DNA of 63,449 nt, from assembly GCF_004010195.1 (NCBI RefSeq), contig NC_057727.1:7735416-7798864 (forward strand). The letters are read 5' to 3'. The notes under the pieces were generated by a model. That model worked only from the letters and a program-made list of their open reading frames with translations. It had not been told where the DNA came from and made no database searches. A program made the position numbers and the translations under genes. Of the stretch, positions 1 to 63,449 are shown piece by piece (position 1 is the stretch's first letter; each line of letters opens with the position of its first letter). The stretch comes from Chiloscyllium plagiosum (lineage: Eukaryota).

Positions 1-498
1 CGCCCCGTGGCTCAACATTTCAACTCCCCCTCCCACTCTGCCGAGGGTATGGGGGTGCTGGGCCTCCTCCACCGCCGCTCCCTCACCACCAGATGCCTGG
101 AGGAAGAACGCCTCATCTTCTGCCTCGGAACACTTCAACCCCAGGGCATCAGTGTGGATTTCAACAGTTTCCTCATTTCCCGTTCCCCCACCTCATCCTA
201 GCTTCTAACCTCCAGAAACTCGATCCCCTGACCTGTCCGGACTTGTCCGACCTGCCCAGCTCGTTTTCCACCTATCCACTCCACCCTCTCTTCCCTGACC
301 TATCACCTTCATCTCCTTCCCCACTGACCTATTGTACTCTATGCCACTCTCTCCCCACCCCTACCCTCCTCTAGCTTATCTCTCCATGCTTCAGGTTCTC
401 TGCCTTTATTCCTGATGAAGGGCTTTTGCCCGAAACGTCGATTTTGCCTGTCCTCGGATGCTGCCTGAATTGCTGTGCTCTTCCAGCACCACTGATCC
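1..498 (+). mobile_element. Penelope-like retroelement 3' end (GIY-YIG endonuclease C-terminus plus terminal repeat region)
   Basis: ORF 7..201 (VAQHFNSPSHS...LEEERLIFCLGTLQPQGISVDF) matches the typical PLE endonuclease tail. It is followed by a pyrimidine-rich tract and a hammerhead motif. A related copy lies at 37490-38253 (-). Confidence 0.85.
408..443 (+). ncRNA. Minimal type I hammerhead ribozyme motif (Penelope-associated)
   Basis: CTGATGA (412-418), A, GGGC-TTTT-GCCC helix II, GAAA (432-435), C-GTC. Helix I is weak (ATTC/GATT). Confidence 0.7.
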
Positions 499-1098
499 AC
501 TTTCTGGGAGAATGTGAGCAAGACAGTGAGTGAATCCAGCCAGGGAGGAATTCTGTTTTGTCAGCGCAGGTTCTGATGATCTGTAGTGACTGGACAAACG
601 GGTATAGAGGATTTAGCTGGAACAGTGGACGGAGTTGGATGATTAATTATGATTATATTGAATGGTAGAGCAGGTTCAAAGGGCTGAATGACCTACTCCA
701 GCTCCTATATTTTATGTTTCTTTCCAGAAGGCATGGCCGGAATGGGGCAGGCAACAGAATCAAAAACAAATATACTCGAAGAGGAGGTATTTGTAAGGGG
801 ACATGAAAAGTGACTAGTTTGGTAGCTCTTTCAAAGACCTGTTGTGTGTGTGATGGGCTGAACAGCCTCCTTCTGTGCAGCAATGACCCAGGGACCCAGC
901 CATCTAACAAAGAATAAATATGTGCACACCTCCTTCCCTCTCCAGAGAAAATTTCCGTTGTGAGTGCTGGTGAATTTCAGATCTAATTGACATGGGGCTG
1001 GGGGGGTTGGCGGGGGTGGGCAGGCTGAGGAATGGGTGTGCTGGGGCAGAATTTTAATCTGTAAAGGGTATGTGACAAGAGAGAAGAGATTAGTTTAC

Positions 1099-1200
1099 CT
1101 CACGGATCCATCACTGCAGGCTGCAGCCAGGAAGTGACACAAGGAGATGGAGGCTGTCCTGAAATTCGCCTCAGTGTCCACCACCACAATGGACATGTAC
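1099..1200 (-). CDS. WDR6: WDR6 coding exon 3 (YMSIVVVDTEANFRTASISLCHFLAAACSDGSVR); gene continues beyond the left edge
   Basis: AG acceptor at 1202-1201 and GT donor at 1098-1097. Phase matches exon 2. Resembles human WDR6 RYMSLAV...VAAACSDGAVR. Confidence 0.9.
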
Positions 1201-1274
1201 CTTGATGAAAGAGAGTATCACAGATTGATAAAGCCCTCTACACATACAGTCACTGGGCAGTGAACAGCAATACG

Positions 1275-1550
1275 CTTTCAAAACTTTTCAACTTGCATTC
1301 ATCAGGACACATGTAAGAATTCCAGATTTCAAAAGGAAACAACAATTTACACTGCATGAGAAAAGGGTGCTGATTGGTTGCCAAAGTTGACCCTAATTGG
1401 TTGGGATGCTGCAATGGGATATGCACATAGCAATGCCAGAGTGCACTTAGGAATGAATCAGCATCGTAAACAACATGAATTGTCACTCCCCTTTGAAATT
1501 TAGCATTGTTACTCTGCCCTGTCTATGCAAGATGAAAAAGATTCAACAAC
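1275..1550. repeat. Old imperfect palindromic element with a degenerate hammerhead-like end
   Basis: 1292-1347 is a diverged reverse complement of 1478-1531. The minus strand has CCTGATGA at 1299-1306. A related sequence lies at about 10130-10280. Confidence 0.55.
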
Positions 1551-2405
1551 ACATGTCCTTCAACAATAACATAAAGCATTTCAGTTAATTCATACCTGAG
1601 ATAAAAGGGGGTTCAATTCTTCATAATCTTTTTGCTTCTACGAAAAGACTCGGAGTCTGCATGGCTCCTTAATCTCCACCTATATCAGATTGTCGGGCTT
1701 TTACTTGTTGATTCATTTACTAATAATCAACTTTAAAAATTAAACAAATTAATAAATAAATCTGGCACACGAGATAAATAAGGTGGGCAGGTGATGAGAA
1801 CAGTTCCCAAATGCTTCACAATCAATTAAGATCTCTCGAATGCTGTAAAGTAGCGATGACGTTGCTGGAGAGAAAAATATTTACCAGTATGTTGGACTTC
1901 GCTTCTCTGCTCTTTTTCCAACTAAGTTCGAGGTCTACCCAAACAAATTTCAGTTGAGCAAGACAACACCTTCAACATTGCAGCATAGAATCAGGAGTGG
2001 CACTGAAGTATTGGCCAAGATAGTGTCCTAAAATTGTTTGAGTCAGACATGAATGCACAACCTCCTGCCTCAGAGGAGACAGCACGCTACCCACCATGTC
2101 ACAGCTGACACTCATTAACCTTGCCACACTTAAAACTCACCCAGAGGACTCTTGTAGCGCAGTGGTAGTATCCCTACCTCTGACCCAGGAGCCCTAGGTT
2201 CAGGACCCACATTCCTCCAAAAGGTGTACAATAACATCTCTGCGTATGAGAATTAAAAGTAATATTTTAAAACTCATCCTTTTGGCCCCTTCCAAAGTTA
2301 GGTCAGAACGGGGTAAGTGGGAAGGCTGGGGTGAGATTCTACCTTAGCAATATCTCAATAAAAGGCAGTGCCTGAAAAACAACGAGACAGAAACCAAAGT
2401 GATAC

Positions 2406-4878
2406 CTGGTCTCGGGGTCCATCTTGAGCATCCTGTGCCTGTTTTTCTTATGCTCCCAGTCTTCAGCCAGCCTGTGAGAAGCCAGGTGTTCCACTTGACA
2501 GCTGAGAGGTGCACCACCATCGACATGTCGAATAAGAAGGCAGTAAGATTGCAGCTCAGCTCTCCCACCAGCAGAGAATAACACAGATGAGGAGCTGTCA
2601 CCATTACCAGCTCGGCAACTTCCAGTCACAGCTATGGTCCTCACGCTGGAGATGTGGTCATCAACCGTTGTCAGCTTGGACACATGACCTGAGCTTTCGT
2701 AAACGGCTAAAATATTCACTGTTGTGTCCTCGCTGCCTGTCGCCATGATACTTATGGGTCCAGCAGCTGACGATTCAAGCCTTTTCACAAATCGCACACA
2801 GGTAAGCTCACGGCCATGCATGCATTCCTTGATGACTGTCCGGGAGCAGTCGCCCGAGTTGCCTTGGCAAATGAAGATGTCGCCTGACTTGATGTAGGCA
2901 AAGAATTCATTGGTTGGGGAGTTGCAGTAGCTCCATGACCTATGACCTCCACCACAGGGGATGCACAGTAACTTCTCGCTGGTCTTGGCATTCCACAGGA
3001 CAAAGTTGGTGGAATGGAAACCAAGTACAAGGAGGTCACCTTCAGGCGTCGCAAGCAGTCGCTCGAGCCAGTCCATCCCCTTACAGGTTCTCTGACTCCT
3101 TAACAATTTTAGCTTTTTGTCTTCGACTGTCAGCTGACGATAGTAGCCATCCCGTCCAGTGCTGTATATAAAACCGTCGTGGAATAGAACTGACGTCACC
3201 CCCAACTTTCCGTGCAATCCCGGCAAAATGGAAAGTGGCCCTTCGCAGTCAGGCTGGCTGACGATCCCAGGTGAACCAGGTAGGAATCTGCCCTGGCGAT
3301 ACCCTCCTGCTGTATCATCCGAGACCACCACATCCACGCTCCCTTCGCTGAGCCTTTGCTGCTTGTCTCTGTCTCTCCCAGCGCAGGAGTAAAGTAACAA
3401 GGAGCCACGGCGGTCTCCGCAAACCAGGAGATGGGCCTCAGACAGGAACACCACGCTCGTGTGCCACCTGTGCTTGCACAATGGCAGGAGGTAACGGCAC
3501 TTCTCTGCCACCGAGACCACCCGATCTCCCTTGCAGGAAACCACCCGCCAGATCATGATGCCATCGGCACCCGAGGAGAAAAGGTGGCACTCATCTGGAC
3601 TCTGCCCTTCCTGGGAGGCCCAGCCGAGACTGTGCACTTTCCCTTGGTGCACCCGATTCTCCAGCATCTCCACAGGCTCAGAAAGGGTGAATATTTTCAC
3701 CCAGCCGTCAATGTTCCCGACTGCACAAACAACACAGCCATTGCCCAGCCTTCTGACTGCTAACAGGCCGTACGACTGGTAACTTGCATCTTCCATGATG
3801 AGTTTCCATTGGCCAGAGGCCAGGCAATAGCTGTAGATACTTCCAGCATCAGTCAGGACCAAGAGAAGAGTTGGGTCAGCCAATGTCAAAGCCTTTGGTG
3901 TGCCCCTTTTACAGATTTCACCACATTTGAGTTGAATAATGGCCATGCCTTCGGCTTTCTTCCCCTGAATCTTCCACAACCTGATACCTGAGTCTGCTCC
4001 TCCAGTGACTAACCAGCCCTTATCTTCATTAACAGCCAGTGCTCTCACACTCCTCCCTTTATGTCCTTTAAAACAGTCAATGATATCTCCATCATAGCTC
4101 CACACAATGCAAGCTGAATCTTCCCCAATGCTGATAATACGATCTTCCATGAGCCGTACTGACCAGACCCTGGACTGGTGCCCATATAACCGTAGAAGGC
4201 ACTGTACTGAATCTACCTCACCATCACCACCATTCAGAGCTTGGTGCAAGTTCCCAACTTCCCAGAGTCTTATGCTTCTATCATCGGAGGCTGAGGCAAG
4301 AACACCATTCTTCTCCAAGTAATGAATACTGAAGATGACCCCACTGTGCCCACTAATGCGTCTTTCTGTTTGTACCCTACCGTCCTCATTGGTGGGACCC
4401 TCCATTCGCCACAGGACAAGTTGGTTAAAGACAGTTCCAGAAATCAAAATTAGTTCGTCCCAATTGTGACCCACAAAGCAAGCAGAGTACAGGATACATT
4501 TGACATCGCAGTGCACTTCACGCAAGGTCCTTCTTGCCTTGTAGTCACATAGAACCACAGAGTTGTGCCCGAGAGCCAGGCCAAAATACAAGTCCGATTC
4601 ACAGTCACTCTCCAGCCACTGAAGGTCCCAAATCCAGTCGTGCAGTTCGTGTAGCTGCCCGATCCTCTGCAGCTTTGGCTCTCTGGCACACGATTCAAGC
4701 TCGAGCACAATGAGGCCTTTCGCGCCAAACACAGCCAGCCGTGAGCTGTTAGTTTGCACATGTAGAGGCCACGGTTTGATGCCGTGAACACAGTAGTTTT
4801 GAAGCACATTGCAAGAAAGCTTTCTCTCGTAGCCATTTGCCGAATTCAAAGTGTAAAGATTTACACTGGCTCCTTCAC
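2406..4878 (-). CDS. WDR6: WDR6 coding exon 2 (2473 nt, WD40 repeats; tRNA 2'-O-methyltransferase partner, Trm734 homologue)
   Basis: Open frame covering ORF 2339..4849 with many WD40 signatures (GHSGVIF..LASASDDRSIRLW, GHQSRVW, CGGGHRSW, HGRELTCV, MDPETR). CAG acceptor at 4881-4879, GT donor at 2405-2404. Confidence 0.95.
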
Positions 4879-6002
4879 CTGTTAAACAACAGAAAAATTT
4901 AAAAGAAAACTGTTTTTAAAATAATTATTTCTCTTTTACTTGCACTCATTATGTGGGAAAACTAGCAACGGTATAATTAAATTGAATCACATTGAAATTC
5001 CAGAACAGAATCAGGCCATTTGCACCAACTGATTCCTCCTGGTATTTGTACTTCATACAGCCCCCTACCATTTCTTCTATTCTAACTCTGACAGTATATC
5101 ACCTTCTATTCCTGTTCATTCTACTGTAGCTTCCCATTCAGTGCACCGTATTATTCACATCAACTACTGTCCTCTCTTCCAAGGTACAATCTCCTTTGTC
5201 TCCCACTCCAAAGTCTTGAACATGTTGTCAACTCCCAAATTCATGCCCACTATTCCGATAGCTGTTTCCTCACCAAAGCTATCAAATTTGGAATTGCTGC
5301 ATGTTTTATATGGTTTTAATGAGGTTTTATTCTTCCTGCTTTGGTTTTCCATATGTCTTAGCTTTAGAGACAGTTCTTATCCATCACAAATGATATCGTG
5401 GGTGTCTGCAATCATCATAATCTCCTCCTCATCCTTCTCTGCAGCCTTAAACACAACTGACTACACTGTTTCTCCATCTCTAGTTGCCCCAGGACAATGG
5501 CGGTAAACTACTTTCTCCACCAATTATTTCCAACTAAGCGGCTTTCTAGATCAACAAGTTCAACAAACAATCCATAGCGTCGGACTGCAGCTGCATGTAC
5601 AGCAAACTAGGTATAGGTATCTTGGAAAGATGTTAGTGACAATAACAGGGTTTTCCTCAACAGTCTGACAGCTATCAGGGTTATTTTTACAGTGCCTGCC
5701 CACTAAGTATCAGATTTGTTCAGCTCACTTTCATAATTACCATGATGGGTTTGAACAAAGTTCCTCAGTTCTCCCAATCCTGCACCAATAGCACTGTAAC
5801 CCAACATTCTCCAGTATAGTCAGAGTTAGAAGGTACCACTTATGGTGCAGTGATAGCACTCTCTTCCTAATAGTCACAAATTCAGGAGAGCAAATTCCAT
5901 TCCAGGAACTGGAACATCTGGATGTTAAGGGGTTGCTCCACTGTTGGGAGTTACTGCCTTTCAAATGAGACATCGGACTGAGCATATTTCATTGGGTAGA
6001 GT

Positions 6003-6040
6003 GATTCCTGAAGAAGGGCCTGTGCCCGAAACGTCGAATC
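6003..6040 (+). ncRNA. Minimal hammerhead ribozyme motif, intact core
   Basis: GATTC / CTGAAGA / A / GGGC-CTGT-GCCC / GAAA / C-GTC / GAATC. Helix I has 5 bp, helix III is reduced to the palindrome ACGT, and the cleavage triplet is GUC. Confidence 0.75.
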
Positions 6041-6132
6041 TCCTGTTCCCTGGATGCTGCCTGACCTGCTGTGCTGTTCCAGCAATAAAGTTTCAACTTT
6101 GATCTCCAGCATCTGCAGACCTCACTTTCTCC
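6003..6132 (+). mobile_element. Short Penelope-derived element starting at a hammerhead motif
   Basis: Same sequence family as the PLE terminus. Flanked by TAGAGTGAT at 5997-6005 and 6133-6141. Confidence 0.8.
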
Positions 6133-6236
6133 TAGAGTGATCCCAAGGCATCATTAAAAAAAATAGAAATGAAGCTCTCCCTCATATCTTGGTCAATATT
6201 TATCCCTCAATCATCATCAACGCAATCTTTCCAGAG

Positions 6237-6574
6237 TCCTGTGTGTCTGCTGTCCTTGTCCTTCTGGATGGTAGTGGTCATGGATGTGGAAGTGGAAGGT
6301 GCTATTGGAGGTTGGTGAGTGATCCAGCACAGCCTGTAAATGGTACACACTGTGTGTCAGTGGTGAAGGGAGTGAACGTTCAGAGTCTTGTTTGGCGTAC
6401 CAATCAAACAGGCTGCTCTCTCCTGGATAGTGTTGAGCTTCTCTGTGTCTTTCACCTGCTCTCACCCAGGCATTTGGAGACTATTCCATCACTCACCAAC
6501 CTCCAATAGCACCTTCCACTTCCACATCCATGACCACTACCATCCAGAAGGACAAGGACAGCAGACACACAGGA
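6237..6574. repeat. Perfect 87-bp inverted repeat (6237-6323 / 6488-6574) within an old LINE 3' fragment
   Basis: Base-by-base comparison shows the arms are exact reverse complements with a 164-bp spacer. Confidence 0.9.
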
Positions 6575-7533
6575 ACACCACCACCCACAAGTTCCCTGCC
6601 AAACCAATGTTGCCCTAACTTGGGACGATATCGCCACACAGCTGCTCTGACACCAGCAGCTCATCACCACTTCCTGAAGGGCAGTTAGAGATGGGAAAGA
6701 AATGCTGGCCCAGCTAGCGACACCCACATCACCTGAACAAATAAATAAAAATCAAATTATCTGGCCATTCTCACACTGCAGGCTGTGCAGTTTACTGAGC
6801 AAAAACTGGCTCTCTTTTCTACAGCAATGACACTGCTTTACTAGCTGTAAAAGAACCTGAACATTATGAGTAGGACTTGCAAAGTTTTTATGGTCATAAA
6901 GTCATGCAGCATGGAAACAGACCTTTTCGGTCCAAACTCATCCACACTGACCATGTTCCCAAACTAAACTAGTTGTACTTGCCTGTGTTTGGCCTAATCC
7001 CACTAAAACTTTCCTATTCATGTACTTATCCAAATATCTTTTAAATGATGTAACTTGCATTCTACAGTTCCATTGGCAGCTCATTCCACACACATCATAC
7101 AAAAAAAAGCAGGTGGATTGTCTTCCTACACCAGGGTTACCCAGCCTGGGGATGAGGACCTCAAGCGAGGTGACGAGCTGATGTTTTGGGGTCACAATCT
7201 CCAATGCAGCGATGATACCACACAGCTCCCCACCCACCCCTCACAGATCCTCTCTACCCTAACCTCCAAGTCTCGCCAGCTCCCAGTCAAATTTTCACTG
7301 ATGGAGTCACAACCATTTTCAAACCTGGAAATAGGATTTCAGTGACAAAAAGTTTGGAAAGTATTATCCTACATTAAAACCATTCTAGGATTTGACAATG
7401 GGATACGGAAAACCTTTAAATGGAATTGATGCTCCTTTAAAGCTTCTGCAATTTCTATTCAAAGAACGAGATTAATTAGGTTAGTTCATTCAACCAAAGA
7501 AAATCCTTCAAAAAATACATGACTGACATTTAC

Positions 7534-7606
7534 CTGAGACAAGCATGTCTCCCACAAACTGCAAAGCTGTGATGGGCGAGAGCAGTGACACAGACTCACA
7601 CTGCAT
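7534..7606 (-). CDS. WDR6: WDR6 first coding exon (MQCESVSLLSPITALQFVGDMLVS-G)
   Basis: ATG at 7606-7604 and GT donor at 7533-7532. Phase 1 joins exon 2 to give VSGEGASVNLY, like human LLPVTGLECVGDRLLAGEGPDVLVY. Confidence 0.88.
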
Positions 7607-7689
7607 CTTCCTACAGATTCTCTGATACAGTTACAATTTAACATTAAGTTATCCTCAAGACAGGAATCTCTCTCTGCTCTGCGTACAAC

Positions 7690-7850
7690 ATGTTTGTGAC
7701 AAACCGCCCACGCATCCGTTTCACACCAGTCACACAGCTCGATACTGAAAAAGCAGCCGGAAGAAGGTTGTTTCCAAGTAAAGTCGAGATGATTGGTTGC
7801 TTCGTTGCTACAACGTTGCTGAACTGCAGCAAATCAAACGTTGCAATTCC
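7690..7850 (-). promoter_or_regulatory. Probable WDR6 proximal promoter
   Basis: Locally CpG-rich and just upstream of the ATG. GC box at 7704-7709, ETS-like CCGGAAG at 7757-7763, CCAAT (minus strand) at 7792-7796. Confidence 0.5.
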
Positions 7851-8319
7851 TCAAGAGGAAACCGACCCAAGCTACAGAAGAGGCAGAACTGAGTGAAGAT
7901 GGATGTGCAATGGATTACCAGCGTTAACGCTAAAATAAAACAAAGAACTGCGGATTATGGAAATCTGATACAAAGATCTGAAACGTTAACACTGTTTCTC
8001 TCTCTGCAGATGCTGCCAGACCTGGAGTTTGTCCTGCAATTTCTGCTTTTAAGTTAAAACTCCGTTTGCAATCCTCCAATGTCCCCTCCAGCTTGAGAGT
8101 CCAACCCCTTCAAATTGTAATTAAAAACAGAAAGTCAGTAGGTTTGTGAAGACAGAAATACATTCTACTTTGCTTTCAGTGCTGGAGAAAACTCAGACTT
8201 CCTGCATCCGCCGTATTTTAATTTTATTTAAGGGAATGACTGACTCATGTTTCTGTTTACTCAGTGCAACAGAGATTTTTATTGTAAAGTTAAAAGCTTT
8301 TCTTGAGTTTTAAGGAGAG

Positions 8320-8715
8320 GCTGGAAAAGCTCAGGCTGTGTTCTCTTGAACAACGGAAGTTGAGGGGAGACTTGATAGAAATCTATAAAATTATGAGATA
8401 AGGTTGACAGTCAGAATTCATTTCCCAGGGTTGAAATGTCTAATACTCGGGGACATGCATTTCAGGGGAGAGAGGGAAAGTTTGAAGGAGATGTGAGGGG
8501 CAAGTTTTTTTTACACAGAGGGGTAAGAGTCTGGAACACACTGATGAGGGTGGTGGTGGAAGCAGATACAATAGGGGCATTTGAAGGGTCTTTTAGATAA
8601 GCATGTGAGTAAGGAAGGAATGGAGGGATTCGTTTAATTTGGTGTCTTGTTCGGCACAACATTGTGGGCCGAAGGGCCTGTTCCTCTGCTTTTCTGTTCT
8701 GTGTTCTATGTTCTA
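8320..8715 (+). mobile_element. CR1 LINE 3' fragment
   Basis: Degenerate [13 protein letters not shown] coding remnant and the GGGCCGAAGGGCCTGT...(GTTCTAT)n tail. Confidence 0.8.
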
Positions 8716-9086
8716 AAACTCAGCAAGTCTGGTAGCATTCATGAAGAGAAACAAATTGAATGTTTTAGGTCTGTGATGTATTATCAGAACAATTTGATTA
8801 ATTCCGCTGATCTATGAGATGTTTTGAAGACAACTTTAAGATCATGTCAGAGAATATAATAAAAGAGTAGGCCTTTTCTCATTCAGGCAAATCTTTGACA
8901 GATCTGTATCTTAACTCAATTTATTAAGCGTGGTTCCATAGTCCTTCATCTCCTTAGCTATCAAAAATATATCCATATTAAGATCAGAAATTGTCAATTC
9001 CCCCTGTATTCCTACCTTATAGAGTGAAATGTTCTGGCTTTCCACTACACTTTACTGAAGAAGAGCTTCTGCATCTTTGTTAGCTT

Positions 9087-9586
9087 NNNNNNNNNNNNNN
9101 NNNNNNNNNNNNNNNNNNNNNNNNNNNNNNNNNNNNNNNNNNNNNNNNNNNNNNNNNNNNNNNNNNNNNNNNNNNNNNNNNNNNNNNNNNNNNNNNNNNN
9201 NNNNNNNNNNNNNNNNNNNNNNNNNNNNNNNNNNNNNNNNNNNNNNNNNNNNNNNNNNNNNNNNNNNNNNNNNNNNNNNNNNNNNNNNNNNNNNNNNNNN
9301 NNNNNNNNNNNNNNNNNNNNNNNNNNNNNNNNNNNNNNNNNNNNNNNNNNNNNNNNNNNNNNNNNNNNNNNNNNNNNNNNNNNNNNNNNNNNNNNNNNNN
9401 NNNNNNNNNNNNNNNNNNNNNNNNNNNNNNNNNNNNNNNNNNNNNNNNNNNNNNNNNNNNNNNNNNNNNNNNNNNNNNNNNNNNNNNNNNNNNNNNNNNN
9501 NNNNNNNNNNNNNNNNNNNNNNNNNNNNNNNNNNNNNNNNNNNNNNNNNNNNNNNNNNNNNNNNNNNNNNNNNNNNNNNNNNNNNN
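9087..9586. other. Assembly gap (500 N)
   Basis: Run of exactly 500 n, probably a nominal gap size. Confidence 1.
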
Positions 9587-10280
9587 GAGAGAATTTGGGC
9601 AGAGTACCAGCAATCCACCTCAGTCAAACATAGAACTCTCTATATGCAAAGTGTACTTTCTGGAGGACAGGTTAGCGATCGTGAATGGAGACCTCAACTG
9701 ATTTTGCTCAGAGATTTGCAAATGAATTTCAGTGCTGATCTGGTTGAGATGTTGTTAAGATGGTTGCAAGTTACGGTTAATCAAATACAATTACAGCAAA
9801 TGGCAGAATTTAAGCTAGAACTCTCATGATATGCACGGATCTGCATCACATCAGATGTGCACTAAATCCACAGTAGTCAACCACTATACTGAGGTGGGAT
9901 ATTTTGATCAGTCAGTTGATGAAGCTGGATTAAGTTAAAGGACTTAAAGCACTACAACTAGCGTTAGCACCTCGGCTTGGAGGGACATTCCATTTGGTGG
10001 GGGGGGGTTAGGTGTTAAACAAATCTTTCAGATTGAATTCCAGATATTATGTAGTACCAGGTGTTTGGGGTCAGCTGAAATGAACAGCAAAATTAAGTGA
10101 AAAGGTCAGAAAATTGCTGAAGAGCTTATGTTGCTGAAATATTTCATCTTTCACTCATCTGGACAAATGAAAGAATGTCTTATCTCAACTGATCACAGTT
10201 ATTTATTCTCCAGGAGAACAGGCTGACAGACTGGTGAATCAACTTTGACCGGCCAAGATGGTATCATGGAAAATGCAAGC

Positions 10281-13200
10281 TCCCGCAACTACTGACAGAG
10301 CATATTGCAGCAGTGATGAAAGAACTCAATGACATCAGGCTCATCCGAGAAAACGGGATCTTTCTGGACAGGACCTTCAGTGAGGTTATTACACCTACCA
10401 TACCAGAAGACGATGAGGAAGGTAGAGAGGAGACAAGTCCAAGAGACCCAGTGGAAGTACCTGTCAGGAACAGGTTGAATCTTTTGGAAACAGTAGAGAC
10501 AGACGACACTGCCAGTCCACGAGGTGGTCAGGTCTGCCAATCAAACGTTGGCGTGGAGGCAGAGCAGAGGAGTCAGACATCACACAAAGCCGTGGTAATA
10601 GGGGACTCCATAGTGAGAGGAACTGAACGGGGTTGCGTTGGCAACAGGCAGGATTTAGGATGGTGTGTTGCCTTCCTGGTGCCAGGATTAAGGACATCGC
10701 AGACAGAGTGCAGGAAATCCTCAAGGGCGAAGGTGAAGAGTCAGAGGTGGTGGTACATGTTGGCGCAAATGACGTCGGGAAGAAGAGGAGGGACATTCTA
10801 CAGCGGGACTTTGGAGAACTCGGAAGAAAGCTGAAAAGCAGGACGTCCAGGGTGGTTATCTCCGGTTTGCTTCCAGTTCCTTGGGCTGGAGAGGCCAGGA
10901 ACAGGGAGATAGTGGACTTGAATGTGTGGCTGGGGAACTGGTGCAGGAAGCAAGGATTTAAATTCTTGGATCACTGGGGTATGTTTTGCGGTAACGATAA
11001 ATTATACAAGAGGGACGGGTTGCACCTTAATAGTTGGGGGACCAGCATTCTGGCAGGCAGGTTTGCTACTGCACCACAGCTACGTTTAAACTAAGTAGCG
11101 GGGGGGGACAAACTGGATGTTTAAGAAAGTTGGAACAAGAGAAGTCAAGAAAGACAATGGTATCAATGGAGCAGAAAACTCAAAAAGGGATCATGCCGTA
11201 AGGTTGAGTGAAATAGGGATTGATAGGAAGGGTGAAGGCAGTAACAAATTAAAAATATTATGAATGCACGAAGCATTAGAAATAAGATGGATGAGCTTGA
11301 GGTTCATTTGGAAATTTACAATGTTGTGGGGATAACGGAGACGTGCCTTCAAGTGGACTGGGCTTGGGAAATGAATATTCAAGGCTATACGTGCTGTCGT
11401 AAGGACAGACTGATGGGCAGAGGGGGTGGGGTGGCCATGTTGGTAAGGAATGATATTCAGTCCCTTGCGGGGGAGGACCTAGAATCAGGGGATGGAGAGT
11501 CAGTATGGATAGAGCTGAGAAATTCTAAGGCTAGAAAGACCCTCATGGGAGTTATCTACAGGCCCCCAAACAGTAGTCTGGATGTAGGGTGTAAGTTGAA
11601 TCAGGAGCTGAAATTGGCCTGTCGCAAAGATATTACTACAGTTGTTATGGGGATTTCAACATGTTATGGGGATTTCAACCCCATTTCTCTCAGCACCGTG
11701 GTTCCGAGGCGGGGTGAGGAGCCAGGGAGGTGGAGCTCCCACTCTCTCCTCTGAGCTCGCGCACACGGCTGGTTTCGGCTGGCCTGTGCTCTCGCACCCT
11801 TTCATCCGCGAGGGTGCTGCCCCGTCTGACCCGTCGGTACCGGGGTGTCTCGCTTTGTGGTCAGACGAGAGGCTGAATTGCCTAAGAGTTGAACCCGGCG
11901 CCAGGATTTCAACACTGGGAGAATCAGGGTGGTACTGGACCCCAAGAAAGGGAGTTTGTGGAGTGCCTCCGAGATGGATTTTTAGAATAGCTGGTGCTGG
12001 AACCTACCAGGGAGAAGGCAATTCTGGATCTGGTGTTGTGCAACGAACCAGATTTGATCAGGGACCTCGAAGTGAAGGAGCCATTATGAGGTAGTGACCA
12101 TAATACAATAAGCTTTAATCTGCAATTTGAAAGGGAGAGGGTACAATCGGAAGTGACAATATTTCAGTTGAATAAAGGGAACTATGGAGCTATGAGGGAG
12201 GAACTGGCCAAAGTTCAATGGTGCAATACCCTAGCAGGGATGGCAGTGGAGGAACAATGGCAGGTATTTCTGGGTATAATGCAGAAGATGCAGGATCAGT
12301 TCATTCCAAAAAGGAAGAAAGATCCTAAGAGGAGGCAGGGGTGGCCATGGCTGACGAGGGAAGTTAAGAAACATATAAAGTCAAAAGAGAAAAAGTATAA
12401 CATTGCAAAGATGAGTGGGAAAACGGAGGACTGGGAAACTTTTAAAGAACAACAGAGGATTACTAAGAAGGAAATACTCAGAGAAAAAATGAGGTACGAA
12501 TGTAAACTGGTCAAAAATATAAAGGAGGATAGTAAAAGCTTCTTTAGGTATGTGAAAGGAAAAAAAATGGTTAAGACTAAAATTGGGCCCTTGGAGACAG
12601 AAACGGGTGAATATATTACGGGGAACAAAGAAATGGCAGAAGAGTTGAATTGGTACTTCAGATCTATGTTTACTGGGGAAGACACAAGCAATCTCCCAGG
12701 GGTAATAGTGGCTGAAGAACTTGAACTGATGGCAATTTATATTTGCCAGGAAATGGTGTTGGAGAGACTGTTAGGTCTGAAGGCTGATAAGTCCCCGGGA
12801 CCTGATGGTCTATATCCCAGGGTACTAAAGGAGGTGGCTCTAGAATGCATTGGTGATCATTTTCCAATGTTCTATAGATTCAGGATCAGTTCCTGCAGGT
12901 TGGAGGGTGGCTAATGTTGTCCCACTTTTTAAGAAAGGAAGGAGAGAGAAAGCAGGGAATTATAGACCAGTTATTCTGACCTCAGTGGTGGGAAAGATGC
13001 TGGAGTCAATTATAAAGGATAAAATTACGACACATCTGGATAGGTCAGAGTCAGCATGGATTTATGAAGGGAAATCATTCTTGACTAATCTTCTGGAATT
13101 TTTTGAGGATGTAACTCTGAAGATGGACAAGGGAGATCCAGTGGATGTAGTGTACCTGGACTTTCAGAAAACCTTTGATTAAGTCCCACATAGGAGGTTA

Positions 13201-14316
13201 GTGAGCAAAATTAGGGCGGATGGTATTGGGGGCAAAATACTGACTTGGATTGAAAATTGGTTGGCTGATAGGAACAAAGAGTAGTGATAAATGGCTCCCT
13301 TTCGGAATGGCAGGCAGTGACTAGTGGGGTACCACAGGGGATCAGTGCTGGGACCGCAGCTTTTTACAATATACATTAATGATATTGATGATGGTATTAA
13401 AAGTAATATTAGCAAATTTGCTGACGATACAAAGCTGGGTGGCAGGATGAAATGTGAGGAGGATGTTAGGAGATTACAGGGTGACCTGGACAGGCTAGGT
13501 GAGTGGACAGATGCATGGCAAATGCAGTTTAATGGTGGCAAGAACAGGAAGGCAGATTATTACCTAAATGGAGTCAAGTTAGGTAAAGGGGCAGTACGAG
13601 ATCAAGGTGTTCTTGTGCATAAGTCAATGAAAGCAAGCATGCAAGTACAGCAGGCAGTGAGGAAAGCTAATAGCATGCTGGCCTTCATAACAAGAGGAAT
13701 TGAGTATAGAAGCAAAGAGGTCCTTCTGCAGCTGTACAGGGCCCTGGTGAGACCGCACCTGGAATACTGTGTGCAGTTTTGGTCTCCAAATTTGAGGAAA
13801 GACATTCTGATTATTGAAGGAGTGCAGAGTAGGTTCACGAGGTCAATTCCCGGAATGGCGGGACTATCTTACATTGGAAGATTGGAGCGACTGGGCTTAT
13901 ATACCTTTGAGTTTAGAAGGCTGAGAGGGGATCTGATTGAGATGTATAAGATTATTAAAGGATTGGACACTCTGGAGGCAGGAAGCATGTTTCTGCTGAT
14001 GGGTGAGTCCTGAACCAGAGGGCACAGTTTAAAAATAAGGGGTAGGCCATTTAGAACAGAGTTGAGGAGAAACTTCTTCACCCAGAGAGTGGTGAGTGTG
14101 TGGAATGCGCTGCCCCAGGAGGCTGTGGAGGCCAAGTCTCTGGAAATTTTCAAGAAAGAGTTGGATAGAGCTCTTAAGGATAGTGGAATCAAGGGTTATG
14201 GGGATAAGGCAGGAACAGGATACTGATTGAGGATGATCAGCCATGATCATAATGAATGGTGGTGCTGGCTCGAAGGGAAGAATGGCCTACTCCTGCACCT
14301 ATTGTCTATTGTCTAT
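10281..14316 (+). mobile_element. Near full-length decayed CR1 LINE: ORF1 (SGNH esterase) and ORF2 (APE endonuclease + reverse transcriptase)
   Basis: ORF1 motifs VIGDSIVRG, VHVGANDV, DGLHLN. ORF2 motifs NARSIRNK, GITET, YRPPN, SPGPDG, YLDFQK, GSVLGP, FADDTK. Several frameshifts and stops, and an (ATTGTCT)n tail. Confidence 0.95.
11680..11905 (+). other. GC-rich foreign insert inside the CR1, resembling an rDNA external transcribed spacer fragment
   Basis: Abrupt CpG-rich segment that interrupts the endonuclease MGDFN codons. GGATTTCAAC is repeated on both sides. The identity is from recollection only. Confidence 0.5.
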
Positions 14317-15787
14317 AATCAAAAAGATTCAAGGCATGGTCACATTTCTGTTTGTAGACAATGGGACACTGTGTAATGATGTTTATTACTTCTAACAGGT
14401 GTAAATGAGCCAAGTTACTAGCCTGGCTGATTTTTACTTCAAATTATTCTGGAAATGCAAAATATCTCAAAAATATGAATGACAGGTTAAGCAATACATT
14501 TCATGCTACCACTCTGTAGCCGGCATGGACGGGTTGGACCGAAGGGTCTGTTTCCATACTGTACATCTCTATGTGAATGGGATATTCTACTAACAGTTTC
14601 CCACATCAGTCTACAAAGACATACTGCTAATACATAATTACATAAAATGTATGAATTTACAATTGCATTTAAAATGCATAAAGTGCTGGTATAGTGCCAG
14701 GTACACACGCTATATGTTAAAGCAGCAGAGTGATTGAAATAAAGAACACATTCCTTCAGTTGTTGCTAATAAGCAGAGTTTGGACTATACTCAATCATGC
14801 TTGCAAAACCCAAAACAAAGTATGTTATATATGATTCTGCAATCGGGCAGCACTTGTTGAACGCTCCTGAGTATGTTAATAGATACATTCACAACCAAGT
14901 TAACTAGGCTGCACTGGCAATTTTTCAGCCAGAACTGACTTGTGAATGATTCAGTAGCCTTTTCTCCAGCAATTGTTTTAATCAATGGAAGTTCAGCATT
15001 CTTATGTTTGCTCTAATGGGCTCTCTTTTCAGCAAAATTCAAGTTCCATATTACCAAGCAATGAGCTGAAAGGAAGGTAGGAAAGTTGCAACAAGATTGC
15101 CTCTTTGAGCCTGTGAGTTCAAAATCAATCAAGGTCCTCCAGTTGGAGAGTATAAAGCCTACCATTAATGTGATATACTGTAACCTGTTGAACATGGATT
15201 GCCATGATACATGCACGGAATTAATGCTAAGCCAGTTCTATGCACCTGCATCATTATGGCATAAAATGGCAATAAAAAGCATATAAACACCAGAACTAGC
15301 TCCCAGAGACCTGCAGCCCAAATAGTGGTGAAGATGATGGGGAGAACATAGAGAAGCCTAGAATGCTGTCAGATCTACACAGTTTATTATTTTATCAGCT
15401 ACTATGAGAAGACTGCACAACTATCTCTGACGGTACTCAACAATAATACCTTGAAACAGTTACTTTCCATACTACATTTAACTAATTGAACATTTTATTC
15501 AGGGAAAGTAACCCAATTCTATTTGCATGTCAAAGCAATTACCTATAAACGCAATGTGCCATAGTGTAAGCAAACAATTGGATAATTACTTTGCATAACC
15601 ACAGGTTCCCTTCCAACAGCATTCACATTTACTCAGGTCTTAATGCTATGTATGTGACTTTTAAATTCAAAGTGAATTATCAATGGAACTGTGTTGGGGG
15701 AACATGGTTGCACTTGCCAAGTTCTGAATTGGGAGCCTAATATTACTTTCTCATTACTGGATGGTTTTCAATGCTGGAACTTGCGTA

Positions 15788-16110
15788 ACAGAACATAGAA
15801 GAATACAGCGCAGTACAGGCCCTTCGGCCCTCGATGTTGCGCCGATCCAAGCCCACCTAACCTACACAGCCCACTATCCTCCATATGCCTATCCAATGCC
15901 CACTTAAATGCCCATAATGAGGGAGAGTCCACCACTGCTATTGGCAGGGCATTCCACGAACTCACGACTCGCTGAGTAACACGAACCCTAACATCTGTCC
16001 TATACCTACCCCCCCTTAATTCAAAACTATGCCCCCTTGTAATAGCTGACTCCATACGTGGAAAAAGATTCTCACTGTCGATCCTATCTAAACCCCTAAT
16101 CATCTTGTAC
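15788..16110 (-). mobile_element. CR1 LINE 3' fragment
   Basis: ORF 15768..16112 YKMIRGLDRID...TQRVVSSWNALP plus CR1 tail. Confidence 0.88.
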
Positions 16111-16654
16111 ACTGTAATGTATCAGATCTGCTCATATCTATCCTGTGCAGCATAGACAAGCAGAAACTCTGAGGTGTTAGCCTGCAGTTCTACAGCTGCT
16201 TCCCAATTATTGTGTGATAAGTTCCTGGTGTTGAACCTACCAGTATGGGGAGAAGGCAAATACAAATCAACAAAAGGAAAAGTCACACTATTCTAGTCAT
16301 AAGTAGGTGGCACTTGCTTACATTCATATTAGCTTGGGTAACTAGTGCTGAAGGTGTGAGTGCTACCACATTTATAATTACTCTAGCAATAATGCCACAA
16401 CACAGCACAACAGCAGACTACTGAAAATGATTTCAGTGAGTTAAACTTTGGAGTCATAAACATCGCGATAGGTAATCAAATAACTTTAAGGTTGCACGAT
16501 CTGGAATTTGTTAATGACAACCAAAGTAAATACATTCTTTAATAAAAATCTAGTGTAATTAAATTACTGGCTTGCTTATCACCCCTGTTTCAATAGAAAC
16601 CTTGGCAAAGACAGAACTTCAGTACATCTTTCTTTGTTTCATTTGAAAGCTCAC

Positions 16655-16817
16655 CTACGTCGAATAGCTCTTAAGATCTGATGTGCTCCTTCACCCTGAT
16701 ACAGCCACGTATGTTTGCTGTTGCGAACCAGTTCGGTCTTCTGCACCCCGCGTTGTCGCAGGTATGTTTGGAAAGCATTTGTATTAAGTTGTTTAAATTC
16801 CTCCAGGCTTAGCAAAC
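16655..16817 (-). CDS. P4HTM: P4HTM exon 5 ([55 protein letters not shown])
   Basis: 163 nt, AG/GT boundaries, phase-compatible with exon 4. Matches human GVLSLQEF...[27 protein letters not shown]. Confidence 0.95.
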
Positions 16818-17099
16818 CTGAAAAGAAAATCATTTTTATTTCTTCCCAATCTCTAACCTCAATTTCTTCCTCTTCTCTCTCTGAGGCAGGAACTCTTGAT
16901 AAAGTACAGTTAAATAGAAGCATTCAGCCTTTAAGCCTGAATCATTATCCAAATCATGACAGATATGGATCAGAAGTTAATGGTAATCAAGTGAAAATGC
17001 ACCACTAGTTGATGTCATACCTAGCATAAGGGAAATAGTTGTTCAAGGCTAGCTATTTAAGCCCCCAACTGCTTCAAAGACTTTCACTTGAACATGTCA

Positions 17100-18010
17100 T
17101 AAATTGGGGTGTTCACTGATGACTCCATTGTGACCAGTGTTATTTCCAACTCCTCAGCTACTGAAGTATGGCTGTATCAGCATGCAGCAAGACCTGGATA
17201 ACATTCACTCTTGGGTTAATAATGCGTCGAGTAACATTTACATGACCCAATTGCCAGGTGATGGCCCTTACCAACAGTAGAGAATCAGCTCTGATGACGA
17301 GACATCCAGACTTGAAACGTTGGCTTGCTCTCTCTCTGTGGATGCTGTCTGACCCACTGTGACCTCTAACAGTTGCTGTTTTCAGTACAGAATCCAACCA
17401 TCTCTCCCTGACATTCAAGTCATTTCCACTGCTGAATTTCCACAACATCAACATTATGGGAATTATTACTGACATGAAACTTAACTGGACCAACCACACA
17501 AATACTATGGCTCAAGAGCAGATCAGAGACTGGGAATTTTGCAATGAATAATTGATCCTCTGAATACCAGGGAGAGTCCAATGTCTAGAAGGCGAAAGTC
17601 AGAAGTCTGATGAAATATTCTTTACTTGCCTGGAGAAGGCTCCAACAATCCAAAGAATCAGATCAAAGCAAGTTCTGGCCTGTTTGATCAGACGTTCATT
17701 CCTTCCACCTCCTGTGCACAGTGGAAGCAGTGGGTACCATCTTCAATGTGCATTATAGCAGCTTGTCAATGCTACTTTAACAGTACCTTCTAAACCTGCA
17801 GCCCTCCAAATCACAGGAAAATCTGGACTTGGAACTATATTGCTTTTCCCTTCACTGTCACACAGTCAAATTCCTCAAATTATTACCCAACAGCATTTTA
17901 AGTCTATCAACACCACATGGACTGTGCTGCTTCAAGAAGGGGCCTCATAACCACCTGCTTAAGGCCAATGAGCAATGGACAATAAATACGGGCCTTGCAT
18001 CCTGAGATAA
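17100..18010 (+). mobile_element. Old L2/CR1-clade LINE 3' portion, interrupted by a hammerhead-bearing insert
   Basis: Degenerate FADD...MQQDLDNI remnant and a GGACAATAAATACGGGCCTTGC tail shared with other old copies (18465-18790 minus, 32100-32950 plus). Confidence 0.65.
17287..17382 (+). mobile_element. Short PLE-derived insert with hammerhead motif (third sequence variant)
   Basis: AGCT / CTGATGA / CGAG-ACATCCAGA-CTT / GAAAC-GTT / GGCT, followed by a GATGCTG..TGACC..CTG tail. Flanked by CAGTA(G/C)AGAATC. Confidence 0.65.
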
Positions 18011-18956
18011 TATTTTTTAAAAACCTGCCAATGCGTCATATCCTTGCAATGCCCTGCCTATGGAAGAAAAGTCTGTAAATGAAGTATTTCCATTGATATA
18101 GTGCATTTCACGATCTGCAGACAATCCAAAGTACTTTCCAGTCAATTAAATAATATTGCAATATAGTCATTGTTGTAACGTGGAAAACATAGCAACCAAG
18201 TTGTTGGCATCAACACCCCACAAACAGCAATAATCAATGAAAACATCAAGTTGTTTCAGTGATAAAATTGTTAGGGATCAATATTAATCAGAATACTAGA
18301 AGAAAGTTAACAGCTCTTCCACAAATAATTCCATGGAATCCTTTACACAATCCAAGACAGTTGGTTTAACATCTCAATTGAAAGATGATACTTCAACATT
18401 TCTTTTAGAAGTTTACGTGCTCAAATCTCTAGAGCCTTGAAAATCTTAAAGGTTGCAATGTTTAATAGCTGGCCAGCATTTATTGCTCATCCCTAGTTGA
18501 GAAGGTGGTGGTGAGCTGCCTTCTTTAACCACTGCAGAGCATTTGCTGTAGTTTAACCCAAGTCAAGATGGTGAGTGGCTTCGAGGGGAACTTGCAGAGG
18601 GTGGTGTTCCCATGTATCTGCTGCCCTTGCCCTTCTAGATGGAAGTGGTCATGGGTTTCGAAGGTGCTAGTTAAGGGTTTTTGGTGAATTTCTGCAATGC
18701 ATTTCGTACACCCTGCTGCTACTGAGCGCCAGTAGTGGTGAGAGTGCACACTTGTGGATGTGACGCCAATCAAGCAGGCTGATATGTCCATTCTTCTGAT
18801 AAAAGGCTAGAGAGCAAGTGTCAGAAGACTATATTACAGAAAGAGACACTAAACATCACATCAATCCTGGTCATACCAACATGTGTTCTGACAATGGCTT
18901 GCTGCTCAAAATCAATGGCTATTTTTCTATCGTAACTCAGGGAATACTGTCCCATT

Positions 18957-19002
18957 CTATACCAGCTTGGGCTGGCCACACTATACCAGCTTGGGCTGGC
19001 CA
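18957..19002. repeat. Tandem duplication, 24-bp period
   Basis: CTATACCAGCTTGGGCTGGCCA at 18957-18978 and 18981-19002. Confidence 0.9.
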
Positions 19003-19730
19003 TGCCCCAGTTAAATGGTTCGATAGTACTCATCCCTTCTGAGCACAGGGTAAAATAAAGAAAGGTACTTGCAGAACTGCATCTCAGTATAAGTGTTCTT
19101 TAAGCAAAAAGAAAAATTGTGTTGTAGTGAAGAAGGAAAGGAAGATACATGTCAAAAATAGAGAAAGATTAGAAATATCTTTCCTGTAAATTGTAACATG
19201 ACAAAAAAAGGTAATCAGAAGCTAATTGTCTGAAACCCAGCAGGCAAGAAGTCATAGCAGGGATTAAGGCAAGCTAACAGTAAGCAGTACGCCCTCCCTC
19301 AGAGAAAAGAAAAGTGGAAGTGCAAAAAGCCATAATGGATGTATTACCCCCTGTGGCTGTAACTCATTATGGGGGCTTAAAGCTTAATGTACACCGTCAA
19401 TTCCACCTAATACCTTCTTTACATTATCTACTCTCATGACTATTCAGCTGAGGTGAGGATGATTAACACTGAATAGAATCTCTAGTTTTCAGACTCTCGT
19501 TTGACAAACCCCCGCAAATGTTGGCATTATTAAGAAGCCCGTTTTAACTTTGAAAAAAGCTATCCAAAGGAAAAGAAACAAAGCTGAAACTACTTTTATT
19601 ACTACGTCGACAGAAAACACGTCAACAATTACACAAAGAAATATAAAGTCTAATAATAGGTGAAGTCAAATCAAATGATTTTGGGAGATTCAACTAAATA
19701 ACAGACTCCTCTTACGGACCTCTTCAGAGT

Positions 19731-21798
19731 GTGGGTATTGTATCGTAAGGTACTGAAGTATTTATTCCATTGTTTTGTTCCACGCTATGAACAATTTCAT
19801 GAGCTCCCAGTCAATATTTTTCTAATAAAATCAGACAAAAATCAGCTATCAAAAGATTTGATGAGACCCCATGCTTATGGAGGAGTTAAGATACATAATG
19901 ATGTTGACATATACACAGTACTTCTGTGCCTGTACTTCTGATATTATGGATAATTTGACTTTTGAACAGCAGACAATGATCCTTTGAGTAATCCCAGCTA
20001 ATGCCAAGTTTCCAATTTAAAAAAAAAGCACCAATATAAATACCCTCACCTCTGCATTCCAAGCAAGGATTAGAATCAGGAGGGTGTATGTTAGTAGATG
20101 CTGGAAAGGAGTGGGAATCTTGCAGAGGCCTTCCCTAAGTCCTGGAACTGTGTTTGGAACTCTGGCTGATAAAAGTGAACTCTATTTAAGTGCTTTCTTT
20201 TTATTCTTTTCTAACTCAAAATGGCACCAGATTGTGGTGATGGAACACTTGTCATTGTACCTCTCTAGATATATGTGATAATAAATCAATCATGCATTCT
20301 CTTTTTGAAGGATATTCTCAGAGATGTGATCTATATAGACTTCAGTAAGGCGTTCAACAAGGTTCCCCATGGGAGACTGATTAGCAAGGTTAGATCTCAT
20401 GAAATACGGAGAGAACTAGCCATTTGGATGCAGAACTGGCTCAAAGGTAGAAGTCAGAGGGTGATGGTGGAGGGTTGTTTTTCAGACTGGAGGCCTGTGA
20501 CCATTGGAGTGCCACAAAGATCGGTGCTGGGCCCTCTACTTTTTGTCATTTATATAAATGATTTGGATGCAAGCATAAGAGGTACAGTTAGTAAGTTTGC
20601 AGCTGACACCAAAATTGCAGGTGTAGTGGACAGCGAAGAGGGTTACCTCAGATTACAACAGGATCTGGACCAGATGGGCTAATGGGCTGAGAAGTGGCAG
20701 ATGGAGTTTAATTCAGATAAATGTGAGGTGCTGCATTTTGGGAAAGCAAATCTTAGCAGGACTTATACACTTAATGGTAAGGTCCTACGGAGACCTTGTA
20801 GTGCAGGTTCATAGCTCCTTGAAAGTGGAATTGCAGGTAGATAGAATAGTGACGAAAGCGTTCGGTATGCTTTCCTTTATTGGTCAGAGTATTGAGTACA
20901 GGAGTTGGAAGGTCATGTTGCGGCTGTACAGGACATTGATTAGGCCACTATTGGAAAATTGCGAGCAATTCTGGTCTCCTTCCTATCAGAAAGATGTTGT
21001 GAAACTTGAAAGGGTTCAGAAAAGATTTACAAGGATGTTGCCAGGGTTGGAGGATCTGAGCTACAGGGAGAGGCTGAACAGGCTGGGGCTGTTTTCCCTG
21101 GAGCGTCGGAGGCTGAGGGGTGACCTTACAGAAGTTTACAAAATTATGAGGGGCATGGATAGGATAAATAGGAAAAGTCTTTTCCCTGGGGTCGGGGAGT
21201 CCAGAACTAGAGGGCATAGGTTTAGAGTGAGAGGGGAAAGATATAAAAGAGACCTAAGGTGCATCTTTTTCACGCAGAGGGTGGTACGTGTATGGAATGA
21301 GCTGACAGGGGATGTGGCGGAGGCTGGTACAATTGTGACATTTAAGAGGCATGTGGATGGGAATATGAATAGGAAGGGTTTGGAGGGATATGGGCCGGGT
21401 GCTGGCAGGTGGGACTAGATTGGGTTGGGATGTCTGGTCGGCGTGGACGGGTTGGACCGAAGGGTCTGTTTCCATGCTGTACGTCTCTATGACTCTAAAC
21501 ACTCTAGCTTTTCCATTTCCATTGCCTAATTTTGACTACAGCTTACTTTAGACTCTTCGCATTGAATAGGAAGCTTCTCATTGACTTCAACTTTGATTAT
21601 GCATCCCCTTCTGAAATACCAGCCGACATTTCACTTTTAATCCTGCTGCTTCAGTTTTGATTTTAGATTTCCAGTTTACTTTTCAGTTCTAAGAAAAGCA
21701 GAGACCATAGCGTAAGTTGCTTTTGCTCATGAAATTGTTCATAGCGTGGAACAAAACTATGGAATAAATACTTCAATACCTTACGACACAATATCCAC
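19731..21798. repeat. 74-bp inverted repeat pair (19731-19804 / 21725-21798)
   Basis: Reverse complements with 4 mismatches by manual comparison. Confidence 0.85.
20323..21497 (+). mobile_element. 5'-truncated CR1 LINE (RT C-terminal half and 3' tail)
   Basis: DVIYIDFSKAFNKVPH...SVLGPLLF...RLRGDLTEVYKIM, with a CTCTATGACTCTA tail. Confidence 0.92.
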
Positions 21799-23067
21799 TC
21801 AATAGCTGGTCTACATGAACTAATTGATCCAAAATAAAAATAAAAATTCACAAAATGACAGGTCTGGAGAATTCCAGTTCACGCTGCACAAAATCATACC
21901 ACCTCACATTGAGGGCTGAATTGGGAAAAGAGTAGGTGAGTATGTTCAAAATGATGTAGTGAATTTTGTCATGCAGTTGTCTAAAATTGCATCTGCTCTT
22001 GTCAATTTTTTTCCTCTGAAGAATGCAAATAGCAAATTTGCAAGAGCAGTTGTATTCCATTGACAATAGGGTCATTCTCTACTACTAGAAAAGCAGGAAT
22101 ACCAAAATCTATTGTGATCCTAATCAACAAGCTCCTTTAGTTTTACATCCGCAATTAGTGAGTGGAGACGACAGCATCAATTTATGAATCTGTCTTTCTG
22201 TATGAATGAAGTAGCATGATAACTTCCTGGTTTTGTGTGCGTGTGTAACATTGCCCAAAATCAATAGGAGTAAATCTAACAACTGGTAAAACTGTAAAAG
22301 AGTCCATTGTGATATAACTGTCTCTTTAGACTAGCAAAACATTACTTCATCAAGGAAATATCATGAAGATTTTTCGACCAAGTAACTTTCAGTAACCAAA
22401 AATCTCTTCTTCAGCCTCAAACCTGGTTTTCCATTCTTCATTTGTCCCTCTTCTCCCCCCTCACACATCCATTGCTGCACTACTTGTGTCTTTGGTTTGT
22501 TTTTGGAATGTTGGTAAAATTGACAAGGCTACATTTATTGCTCATCCCTCATTGCTTGCACAACTGACAGCCTCTTAATGCAAGCCAAACCAGGCCAGGT
22601 AAAGGTGGCATATTCAATGTCCTATAGACAGTTATGAGGTAGTTGAGTTTGTACAATCCTTCAATAGCTATTGTGGTTATTCTGGTACAAATCTAAATTT
22701 GCTGAATTTATATATTACTATTTTATAATTTACTATAGTGGGATTTATTAGCACACATTCTCAAAATGACTGGTGTGATATCATAACGCTACACAATTGT
22801 ACCTATTCAAAGTCTATTACTTATGTGTGAATTTAGAAATAATCTGTGACCTTTTGTATGTTTAGGGCAACACATGCGTGCAGTTTTCAGCAAGGCTTAA
22901 GTCCAGTAAGCAAGATGACATTCTCTGGCTGAACATCCTTTCTTGATCCTAATTCCATGTTGGGCAGCCGCAACTTTTGTGAAATCAGATAACTTGGGTC
23001 TTAGCACCCAACTTGGTAACTTTCCAGTCTGTATTTCCCAGCTTCCACAATAAGTTGTTGAATTGTC

Positions 23068-23290
23068 TGGGGAAGAAAAGCAGGAGGCTGAAAGAACACA
23101 GCAAGCCAGGCAGCATCAGGAAGTGGAGAAGTCAATGTTTTGAGTGCAACCCTTCTTCAGGACTGAGTGTGAGTGTAGGGGGAACTGCAGATAAAGAGGG
23201 TGGTGGGGGCAGGGTAGTGAAGTGGGGCTAGGTAGAAGGTACACCTGGTTGGTCAATGGAGGAATGAATCTGGTAGGTGTCAAGGGAAGC
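23068..23290 (-). mobile_element. Degenerate Penelope-like terminal fragment
   Basis: Minus strand reads TCCTGAAGAAGGGTTGCACTCAAAACATTGA...GATGCTGCCTGGCTTGCTG. Confidence 0.65.
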
Positions 23291-23582
23291 ATGAAGGGCT
23301 AAAATCTACGAATCCAATGACGACTAATTCCTTGAAAATCTGTTTTCAAATTGGTTTTAACTATGTCACAAGATTATTAAATTATGTTACTCATTTGCAG
23401 TCAAACACATGTAAAGTGTAGCAATTTTATGATATCGCAGAACCTTACAAATCATATCACTTTATCTCAAAATCCTTTCCCAAAGTAACTTAAATCTTAT
23501 TCTTCTGTTTACTGATTGCAACAGTAGTAGACTCACCAACTATAAAGGCATTTAAACAGTCACTGGATGAACATATGCCGCA

Positions 23583-23917
23583 GGGTGGCATGGTGGTTCA
23601 GTGGTTAGCATTGCTGCCTCACCGCTCCAGGGACCCGGGTCTGATTCCCGCCTCGGGCGACTGTCTGTGTGGAGTTTGCACATTCTTCCCGTGTCTGCGT
23701 GGGTTTTCTCCGGGTGTTCCGGTTTCCTCCCACAGTCCAAAGATATGCAAGTTGGGTGAATTGGCCATGCCAAATTGCGCATAGTATTAGGTGCGTTAGT
23801 CAGGGGTAAATATAGGGTAGGGAATTGGTCTGGGTGGGTTACTCTTCGGAGGGTCAGTGCGGACTTGTTGGGCCTAAGAGCCTGTTTCCATATTGTAGGG
23901 AATGGAATCTAATCTAA
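23583..23917 (+). mobile_element. tRNA-derived V-SINE (HE1-like), inserted in a CR1 tail
   Basis: A/B-box head, central GTGGAGTTTGCACATTCT..CCGTGTCTGCGTGGGT V-domain and (AATCT)n tail. Confidence 0.88.
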
Positions 23918-24160
23918 ATATTGAATAGTGTAGGATAGATAGGCTTCAGATTGGTTTCACAGGTCAGCACAACATCGAGGACCGAAGGGCCTGTACTGTG
24001 CTGTGATGTTCTATGTTCTATCAGTGGAACCAGTTTCTCCCAATTAACACTTATAAAAACTTTTCATAATTCATCATTTTGAGTTCTACCTTTAAATCTC
24101 CTCTTAACCTTATCTGGTCATAGCTTTTCTAGTCTTTCCATCAGGTTAAAGCTTTCTCAC

Positions 24161-24257
24161 CATTTCCATCAGGGTCAGCCTCAAGACCCGCGTAGATTTC
24201 TCGAATATTTTCAGGAGTAATCCAGACACCATCACCGAAACGTGTATGGGTCAAGAC
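24161..24257 (-). CDS. P4HTM: P4HTM exon 4 (VLTHTRFGDGVWITPENIREIYAGLEADPDGN-G)
   Basis: 97 nt, CAG acceptor and GTGAG donor. Matches human [32 protein letters not shown]. Not in the ORF track. Confidence 0.93.
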
Positions 24258-25899
24258 CTGTAATTAAAAATAAATTCTTATTCAAAAACATTTGTTAGCT
24301 TGCCATACAATACTAATAATCAGGCAAACATAAAGATATAGAGGGAGTGGAGTATAAATCTGGTGAGAATACGACAGGGTAACCTACTGTGAAATACTAC
24401 ACTTTCTAGCTATAAGAAATGAAGTTGGTAGAAGTTAATTTTTTTCAAATTTCAAACTACCTACTAGTCTAGTATCCGATGTCTTCATGTCCAGTTGCAG
24501 TGCCAGTGTGTCTCCATCACACCACAAAACGAAAGGAATGATAGCTCCAGATCACAACAAAGTTCCCTTCATACCTGTTCCAATTTTTCTGTGACTTGAT
24601 GCTGAGTTTTCCTCTTGTCCCAACTTAGAGTCTACACGAGGTCTACTTCAGCTTAGAATGCATTCTCAGAATAGAGACAGAATAATAGCACCCTGCCCTT
24701 TGGCATTGTGAGTGTATCGATACCAAATAAATTACAGCAGTTGAAGAAGGCAGCTCAATATCACCTTCTCAACGGCAAATAGGGATGGACAATAATGATG
24801 CCATGCACTTTAATGGAGGATACAGAATGTTTTGTGGATACAGTAGACGAAGTATTCCTTTTAGTATCAATGGTGAAATCTGAAGCAGCTAAACATCTGA
24901 AAGACAATATAAACTTGGAGATGCCCGGGATACAGGATCTAACATAAATGAAATAAGTTTAAATTAGTATTGACCAGCAGTGATTAATGTTAAAATAGCT
25001 AAAGGCAGTCTTTGGTACTTATTCCGATTTCATATTCCACAGCACTTTGTAATTATACTTCACAGAAGTGTAATAATAAATCAAGCCAAAATGAGACAAT
25101 ATTAGGAATGACGATAAAAGCAGTAGTTAAGGCAGTTTTAAAAAGAGGTAACAAAGATATATGAGTAAGACAGGTCGAGATTTAGTAACAAAGTTAGGTA
25201 TTTTTGGGCATTGGCAGCTGAAGACAAAGACATTAATGACATATAATAAGGATGAGGGCTAGGAAGAAGTTCTTATTTCCACCACACAGCTTGTTTCTGG
25301 CAGTAATAAGTGGTTAGGGATCAAATTAGCTTTTGTTGAAAGTAAGAAAGCTTGCAACAAATAACAGGGCTTTGGTTTAAAAAATAAACTTGTCTTCAGA
25401 ATTGAAATAAAGAAGGGCTGTCCTTTAAAAATGGAACTGAGAAGTCTGAGTCTATACCCTCTACAGCTTCAATGATCTCATTGAAACACAAAATTCTTAA
25501 GAGAATTTGACATGGTCAACGTTGAGAGGCTGTTTCCCCTGGCTAGAACTATGGACCACATTACAGGGTGTTCAAGACGATAAGGATAGAATGGAAAAGT
25601 GACATTGAGTTACAAATTCAGCTATGTTGTGACTAAATGGCACAACAGACACAAAGGGACCAACTCTTGATCCTGTATTTTAATATTCTTACCTGGACAG
25701 AATAGGTGAAACTGACACAAAGTCCAGGGAATTGCAAGAGGAAATGAGTTATGCACCAAGACATATTTTCTTTATACACAGGGTCAAGTTTCAATTCACA
25801 CTAAACCAGGCTAATCCACAAAGATTTCACCAGCTGCTTTGGTGTGTGAGGTAGCTCTCACATTCTCTGGTGCACAAATACTAACTTACAGTTAGTAAG

Positions 25900-28135
25900 G
25901 AGTTAGTTGGGAGGGAGAGTGACAGGATGGTTGTTATGGGTAACTTCTTTAACTTTCCAAATATTGACTGGAAATACTATAGTTCGAGTACTTCACATGG
26001 GTCAATTTTTGTCCAATGCGTGCAGGAGGGTTTCCTGACATACTAGATAGACAGGCCTAAAAGGGGTGAGGCCACATCAAATTTGGTACTGGGTAATGAA
26101 CCCAGCCAGGTGTTAGACTTGGAGGTAGGTGAACACTTTAGTGATAGTGAATACAATTTAGTTATGTTTACTTTCATGATGGAAAGGGATAGGTTTATGC
26201 CACTGGGCAAGAGTTATAGCTAGAGGAAAGGCAATTACGATGCAAAGAAGCAAGATTTAGGGTGCACAGAATGGGGAAGGAATCTGCAGTGGATGGCATA
26301 ATTGAAATGTGGAGCTTATTCAAGGAACAGATACTGCGGATCCTTGATAAGGATGTCCCTGTCAGGCAGGGAGGATGTTGTCGAGTGCGTGAACCGTGGT
26401 TAATTAAGAAAGTTGAATCTCTTGTCAAGAGGAAGAAGAAGGCTTATGTTAGGATGAGATGTGATGGCTCAGTTAGGGCGCTTGAGAGTTACAAGTTAGC
26501 CAGGAAAGACCTAAACTTCACACTAGAAAAAGACAATGTGGTCAAGGAGAATACTGTGATACAGGTTACCAGAGTAGATGGGATTGAGGTTCACAAGGAG
26601 GATGTGTTAGCAATTCTGAAAAGTGTAACAATTCATAAGTTCCCTGGGCCGGATGGGATTTATCCTAGGATTCTCTGGGAAGCCAGGGAGGAGATTACCA
26701 TGCCTTTGGCTTTGATCTTTATGCTGTCATTGTCTACAGGAGTAGTGCCAGAAGATTGCAGGACAGCAAATGTTGTGCTCTTACTCAAGAAGCGAGTAGA
26801 TAAAACCCTGGTAATTATAGATGAGGGAGCCTTACTTCAGTTGTGGGTAAATTGTTGGAAAGGTTATAAGAGATAGCATTTATAATCATCTAGAAAGGAA
26901 TAAGTTGATTTGGGATAGTCAACACGATTTTGTCATGCCTCACAAACGTTATTGAGTTCTTTGTGAAGGTGACCAAAAAGTTGGATGAGGGTAAGGCGGT
27001 CGATGTGGTGTATGTGAATTGTAGTAAGACATTTGATAAGGTTCTCCATAGTAGGCTATTGTACAAAATACAGAGACATGGGATTGAGGGTAATTTAGCG
27101 GTTTGGATTAGAAATCGGTGGTTGAAAGAAGACAGAGGGTGGTGGGTGATGGGAAATATTCATCTTGGAGCTCAGTTACTAGTCGTGTACCGCAAGGATC
27201 TGTTTTGGGTCCACTGGTGTTCGTTATTTTTATAAATGACCTGGATGAGGGCTTAGAAGGATGGGTTAGTAAATTTGCAGATGACACTAAGGTTGGTAGA
27301 GTAGTGACAAAGGATGCTGCAGGTTACAGAAGGACATAGATAAGTTGCAGAGCTGGACTGAGAGGTGGCAATGGAGTTTAATGTGGAAAAGTGTGAGGTG
27401 ATTCACTTTGGAAGGAGTAACAGAAATGCAGAGTACTGGGTAAGATTCGTGGTAGTGTAGATGAGCAGAAAGATCTCGGTGTCCAGGTACATAGATCCTT
27501 GAAAGTTGCCACCCAGGTCGATAGGGTTGTTAAGAAGGCATACAGTATATTAGCTTTTATTGGCAGAGGGATCGAGTTTTGGAACCATGAGGTCATGCCG
27601 CAGCTGTATAAACTCTGATGTGGCCACACTTGGAGTATTGCGTATAGTTCTAGTCATTGCATTATAGGAAGGACGTGGAAGCTTTGGCAAGGGTTCAGAG
27701 AAGATTTACTAGGATGTTGCCTGGCATAGAGGCAAGGTCTTATGAGGAAAGGCTGAGGGTCTTGAGAAGGAGGTTGAGGGGCGACTTAATTGAGACATAT
27801 AAGATAATCAGAGGGTTAGATATTTTGGACAGTGAGAGCCTTTTTCCTTGGATGGCAATGGCTAGCAAGAGGCGACATGGCATTAAATTGAGGGGTGATA
27901 GATATAGGACAGATGTCAGAGGTAGTTTCTTTACACACAGAGTAGTAGGGGCATGGAATGCACTGCCTGCAGCAGTAGTAGACTCGGCAACTTTAAAAGC
28001 ATTTAAATAGTCATTGGATAGGCAAATGCATGAGAATGGAATAGTGTAGCTTAAATGGGCTTCAGACTGGTTTCACAGGTTGGCGCAACGTCGAGGGCCG
28101 AAGGGCCTATACCATGCTGTAATGCTCTATGTTAC
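25900..28135 (+). mobile_element. Decayed CR1 LINE ORF2 with internal deletion and 3' tail
   Basis: [33 protein letters not shown] and WNALP motifs across frameshifted ORFs. Confidence 0.92.
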
Positions 28136-30276
28136 ACATTTGATAAGCTTCTCATATCAAGGAACATTTAACTTATCAATAAACTGACTAGCTTTTATCA
28201 ATGAAATTATTAAATGCTTCAGTATACGTTTTTTGAAATAAAGCTATTTCCAGTGGTTTTAAAATAGCACTATGGCTTTTTGGACAGCAGCAGTTCAAGA
28301 GTTGGCTCTCCACCTTATTCTGGAGAGCAATTAGGGATTGACAATAAATGCTGGCCTTGCCAGTGACACTTGCATACAAAGAACCAACACAAGCAAAGGG
28401 ATTGGACATCTTTTATTTAAAATGTCTACTTTTGGTGATAAACTCATTTTTCATGGCATGAACAAAATTATATCAGATTGCCACTTTTAAATTCATCAAA
28501 ATCGAAAGAAAAAAGGAATTATATTATGGTTCAAAATTGTATTAGTTTACAGGTTTTAGTTTTGTGATTACTTACATAGATTTTAGTGGAATTTTGAATG
28601 GTAACCTAATGCCCAGCATACTTTGGACCCAACTGTCCAATTTCTTCCAAATCAGAAATTTCACACCAAACTGTAAGTTTTGGGGATGCTTCCCAGCAGA
28701 GGGACTTTTCCCAGCCAATTTACCATACTTGATAACAGCTGCTTCAGAATTTAAGATCCCTCTCTTTGGCAAAATTTTAGTTTTAAAATATATTCCTAAT
28801 ACTCTAAGAAAAATAAAGAAACAATGAAATTCACAGCTGACCCTGGACATTTAAAAGGATGGGTATATAAATAAGATGAGTTTAGAGGGATATGGGCCAC
28901 ATGTTGGCGAATGGGACTAGATTTATTTAGGATGGCTAGTCAGCATGGACAAGTTGGTGCAATGCGTCTGCTTCCGTGCTGTATATCTCTATGATTCGAT
29001 TTATACTACTCCCCTTACCCCTCTGACTTGGTCAAGGGGAGAGGCTACAAGTTGAACCATGTGGTTTGCAATCACTGATATCATTCTGTTCAATAATTCA
29101 GCCAACAGGAAGTCAGCATTACTTACACAAAGTCTACATATCTAATTTGGAAGTTTCAAATACTTCGACTTGTCATAAATATTACATTGTTGCACTATTG
29201 ACTGCTTTAAAAGTAGCTGGCTAAAGTGTGAAAAGTTACAAAATTTCCATGAAGAACAGGTTTGACTACTGCCTGCTGTTTCAACAGACTTAAGTGACAA
29301 GCTTACTCGGGATCAACATGATATGTGATGTAGAAAATGGGAAACATAAGAATCATTGGTCAGGAATTCTCATGTGGGATTTAGATAGGGAGAGAGCTTC
29401 ACCTTTTACCATATTGATTAAGTACACAGTCTGGGAACACATTACACTCATTCAACTATCGTTCAGATTGATATTCATTTGTTGAATGAGCAACAAAAAG
29501 ATTTTCCACCTTTCTTGTCCAGAAGCCAACATCTAACTGAGAAAGAACCTACCTCTATTTATCCTGGAAAAAAACACCACCATATCATTCAATAAACTAA
29601 TTAAAATAATCCAGCTCTTCTTTTATTCAATTTTTTCATTCAACGGTTTAGAGATATTATTACACATCTCTAGAGCAGGTGGAATTTAATGCCTGGTTTC
29701 CTGGCTCAGAGGCAGAGACACTAATACTGTGTATCAGTAGCTTTTAAGAATCCAGCTTTGCTTTCATATCCAGAAGTGTTCTTGCACACAACTGAATGTT
29801 TTTCTTTCCCCATCACCAAATCACATGCGGTATTTTTATATCCGTTAACCACCATCAGTAAATCAAGAAACCAGCTTTGTTTTTGATGATCAATTCATGC
29901 TTTTTAAAAATATTTTCTTAATCAACCTGTTCAGAGATGTTACTACACACCTCTGGAGCAGGTGAGAGTTGAATCCAGGTCTTCTGGTTCAGGGATAGGG
30001 ATACTTCCATTGTGCCATAAGAGAGCCACGATAAGAACCCAGCTCTTATAAACAAGTTGGATGAGCATCGCGTACTCCAATTAACTCTAGCTCTGTTCTG
30101 ATTTACCCTTAAAAGAATTTGCATAACTAACACTGACAATGCTAATCCTGACTACTCCCAACGCAAGATGTCTGTAAGGTGACAAAAATTAATCAATTGC
30201 TTGGAGCCATAAATTATTTTAAAAGCCCTGACATTGATAGAACAGTGAGGTATCTTCCTTAAGTAACACTAAATAC

Positions 30277-30467
30277 CTCTTTCATTTGTAGCTGTCCATC
30301 CTGATTGTAGTCAAGTAAGTTGAAAATTTCCTCCTTGCTGATATCCATCTCGTCAATGGCCTCCTGCTGAATGTCAGATGGCATAATCTGGCTCTCTTGG
30401 AGGCCCTTCAACTTTGCTAGATGTATGACAAGTTTGCATTCTTCCTCTGAAAGGAAGTTAGCAATTT
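30277..30467 (-). CDS. P4HTM: P4HTM exon 3 (EIANFLSEEECKLVIHLAKLKGLQESQIM...LLDYNQDGQLQMKE; EF-hand)
   Basis: 191 nt, AG/GT boundaries. Matches human [29 protein letters not shown]...LLDQNRDGHLQLRE. Confidence 0.95.
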
Positions 30468-33000
30468 CTGAAGAAAATATAATAAACAAATTATAAATAA
30501 CTGCAAACACAAAAGATTACAATACGCAGTAGAAACATCAAAAATCTACCACAATATACAATTGCCTAAACTTGATCATTTCTTGAGCATATTGATTCAT
30601 TTGCTTCTTCAGAGACTTGAACATATAGACTAGCCTTACATTTTAATGTAATACCAAGCACATTACAACAATGAATGCACATGGCTATGAAATACCTGAC
30701 ATATTCTGAGGTGTCACAAAACACCACATAAAATACAGCTTCTGCATTCACAGCCTATTTATGACAGTTGAAATTGTGTGGCCCCTTATGATTTATTCAT
30801 CAAGATGCATAATTTCATGGAATGGTATGTTTGAGCCTACATGTCTCTCCTCTTCCACAACCTTTATTGAATATTCTCAAGACCCTGACTCATGCTGAGA
30901 AAAGAGTTCAAACCTCCCACAGAAAATGAACGAATTTAAGTACATTTAATAAATAACCTTGAGTTAAAAAAAATCTCAATAGTGGTTATGAAAATACTGA
31001 ACTTTTATAAAAAACCCATTCACTTGCAGGATGCTGGCCGGGCCAGCATTTTTTCCCCATTCCTAATTGTCCAGAATCAACTGCATTACTGTGGGTCTGG
31101 AGCCACACATAGGCCAGACCAGGTGAGGACAGCAGTTTCCTTCCCTAAAGAACATGAGTGAATCAGATCATCTTTTTCCCCCAGTGATGGACAATGGTTA
31201 CATGATTCTCATTAGACCCTTAACTCCAGATTTTTTGTTGAATTCAAATTCCACTACCTGCCATGGTGGGATTCAAACATGAGTCTCCAGGATATTCTCT
31301 GGGTCTCTGGAGTAGTGGTCTAGTGATAATACTTCCCCGTCAATGGGTGTTAATATAGTTGGGCCTATGTCTGACTCTAGACACAGGACAATGTGTTGGG
31401 CTCTTAACTGTCTTATGTTTTACTCATTTCATATTGCTATGAGAAAGTTGAAGAATAAAACCGTCCTGACTAATCAGCATGGACTTAAGCATCAAGACAT
31501 CACAGAACAACAGAACTTTGCAGTACAAAGGAGGCCATTGTGCCTGTTCCTGCTCACCAAAGAGCTACCTAGCTAATCCTATTCTCCAGCCCTATCTCAC
31601 AACCCTCTAAAATTATCACTTTCAAATATACCCAAGGTCTTTATCTTCCAAGGTCTTCTTTGTTAACACTAGGAACTTTGCTAAAATTTAGAAAATTGTC
31701 CCACAGATGAGTCAAGTGACAGGCTGATATAATCATACCCATTGATTCATAGTTTACAGTTAATGTCTAAGTCTCTTCCATCACCATCCATGGTATGCCC
31801 TGGCCTACCAGAGATGATGGTTCAGTGGTGTAAAATCAGGAGTCAGTAGTTTTTTTTTATTAGATTCCCTACAGTGTGGAAAAAGGCCCTTTGGCCCCAC
31901 AAGTCCACATCGACCCACCCAAACCCATTTCCCACTGACAAATGCACCTAACACTATGGGCAATTTAGCGTGGCCAATTCACCTGACCTGTCTTCAATAT
32001 TGACTTCAGATCCCATTAAGTGTCTATGGCATCAGGTCAAACATGGGCAAGGAAACCGCCTATTGATCACAACCTACCTATTACCCTCCTTCACCAGCTG
32101 AATCAATGAACACCACTTATAAGAAACACTGAGGTAACAAGAAGAGAAATTTTGCACTAGGTAGGGACATCAATGACCACTATAAATAGTGGTTTAGTGG
32201 TATTACTACTAATAGTGCCCTGAAGGGCATTTCTGCCAGAGTGGATGTGCCAGAGTGGTCAGAGAACCAAAGAAAGAAAACCTACGTGATCATGTCATCA
32301 CCAAGATAGCTGTTGCAGATGTATGTGTCTTATAGCAATATTGACAGAAGTGGTTGAGGGCATTTAACATTTGAAGACACCCTACATGGTGTAGTGTTGC
32401 ACATGAAACAGATTTAGAACAAAACCAAGAAATGCTGGGGAAACTCAACAGGTCTAGCAGTTGTGTGGAGAAAGAAAGAGTTGATTCTTGTAAGAAAAAT
32501 CATACTTGACTTGACACATTAACTCTTTCTCCACAGATGCTGCCACATCTGCTGAGTTTCTCCAGAATTATCCATGCTTGTTTCAGACTTCCAGCATTTA
32601 CATTATTTTGCCTCTGATCAGAACAAATCTGGTAGGCAAAGACTGGGCTCCCATGAGGTGTTGTGAGTCATTTCTAGTAAAGAAAACTGTATTCAACCAT
32701 AATCTGACACTTCATGTTCAAAGTATCAGGCACTCTACTCTGTTCACTACTCGTCCAGCTGCAGCAGTTTGTACCAACCAAAAGATGCACAGCAGCAATT
32801 CACCCAGGATTCTTAGACAGCTGCTTCCAAACTCACAATTTTTACCACCTGGAAGGATAAGGGCAGATGGCATATGGAAGCGCCTGTAAGTTCCCCTCCA
32901 AGTCATTCACTATCCTAAAAGTTTCTTCACTGCTGCTGGATCAAAATCCTGGAATTCTTTAAAATAAAAGCAAAGTACCAAAGATGCCAGATTTTTTTTA

Positions 33001-33280
33001 AGATTCCCTATAGTGTGGAAATAGGCCCTCCAGCCCAAATCGACCCTCCGAAGAAACCCATTTCCCTCTGACTAATACACCTAACACTATGGGCAATTTA
33101 GCATGGCCAATTCACCTAATCTGCACATCTGGACTGTGGGAGGAACCCAGAGCAAACCCACGCAGATACGGGGAGAATGTGCAAACGCCACACAGTCACC
33201 CGAGGCTGGAATCTAACCTAGGACCCTAGTACTGTGAGGCAGCAGTGCTAACCACTGAGCCACTGAGCCACCGTACCACC
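33001..33280 (-). mobile_element. V-SINE (HE1-like)
   Basis: Reverse complement of the 23583 family. A partial copy also lies at about 31860-31990. Confidence 0.85.
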
Positions 33281-35859
33281 ATATCCGTTACAAAAACCAA
33301 AATGTTCAAGAAACACAGCAACTCGAACAAAGTCTGTGGAGAGAGAAAGAGTTAAAGTTATCAGTAATCGGTTTCGAAGAATAATCATATTGGCCTCAAA
33401 ACATTAACTGTTTCTCTTTGCAGATAATGACTGACTTGTTAGGCTTCTCCAGCATTTTCCAATTTTATTATTCCTGAAATTCCTCTCTGGTACTATTTTA
33501 ATAAATGAGTTATGGTAACAAATACTCGCCTTGCCAGTAACACCCACATCTTATATCTTATGTTCTTAGGTCAGGAAATAAGACAAAAATCCATTTGGTC
33601 GTTGCCAACTCCATAATTTCAATTTTAAAAAGTCAGCAAAATAAATGTTCTTTCTTTCTCAAAAGGATCCCTAGCAATAAAAAAGATTTCAGTCATAAAA
33701 TTAACAAAGCTTTGAAAAGGCTTCATTTGATGCTCCTTTACATCTAAGTTTTTTTAAATCTAACTGCAGCACCGGGTATAATTCTCATGAACGCTGGTTT
33801 TTAATGTACTCAACTGGCTTCTAACAGAACTGTTAAGTGAATGCAGAAATAATAAAAAAATTGTCACCAAACATATTCTTAATGAAAAGGAAAGCAGACG
33901 GGTCACTTGCAAAACTCGATTGCCATTAGAATTTTTTTAAAATGGAAACCTAACTTTCTTACTCATATTCAGAATTCATTCCGGAGTTTTCAGTGAGGCC
34001 TCCTGTTTGACAATTGTTAACAGCGGGGGAGAATCCTCAATTACTACCGTCAAATAAATTAAAATGACTAAAGAATTCCCCCCGCCAGGACGCATCTTCC
34101 CTCGCTAACTTCAGTTTAGTTAAAAAGTGGGATTTGTACTCTCCGGAAGAATTCTCACCGTTTCCAAGGAGAAGAACAAAACACACACACACCGTGTTTC
34201 GATCTTTTCCAACCACCATAATAAAGGCATTATTACAGAAAGTGAATTGTTTCTGCAACCAAGAAAACTTGTAATATCCAAATTAATCCCAGCCAGAATA
34301 TACAATTGGAATGCGCTCTCTTTGTAAATATTCGACTATGACTTGAAGTCCAAAGATTTAAATAACGGGAAGGAAACTACAGAAATGTATGTTTTCATTA
34401 CAAGGTTTTCTAGCTATCCAAAAGGGAATCCAACCGACTCCCCACAATTAGCTCACGGGGCGAATGTTCTCCCTAAGGCAACAAGCACACAATGTGAAAG
34501 CAAATTATACTTAATTCGTAAAAGATTGGGAGTGTTTCATCAAACAACTTTATATACATTTCAAATGTCAATACATTGTCGGGACTTTACACCAAAATGA
34601 CCTGAAAAAAGCATATTTCACTGCATTCTCGTTTTACGTATTAAAATGACCTCACGATTTGCCTCCGCAAAGGATTTGTGTGCTTTAAATGAAATTGACC
34701 TCCCTTGAGAAGACGGTACTGTGTACGGTTCGTCCCCACAGGGCTTTGATGCTACAGTGGTAGCATTCTGGGTTCAAGTCCCATCTGCTCTGCAAATATG
34801 TCATAATACATACAAACAGGTTGATGATAAATATTAATTAATATTTTTCACGAAATCGCTACTTGATCAAATTATCAACACAAACTGTTTGCAAGTAGTC
34901 CAATTCAGAACAAAAAAGCATTATTTGCCAATATATTTGACGTTAAAGACATTAGATCAGTTTTCAAATCATGGCTACTTTGGATAAGAAACAAAAACAA
35001 ATTGCTGAACCTTTGGGATCACAGGATTCTAGACTTCACTCTGCTCTCTCTCCACAGATACTGCTAGACCTGCTCGGTTTCTCCAGCATTTTCTGCCTGT
35101 TTGTTTCAGATGTCCAGTATCTGCAGTTCCTGGTTTTATTTTACATTGGAAAAGAGTTTATTTGTTAATAAAGGCCATTAATGAAGGTCAAAATAATTAT
35201 GAACTGCCAGACAGCAGACTGGGTGTCATCTGTATCCAGAGAGGTCTGAAAGAAAACAAACTTTGGAATATAATTTACTTCATTTAAGATGCTAACTGGA
35301 ACGTACGAAACAATTATTTTGTTAATTATAGAATTGAGAATTCACCCCAGAGTGAAAAATAAGCTGGATCGACGGCTCAAGATCGTAGATAAATCTAGCT
35401 TCCCCCAAACAAAATCTAAAATGCTGATACAATGTGTAAACATCTAATTTGTTGTGCCGTTGCATCCTGGGTCCTGAATGTAAATAGAGCAACCACAACA
35501 GCAATAAACAGGCGGGGAATAGAAGAATATGGAGAAAGTGAGGACTGCAGAGGAATACGGACCGTGCAGCTGAGCTAACTTTGGAATGGGGTCAAGGTCA
35601 GCAGAGACCGAAGGACCTGTTCCTGTGCTGTCCTGTTCTGGTGTGTTCCTTGAAAAGCATGCCCTAGCAGTAAGTGAGCTTCGTGGACTCACTGTAATGT
35701 GGTTGCAACTCGCCTTAACCCACGTTTAATATTTGCGTGGTTCGCTGCACAAAATAAACGTGTTTAATTTGATTTCCTCCGAACACAAATACATTTCCTG
35801 ATGTAGCGGTTCCCTGCCAGACAATTATCGAGCAGCTGGAGGGGACCAAGACGAAGAGC

Positions 35860-36110
35860 AGTTTCTAAATGCCCTAATATGAAGCGTCAATCTGATGTAA
35901 TAATTCGGAGGTCTTTACAATAGCAGCCATTCCTTCCCCTCATTAAAGTACCTGCTGCTCCCAGCTTCAAACCACCCCCTCTCCTGAAAATCCAAACAAT
36001 AGCAGTAATTTGTAAAAAAAACACTTTGGCATTGTTTTGGTTCGACCTAATGAGTAGGGATTAAGCAGTAACTTTACTATAAATGGTCCATGGAAATTTG
36101 GCAATAGTCG
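35860..36110 (+). promoter_or_regulatory. Probable Crescent proximal promoter
   Basis: TATAAA at 36078-36083, about 100 bp upstream of the ATG. GGATTA at 36058-36063, Sox-like AACAAT/CATTGT and several TAAT cores. Confidence 0.5.
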
Positions 36111-36184
36111 GAATATCACGGTCTGCTCAGTTCGGTTGAGTTCTTTGGTCTGACCCAAGTGACACGGGAACCACAAGAACTGTG

Positions 36185-36507
36185 ATGGCATGCACAGCAT
36201 CTAGACATGTTCCCAAACTCAGCCTGCAGAGTTTATTATTCATTGTAACCTGTCTGTTGCCTGTGGCTTCTCACGGGCTGTCGGTAAACCTGGCCAGTTC
36301 CACCAGATGCTTGCACATCCCTAAGACGATGGCTCTGTGCTACGACATCGGCTATACTGAGATGAGAATCCCTAACTTACTCGGGCACGAAACACTGCCT
36401 GAAGTAATCCAGCAGTCCACCAGCTGGTTATCCTTACTGGCCAGAGAATGTCATCCAGACGCCAGGATCTTCCTTTGTTCGCTTATTGCACCGGTTTGCA
36501 TGGACAG
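36185..36507 (+). CDS. frzb2: Crescent (secreted frizzled-related protein) exon 1: signal peptide and first half of the Frizzled CRD
   Basis: Hydrophobic leader, then CLHIPKTMALCYDIGYTEMRIPNLLGHETLPEVIQQSTSWLSLLARECHPDARIFLCSL, which is Crescent-type rather than Sizzled-type. Donor AG|GTAAG. Confidence 0.9.
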
Positions 36508-37489
36508 GTAAGCAGCGTAAACAGTACTCGCCCAATAACCCACGTTGCTCTTCCTCATCTGACACGTCAACCGTAACAGTGTGAATATACAGAAATCAAA
36601 TTAGCATCAAGTATCAAACGAAAAGAGAAATACGTAACGAGTTGCCTTGTGAAATGTTTTTTCTTTGCTCTCGGGTTTACATGCCCCAAGGTACCAATAA
36701 ACATTTACCCTGTGTCAGTGACACTATTGTCAATTTGTAAAATGGAATCAATTAAGTATTTGTTTAATACGAGGCCTTTTTGAGTGATGTATTTTATTTT
36801 GGTTTTAAGTTATGTATCAGTCTAACATCGCTGAACGGTTTTATTTTCTGAAAGCGAACTGAAATGCAATTATTCCAGTTTTCAAATTCCCAACCTCGCC
36901 GCCTCTAGTTATGCGACAGGCGGTTTTCAGGTGAGGTTCATTTCTATCAGTTTTCACTTTTTTGGGGGAGGGGTTGGGTGGGCAAGAAGACACTCCTTAA
37001 ATTCTTATTTCTCTTCCATTTCCCGTCAACATCCGTGGTCTAATCTTGTTTGTCGGGCTCTCCAGACAGATTAACATTCTGGTACATCTCTTGTTTTCCC
37101 TTTTCCTGTGGGAATTTAAAATTCCTGGTTCTCACTGGACATCTGTCTTACATGTCGCACATTTTCCAATAAGAAATCACTGAGCTGAGATCAGGAACTA
37201 GAAGTCTGGCTCAAATCTTGTATTCCCAGTCAACAGAATTAAAAAGTAAGGCAAGTTGCTTAGCCCTACTTGAGAGCAGCATGCGTATAATAGAAAACAT
37301 TTGGGGCTACTGGAGGGTGTGTGCAGAGATTTGTTTAGAAGAATGATACCCGAAATATCTACGCATAGATATCAAGAAAGTTTGTTTTCTCTTTTCAAAA
37401 GGCTACAGGATGATCGAGTAAAGGTCTTTAAATGTGAAACGGTTTGATAGGGTGGATACGTGGAGAATATTTACTCTTGTAGGGAAGAG

Positions 37490-38253
37490 AAAGGGAGGAC
37501 TGCAGATGCTAGAGATCAGAGTCCACAGTGTGTTGCTGTGAAAGCACAACAGGTCAGGAGCAGGAGAATCAATGTTTTGGGCATAAGCCCTTCATCAGGA
37601 ATGAGGCTTGTAGGCTGGGGCTGAGAGATAAGTGGGAGGAGGGATGGGTAGCTGGGAAAGCTATAGGTGGATGAAGGTGAGGGAGAAGGTAATAGGTCAG
37701 AAGGGCGGTGCCAAGTTGGAGGCTTGGGACTGAGATAATGGGGGGGGGGGGTGAAATTAGCAAAATGTTGAAATCCACATTTATCCAGTGTGGTTGCAGG
37801 GTCCCAAGGCGGAATATGAGGCATTATTCCTCCAGGCTTCGGGTGGTAACGATTTGGCGCTGGAGGAGGCAGAAACCCAGGACCCACATGTCCTTGACAG
37901 AGCGGGAGAGGGCATTGAAGCGTTCAGCCACGGGGCGGTGGGTGCAGGTGTCCCTTGAAATGATCTGTAAGCAGGTGCCCTGTCTCCCCGATGTAGAGGA
38001 GACCACACCAGGCGCAATGGATGCAGTAGATGACATTGATAGAGGTACAGGTAAATTTCTGACAGATGTGGAAGGATTCCTTGGGGCCTTGGACGGAGTT
38101 GAGGGGAGTGGTGTGGGAGCAGGTTTTGCACTTCCTGCGGTGGCAGGGGAAGGCATCGTGAGTTGGGTGTGGGCTGGTGTTGGGGGGGGGGGGGCATCGT
38201 TTTGACGAGAAAGTCGCAGAGGGAATGCTGATAGGGGTACGGAGGGAACTATA
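37490..38253 (-). mobile_element. Penelope-like element 3' fragment (GIY-YIG remnant) inserted in a CR1 tail
   Basis: Homologous to 1-498 with a degenerate hammerhead at about 37570-37602. TSD TCTT(G/A)TAGGGAAGAG at 37475-37489 and 38254-38268. Confidence 0.85.
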
Positions 38254-38633
38254 TCTTATAGGGAAGAGTTTAACAAGAAGACATCAATAAAGGACTTTCA
38301 CCATGAAATCCAAGAGTGAATTCAAAATAAATTTTTATTTCAACCTAAGAATGGCAACAATGTAGAACTTATTACCTGGGATGAAATGTAGATGCATTTA
38401 AGGGAGGCAAGACAAGCAAATGAGGGAAAATAGAATAGAGTCACAATAGGTTTAACTGGGAAAGATGGGAAGATGCTTAAATAGATCATTAACACTGATA
38501 TGGCCTGGCTGGGTTGAATAAGCTGTTTCTGTGCCATTTTTTAATGTAATAATACTCAGTACCAGTTCCAAAAACACAGCAAGCTCAATGCAGAGCATGA
38601 ATTGAGGCTGGCTATTTCTCTTCTGTTTGATTG

Positions 38634-39045
38634 GGGAGAAAGTGAGGTCTGCAGATGCTGGAGATCAAAGTTGAAACTTTATTGCTGGAACAGCACAGCA
38701 GGTCAGGCAGCATCCAGGGAACAGGAGATTCGACGTTTCGGGCACAGGCCCTTCCTCATTTGCTTGTCTTGCCTCCCTTAAATGCATCTACATTTCATCC
38801 CAGGTAATGAGTTCTACATTGTTGCCATTCTTAGGTTGAAATAAAAATTTATTTTGAATTCACTCTTGGATTTCATGGTGAAAGTCCTTTATTGATGTCT
38901 TCTTGTTAAACTCTTCCCTATAAGATATAGTTCCCTCCGTACCCCTATCAGCATTCCTGAGGAAGGGCCTGTGCCCGAAACGTCGAATCTCCTGTTCCCT
39001 GGATGCTGCCTGACCTGCTGTGCTATTCCAGCAATAAAGTTTCAA
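38634..39045. mobile_element. Composite insertion: two inverted PLE-terminal arms enclosing an inverted copy of 38222-38425
   Basis: 16-bp TSD CTCTTCTGTTTGATTG at 38618-38633 and 39046-39061. Arms match the 6003-6132 element. Confidence 0.9.
38953..38988 (+). ncRNA. Minimal hammerhead ribozyme motif, intact core
   Basis: ATTC / CTGAGGA / A / GGGC-CTGT-GCCC / GAAA / C-GTC / GAAT. Confidence 0.7.
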
Positions 39046-39324
39046 CTCTTCTGTTTGATTGCCCATTTGACACGAGTTTAAGTTTCCTTCAGTTCATCAT
39101 CAGTACTGTATATGTAAGCCATCATCTTTGGTTCATGCCAGCATCTGTATATGATTGTTTCAACTCTGTCAGCTTCCCTTGCTGCCTGTTCAAATGAAAG
39201 CAGGTGATGTGGACCTTTGGTAATCTATTCAACTTAAAGTTGTCTACCTCATCACATAGTCAGTAATGGAAACAACTTTATTTCATAGTTCCATAAAAAT
39301 ACTCAATTGTGCTCCTTAGCTTAC

Positions 39325-39584
39325 TTAGTGTTGAAACAGGCCCTTCAGCCCAACAAGTCCACACCGACCCACCGAAGCGCAACCCACCCAGACCCGTTCC
39401 CCTACATTTACCCCTTCACATAACCTGCACATCTTTGGATGAAGAATCATCTTTGGGCTGTGGGAGGAAACCCACACAGACACAGGGAGAATGGGCAAAC
39501 TCCAGTCAGTCGCCTGAGGCAGGAATTGAACCCAGGTCTCTGGCGCTGTGAGGCAGCAGTGCTAACCACTGTGCCACCATGCCA
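39325..39584 (-). mobile_element. V-SINE (HE1-like)
   Basis: tRNA-like head GTGGCATGGTGGCACAGTGGTTAGCACTGCTGCCTCACAGCGCC on the minus strand. Confidence 0.85.
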
Positions 39585-40454
39585 CTTATTCTCTTCCTGG
39601 CTGAAAGCCAAACCCATGAGCTCTTGAATGAAATTCTTAAACATTCTATTCAGAAGTGTCCTCTTCTCTATCCTTAAAATGTCAGTTGTTCCACAGTTCT
39701 ACTGTAAGCCCATGGTTTCAAACATGTTCCTATTTCAAGCATCAGCATCAAACTGGAGCATTTCCACACACATATTCTAGCTTGCTCCCTCCTTTTTTTG
39801 ATTTTTGGATTACTGCTCGTAATCTTTGGAGACTGAACTGGCAACATCCAAAATCAGAATGTCCTACAATCTTTCTTCCACATTTTAAAGCCGGAGATTA
39901 AAAATATGCACATAGCTACCATGGCACGCCTCAGTGCCCCATATGCTGCAGGGGAATGCTAAGTTGATTTGAAACATTAATAAGAGATCTGATGTTGACC
40001 ATAGTTTGTACAGTAAGGTTTGCAACATCTGAACTCAGTGCTTTGTACATTTGACCCAGTTTTCACCACTGTATGATCATCCAATACTGCAGTTATTTAA
40101 AGCTACAGTACAAAATTTCTGAGACATGAAATTTTGTCTCACATCGGAAACACCCCAACTTCTAAACTACATGAAATGGTGATCACCTACATTGTGATAT
40201 AGGGATAAAAGATTTCTGGAAGTTGTTCTAACGTAATGGTTTTGACTGGCGCAGATTTGCATCAAGGGCCTTTTTTGTGCTGTAGACCTCAATTATTCTA
40301 TGACGTTAGAGCATCTAAGATTGACGCGATCTATTAGTATTAAAATTGCATCAAATGGGAAAGGAATGCCAGAACACAAATGTATAGGTGCTGCAAAAAA
40401 AAAAAAACACCACACCAATGAAGAACTATTTAGTTTAGTGTGGATTATGATATA

Positions 40455-40750
40455 GAATCATGGAACCCCTAGTATGGAAGTAGACCATTTGGCCTGAGTC
40501 CACGTCAACTCTCTGAACAGCATCAGAGAGACCAGACCAGACCAACTCCCCACTACCCTGTCCCTGTAAACCTGTACTCCCTGTGGCTAATCCACCTAAC
40601 ATGCACACTTTTGGTGGTGTGGGAGGAAACTGGAGCACCCAGAAGAAACCTATGCAGACACGTAGAGAATTTGCAAACTCTGCACAGACAGTCACCCGAG
40701 AGTGAAATTGAACCTGGGCCTATGGAACTGTGAGCCAACATACCACCCAC
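40455..40750 (-). mobile_element. V-SINE (HE1-like), more diverged
   Basis: V-domain recognisable on the minus strand. Confidence 0.75.
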
Positions 40751-41811
40751 TAATATAGTTGTCCTGGGGTTGTGAGTACTTTCAAGTTGTGTTTATTGGT
40801 GATGCCACAATTAATTTATGTATTGAAAAACAAACAAACAATCTAAGCTTGATTAGACACATTTTAAGTGGAAATTCTTTAAGGAGATACAGGAACATTT
40901 AGGTTTCACTTCCTAATTATTTGGGGAAGTGGTGACCTAGTAGTATTATCGATAGACTACTAATTCAGAGACTCCGCTAGTGTCTAGAGACCTGGGTTCA
41001 AATTCTGTCATGGCAGATGGTTGAATTTGAATTCAATGAAAGTCTGAAAGTAAGAGTCTAATGATGATCATGAATCCACTGTTAATAGTTGGAAAACCCA
41101 TCTAGTTCACTAATGTCCTTTTAGTGCCCATTCTTACCTGGTCTGGCCTATGTGACTCCAGAACCACAGCAATGGACAATTAGGGATGGGCAATAAATGC
41201 TGGCCTAGCTAAATGACAATCACAGCCCATGAATCAATAAATGCTAATGAAATTACTGAACACAGCTTTGAAATGCATCATTTTCAAGAATATGCTTTTG
41301 TAACAGGTCAGTAATTTTGGACAAAAAACACATTTTTCTTTTAATCTAAAGAAAACATCACCTCTTTATATTCACTATATAAAATCTAAAATCAGAGGGA
41401 CACAGTCTGAATAACGAATCAGCCTTTTAGGACTGAGATCAGGAGAAAGTCCTTCACTCAGAAGGTTCAGCACTATTGAAATTCTCATCCATACAGTGTT
41501 GTAGATATTCTCAGTAATTGAGCATCTAAGTCAGATTGACAGATTGTTGGAATCAAGAGATATAGATAGATGTGGGAATGTGTGGCTGAGGTAGAAAATC
41601 AGTTACAATCTGAATACATGAGAGAGTAGGTGTGAAGGGTCGACTGCCTATATCTACTCATATTTCTTCTATTTATGATCTTTTGAAATTATAAAGCCAC
41701 ATAATACACAGATCACAGCCAGATGTTCAAACTGAAAGAAAGGAACAGAACTCATTGCAGAACACTCGCCACAGTTAACACAATATCCTCTTGATTTTTG
41801 CCCTTTTTAAG

Positions 41812-41981
41812 GTTTATATACCCCTGTCGCAGCCTCTGTGTATCAGTGAGGAACAGCTGCGCTCCTATCATGGCTTGCTATGGTTATCCATGGCCAGAGA
41901 TACTGAATTGCAACAAGTTTCCCCCTGACCATGGCATGTGCATTTCTTCCATCAGCAACAAGACAGCATCACATAGAAGCA
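41812..41981 (+). CDS. frzb2: Crescent exon 2: second half of the CRD (FIYPCRSLCVSVRNSCAPIMACYGYPWPEILNCNKFPPDHGMCISSISNKTASHRS)
   Basis: 170 nt, AAG acceptor and A|GTAAGT donor. Phase matches exon 1. Confidence 0.92.
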
Positions 41982-42304
41982 GTAAGTAGTTTTGATTCAA
42001 CATTGTTTTTTATTTAATGGTATATCTTTCAAACAAATCCAAACAATTTTTAAATCAAATCTCATTCTTTTCTGGTTATAAGTAAACTATTTCAAGTTGG
42101 TTTCTGATATCCTGTAAATGTGAACAAACAGACAATGGAACAAACAAAACGAAATGAAAGTTACAAGGATTATCTAATCTTTTCCCTCAGGATAAACTTA
42201 ATAATGCGTACATTATTCATTGCACTAAACCAGAATGTAGCACCACACCAGTTCTTACTTGGAATTCTTCACAAGATAAATGCTGTCAGGTGAAACCTTT
42301 AGCA

Positions 42305-43095
42305 TAGAGTCAGAGATGTACAGCATTGAAACAGACCCTTTGGTCTAACCCGTCCATGCCAACCTGATATCCCAACCCAATCTAGTCCCACCTGCCAGCA
42401 CCCAGCCCGTATCCCTCCAAACCCTTCCTATTCATATATACATCCAAATGCCTCTTAAATGTTGCAATTGTACCAGCCTCCACCACATCCTCTGGCAGCT
42501 CATTCCATACATGTACCACCCTCTGCGTGAAAAAGTTGCCCCTTAGGTCTCTTTTATATCTTTCCCCTCTCACCCTAAACCTATGCCCTCTAGTTCGGGA
42601 CTCCCGACCCCAGGGAAAAGACTTTGCCTATTTACCATATCCATGCCCCCCAATTTTGTAAATCTCTAAGATCACCCCTCAGCCTCCGACGCTCCAGGGA
42701 AAACAGCCCCAGCCTGTTCAGCCTCTCCCTGCAGCTCAGATCCTCCAACCCTAGCAGCATCCTTGTAAATATTTTCTGAACCCTTTCAAGTTTCACAACA
42801 TCTTTCCAATAGAAAGGAGACCAGAATTGCACGCAATAACCAATGTCCTGTACAGCTGCAACATGACCTTCCAACTCCTGTACTCAATACTCTGACCAAT
42901 AAAGGAAAGCATACCAAACGCCTTCTTCACTATCCTATCTACCTGTGACTCCACTTTCAAAGGAGCTATGAACCTGTACTCCAAGGTCTCTTTGTTCAAC
43001 AACACTCCCTAGGACCTTACCATTAAGTGTACAAGTCCTGCTAAGATTTGCTTTCCCAAAATGCAGCACCTCGCATTTATCTGAATTAAACTCTA
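42305..43095 (-). mobile_element. CR1 LINE 3' fragment
   Basis: Same subfamily as 20323-21497 in the opposite orientation. Confidence 0.9.
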
Positions 43096-46000
43096 TAGTT
43101 AAAAAAGAAAAGTCCTTAAGAGGAAGAAAATGAGAGAACCATTCATGCTATTGTTCTGTTTTCCTTGCATTCTATTGGAGATCTGGAAGCAATTCAGCTA
43201 CCAATGCTCTCTTGAGGAATAAAATATTAAATGGGGGATCTTTACATCAAGGGACTGGTTATGGAAAACCTACAGAGATGCCAACTGATCAGGTAATAGC
43301 ACAGCCTGATGAAGAAATCTCAAATTCCTGGTCTGTGTGGTTCAGTTAATGCCTTAGTATACCCACTATGCCTGTGGAATGATCAGTGCTTCAGACAAAT
43401 GCAATACATTTTATTAACTTACTAAAACATACTGTTCAGCTGAATGTTGTATAGTGGCTAAGTATCTATTTTATTGCCCATTTACCCACCCTCCCCTCTG
43501 TGAAGTACTTAACTTCTTTGTTTCAATATGCTAACTGGGTTGAATGTCTTCATTCTCCCTACGTTTACTGTACTGGCACATCAGACATTTTCCCATCCTC
43601 AGTCATGGACTTAGCATTATCTCTGTCAATGTACTGATAATTCTGATTATGAAGACAAAAAATTGAAATGTTCACCAGGCTACGTTGAAGCTTGAACAAT
43701 TTCAGTTAAAGATTTGTCAATGAGTTCTAGCAGGGTGTCATGCTCATTCTTTTTCGCCTTGAATGCACCTTCATACAAAATCTGCTAGTTTCTATCACCT
43801 GACTTTTCTATGGCAAAAAAGTGCTTGACTTCCAGTCTTGGGCCTTTGAACCCATGCTCCCTACCTGAACTTTGGCCTCTCTCTGGACACTCAGCCACCA
43901 TTCAGCTACTAAAACCCAGCACAAACCCCTTTCCACTCGCATAGATTCCTTCCTGCAGTTTCGTCCCAGCCAGCATTTACTTATCAAGTTGCTTGCTGCT
44001 TTTCCAATCATGGATAGTTTCTCTCCCACATTTGTTCCTCATAGATTTACTAGAGGCACAAACTGTTAACCACTCTCCAAAATAATTTCAAGGACAGTTA
44101 TGGATGGGCAACAAATGCTGGCCTTGTCAGTGACACCTCTAAGAATGAAGACTTAAAAAGAATGATATTTAGCCTACTTTGTATTGGCTTGTCACTTGGC
44201 CCTTTAGAGTGTTTTCATCTTATTAGGTTCCGTTGCTCTCATGACAAGGTTGTCCTTCTCCTCTCAAGAGTTGTCTGTGATTCTTCCTGTTTTCTGCTTT
44301 CAACACACTTTGAATAGTTTTCTTTCAAGCCAGATCCTCTTTGGACTGTCTGACAAAGACTCATCAATAATTCCAAGATTTTATATCTTATAAATTGTAA
44401 TTTAAAGCTCCATGTCTCAATTTTCCACTATACTGGAGAGATCATTAATGAAATTTTGTAGTCCCTGGATGCGGAACTCTTGCTCAATCAAGTGTTTTAT
44501 TTGTTCTCAAGAATAAACTAATTCTCAAAAGCTTGTCAATTTTTTTCTATAGTATCTGTGCCTTCTTTTGAGTTTGGTAAGTTATAACATCGGCAGTAGA
44601 TCCCATGATTATAGTACAGTGTACTTATTTAACATGAGTTTGAAGTATGGTCTTCAAGGATATCCAATCCTATTCTATTTGACACATATCTAACATGAAA
44701 TCTTGTGTACAGCATTATTTCTCCAATATTTTCCTAATGTGATTTAGTTTTCTTAAGGCTATTAAATTGTGCACACAATTTCAATGCTGCTGCGATTTCT
44801 TCCCCTTAAAGACTTTTACTTCTGTAATTAGCTATAAAGTCTCACTTTCCTTGTCTAAATGCTAAACCATCCAGTATATCAGTACCATTTTTTTCATAAA
44901 TTTGATTGTTAATGTACTTCTTACTGGGGCTTTTCCTGGATTTTCACAGGTCAGACAAAATTGAAGTTTCCTATTTTATTGCAGGCAAATAGACAATTTC
45001 CTGTCTTTGACAGCCTAATAAACAATGCATGTTCTTTTCTACAATTCCCAAAACAGACCTTGTGCTCAAAGTCTTAATCAATTCTTCCCGTCAGGCCCAG
45101 AGTTTAAATTATGGATCTACTGCTTTATCACAAAGATTTCGTTCCCATCTTCTTTTGTTAAGATTGTCTACTTTAGCTTTTAAATTGTTCCTTTTGTCAT
45201 TTTTATCCTATTTTATGATCTTATAGTTGCTACGACCTTGAATATAAAGTACTTCTGTAGCTCTGAGTTTCTTCACCATAGCAGTGCTCATGATTTCTAC
45301 TCACTATGGTGGCAACACCCATTGTGAGCTGTACTTATTCTTTCTTTCTTTCTTTCCTTCTAGACGTTTTCAGCTGATTTTGTCATGTTAATCTAAGGGT
45401 TATCTCCTTGCGCAATAAAGATTCGTAATTTTGTACAAAGAGGTTCACGACATAAATTTCTTAGCCAAGCCTCTAACCAGGAATGCTGCTACAGATACGT
45501 GTATCCTGATGAAATCTGTAATGATCAAGTGTGATAAGTCTTCAAGCTATTTTATATCTTATACTGCTTCTTTTGCATGTCTTACCAGGTTTGATGTCAA
45601 GGCTTTAGTCTTGCCCCAGGTTTCAACTGACTGCTGGTTATTCAAATGCTTGCAACTCCTGATTGTCTACTTTAGTACTTAAAAGTGGCAATGTTCATAA
45701 AGCTGTGAACTCACTTGGTCTTCTGGACAATTTCTTCTTCTGGGATTTTTTTTCATCATTTTCCCTTATGGTATGAAGCAACAATGCCCACTGCTGATCA
45801 CCATGTGGTATCTGTGGGTCGAAGGACGTTGCCACCAATCCTCTTCCCTTGGCTGTGTCTAATGGCCTTATCGGTTTACGGAGGTAAAGGATTAATCATT
45901 GAATAAAATTAATAAGAAAATGCTCTTTTCTGAAAAAAAAGCAATAGCAACACATTACATCAGTCAGATAAAATGTTACTACTAAGACTATAAGGAAAAG

Positions 46001-46660
46001 CATGAATATATGATATCCTACGTTGCTCTGCCTTATTGCCACCAGATTGGTTGGATCTCAATGGAGTCTGCAACTTTAATCCTTTCAGAACCTTTGTACC
46101 AGAAATGAACAACAGAAATCAGTAAACAGTGCTAGGAACTTGTCAGGTTAACATAAAAACTCAAGGTGTGTCATGTCTAAGGTCTGTTATCCAATGTGAC
46201 TACAATGTAACTCCATTACCTCTTAACTAAAGAGCACAAAATATTCTGATTGTTGCCAAGAATAAAAGGAAGGGACAGAATGTGTGAATGTCATTTTGCA
46301 TCCAGGAATCTCAAAAGTGTAGAGAAATTTCATAGTCAAACAAATTCAAAGGCTTTGCATTTTAACACATCCAAAATGAGCTTGATAAACTGATGGCACA
46401 AATCAAGGGAAGTGGTTGTGATCTCAGTCTAGGTCGCGGGCATAGTCTCAGGATAAAGAGGCCCAATTTAAGACTGAGATGAGGAGCAATTTCTTCTCTC
46501 AAAAGGGTTAATAAATTACAAGTTATTTAGACTTAATATGATGAGGAACTTCTTCACTCAGAGGATGGCAAATTTTCTATCCCAGAGGGCTGTGAAAGTT
46601 CAGTCATTAAGTTCAACAGAGATTGATAGATTTCTAGAAATGAATTACAGGAAGGAACAT

Positions 46661-46875
46661 AGTTAAAAATCACAACACCAGGTTATAGTCCAACAGGTTT
46701 AAGTGGAAGCACACTAGCTTTCAGAGCGTCACTCCTTCATCAGGACTACCACCGGATGAAGGAGCAATGATCCAAAAGCTGGTGTGCTTCCAATTAAACC
46801 TGTTGGATTATAACCTGGTGTTGTGTGATTTTTAACTTTGTATACCCCAGTCCAACACCGACATCCTCAAATCAG
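46661..46875. mobile_element. Fold-back PLE-type element (second family) with hammerhead motifs at the centre
   Basis: Imperfect palindrome 46661-46837. Minus strand reads CTGATGA-AGGAG-TGACG-CTCT-GAAA-GCTA. It sits inside a CR1 tail. Confidence 0.75.
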
Positions 46876-47367
46876 GAAAGGGACATGGTATAGTGCAGGA
46901 AAATTATGTTGAATTAGGTGATCAGCCATGGCCTAGAATGGCAGAGCAGACTCAAAGAGCTGAATCATCTACTCCTGCTTTCATATTTCAACATTGATGT
47001 AGCTGAGGATATGAAATAAGCACTGGATATGTCAGCAACACCATGCCCCAAGAATTTATTATAATACTCAAGCTTCATTGTGATTTGTCATTTAAATATT
47101 AATAGTATTTAAGGTGTGCATCTTTTACAAATTGCAATAATAACAGGGACGCAAGAAATATAGTTAACATCACATTACATTTTTCATCCTAAATGCTGGT
47201 ATGACAAATTCTAGTCAATATAAGCATTTATGGAATGTGCATTTCAATGGGTCCACAATACAGTCAGCCAAACCAAGTACTTAAATAATAGAAAACAAGC
47301 TTCATCTCTTCCTTATCCACTATTGATGCTGGCAAGTTTTCAAGCAGATACTCAATACAGGTAATTT

Positions 47368-48310
47368 AGAACATAAGAACTAGGAGCAGGAGTAAGCATC
47401 TGGCCCTTTGAGCCTGCTCTGGCATTCAATTAGATCATGGCTGATTTTTTAATGGCCTCAACTCCACGGACCCACCCTCTCACCACAACCCTTAATTCCT
47501 TTACTGTTTATAAAAAAATTATCCATCTTAGCTTTAAAAACATTCAATAAGGAAGGCTCAACTACTTCACTGGGCAGGGAATTCCACAGATTCACAACCC
47601 TTGGGGTGAAGAAGTTCCTCCTCAATTCAATCTAAATTTGCTCCCCCTAATTTTGAGGCTATGCCCTCTTGTTCTAGTTTCACCCAACAGAAGAAACAAC
47701 CTTTCTGCTTCTATCTTATAGAAATATATAAAATTATGAAAGGAGTAGACAAGATTTCCCTCATTCTTCTAAATTCCAATGAATATAATCCCAGTCTACT
47801 CACTCTCTCCTCATAAGCCAACCCGCTCAACTTGGAATCAAACTACTGAATCTCCTCTGCACCCCCTCCACCACTGCCAGTATATCCTTTCTCAAGTAAG
47901 GAGAGCAATACTGGATGCAGTACTCCAGGTGTGGCCTCACCAGCCTCCCATACAGCTGCAACTTAATCCCCCTCCTTTTAAACTCAATCTCTCTAGCAAT
48001 GAGGACAAAATTCCATTTTGCCTTCTTAATTACCTGCTGCACCTGCAAACCAACTTTTTGCAATTCACGCACAGCAGCATGCTGCAATTTTGTACCATTC
48101 AAATAATAGCCCCTTTTACTGTTACTCCTACCAAAATGGATGACTTCACATTTGTCAACATTGTACTCAATCTACCAGACATTTGCCACTCACTTAAACT
48201 ATGTCCTTCTGCAAACATTCAGCATCCTCTGCATGCTTTGCTGTACCATTTATCTTAGTTTCATCCACAAACTTTGACACACTACACGTGGTCCCCAAAT
48301 CCAAATCATC
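47368..48310 (-). mobile_element. CR1 LINE 3' fragment
   Basis: [26 protein letters not shown] remnant and tail. Confidence 0.88.
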
Positions 48311-48577
48311 CATGTTCTCTAATTTCTCTCCATCTTGTAGTGTCTTGGAGCAGTAAGATCAGTACAATTGCTGCAAAGACAGAGATAATGTATTTCGTAC
48401 AGACCAGTGATTAGACAGACATTACATCACTGGAGGTGTTGCACAATGATACTTTCCTCATTCTTCACTTCAATACATCGCACGCTATTTCTTTTTCCAT
48501 TCCAAACAATTTCTGGTTAAGCTCGTCTAGGCATATAGCTTCATCATTAAATTAATCCAGTATACCACAGAGTTACA

Positions 48578-48770
48578 GGGTAAAAACAATGACTGCAGAT
48601 GCTGGAAACCAGATTCTGGATTAGAGGTGCTGGAAAAGCACAGCAGTTCAGGCAGCATCCAAGGCGCAGTAAAATCGACGTTTCGGAAAGGCCTTTTGCC
48701 CGAAACGTCGATTTTACTGCTCCTCGGATGCTGCCTGAACTGCTGTGCTTTTCCAGCACCTCTAATCCAG
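48578..48770. mobile_element. Fold-back PLE-terminal element
   Basis: Palindrome 48616-48770. TSD TACCACAGAGTTACA at 48563-48577 and 48771-48785. Confidence 0.85.
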
Positions 48771-49147
48771 TACCACAGAGTTACAATCCAATTACCTAAT
48801 GTAGAGTACAGTAGACTACATAACCCAGGTTGGCAGCACGGTGGCTATAGCTCAAACACTCCGACCCTGTCTACGTCATCATATTGATAGCTGAACAGTC
48901 GCTCTGGATTCTTAACTTTTGCAGTTATGTTCAGTTATTTTGTCCTTTTTTTGAGTGGTTGGTTTGCTGCAGTCAGATTAAGAGTTTGTCTTGACCTTTT
49001 CCCTTCTGACTGCCTTGTCAGCTAGTTCGGTTGTCAGATCATTAGAATCATTTTACCTGGAATGCAGAGCTACATTAGGTGATTCTTCAACTGTGACGTT
49101 CATAGCACACTAGCACTTGAACCCAGGCTTGCGTCCACAATGCCTCA

Positions 49148-49271
49148 TTCCTTATGAAGGGCTTTTGCCCAAAGTGTCGATTCTCCTGTTCCTTGGATGC
49201 TGCCTGACCTGCTGTACTTTTCCAGCATCACACTCTCGACTCTGACCTCCAGCATCTGCAGTCCTCACTTT
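49148..49271 (+). mobile_element. Solo short PLE-derived element with decayed hammerhead
   Basis: 16-bp TSD CGTCCACAATGCCTCA at 49132-49147 and 49272-49287. Confidence 0.85.
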
Positions 49272-49962
49272 CGTCCACAATGCCTCAGTTCTCTAGCAGA
49301 CCATCTTCCATGAGCATCCTTAGACCAGGGTAGCAGTAGTTTTTAACCTATTTTTAATTTTCACAAAAAATGTTAAGTGGTGGTGGTTTTCTCCGGGGAA
49401 GGGAAGGAATACTCAACTCCCTTCTACCTCTTCTTGTTTGGTGTCTCTTTTGGTTTGAGGTCGCCCTGACACTTTACAGGTGCAACATTCTATGGGTCCC
49501 ACACAGAACTCTGCAAGATAACACTCATCCACAGTCTGTCTCAGTCCTCTTAAAAAAAAGGGATTTAGATTTACAAGTTAAAGATGTCCATTGCACTTTA
49601 AGACTCTAATTCGTTGACATAACAAGGCACTCAAAGCTATTTTCACCAGATGGATCATATGAACACAGAATTAGGAGCAGGAAGAGGCCATCTGGTTCTT
49701 TGCACATTCTGCTATTCATGAAGATCATAGCTGAACTGATTACTCCACATTTATTTCAACTCAGATAACCTTACAGCTCTTACTCATCAAGAATCTACCT
49801 TTTACCTCAGAAACATTTGAATGAAGAATAAAAGAACTAATATAAGCTTCAACTCCTATCCCCCAAACAAAGTTGGAAAAACACAAGACTGGTTCATTGT
49901 AAAGCACCGTAACCATAATACCTGCGTCTAATAAATATATATTTCTGTTCATTACATAACAG

Positions 49963-50049
49963 TGCCTCAAGCAAGCTGTCAAGACTGTGAATTAGAAGAA
50001 ACTACCTCAACAAAACAAATACTCAATATATTTTGTTCACATGATTTTG
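49963..50049 (+). CDS. frzb2: Crescent exon 3: start of the netrin (NTR) domain (MPQASCQDCELEETTSTKQILNIFCSHDF)
   Basis: 87 nt, CAG acceptor and G|GTAAGT donor, phase 1-1. Matches Crescent PRASCRDCELEE...FCHNDF. Not in the ORF track. Confidence 0.92.
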
Positions 50050-50084
50050 GTAAGTACAATTTGAGACAATAATGAAAGGGTAGA

Positions 50085-50382
50085 ACAGAGGCTCAGTGGT
50101 TAGCATTGCTGCATCACAGCGCCAGGGACCCATATTTGATTCCACCCTCAGGCAATAGTCTGTGTGGAATTTAAAGTCTCTCCCTGTCTGCGTGGGTTTA
50201 CTCCAGTTTCCTCCCACAGCCCAAAGATGTGCAGATTAGGTGGATTGGCTATGCTAAATTGCCCATAGTGTCCAGAGATGTGTGGGTTGGGTGGATTAGC
50301 CATGGGAAATGTTCAGAGGGTCAGTGTGGACCCGATGAGCAGAACAGCCTACTTCCACACTGTAGGAATTCTATGATTCTAT
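50085..50382 (+). mobile_element. V-SINE (HE1-like)
   Basis: tRNA-like head and V-domain. Confidence 0.8.
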
Positions 50383-50660
50383 CAAGTGACTCTCAAATCT
50401 TTTTCTTGCTAACAGAAGCTAATAGCTAATGAAGCTAATATCTAGTAGAAATATTGTCAAATTACTGGGACTAAGGTCAAGGGCTCTGTTTGCAGCTTTT
50501 GACTGAATCTGCAAAACAAGAATGAGACTTTGAGGAATATGTGGCAGAGAATGTTGACAGGAAGAATCGTCCACAGTCTCCACTTTCTTTGTCCAATGGA
50601 AATTTCTCAAGAATGTCAGAAATATTTGTTTAGGGACAATATTGGGAAATATTTGTTTAA

Positions 50661-50925
50661 GGGCGGCACGGTAGCTAGCACTGCTGCCTCACAGTGCCAG
50701 AGACCCGGGTTCAATTTCCGCCTCAGGCAACTGACTGAGTGGAGTTTGCACATTCTCCCCGTGCCTGCGTGGGTTACCTCCGGTTCCTCCGGCTTCCTCC
50801 CACAGTCCAAAAAAATGTGCAGGTTAGGTGAATTGGCCATGCTAAATTGCCCATAGTGTTAGGTGAAGGTCAGTGTGGACTTGTTGGGTCAAAGGGCCTG
50901 TTTCCACACTAAGTAAACTAATCTA
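50661..50925 (+). mobile_element. V-SINE (HE1-like)
   Basis: tRNA-like head, V-domain and CTAATCTAA tail. Confidence 0.85.
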
Positions 50926-52070
50926 AAAAAAAAGTCTCTCAGCAGTGCAGTAGTTTCATTAACAGACTGAAGAATATCAGTTTCAATCCTATCAAAATAG
51001 TTATCCGATCAAGGTACTTGCAAGGTGAATCCTTTTGGTCATAAAAATCCAACTGATTGACGAAAGGTTTCTGGGAAAGAAATCCTGTTCACGAGCTTTT
51101 CTGGCTCATTTGGGTTCAGGCTAAACAATGTTAACTCTTAATACTTGAAGTGGCCTTGCAAGACACCCAATGGAAAAATAAATCAAAAGAAATCGTTTAA
51201 GTTATGCAGCTTTCAGTACGGACAGACTTTAAAGATTTTCAATAAGTAACTTTTATTTTCAATTACTATTGATCAAAGTAGCCCATTCCAGATCAGTTCT
51301 TGTATTAGACCATAAAGGCTGGGAAACTAATATTGTTTGGAAAATTACAAGTTGTTGCTAGTCATAGCTCAACAAATACAGACAGCCCTCCCGTAACTTA
51401 CCCAAATGGCCAGTACTCATGTGAGCCTGGTCGATTATAACCTTGTATACAGAATGGCATCATAGCTGATCTCAATCTTGGCCTAGGCAAAGAGAGAGTA
51501 TGAGGAGAGACTGGCAGCTAACATAAAAGAAATAGTGCAGGTATATAAATAGTAAGGGTGGCAAGAGCAGGAGTAGGGCCAATTAAGAACCAAAATCGGA
51601 TAAACGCAGGAAGGCAGCGACATAATTGAGGTATTTAACAAATACTTTCAATCTATATTTACAAATGGAAGAGCTGCTGCCCATGCTACAGTGAAACAGC
51701 TAATAGACTAGAAGGAATGTAAATTGATGAAGAGGAGGTATTAGTGGGCTGTCTGGATTTAAGGAGATAAGGCACAGAGACTAGATGAGATGCATCTCAG
51801 AATACTGAGGAAAGTGAGCATTGAAATTGTCGAAGCACTGATCAGATATCATTTCTACTCTAATAAAGGTATTCAAATATGGTTATAGTAGTAGGTAGGA
51901 AGAAATAATTTCCAACTGGTGAAAGGACCAAGGATAAGGAGGCACAGATTTAAAGTAATTGGCAAAATATGCCATGGAGCAAATAGTAACAATCTGGAAT
52001 CAGTAAGCGGAGAGTGGGGTGGAGGCAGGTTCAATTAAGACATGTCAAAATAAATTCTAGAATCAGAGTC

Positions 52071-52640
52071 TGGCACAGTGGCTCAGCACTGCTGCCTCAC
52101 AGCACCAGGGACCCAGGTTCGATTCCAACATTGGGTGGAGCTTGCACATTCTCCCCGTGTCTGCGTGGGTTTCCTCTGGGCGCTCTGATTTCCTCCCACA
52201 GTCCAAAGATGTGTAGGTCAGGTGAATTGGCCATGCTAAATTGCCCACGGTATTAGATGCATTAGTCAGAGGGAAATGGGTCTGGGTAGGTTACTTTTTA
52301 AGAGGGTCAAAGGGCCTGTTTCCACATTGTAGGGAATCTAATCCCACCAGTGCAGAAAGAGGCCATTCAGCCCATCACTTCCACATCAACCCTCCAAACA
52401 GCACCCTACCCAGACCTGTAACCCCGAATTTACCATGGCTCACCCACCAGCCTGCTCACTACGGGGCAATTTACCATGGCCAATCCACCTAACTTGCACA
52501 TCTTTGGGCTGGGGGAAGAAGCCAGAGCACCCAGCAGATAAAGGGAGAACGTGCAAACTCACAGAGATAATCATCCAAGGCTAGAATTGTGCCCTGGTTG
52601 CCGACATTGAGAGGCAGTAGGGCTAACTACTGAGCCATTG
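52071..52640. mobile_element. Two V-SINEs tail-to-tail (52071-52342 plus, about 52347-52640 minus)
   Basis: V-domain sequences occur in opposite orientations. Confidence 0.75.
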
Positions 52641-53806
52641 CACTGTGAAATTAAATTGTTATCTGTAAAAGATGACTACAAGGTTACATTGAATCACATT
52701 GGATGAACTTGGAGATTCAGTAGATACAATCTGTCAAATGGCCTCCTTCAGTGTTGCAATAGTTGCTGTTATAATTCTGTTGTGTGAACATTTACAGAAT
52801 ACATTTTCAACCGGGGATCACTAGTCTGTAATCAACAGTGGGATACTCTACTTAATGCAACATGAAAGTGAAATTCTTACTGCTGCTCAATTTAGGTTTA
52901 GGAAGTTATCACAGAGAAAGAATCAAAGCAGGGATTATACTGTCTGCATAACTTAGTGTTATATTGGGAACCATAGGAAACTATGGTTAAAAGTCAGTTT
53001 TGCACATTCAATTCAAGTCACAGCCAGTGCAAACCTGTATGTCCCAAGCATCAGAGTGGTGAATAGGGCATGAACTTAACTTCTTACTTAAAGTGACAGT
53101 GAAACATGGGACACATCACCCAAACAAAGTGAGTTTTTTTTTAAATCCTCAAGAATGTTTTTTCCATGTCATTAACATCTCCTTCAAGTAAAGCTTCCAT
53201 GCAGCAAGTTTGAAATAAAGTTTCAGCAATTTCTAAACAGGCAACTGTGAAGAAAATTATCACAATTTCAGTAAGTTCAACATAGATTGCGCACAAACTG
53301 GAAATCCTTCATTCATTCACTCTCTTGCCTGCCCCTTTGAAAGTCACTAACTTGCAACAGATGGTTCCAGGGGATTCTGTAGCCTTCCCAGAGCACTCTC
53401 ACATGCAAGTTCAAGACACATTGTCAATGGCACAGTCATCCCAATTGAACCTGCCCACAATCAAAGTCTGTACAAGCAATATTTTTTACCAGGGACAGCT
53501 GGATAGCAATCAGGAATGGCTGACTGCCTTCGTTCACCCAGCCCAAACAAAAAACCAGAGAACAGTGCTTGAGAGTAGGGAATAAAAATGGAAGCATCCA
53601 AGTTATGCTTTATTGTTGCAACAAACACTATTGTATAAAATCTTTGCCAGCTCTATTTGTCTGTCACAATTATTTGTACATTACACAAACTTCTCTATAA
53701 CTTGGCAAGATTGTCAAATTACTTGGTTTATTCATAATTTTATTTTTCTAAATAGTGAATTTTGAAACATTGAAACTTACTACTCAAAATATTCTCCCTC
53801 CAACAG

Positions 53807-54129
53807 CAGTAAAAATCAGAATTTCAAAGAGAAACACGAGTTTTACCAAGATCTCAGATTTTGAGATGGACAGCAAAGTGGAGGTCTTCAAGCACGGGCC
53901 CCTCCTCAAAACCGAGATCCATCCCAGGCTTCAGCACTGGCTTGACTTGGATGCCACTTGCGTCCAGAACATGACACGAGGCAACCGTACAGGAACTTTT
54001 GTAATTGTGGGACGAATCCAGGATGGCAAAATTTTAGTGTACAAGGTTTTCTTGTGGCAAAAGCGCAACAAAAATCTCATGCATGCTGTTAGAAAGTGGA
54101 AACACTACAGATGCCGCACGCAATACTGA
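53807..54129 (+). CDS. frzb2: Crescent exon 4: NTR domain to stop (AVKIRISKRN...RLQHWLDLDATCVQN...WQKRNKNLMHAVRKWKHYRCRTQY*)
   Basis: CAG acceptor at 53804-53806, phase 1. The four exons total 903 nt, giving 300 aa plus stop with no disruption. Confidence 0.92.
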
Positions 54130-54705
54130 GATAGAACGGTATATTTGTAAATATGTATTAAGTAACTGTAAAGATCCTATAAAGTACTTTATCTTTTTCA
54201 GTGCTGATGTCCATTCTTAATAGCAAATTACGATCAAGAGTCAGAAATTTAGAATTGGGGCAGAAAGTGATCTCTATGAAATAGAGGGAATTTCGACAAG
54301 TATCAAGGTGGAGTCTTTTATTGACATGAAGTCTGCAAGATTTATAAACAAAGTAATATCTACTTATTCCCAGCCCATTTGTTGTCTGTGTATGCTCAAA
54401 CAATCAGGACTACACAGGCTACACTAGATTAAATTTACATTAAATTAGTACCTGTTTTATCTTAACAATCTAATCATTTTGAGGCTTTGAATTCTTCGAT
54501 ATTTTTCCTCCAAATATCTGTTGTTGATCAGCTCCAACCATTGTCAGCATCATACCTTTTTCTTTAAGAATATGAATTGGCCCCTTGACTCTTTCAGTTT
54601 TTATTCAACACGATATTAATCGAACATGAGTCAAATTACTTTTGCAAAAACTTTAGTCAGACTGCAGCAGTAAGATCAACTACAAAACTGTATGATATAT
54701 ATTGC

Positions 54706-54912
54706 TGAAAATGTGTTGCTGGAAAAGCACAGCAGGTCAGGCAGCATCCAGGGAACAGGAGAATCGACGTTTCGGGCATAAGCCCTTCTTCAGGAAGGGC
54801 TTATGCCCGAAACGTCGATTCTCCTGTTCCCTTCATGCTGCCTGACCTGCTGCGCTTTTCCAGCAACACATTTTCAGCTCTGATCTCCAGCCTCTGCAGA
54901 CCTCACTTTCTC
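54706..54912. mobile_element. Fold-back PLE-terminal element with a hammerhead core on the minus strand
   Basis: Palindrome 54704-54878 with a 5-nt loop. 18-bp TSD CTGTATGATATATATTGC at 54688-54705 and 54913-54930. Confidence 0.88.
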
Positions 54913-55747
54913 CTGTATGATATATATTGCCAACTTTGTCTATACAGAGATAGCAAAGACTAACTAGGATAATGTCCATGCTTGAAAGATTTAAAAAGTT
55001 CAAAATGTTGGAACTGAAAAGGTTAAACAGTAAATCTAAGAGATAAAATTCTCAAATGTTTCAAGGGAGTAATGCATTGTTCTGTGAATTAGTAAAAAAA
55101 AAGGCAAAGATTCCATGTTAGAATCACACAAAGAAGAAAACTACTCAGTCTATCATCCTTATGCCAGCTCTTCACAAATTCTCTTGTTTTTCCACACAGT
55201 ATTGTTAATTATTCCTTTATGATTATCATTGGAAATAAGCAAAATCTGTTTTATTTGCAGTATTGTTTGAACAGGGTGGTTTACCACAAGAACTCATGAA
55301 ATAACCACCAATTCTGGCTAAGAAATAATAAAAGCATTAAAAATTATAGGCAAATGAAAATGGCATATATAGTTTCAGTTATAGAGTAGAATGCCTTTGT
55401 GTTGTAAATTCTATACATACAAATTTTTTGAGATTATTAGTTGATATTAGTCGCTGTTTGCAAAGTACAAATGCACAATGGATACAAACCTCTGATAAAA
55501 TTGTTCTTCATTTAAAGTGGTATTTTGATACACTTCCTTAGTAGGTTGAAGTGTATTGTGCAGAATGGACTGAGTCTGTAGAATAGGAAGGTCAAAGTAA
55601 TGCATCCTGAATTAAATTACATCCAGGCATTGTGACAGTAGGAAATCTACCTTTGGGTCAGCCTTCCTTTCAGAGTGAAGTAGAAAAAAAAGTTAATTTT
55701 CTGCACTTCTTGACCACCATTACTTTTTCTGAAATGCATGTGTGGAC

Positions 55748-56603
55748 ATGTATGGACTTCAGTAAGGTGTTTGACAAGGTTCCCCATGGGAGACTGATTA
55801 GCAAGGTTAGAACTCATTAATACAGGGAGAACTAGCCATTTGGTTACAGAACTGGCTCAAAGGTAGAAGACAGAGGGTGGTGGTGGAGGGTTGTTTTTCA
55901 GACTGGTGGTCTGTGACCAGTGGAAAGTGGAGTCGCAGGTAGATAGGATAGTGAAGGTGGTGTTTGGTATGCTTTCCTTTACTGGTCAAGAGTATTGAGT
56001 ACAGGGGTTGGGAGGTCATGTTGCGGCTGTACAGAACATTGGTTAGGCCACTGTTGGAATATTGCGGCCAATTCTGGTCTCCTTCCTATCGGAAAGATGT
56101 TGTGAAACTTGAAAGGGTTCAGAAAAGATTTACAAGGATGCTGCCAGGGTTGGAGGATCTGAGCTGCAGGGAGAGGCTGAACAGGCTGTGGCTGTTTTCT
56201 CTGGAGCGTTGGAGGCTGAGGGGTGACCTTATAGAGGTTTATAAAATTATGAGGGGCATAGATAGGATAAATAGACAAAGTCTTTCCCCTGGGGTTGGGG
56301 AGTCCAGAACTAGAGGGCATAGGTTTAGGGTGAGAGAGGAATGATATAAGAGAGACCTCAGGGGCAACGTTTTCACCCAGAGGGTGGTACGTGTATGGAA
56401 TGAGCTGCCAGAGGATGTGGTGGAGGCTGGGACAATTGCAACATTTAAGAGGCATTTGGATAGGTATATGAAAAGGAAGGGTTTGGAGGGATATGGGCCG
56501 GGTGCTGGCAGGTGGGACTAAATTGGGTTGGGATAGCTGGTTGGCATGAACGGGTTGGACCGAAGGGTCTGTTTCCATGCTGTACATCTCTATGATTCTA
56601 TGA
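55748..56603 (+). mobile_element. CR1 LINE 3' part with internal deletion
   Basis: MDFSKVFDKVPHGRL, then a jump to the IEYRGWEVMLRLYRTLVRP region, then the tail. Confidence 0.9.
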
Positions 56604-56839
56604 CAAGAACTGGAGCAGGCTCAAGTATGATGCTACCCAATGTCATATAACCTGTCAATTTTTTTTATCCATATGCTATGAGCAACACATCAGTAATGTC
56701 ATTAAAACCTTACATCAGCAGTATTGTTACAATCCTTATGACAGAACCGCTAGGTCAAAATCCTGGAATTTCCTTCCTAACACTACATGAACCTAAGTGT
56801 TCAAGAAGATTGTTCAAAACCATCAAGGGCAAATGGTCA

Positions 56840-57700
56840 ATAGAACATAGAACATAGAACAATACAGCACAGAACAGGCCCTTCGGCCCACGATGTTGTG
56901 CCGAACTTCTAACCTAGATTAAGTACCCATCCATGTACCTATCCAAATGCCGCTTAAAGGTCGCCAATGATTCCGACTCTACCACTCCCACGGGCAGCGC
57001 ATTCCATGCCCCCACCACTCTCTGGGTAAAGAACCCACCCCTGACATCTCCCCTATACCTTCCACCCTTCACCTTAAATTTATGTCCCCTTGTAACACTC
57101 TGTTGTACCCAGGGAAAAAGTTTCTGACTGTCTACTCTATCTATTCCTCTGATCATCTTATAAACCTCTATCAAGTCACCCCTCATCCTTCGCCGTTCCA
57201 ACGAGAAAAGGCCGAGAACTCTCAACCTATCCTCGTACGACCTATTCTCCATTCCAGGCAACATCCTGGTAAATCTTCTCTGCACCCTCTCCAAAGCTTC
57301 CACATCTTTCCTAAAGTGAGGCGACCAGAACTGCACACAGTACTCCAACTGTGGCCTAACCAAAGTCCTGTACAGCTGCAACATCACTTCACGACTCTTG
57401 AATTCAATCCCTCTGCTAATGAACGATAATACTCCATAGGCCTTCTTACAAACTCTATCCACCTGAGTGGCAACCTTCAAAGATCTATGTACATAGACCC
57501 CAAGATCCCTCTGTTCCTCCACCTGACTAAGAACCCTACCATTAACCCTGTATTCCGCATTCTTATTTGTTCTTCCAAAATGGACAACCTCACACTTGGC
57601 AGGGTTGAACTCCATCTGCCACTCCTCAGCCCAGCTCTGCATCATATCTAAGTCCCTCTGCAGCCGACAACAGCCCTCCTCACTGTCCACAACTCCACCA
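56840..57700 (-). mobile_element. Young 5'-truncated CR1 LINE with uninterrupted ORF2 C-terminus
   Basis: ORF 56914..57753 is open from GGVVDSEEG to the natural stop. (TTCTATG)n tail. Confidence 0.93.
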
Positions 57701-58439
57701 ATAAATGCTAACCAAGCTAGCAAAGGCCTTATCTTGTGAACAAATAAATTCAACTAAATTAACCAAGATGACAATCAGCCACAAATGAAGACATTCTCAA
57801 CAAGCTTCCAACACAATTCAAAATGGATGCGTTATGATGCAAAGCAGTGGCAACAGCATGGGTTCAATTCCTCCACTATCTGAGGTTACCATGAAGGACT
57901 GTCCTTATCAACTTCTCCACTTGCTTGAGGCATAGTGACCCTCAAAGTAAACCACCACCAGTAGTCACTCTCTAGTGACAGAGTAGGCCTATGGTCCTCT
58001 GGCAATATGGTGACTTTACCATACTTTTTATTGTAAGGAGTAACTTTCCAGAGTAAGTAGTTAGATAATTAGATTAGGTAATTCAAAATTGGTCTGTGGT
58101 TAATGAAAGGAGGATGCAACTGCTGGTGAGGCAAGGGGTTAAAATGGAGGAGCCCCAACCCTGCAACTGCCCAACAATTACAAGGCTCTTGCGAACTGTG
58201 TGGACAAGAGCATGGTCTGCAAGGAAGACAAGCAAACTGAACAGGATACCTTGGCAAGGGAGCCATTCAAATGTGGGAAGGAAATTAGAATGTAGCTGTG
58301 AGAGGGGACAGTATGCCAAGGGAGATAGGTATTATTCTCTACTTGCCCTGTGTCAGGGTTAAGGTCTTCTTGTGCTTAAGGAGAACTCAGAGAGAGCATG
58401 AGATCATAAAACACAGGAGCAGAATTAGGACATTGGACC

Positions 58440-58785
58440 CATTTGATCCAACAGGGAGAATTGACAGAGTACATGTGGAAAATTTATTTCTTGTAGGAGA
58501 GTCTAAGATCAGAGGGCATGATCTTAGAAAAAAGGTTCACATATTTAAGACAGACATAAGGAGGATAAGCGGGCTGTGATCTTTGGAATTCTTTATCCAA
58601 CTCCAAGTTAAGGCTGATTCATTAAATATATTGAAGACCGAGATAGACAGATTTTTGATTAGTAAGGGAATCAAGGGTTATGGGGAAAAGTGGACTTGAA
58701 GAATATCAGATCAGCCACGATCTCATTGAATGGCAGAGCTGACATCATGGGCAGAATTGCCTAATTTTGATCTTGTCTTATGGTC
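58440..58785 (+). mobile_element. Diverged CR1 3' fragment
   Basis: GESKIRGHDL remnant and AAGGGAATCAAGGGTTATGGGG tail. Confidence 0.7.
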
Positions 58786-59917
58786 TCAACAGTAAATTAG
58801 AGTCAAAAATCCATAAATTATACATGGAATTAGAGGTAGAAGGATAATCTCATGACTGTCCTTATTAGTCCCTGCACAAATGTGACACCATAAGTAGTCT
58901 CTCAGTTTTTCCAAGCTGGCCTCCAATATGGGCAATGGTAGCTCCACCTTAAGTTCCATGGAATCAGTTGTGACACAAACTGCACACTCCGAGAGAACCA
59001 CCTTAAAGTTGCATTAATCTTAATTACACAGACTCCCAGAGACTCCTTTATCCAACTCCAAGTAAATCTTGTTAAATGGTCAGGTCTGCTGTGGCAAAAC
59101 CGAAGAATAATCTAGACATATCTAATTCACTGTTATTATCCACAGCTCCTTGCTAATGTTACTTCTGTTTTTTCCTGTTGTGGCTCTTCCTTGTCTATGC
59201 CCATAGGTCTTCTGTATCTTAACCGCTTTCCTGTTGATATTGCTTCTATATCAAGAGTTACCGGGTCACATGGACGAGTTTTTTTTTGTTCTCTAGGAAT
59301 ATTTCTACTGATCCTATTATATTTGATATAAGCACTATAAAAAAAACTTTTGAATATTCTGAAAAGCAATTACAGACACTGTAGAGCTTTAAAGAGATTA
59401 TAAGTTTTCCTTACTGTTGTGCTTCTAGTCAAAAATTGTGATAGTATTGTCTCTTCGGGACAAAGGGAAAAAAAGTAGAACTAAAAGCAAAAGTGCTACA
59501 GGTGATATATTCAGCTTGTTTCATATTAAAGATTTGCCAGTGATTAAAATTTCTCATTTGAAGTGAGACAAAAACTAAGGCTAATTCTACATTACTACCT
59601 CTATTGCCTTTCTTGCCAATACAGTGAATTTGAAATGCTACCCCAGTGTGTAATTCATACATCTCAGGTGATGAGTTGTATTTGGACATAGGAAGGTTTT
59701 TCGTCAGTGGCATCAGGACATTATTATTCTAGTCCCAAGTGCCTGTAATGAAAGACAACAAAAAAAACTGGATTTTCAAGGCACTAACCCAATGATAACA
59801 AGACCTCCAATTGTTATCATTGTTAAAGCTTTCTTTTTTTCTGGATTCAAACACAATAAGACAAAGATTCAAATTCTAATTGTCCAAGACAATTAAAAGC
59901 TCCATTCAGACCCTTAC

Positions 59918-59999
59918 CAAACAGAAGTGGTTTTAGGCTCAGTGTTTTCAGGTAGTGTATTTTGTTAGGGACCAGATCCACCTTTTGCCTGTGGCCAAC
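59918..59999 (-). CDS. P4HTM: P4HTM exon 2 ([28 protein letters not shown])
   Basis: 82 nt, TTGCAG acceptor and G|GTAAG donor. Matches human [27 protein letters not shown]. Confidence 0.93.
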
Positions 60000-61009
60000 C
60001 TGCAAAGAAAGAAAGGTTACATTATATGGAGTGACAAAAAAATTAACATTAAGAATGTAACTTAGAGCTTCAGAGCAGTGACTGATAACCAAAGTAACAA
60101 AATAAATATGCCCTTACACTAAGCAGCATTTTAAAAGGTACAAAAGTGATGAGCTTTTCAATTAGCGACCTTCTCATATCATAGGCCCACTAGGATCCCT
60201 CTGATACCTTCCTTACATTCTGACAAAGACAGTAGGGGAAAAGCTCACAAGTGATCCTTCTCTCACAGCAAATTCACAACTTCTTACTCCACCATTTCTT
60301 ATTTATAACTGCATCAATACTCGTAACTATGGTGATCACTCCTCTGAACTTTCCTTTCATGTTTTGCCTAAACTCCAAATATGCTTTTACAAATTTTTTC
60401 TTCATCCTTCTCCCAATAACAAATAGAAATGCAGGCTTCACTGTTCTTTTTCATACTCTAACACAAGATTGCACAACCCTGGAATTTTTCCTATCACTTA
60501 TGGATGGTACCACTCTGGAACACCTGCTCATCGATCAATGTCACAATATCCTTCCTAAAGTGTGGTGCCACACTGGACACAATGCTCCAACTGGATTTAG
60601 CCAATGATTTATAAATCAATAATTAGAGTTAAACCTTCTTGCTCTTGTACTCAATACCTCTATTAATAAAGACAAAAATTCAGCACTTTGTTTTAAACAG
60701 GCTTACTAATTTGGCAAGCCACCTGCAAACATCTGCACCTGTCAAATCCTAGCTTGCATCATTTCCCTTTAAGATTGTACCATTTAGTCTATACCTTCTC
60801 ATTGTTCCTTGTGAAATGCATCACTTCACACCTTTCTGCATTAAATTTCACCTACCACCTGTATGCCCATTTCATGAAGCTGTCTGTTCGCAAAATACCC
60901 ATACTGTATTATATCATGCATACCCCACTTTCTCTGCTCTCTGCACATCTACAATGCTGTTAGTATTTATTACTACACCTAGTTCAGTGTATTTTACTCT
61001 CCGTGGTTT

Positions 61010-61800
61010 ATTTCCCCTGCCAACCGTCTCCAGTCACTTCAAGTTAACCCCACACCGGCAAACTTTTCCAGTCTACATGAACCAGACTCCCTGAGCCAAA
61101 TCATTTCACGTCCCACTACTCTTCCATAACCTCCACTTCAAAACCACACACCACTGGACCCTTCACATCTCCTTTGACCCAGACACCTCTCTGGGCCTCT
61201 CCCCATCTCCACCCGAGCTGCTCCACCTTCTGCTCATTCTCCAAACCTCCCCAACTCTAGCCCCTCCACCTCTCTTTCGACCCCATCATAGTTCCTCTCC
61301 CATTCCTCTGCCCATTCAATTCAACTTTCCCAATACTCTAATTAGCCTCTGACCTCTTCTGTTCCATTGTCCCTACACCACAAAAATGCCTCACACATAC
61401 ACCGCATTTATATACTCCTATCCTACCACTTCTATGCAGCTCCCTATTGCATCACCCTGACACTCTTCCACAACTGCCACTTACTCCCCCAACAGCCCAA
61501 GTCGCCTCTCTTCTGTCCCTCTCCTCACCCATCCCTTCCACACTCTCTCACTACACACGTCTCGCCACCCCACCCACCCTTTTGTCCCTCCGCCACACTC
61601 CTCTCCTCCATCCACATCACCTGTCCTCCCACCATTCCCCTTCTCCCTCCTTCACCAATTCCCCCTTCTCCATCCTGTACCCATCCACCTCTGTCCCCTA
61701 ACCCCAACCAATCCCAGCTTCTAGCACTGCTCTCTCTGCTCTCCCCCCCCACTCCTCCAAAGTCTGGACCTCCCTCCCCATTTCCACTCCGCACCCTCCC
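61010..61800. repeat. C/T-rich low-complexity tract
   Basis: Strong C excess and G depletion on the plus strand. Confidence 0.7.
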
Positions 61801-61802
61801 CA

Positions 61803-63325
61803 ATAGACAAGTCCCCTGGGCCGGATGGGGTTTATCCTAGGAACCTCTGGGAAGCCAAGGAGGAGATTGCCGAGCCTTTGGATTGATCTTTAAATCGTCA
61901 TTGTCTACAGGAATAGTGCCAGAAGACTGGAAGATAGCAAATGTGGTTCCCCTGTTCAAGAAAGGGAGTAGAGACAACCGTGGTATTTATAGACCAGTAA
62001 GCCTTACTTCTGTTGTTGGTAAAGTGTTGGAAAACGTTATAAGAGATAGGATTTATAATCATCTAGAAAAGAATAATTTGATTAGTCGGAGTCAGCAAGG
62101 TTTTGTGAAGGGTAGGTCGTGCCTCACAAACCTTATTGAGTTCTTTGAGAAGGTGACCAAACAAGTAGATGAGAGTAATCGGTTGATGTAGTGTATATGG
62201 ATTTCAGCAAGGCGTTCGATGAGGTTCCCCACAGTAGGCTCTTGTACAAAATGCGGAGGAATGGGATTATGGGAGATTTAGCAGTTTGGATCAATAATTG
62301 GCTTGCTAAAAGAAGACAGAGGGTGATGGTTGATGGGAAATGTTCATCCTGGAGTCCAGTTACTAGTGGTGTACCGCAAGGGTCGGTGTTGGGTCCACTG
62401 CTGTTCGTCATTTTTATAAACGACCTGGATGAGGGCATAGAAGGGTGGGTTAGTAAATTTGCAGACGACACTAAGGTCGGTGGAGTTGTGGATAGTGACG
62501 AAGGATGTTGCAGGTCACAGAGAGACAAACATAAGCTGCCGAGCTGGGCTGAGAGGTGACAAATGGAGTTTAATGCGGACAAGTGTGAGGTGATTCACTC
62601 TGGTCGGAGTAACCGGAATGCAAAGTACTGGGCTAATGGTAAGATTCTTGGTAGTGTAGATGAGCAGTGAGATCGCGGTGTCCATGTACACAGATCCTTG
62701 AAAGCTGCCATCCAGGTTGACAGGGTTGTTAAGAAGGCATAGTGATTTAGCTTTTATTAATAGAGGGATCGAATTCCGGAACCATGAGGTTATGCTACAG
62801 CTGTAACAAAGCTCTGGTGCGGCCGCACTTGGAGTATTGTGTACAGTTCTGGTCACCACATTATAAGAAGGACGTGGAAGCTTTGGAAAGGGTGCAGAGG
62901 AGATTTACTTGGATGTTGCCTGGTATAGAGGGAAGGTCATACGAGGAAAGGCTGAGGGCCTGGAGGTTGTTTTCATTACAGAGAAGAAGGCTGAGAGGTG
63001 ACTTAATAGAGACATATAAGATAATCACAGTGGGTTAGATAGGGTGGACAGGGAGAGCCTGTTTCCAAGTATGGTGACGGCGAGCACGAACGGGCATAGC
63101 TTTAAAACGAGGGGTGATAGATATAGGACAGATGTCAGAGGTAGTTTCTTTACTCAGTAGTAAGGGCATTCAATGCTTTGCCTACAATGGTAGTAGATTC
63201 GCCAACTTTAAGTACATTTAAGTCGTCATTGGACAAGCATATGGACGTACGTGGTATAGCGTAGGCTAGATGGGCTTCAGATTGGTATGACAGGTCGGCG
63301 CAACATCGAGGGCCGAAGGGCCTGT
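61803..63325 (+). mobile_element. Decayed CR1 LINE RT region and 3' tail
   Basis: [35 protein letters not shown] and FADDTK, with frameshifts and stops. Confidence 0.93.
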
Positions 63326-63327
63326 AC

Positions 63328-63449
63328 GGCGCCAAAACCCTGGCGCCCTCCTTCTCAAACCACCCCCCCAAAATCCTGGCCCTCCTTCTCAAACCATCCC
63401 CCCCACCCTCCCCAAAACCCTGGCCCTCCTTCTCCCACCGCCCCCCCAA
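63328..63449. repeat. C-rich imperfect tandem repeat (CCAAAACCCTGGCCCTCCTTCTC units)
   Basis: Three related units at the window end. Confidence 0.7.

What the first reader, a model, noticed from the sequence alone, without database searches (positions are those of the whole stretch)
408..54930. Family of short, hammerhead-headed, TSD-flanked Penelope derivatives (retrozyme-like non-autonomous elements)
Seen: independent insertions at 6003, 38634, 48578, 49148 and 54706 consist only of the last ~125 nt of the Penelope-like element. They end at the element terminus (CACTTTC(TCC) in four; a related ...CATTGTTTTTACC end at 48578) and have clean 9-18 bp TSDs. In each one the inner break lies at or within a few bases of the hammerhead motif. 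Other variants occur at 17287 and 46661. Known: PLE termini carry minimal type I hammerheads whose short palindromic helix III is thought to work as a dimer. Inference: such a tight breakpoint suggests a discrete small RNA substrate or a ribozyme-determined RT stop/switch site, i.e. a non-autonomous retroelement class mobilised by the PLE enzyme, rather than random 5' truncation. It may already be catalogued as a shark repeat.
Basis: partly seen in the sequence, partly recalled or inferred. Interest (0 to 1): 0.72.

Follow-up and report, generated by a model that had tools for sequence, protein, structure and literature searches.

The report
Penelope stubs ending at ribozyme edge
These tiny repeats are end pieces of a known jumping gene (a Penelope-like retroelement) that mostly begin at the front edge of its hammerhead ribozyme motif, about 30 letters before the predicted cut site, and they are likely complete copies of the short front end of the element's RNA rather than a separate self-spreading family.

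Summary
The insertions, 9-18 bp target-site duplications (TSDs) and hammerhead motifs are real, but only 2 of the 5 are lone ~125-nt units. Three are head-to-head two-armed insertions with the ~35-nt Penelope 'tail' on one arm; one also holds 204 nt of inverted local DNA. All are termini of a GIY-YIG Penelope-like element whose longer copies lie in the same window. The tight break holds genome-wide: in sequencing runs, hundreds of contigs with unrelated flanks join at the hammerhead's 5' edge (ATTCC), on two references and in a second species. That edge is 32 nt upstream of the predicted cleavage bond, so self-cleavage does not make it. Short copies group with different long subfamilies and are not tandem arrays, so they fail the retrozyme definition. 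Best reading (0.55): the element's enzyme starts internally ~90 or ~125 nt from the RNA's 5' end and runs off it; priming on both target strands would give the palindromes. The transcription start is inferred, not mapped. This scan noted the same class in other windows of this genome. Known parts, with a sharp boundary that I did not find in print.

The parts
6004..6132 (+). Solo short unit: ATTCC, minimal hammerhead (core 6008-6035, predicted cut after 6035), ~60-nt stem region, 35-nt tail. TSD TAGAGTGAT at 5997-6005 and 6133-6141, overlapping the unit by AT
49147..49272 (+). Solo short unit with decayed hammerhead core. TSD 49133-49147 and 49273-49287; its last six letters (GCCTCA) equal the element's own upstream letters, so the break may lie up to 6 nt earlier
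54706..54913 (.). Head-to-head pair: tail-less arm 54796-54706 (minus, starts TTCCTGA, full core) and tailed arm 54794-54913 (plus, starts GAAGGG), 3-nt overlap; arms differ at 3 of 82 positions. TSD 18 bp at 54688-54705 and 54913-54930
48578..48770 (.). Head-to-head pair of another subfamily: tailed arm on minus from 48578, tail-less arm on plus to 48770; both lack the CUGA core. TSD 15 bp at 48563-48577 and 48771-48785
38634..39046 (.). Compound insertion: tailed arm 38758-38634 (minus), 204-nt inverted copy (38754-38957) of local DNA 38222-38425 with 1 mismatch and 5-6 nt microhomology at each end, tail-less arm 38953-39046 (plus, starts ATTCC). TSD 38619-38633 and 39047-39061
1..499 (+). 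Long copy cut by the window edge: end of the GIY-YIG-bearing ORF (1-198), pyrimidine-rich 3' spacer, hammerhead 408-443, tail-less end near 499
37487..38238 (-). Long decayed copy: CX4CxxC linker and GIY-YIG-type region, 3' spacer, hammerhead (5' edge at 37602), tail
23087..23260 (-). Diverged copy that continues at least 90 nt into a pyrimidine-rich spacer upstream of its hammerhead (helix I AGTC/GACT); upstream end not mapped
46661..46873 (.). Second family, same layout: tail-less arm (minus), tailed arm (plus), centre at the hammerhead 5' edge; degenerate TSD
17285..17400 (+). Older family, single arm beginning at its hammerhead (helix I AGCT/GGCT); no TSD found
35531..35553 (-). Tail-only piece, possible degenerate 9-nt TSD; weak

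Best explanation
The short units are termini of an autonomous Neptune-type Penelope-like element, and they likely form when its enzyme nicks the target, starts reverse transcription internally on the element's RNA at one of two sites (~90 or ~125 nt from the hammerhead's 5' edge) and runs off the RNA's 5' end, which is inferred to lie at that edge. One primed strand would give the solo unit. Priming on both target strands, one at each start site, with the two cDNA ends joined by 3-6 nt of microhomology, would give the head-to-head pairs with a tail on one arm. At 38634 one cDNA likely switched onto nearby host sequence before joining. Long copies would come from templates on which the hammerhead region lies downstream of the ORF, or from a template jump. 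Shown: identity with PLE termini, two 3' ends, TSDs, sharp 5' edge upstream of the cut bond. Inferred: transcription start at the edge, twin priming, and that the stubs are dead ends.
For: (1) Parent: 37930-38238 is 60% identical to a Chiloscyllium punctatum protein whose relatives carry RT and GIY-YIG domains; 1-198 is 35 of 48 identical to its C-terminus. (2) Sharp edge, reference window:1-540: loose ends before 408 in 829 of 5,801 partly laid contigs (X1), 726 plus 214 at 409 of 5,240 (X3), 747 of 6,965 (X10, another species, counts incomplete), 353 of 1,783 reads (X21); median loose length 129-255 nt and agreement 0.32-0.34 in the contig runs. (3) Second reference with the other subfamily's spacer: 358 and 517 of 6,312 partly laid X1 contigs break at 37601 and 37602 with AT-rich flanks, agreement 0.30-0.31; X21 depth falls from 940 to 50 within 12 nt. 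(4) Opposite-strand joints at 407-411: 36 contigs in X1, 16 in X3, 35 in X10 among the rows shown. (5) The commonest first loose letter at 37602 reads G on the element strand, the least expected of the three possible letters; G also precedes 407/408 in 4 of the 5 listed joints with letters; this fits a copied cap. (6) Anolis PLE in vitro: internal initiation at two sites that define the tail, both target strands cut and extended, 5' template truncation shortens the product, hammerhead cleavage not needed (PMC11167929). (7) Transcription starts inside the pLTR in Drosophila Penelope and Chlamys-3. (8) At 54706 the tail exists on one arm only and the loop letters fit only the other strand, so simple fold-back of one cDNA cannot make it (sequence).
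Against: No transcription start was mapped. The G evidence is a majority letter and five joints, and a G at that place would also extend helix I by one pair, so it may be templated; no window junction shows an unambiguous extra G (at 6003 the G lies inside the TSD). Part of the pile-up is an artefact of long copies with other spacers: the loose consensus at 408 ends in the other subfamily's letters, and the 556 contigs at 37603 have a G-rich consensus. Only 24 of 1,603 and 12 of 224 loose-end rows were shown, so no full breakpoint histogram exists. X21 is RNA skewed by single loci (283 reads at 37606, agreement 0.6). Long copies are common: peak DNA word depth in the ORF end is a quarter to a half of that at the hammerhead, and 3 of 11 arms in the window are long. 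In Drosophila Penelope the start lies 46 nt before a 75-nt intron whose end meets helix I, so a start at the helix I edge is not general. Frangieh et al. studied a Poseidon, not a Neptune.
Confidence: 0.55

Rival explanations
1. RT stall or programmed switch: the template is a long read-through RNA and the enzyme stops just after the hammerhead, at helix I or on entering the C-rich spacer, then joins or switches.
For: Same edge in several families; the spacer upstream is strongly pyrimidine-rich; long copies pass the same point, so such templates exist.
Against: Structures usually stop RT on their 3' side (general knowledge), not after they are copied; the predicted hammerhead fold is weak (-7.1 kcal/mol); the G excess just upstream of the edge is unexplained by a stall.
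Confidence: 0.22
2. One reading: a self-propagating non-autonomous, retrozyme- or SINE-like family, with short units transcribed from an internal promoter and copied again in trans.
For: Discrete size, clean TSDs, very high abundance; 6003 and both 38634 arms are 99-100% identical; Penelope has an internal promoter; single contigs show tail-less ends joined to the edge, that is possible tandem units; retrozymes were reported in one cartilaginous fish; non-autonomous PLEs exist in Chlamydomonas.
Against: 0 of 5 insertions are tandem; units are not permuted at the cut bond; short copies pair with different long copies (48578 with 408 at 86-89%, support 0.99; others 75-83% to 48578); the Anolis enzyme needed RNA beyond the tail. 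No long partner of the 6003 subfamily was seen in the window, so a short-only master for it is not excluded.
Confidence: 0.13
3. Solo pLTRs left by recombination between the two pLTRs of longer insertions.
For: A solo unit with a TSD looks the same; solo pLTRs are described in Adineta.
Against: Cannot make two-armed inverted forms or the host-DNA compound (3 of 5), and still needs a cause for the fixed 5' edge.
Confidence: 0.05
4. Ordinary random 5' truncation plus ascertainment and alignment artefact.
For: Other-subfamily long copies do pile up at the edge; one tail-only piece and three long copies lie in the window.
Against: 875 contigs with unrelated AT-rich flanks at two adjacent bases; 4 of 9 window insertions break within 8 nt, P 1e-3 to 8e-6 under uniform breaks over 130 or 500 nt (post hoc).
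Confidence: 0.03
5. The edge is made by RNA processing: hammerhead cleavage or a 3' splice site.
For: In Drosophila Penelope the intron ends at helix I.
Against: The cut bond is 32 nt downstream; no AG precedes ATTCC in the long copies at 408 and 37602; a spliced RNA would give a shared upstream exon, but flanks agree at only 0.30.
Confidence: 0.04

Closest known systems
Minimal hammerheads in pLTRs of metazoan PLEs (Cervera and De la Pena 2014, PMC4209133; parts 1-2 of 4 read)
   Same: Same architecture (short helix I, extra base before helix II, palindromic helix III); mostly single dispersed motifs, some in opposite-strand pairs, attributed to truncated PLEs.
   Different: No breakpoint analysis and no shark in the parts read; no statement that copies begin at the motif's 5' edge.
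Poseidon PAc of Anolis (Frangieh et al. 2024, PMC11167929; parts 1-2 of 4 and passages read)
   Same: Two internal RT starts define the tail; hammerhead lies about 110-120 nt upstream of them; both strands are primed.
   Different: Poseidon clade; ORF starts in the hammerhead (the ATG at the equivalent place here is absent in 3 of 6 main-family cores); no short genomic class or transcription start described in what I read.
Inverted pLTRs with one-sided tail (Arkhipova et al. 2013, PMC3846280, passages; Craig et al. 2021, PMC8557442, passages and section 10)
   Same: Head-to-head pLTRs, 30-40-nt tail on one end, TSDs, solo pLTRs, host DNA captured between pLTRs.
   Different: Low copy number in the rotifer; explained there by self-priming on an antisense template; here whole insertions are just two ~90 and ~125-nt arms.
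Non-LTR retrozymes (Cervera and De la Pena 2020, PMC7229834, passages; Li, Clavereau and Pollet 2026, bioRxiv 10.64898/2026.07.22.740005, parts 1-3 of 5; supplements not seen)
   Same: Non-coding, type I hammerhead, related to PLE pLTRs; dispersed monomers also occur.
   Different: Defined as tandem repeats with two or more hammerhead units giving circular RNA; the window's copies are solo or inverted and TSD-flanked.
Retroviral minus-strand strong-stop DNA and LINE-1 twin priming (recalled, from no call)
   Same: Internal priming near the RNA 5' end with run-off; inversion from priming on both target strands.
   Different: No tRNA primer or integrase; here the run-off product itself would be integrated by target priming.

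Membership tests
EN+ Penelope-like element terminus (pLTR) | Continuous with an RT plus C-terminal GIY-YIG ORF | tested here: met
   Long copies 1-499 and 37487-38238 match the C-termini of RT/GIY-YIG proteins; the window fragments alone give no Pfam hit and P0001's GIY-YIG hit is below cut-off
EN+ Penelope-like element terminus (pLTR) | Optional 30-40-nt tail on one end only | tested here: met
   4 of 4 two-armed insertions (38634, 46661, 48578, 54706)
EN+ Penelope-like element terminus (pLTR) | Minimal type I hammerhead with paired helices I and II | tested here: met
   Helix I keeps pairing with different letters in four families (ATTC/GAAT, AGTC/GACT, AGCT/GGCT, CAC/GTG); Rfam gives no hit
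Neptune clade | CX2-5CxxC linker before the endonuclease (Craig 2021) | tested here: met
   CHRRKCKTC in the 37930-38238 translation
Neptune clade | Placement in an RT tree | not tested
   No RT sequence of the element lies in the window
Non-LTR retrozyme | Tandem array with two or more complete hammerhead units | tested here: not met
   0 of 5 insertions; single-contig joints hint at rare tandems elsewhere
Non-LTR retrozyme | Unit ends set by the ribozyme cut | tested here: not met
   Edge at 408, cut at 439/440
Non-LTR retrozyme | Self-cleavage and circular RNA | not testable with these tools
   Needs bench work; the one usable RNA run is a poly(A) single-cell library
Self-propagating non-autonomous family (SINE-like) | Short copies form their own lineage apart from long copies | tested here: inconclusive
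   Short copies are split among long ones in an 11-sequence, ~83-nt tree, but the 6003/38634 subfamily has no long partner in the window
Catalogued shark repeat (Dfam, Repbase) | Match to a library entry | not testable with these tools
   No such library is offered

The most novel reading that the evidence does not exclude
Penelope-like elements replicate by a retrovirus-like two-step route: a capped RNA starts at the hammerhead's 5' edge, the enzyme makes a ~90/125-nt strong-stop cDNA on the target, and the ribozyme cut in the downstream repeat leaves a 32-nt terminal redundancy onto which that cDNA jumps to copy the body. The stubs and palindromes are failed jumps. This would give the PLE hammerhead a job and explain pseudo-LTRs, tails and inverted ends in one scheme.
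Probability: 0.17. Interest if true: 0.78.

Novelty: new variant of a known kind. Interest (0 to 1): 0.48.

Why it matters
How Penelope-like elements, the closest retroelement relatives of telomerase, finish a copy and what their hammerhead does are open questions. A very abundant class of stubs with a base-sharp 5' edge upstream of the cut bond, and two-armed forms using both RT start sites, predicts the transcription start and a twin-priming step, both directly testable by cap mapping and by the existing in vitro assay. It also warns that such palindromes can be mistaken for MITEs or microRNA hairpins (sub-threshold mir hits) and the solos for retrozymes.

Tried and rejected
No whole genome is held for this window, so the genome-wide test rests on two read layings. 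Rfam: no hammerhead family at E<=5; three sub-threshold microRNA hits are the palindromes. Metagenome pattern scan: 3 loci, all with bacterial-looking gene context and no element beyond the motif, discarded. Viral scan: 0. Run search: no RNA holder listed; X22 laid 0 reads, no test. Strand bias of X21 in the ORF region was not used as evidence of PLE transcription. Joints from body positions to 408 ('between: not known') were dropped as likely long copies with unaligned spacers, likewise the skip joints. Loose ends at 443, 445, 451 and 37556-37559 were dropped as artefacts of reference indels. Co-folding two hammerheads did not return the active dimer and says nothing on activity. Short goes-back joints near the cut bond are single contigs spread over 37556-37577 and do not single it out. 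A fuzzy motif script timed out. A rule that the tail-less arm always keeps the intact edge was considered and dropped, as 46661 is ambiguous. Look-ups of earlier findings by words, near place and sequence gave nothing.
Full report
OBSERVATION. The five loci are real and each insertion has a TSD: 9 bp at 6003, 15-16 at 38634, 15 at 48578, 15-16 at 49148, 18 at 54706; 0 of 2,964 random position pairs gave 9 or more. Only two are lone units (6004-6132, 49147-49272). 54706-54913 and 48578-48770 are head-to-head pairs, one arm ending at the full terminus and the other about 35 nt short. At 38634 the TSD flanks 413 nt: a tailed arm, a 204-nt inverted copy of 38222-38425 (1 mismatch) with 5-6 nt of microhomology at both ends, and a tail-less arm. 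46661 is a second family with the same two-armed layout; 17287 is an older family. Rfam found no hammerhead at E<=5, but the motif is plain in the sequence and helix I stays paired with different letters in four families.

PARENT. Window 1-499 and 37487-38238 continue upstream through a pyrimidine-rich spacer into the end of an ORF. The second is 60% identical to a Chiloscyllium punctatum protein whose longer relatives (71 at E<=1e-30) mostly carry an RT domain and in many cases GIY-YIG; the first is 35 of 48 identical to that protein's end. The CX4CxxC linker points to the Neptune clade by the criterion of Craig et al.; no tree was made. So the stubs are PLE termini in a shark-type genome. 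Of 11 arms of the main group, 8 are short and 3 long; one further 23-nt tail-only piece is a weak hit.

IS THE BREAK TIGHT? No genome was held, so I laid public runs on two long copies. On window:1-540 the strongest upstream loose end shown is base 408, the A of ATTCC: 829 of 5,801 partly laid contigs in X1, 726 (plus 214 at 409) of 5,240 in X3, 747 of 6,965 in X10 (another species; counts incomplete), 353 of 1,783 reads in X21. Flank agreement is 0.32-0.34 in the contig runs and 0.47 in X21. X21 depth is 34-85 in the spacer and 820-990 over the motif. Opposite-strand joints at 407-411 recur (36, 16 and 35 contigs in the rows shown). A confound was visible: long copies with another spacer also break there. 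On window:37541-37720, which carries that other spacer, 358, 517 and 556 of 6,312 partly laid X1 contigs break at 37601, 37602 and 37603. The first two groups have AT-rich unrelated flanks (agreement 0.30-0.31, median 255 nt); the third is G-rich and at least partly a third spacer. X21 depth falls 940, 555, 50 over three 6-nt bins, though single expressed loci skew that run. Limits: 24 of 1,603 and 12 of 224 loose-end rows were shown; peak DNA word depth in the ORF end is a quarter to a half of that at the motif, so long copies are common. The picture is a spike plus a broad long class, not a smooth decay.

WHERE THE BREAK IS. The edge is 4 nt before the CUGA core and 32 nt before the predicted cut (439/440). 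None of the 8 short arms begins at the cut, and the cut is not among the loose-end rows shown. The template was therefore uncut, matching the Anolis result that cleavage is not needed and that no RNA ends mapped at the cut (PMC11167929).

MECHANISM. In that paper the enzyme starts internally at two sites that define the tail, 111-118 nt into an ORF that begins in the hammerhead, primes both target strands, and gives shorter products on 5'-shortened RNA. Transcription starts inside the pLTR in Drosophila Penelope and Chlamys-3. If the shark RNA starts at ATTCC, internal initiation gives exactly the ~90 and ~125-nt arms by run-off. This step is inferred. I held this reading before the look-up; earlier notes there added the idea of a copied cap. 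My test is weak but positive: the commonest first loose letter at 37602 is G on the element strand, against a background in which it is the rarest allowed letter, and G precedes 407/408 in 4 of 5 listed joints. Against it, such a G would also extend helix I, and no window junction shows a clear extra G. For the palindromes, simple fold-back fails at 54706, because the arm that could fold back lacks the tail found on the other. Two primed strands using different start sites and joining by a 3-nt overlap fit, and 4 of 4 two-armed insertions have one tail. The 38634 compound adds a switch to local sequence; its orientation fits either nearby DNA or a plus-strand host transcript (a Frizzled-domain exon lies on plus at 36140). 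Rivals are a stall on long RNA (0.22), a self-propagating short family (0.13), recombination (0.05), RNA processing (0.04) and random truncation (0.03).

RETROZYME? Retrozymes are tandem arrays of hammerhead units that yield circles. None of the 5 insertions is tandem, the ends are not at the cut, and short copies split among long ones (48578 with 408, support 0.99). The Anolis enzyme needed RNA to +172, about 55 nt past its start sites, so by analogy a stub lacks part of the binding site. The young 6003/38634 subfamily has no long partner in the window, and rare tandem joints exist, so a short master is not excluded.

KNOWN VERSUS NEW. Known: minimal hammerheads in pLTRs, mostly as dispersed single or opposite-strand motifs; inverted and solo pLTRs, one-sided tails and host capture; internal initiation. 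I found no paper describing a dominant stub class bounded at the hammerhead's 5' edge or a run-off origin in nine library searches; the library lacks most subscription journals, Dfam and Repbase were not available, and the Li et al. supplements were not seen. Papers were read in part, as listed under Closest known systems; PMC2377424 as passages. This scan has noted the same class in other windows of this genome; those are unchecked notes, not support.

VERDICT. A real, very abundant by-product class of a known retroelement, with a sharp boundary that makes the PLE transcription start and twin priming testable. New variant of a known kind; interest 0.48.

Noticed in passing
window 6237-6323 and 6488-6574: Perfect 87-nt inverted duplication 100 nt downstream of the 6003 insertion, partly similar to 18586-18663; no hammerhead seen. 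Origin unexplained (recent fold-back event or assembly).
   Followed up: no
window 1285-1538: Degenerate inverted pair with a hammerhead-like core at 1286-1305 (minus); probably a further PLE family.
   Followed up: partly
window 7930-8066, 32404-32610, 33278-33487, 35018-35140, 8708-8783: Older relatives of the 17287 family; 32404-32610 and 33278-33487 are decayed head-to-head pairs, so the layout is old and recurrent.
   Followed up: partly
window 38222-38425 and 38754-38957: 204 nt of local DNA copied in inverted orientation into the 38634 insertion, 200-400 nt from its source.
   Followed up: yes
window 2339-4915 (minus): 858-aa uninterrupted ORF of WD40 type; looks like WDR6 (name recalled, not searched).
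   Followed up: no
window 36140-36511 (plus): Exon with a Frizzled cysteine-rich domain (Pfam Fz, E 4.7e-13), secreted Frizzled-related type (sizzled or crescent, recalled).
   Followed up: partly
joints 440-442 to 407/408: Three single contigs join the motif just past the predicted cut, through 1-4 letters ending in G, to the 5' edge; would fit a jump from a capped end to a cleaved 3' end, but too few and not repeated.
   Followed up: partly
window about 9085-9585: 500-N assembly gap.
   Followed up: no

Follow-up and report, generated by a model that had tools for sequence, protein, structure and literature searches.

The insertion described here lies in a window of 63,449 nucleotides from Chiloscyllium plagiosum, and all positions below are those of this window. 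A Frizzled-domain gene of the Sizzled/Crescent type runs from about 36140 to 50069 on the plus strand. It is nested, in antisense, within an intron of P4HTM that measures about 29.5 kb (approximately 30500-59900, minus strand). The exons of P4HTM match 6TP5, and a further exon, marked by a motif that we take to belong to this gene, presumably lies near 30.3-30.5 kb. We also take a WD40 gene at 2339-4915 (minus strand), downstream of P4HTM, to be WDR6-like. The best solved relative of the Frizzled-domain gene is Xenopus Sizzled, and the evidence fits Crescent or Sizzled alike. The original prediction had placed the insertion in the pre-mRNAs of Crescent and P4HTM. The site does lie in intron 1 of the Sizzled/Crescent-type gene, inside the P4HTM intron. 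Hairpin-forming fold-backs are frequent in these introns. A 500-N assembly gap at about 9090-9590 is distant from the insertion.

Within intron 1, a 16-bp direct repeat (38618-38633 and 39046-39061) encloses 412 bp of inserted DNA (Table 1). It had been proposed as a target-site duplication (TSD), and this it is: the two copies are identical throughout, and the empty alleles of two related species hold one copy. Inside the repeat are two arms of a Penelope-like element on opposite strands, placed as predicted, which are arranged head-to-head and are complementary at 89 of 90 positions (38669-38758 against 38958-39047). The long arm has 125 nt and differs at two of these from a solo copy of the same end elsewhere in the window (6009-6133). 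The short arm matches the first 88-90 of them. A tail of 35-37 nt is carried by the long arm, at its outer end (38634 to about 38668).

Table 1. Positions, strands and distinguishing marks of the features at the insertion site.
Feature	Position	Strand	Remarks
Intron 1 of the Sizzled/Crescent-type Frizzled-domain gene (bounds approximate)	36508..41813	+	Contains the insertion
Older 5′-truncated Penelope-like element	37490..38253	-	GIY-YIG remnant, own hammerhead end, own TSD
Source of the copy	38222..38425	+	Present once in relatives
TSD, left copy	38618..38633	+	CTCTTCTGTTTGATTG, 16 bp; the empty alleles of X9 and X13 have one copy
Long arm, Penelope-like 3′ end (pseudo-LTR)	38634..38758	-	123/125 identical to solo 6009-6133
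Left switch point	38754..38760	+	CCTCA common to arm and source; CCTCATT when two loop bases at the 5′ end of the family are included
Captured DNA, inverted copy of 38222-38425	38754..38957	-	203/204 against the source in the window
Right switch point	38952..38957	+	CATTCC common to source and family 5′ end
Short arm, pseudo-LTR end without tail	38952..39045	+	2 nt (CT) common to the TSD
Candidate minimal hammerhead motif	38953..38988	+	By inspection of the sequence; motif type as in PMC4209133
TSD, right copy	39046..39061	+	CTCTTCTGTTTGATTG, 16/16 identical to the left copy

The 412-bp insert has no ORF for a reverse transcriptase (RT) or endonuclease (EN) and is a truncated Penelope product, not an autonomous element. 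Penelope insertion units are described as an inverted 5′-truncated pseudo-LTR, a one-sided tail of 30-40 bp, a TSD and a minimal hammerhead (passages in PMC3846280, PMC8557442, PMC4209133 and PMC11167929). Judged by its sequence, the insert is an EN+ Penelope-like insertion unit by every structural feature tested: it has an inverted 5′-truncated copy adjoining the first copy, a tail in the range of 30-40 bp confined to one end, and a 16-bp TSD that is single in two relatives. Its arms are head-to-head, one of them bears the tail, and the minimal hammerhead sits at their 5′ end, as in the published units. Unlike these, it has no ORF between the arms, and its junction is not a direct overlap of the arms; it consists of 204 bp copied from DNA beside the target.

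The family can be recognized from other copies in the window. The older element next to the insertion has a 15-nt TSD of its own (37475-89 and 38254-68, one mismatch); the DNA into which it went is decayed and CR1-like. Its end at 37487-37603 shares 72-83% identity with the arms, which ties them to a family with RT and GIY-YIG domains. The remnant ORF of the older element matches 17 of 20 candidate proteins, one of which carries RVT_1 and GIY-YIG slightly below the Pfam cut-offs. A Pfam search with the remnant itself gave no match. Three solo ends (6004-6133, 49147-49272 and 408-492) have a common start point just upstream of the hammerhead. For 6004-6133 and 49147-49272 there are TSDs, which overlap at their ends with the 5′ letters of the element. 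Two fold-backs of the family without any spacer are also found in the window, at 48591-48770 and 54704-54913. Both combine a long and a short arm, carry the tail on one arm and have TSDs (that of 48591-48770 with a 2-nt indel), and their centres are within or adjoin the hammerhead motif. The layout of our insertion, with its tail on one arm, thus matches two of two other family fold-backs in the window. The original prediction saw the capture of neighbouring DNA as a snapshot of how Penelope fold-backs form. This was overstated, as both of the other fold-backs are without a spacer. Pattern scans for further arm pairs gave no match in metagenome contigs and none in viral contigs; a second arm-pair pattern hit five loci with matches of only 22-27 nt, and these were rejected as chance.

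The family 5′ end reads CCTCATTCC in the older copy and in the solo end at 49147, and is followed by the core CTGA-N-GA. In the right arm the hammerhead appears complete by inspection: helix I is ATTC/GAAT, the core CTGAGGA starts at 38957, helix II is GGGC/GCCC, and GAAA occupies 38977-80, which places the predicted ribozyme cut after 38984. The left-arm motif is without C3 and without the 5′ strand of helix I. Searched at Rfam gathering thresholds, the whole window gave no match, and the predicted stability of the hammerhead fold is nothing unusual (z 0.43). Single minimal hammerheads are reported not to cleave in vitro, and a dimer is thought to be needed (PMC4209133, in the part cited). 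Both arms have a G at hammerhead position 7, where a 99%-identical solo has an A. With this G the family 5′ end can be read as a 5-bp hairpin, with CCTCA and TGAGG enclosing the loop TTCC.

Between the arms lies an inverted copy of nearby DNA. The inverted repeat 38222-38425/38754-38957 extends over 204 nt with a single mismatch, as had been noted, and the match breaks off sharply at both ends. The mismatch is at 38370, which is T in the source; the corresponding position in the copy, 38809, reads C in source orientation. Position 38370 is C in the sequencing runs X5, X9 and X13, as it is in the copy, so the copy agrees with the state of these runs at 204 of 204 positions. Because all three carry the C, the mismatch is read most simply as a later change in the source of the window.

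The local origin of the copy, put by the original prediction at some 200-400 bp away, stands up well: the source is adjacent and single-copy, and the relatives hold it once. From its near end it is 192 bp to the TSD and 208 bp to the point of insertion, so that the source spans 208-412 bp upstream. It contains the end of the old Penelope fragment, the TSD of that fragment (38254-38268) and decayed CR1-like DNA. Since the old TSD junction lies inside the captured 204 bp, these are specific to this site. The copy had been said to span a junction between a Penelope fragment and a CR1. The old Penelope end, its TSD and the adjoining DNA are all there, and the CR1 identity is weakly supported. In a pairwise test of the DNA beside the old fragment, scored against 100 shuffles for each of seven CR1 copies of the window, all shuffles were beaten for only two of the seven (z 3.4-3.5). 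A profile built from the seven copies found no significant match in 38255-38545. The insert is exactly as long as the stretch between the far end of the source and the point of insertion (412 in each case; 38222-39045); this was seen post hoc and is probably chance.

The alleles of the site were examined in contigs of four sequencing runs (of 24) aligned to 38100-39300. Runs X1 and X5 are from the same species as the window, and X9 and X13 from related species. The search for an empty allele in relatives, which had been suggested as a check, succeeded in both related-species runs, and each has one copy of the TSD. In X9, record 26 joins 38242-38617 to 39046-39300 (376 and 252 letters either side), and in X13, record 9 joins 38181-38617 to 39046-39300 (425 and 255 letters). 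The 428 bp skipped in both are the 412-bp insert plus one TSD copy. The flanks differ from the window at about 3.8% of letters in X9 (24/628) and 4.4% in X13 (30/680). The insertion is probably younger than the splits from these two species.

The filled allele is seen in the same-species runs. Record 1 of X1 crosses the junction between the copy and the right arm with 0 differences, reaching 23 nt into the arm past the microhomology. Record 15 of X5 crosses from the TSD into the left arm by 23 nt, and record 7 of X1 from the right arm into the TSD by 20 nt. All three are below the 31 nt that serve as the standard for bridging. The junction between the left arm and the copy is absent among the 32 contig pieces listed, beyond which there are 92,547 further pieces. 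In X5 (sample S3) the left-arm junction is present, with a depth over the copy of 0-4 compared with 6 over the flank. Record 1 of X1 takes an unusual path: it follows the minus strand from 38639 to 38371 and then the plus strand from 38809 to 38980, which equals an inversion of 38426-38753. Either the allele is inverted between source and copy, or the record is a walk through a collapsed repeat.

The depth of these contigs also speaks to the origin of the spacer. Over the arms it reaches about 1e6; over the spacer it is 0-40, and 0 in the two relatives. The spacer is accordingly not multicopy, and its presence at unrelated loci, named beforehand as contrary evidence, was not seen in the four runs. 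This largely refutes the notion of a spacer carried as cargo by a mobile composite element, or of an assembly chimera, a very improbable reading also on the grounds that the spacer crosses the site-specific old TSD junction (present once in relatives), that X1 record 1 passes from copy to right arm with 0 differences and that source and copy are unlike at one base; in its favour, Penelope units are known to trouble assemblies (PMC8557442, in part).

The two ends of the copy are informative. Both joints show the microhomology claimed for them, CCTCA at 38754-58 and ATTCC at 38953-57, for a joint chance of about 1e-5. Measured against the family 5′ end, the overlap is 5 nt on the left, or 7 nt with the first two loop bases included, and on the right it is 6 nt. 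Random joining would give overlaps of at least 5 and at least 6 nt with a probability of 7e-6, and of 5 and 5 nt with 2.5e-5. Two template switches guided by microhomology, as the original prediction had it, are supported. Loose ends before 38952 in the X5 contigs end in CCT, with low overall agreement.

Both switch points are at the ordinary 5′ end of the family, and the predicted ribozyme cut lies some 26-32 nt farther downstream. For this reason the hammerhead appears to be a passenger in the capture, and junctions set by ribozyme-cut RNA ends are ruled out. The positions agree with a report in which uncut RNA is the main substrate and ribozyme cleavage is dispensable in vitro (PMC11167929, in the part cited). 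Together the 5′ ends lose only about 5 nt. This compares with 18-140 nt in 14 of 15 spacerless joints at other loci, these being the best-supported 15 of 235, with ends blurred by subfamily mismatches; the remaining one loses just 3 nt. The small loss modestly favours a bridging of two seemingly intact ends during integration.

The reading that we favour, with somewhat better than even confidence, is that of one young Penelope-like insertion whose inverted ends were bridged by a 204-bp copy, probably made when synthesis switched to another template and back again in the course of sealing. The GIY-YIG nuclease would have made a cut with a stagger of 16 nt, as suggested by the TSD and by in vitro work on an anole element. 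Both 3′ ends would have primed reverse transcription, one at the end of the tail and the other about 35 nt inside. In vitro, both target strands are nicked and extended, and there are two RT start sites a tail apart (passages of PMC11167929). Both cDNAs would have ended at the usual 5′ end of the family, just upstream of the hammerhead. The end of the top-strand cDNA, CCTCA(TT), may then have folded back in cis onto (AA)TGAGG at 38419-38425, across a loop of 328 nt, at a landing site that was probably bared by resection of the opposite strand. About 200 nt would have been copied error-free from the source. The new end, CATTCC, would then have paired with GGAATG in the other cDNA, before the gaps were filled and ligated. 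The copying polymerase could be either a host repair polymerase or the RT of the element.

The call for a second cDNA comes from the right switch point. In the short arm the family sequence runs on beyond CATTCC, which is absent from the long arm; the probability that chance recreated it is about 1.5e-3. Because the long arm offers no CATTCC landing site, a second antisense template is needed. The sequence thus calls for two antisense cDNAs, and such a pair supports twin priming for Penelope fold-backs. The snap-back of a single cDNA is ruled out, as the GGAATG landing site is absent from the long arm. The hammerhead of the old element (37598) was likewise considered as the return template and ruled out, because its sequence differs. 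Both clocks of the event are near zero: the arms are complementary at 89/90 positions, and the copy agrees with the state of the other runs at 204/204.

Of the claim of a single integration event with two template switches, the two switches hold, and it is probable that capture and integration were one event. We say probable because a later repair of the hairpin tip, or a jump of the RT onto pre-mRNA, would leave identical sequence. Two observations count against the bridging of two cDNAs in particular. The centre of the insertion reads equally as the tip of a spacerless palindrome with about 200 nt inserted and CATT on both sides. Furthermore, the source is 192-208 bp off, beyond the typical templates of L1 (within 15 bp) and of Pol theta (within 50 bp).

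The first of these observations leads to an alternative in two steps, which we hold to be unlikely. A spacerless palindrome would have come first, and a later polymerase stall or nick repair at the hairpin tip would have been patched with nearby DNA. With matches of 7 and 6 nt, the junctions look as they would if DNA had been inserted into a perfect tip; fold-backs without a spacer are the norm; and foldback templated insertion at breaks requires no retroelement (PMC11724301 and PMC9303309, in part). The low depth over the copy in X5, next to a left-arm junction that is seen, leaves room for a spacerless allele, but it is also expected from a 204-bp repeat collapsed in the contig graph. Next to nothing is missing from either arm, whereas a break at a hairpin tip would be expected to trim them. 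The two clocks, both near zero, likewise speak against a later repair.

Somewhat more doubtful is a jump of the RT from the element RNA onto the nascent pre-mRNA of either overlapping host gene, with about 200 nt of intron copied before joining. The source is intronic on both strands, and an RNA template is thus possible in either orientation in principle; a resection of 400 nt becomes unnecessary. There is also one L1 case with a co-inserted piece of local pre-mRNA (PMC10191854, in the part cited). Such a jump does require germline transcription at the moment of insertion, and in the sources cited DNA-templated snap-back is the commoner documented route.

A bolder version of this idea, to which we likewise give little credence, is that Penelope integration in this lineage is a regular two-cDNA reaction, in which the RT itself jumps to nearby DNA or nascent pre-mRNA and so bridges the ends. 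If this were true, a small fraction of very many insertions would carry local inverted duplications, many long and perfect intronic RNA duplexes would be seeded, and there would be a genome-scale fossil record from which to read the joining step of Penelope.

As to structure in RNA, the original prediction had described a nested double hairpin. This does not hold: the order is source, long arm, copy, short arm (a<b<a′<b′), so that the two stems cross, and the short arm follows the copy without any linker. The stems compete and cannot both form fully. For the two strands, the predicted energies of the 204-bp stem are -370 and -365 kcal/mol, and those of the arm stem -170 and -175. The predicted fold contains the 204-bp stem, with the arm stem displaced, and in this model the winning stem would also occupy the 5′ half of helix I in the only hammerhead that is complete.

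Comparable products have been described before for L1 and R2, and by analogy the Penelope case would be a variant of such events. In L1, foldback inverted duplications of 52-220 bp are found upstream of the target, once with twin priming; there are four such events, about 0.3% of insertions (PMC10191854, in part). Templated insertions of <250 bp, for which the template typically lies no more than 15 bp away, account for 22/3,598 (a passage of bioRxiv 2024.08.27.596794). A model of resection and self-annealing has been put forward for resected L1 ends (parts of bioRxiv 2024.12.14.628481; earlier version PMC11702581), and two L1 cDNAs sealing one site have been described (PMC13526784, in part). 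Our insertion resembles these products in its inverted local upstream copy, in the size range of 52-220 or <250 bp, in the microhomology at the switches, in the TSD and in the two primed ends. However, its arms are those of a Penelope element, and there is no L1 body with poly(A). Its copy is placed between two cDNAs and was apparently primed by a cDNA end. Where L1 templates typically lie within about 15 bp, the source here begins some 200 bp away (192-208 bp).

At R2 5′ junctions, the cDNA snaps back onto nearby rDNA (PMC11371274, in the part cited). As here, a cDNA 3′ end primes extra synthesis on neighbouring target DNA before closure, but that system is engineered and site-specific, with one cDNA and no second arm. 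Our insertion appears to work like the templated junctions of L1 and R2 and is, from the features compared, a member of neither class. There is also a likeness to snap-back SD-MMEJ and foldback templated insertion (passages of PMC9303309 and PMC11724301), where an inverted primer repeat in cis is followed by synthesis and by new microhomology to the other end. The inverted primer repeat and the new microhomology are both found here. The inserts described in those passages are mostly of 5-34 bp or have templates within about 50 bp, whereas ours has 204 bp, a loop of 328 nt and a template farther away than that.

Host DNA framed by Penelope ends has been described in Adineta vaga, where non-element DNA lies between pLTRs with a TSD and an empty allele (PMC3846280, in part). 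That cargo, which had been brought to a new location, is flanked by direct pLTRs or sits in a 3′ spacer; the passages concerned contain no tracing of it to DNA beside the target. Transduction of that type would bring cargo from a distant locus or into several insertions; here the source is adjacent and the depth is that of a single copy. A literature search, in which subscription literature was thinly covered, found no report of local capture by Penelope elements or fold-backs, and a retrozyme preprint (10.64898/2026.07.22.740005) deals with neither inverted nor captured structures in its main text.

The step that joins the ends in inverted Penelope structures is called unresolved in passages of PMC11167929 and PMC8557442. 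The present locus narrows it for one event: two cDNAs from both sides of the cut fit, and a single self-folding cDNA does not easily do so. It is one clean data point for two-cDNA joining. It also extends a rare L1 outcome to a third class of retroelement, in the germline and with the empty allele found. The single locus itself is a scar or fossil, with no sign of function.

Some further inverted structures in the window are worth recording. At 46657-46841 a different hammerhead-bearing family has a fold-back whose centre is only a few bases long; the sole TSD candidate of this fold-back has 7 nt (46641-46647 and 46910). Beside a solo Penelope end, a LINE-like piece contains an 87-nt inverted repeat with 100% identity (6237-6323 and 6488-6574), which resembles a twin-priming inversion with duplication. 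Finally, a 74-nt inverted copy of 94.6% identity (19731-19804 and 21725-21798), its halves 1.9 kb apart, flanks a CR1 at 20269-21497. This pair is possibly a second, older local templated copy.
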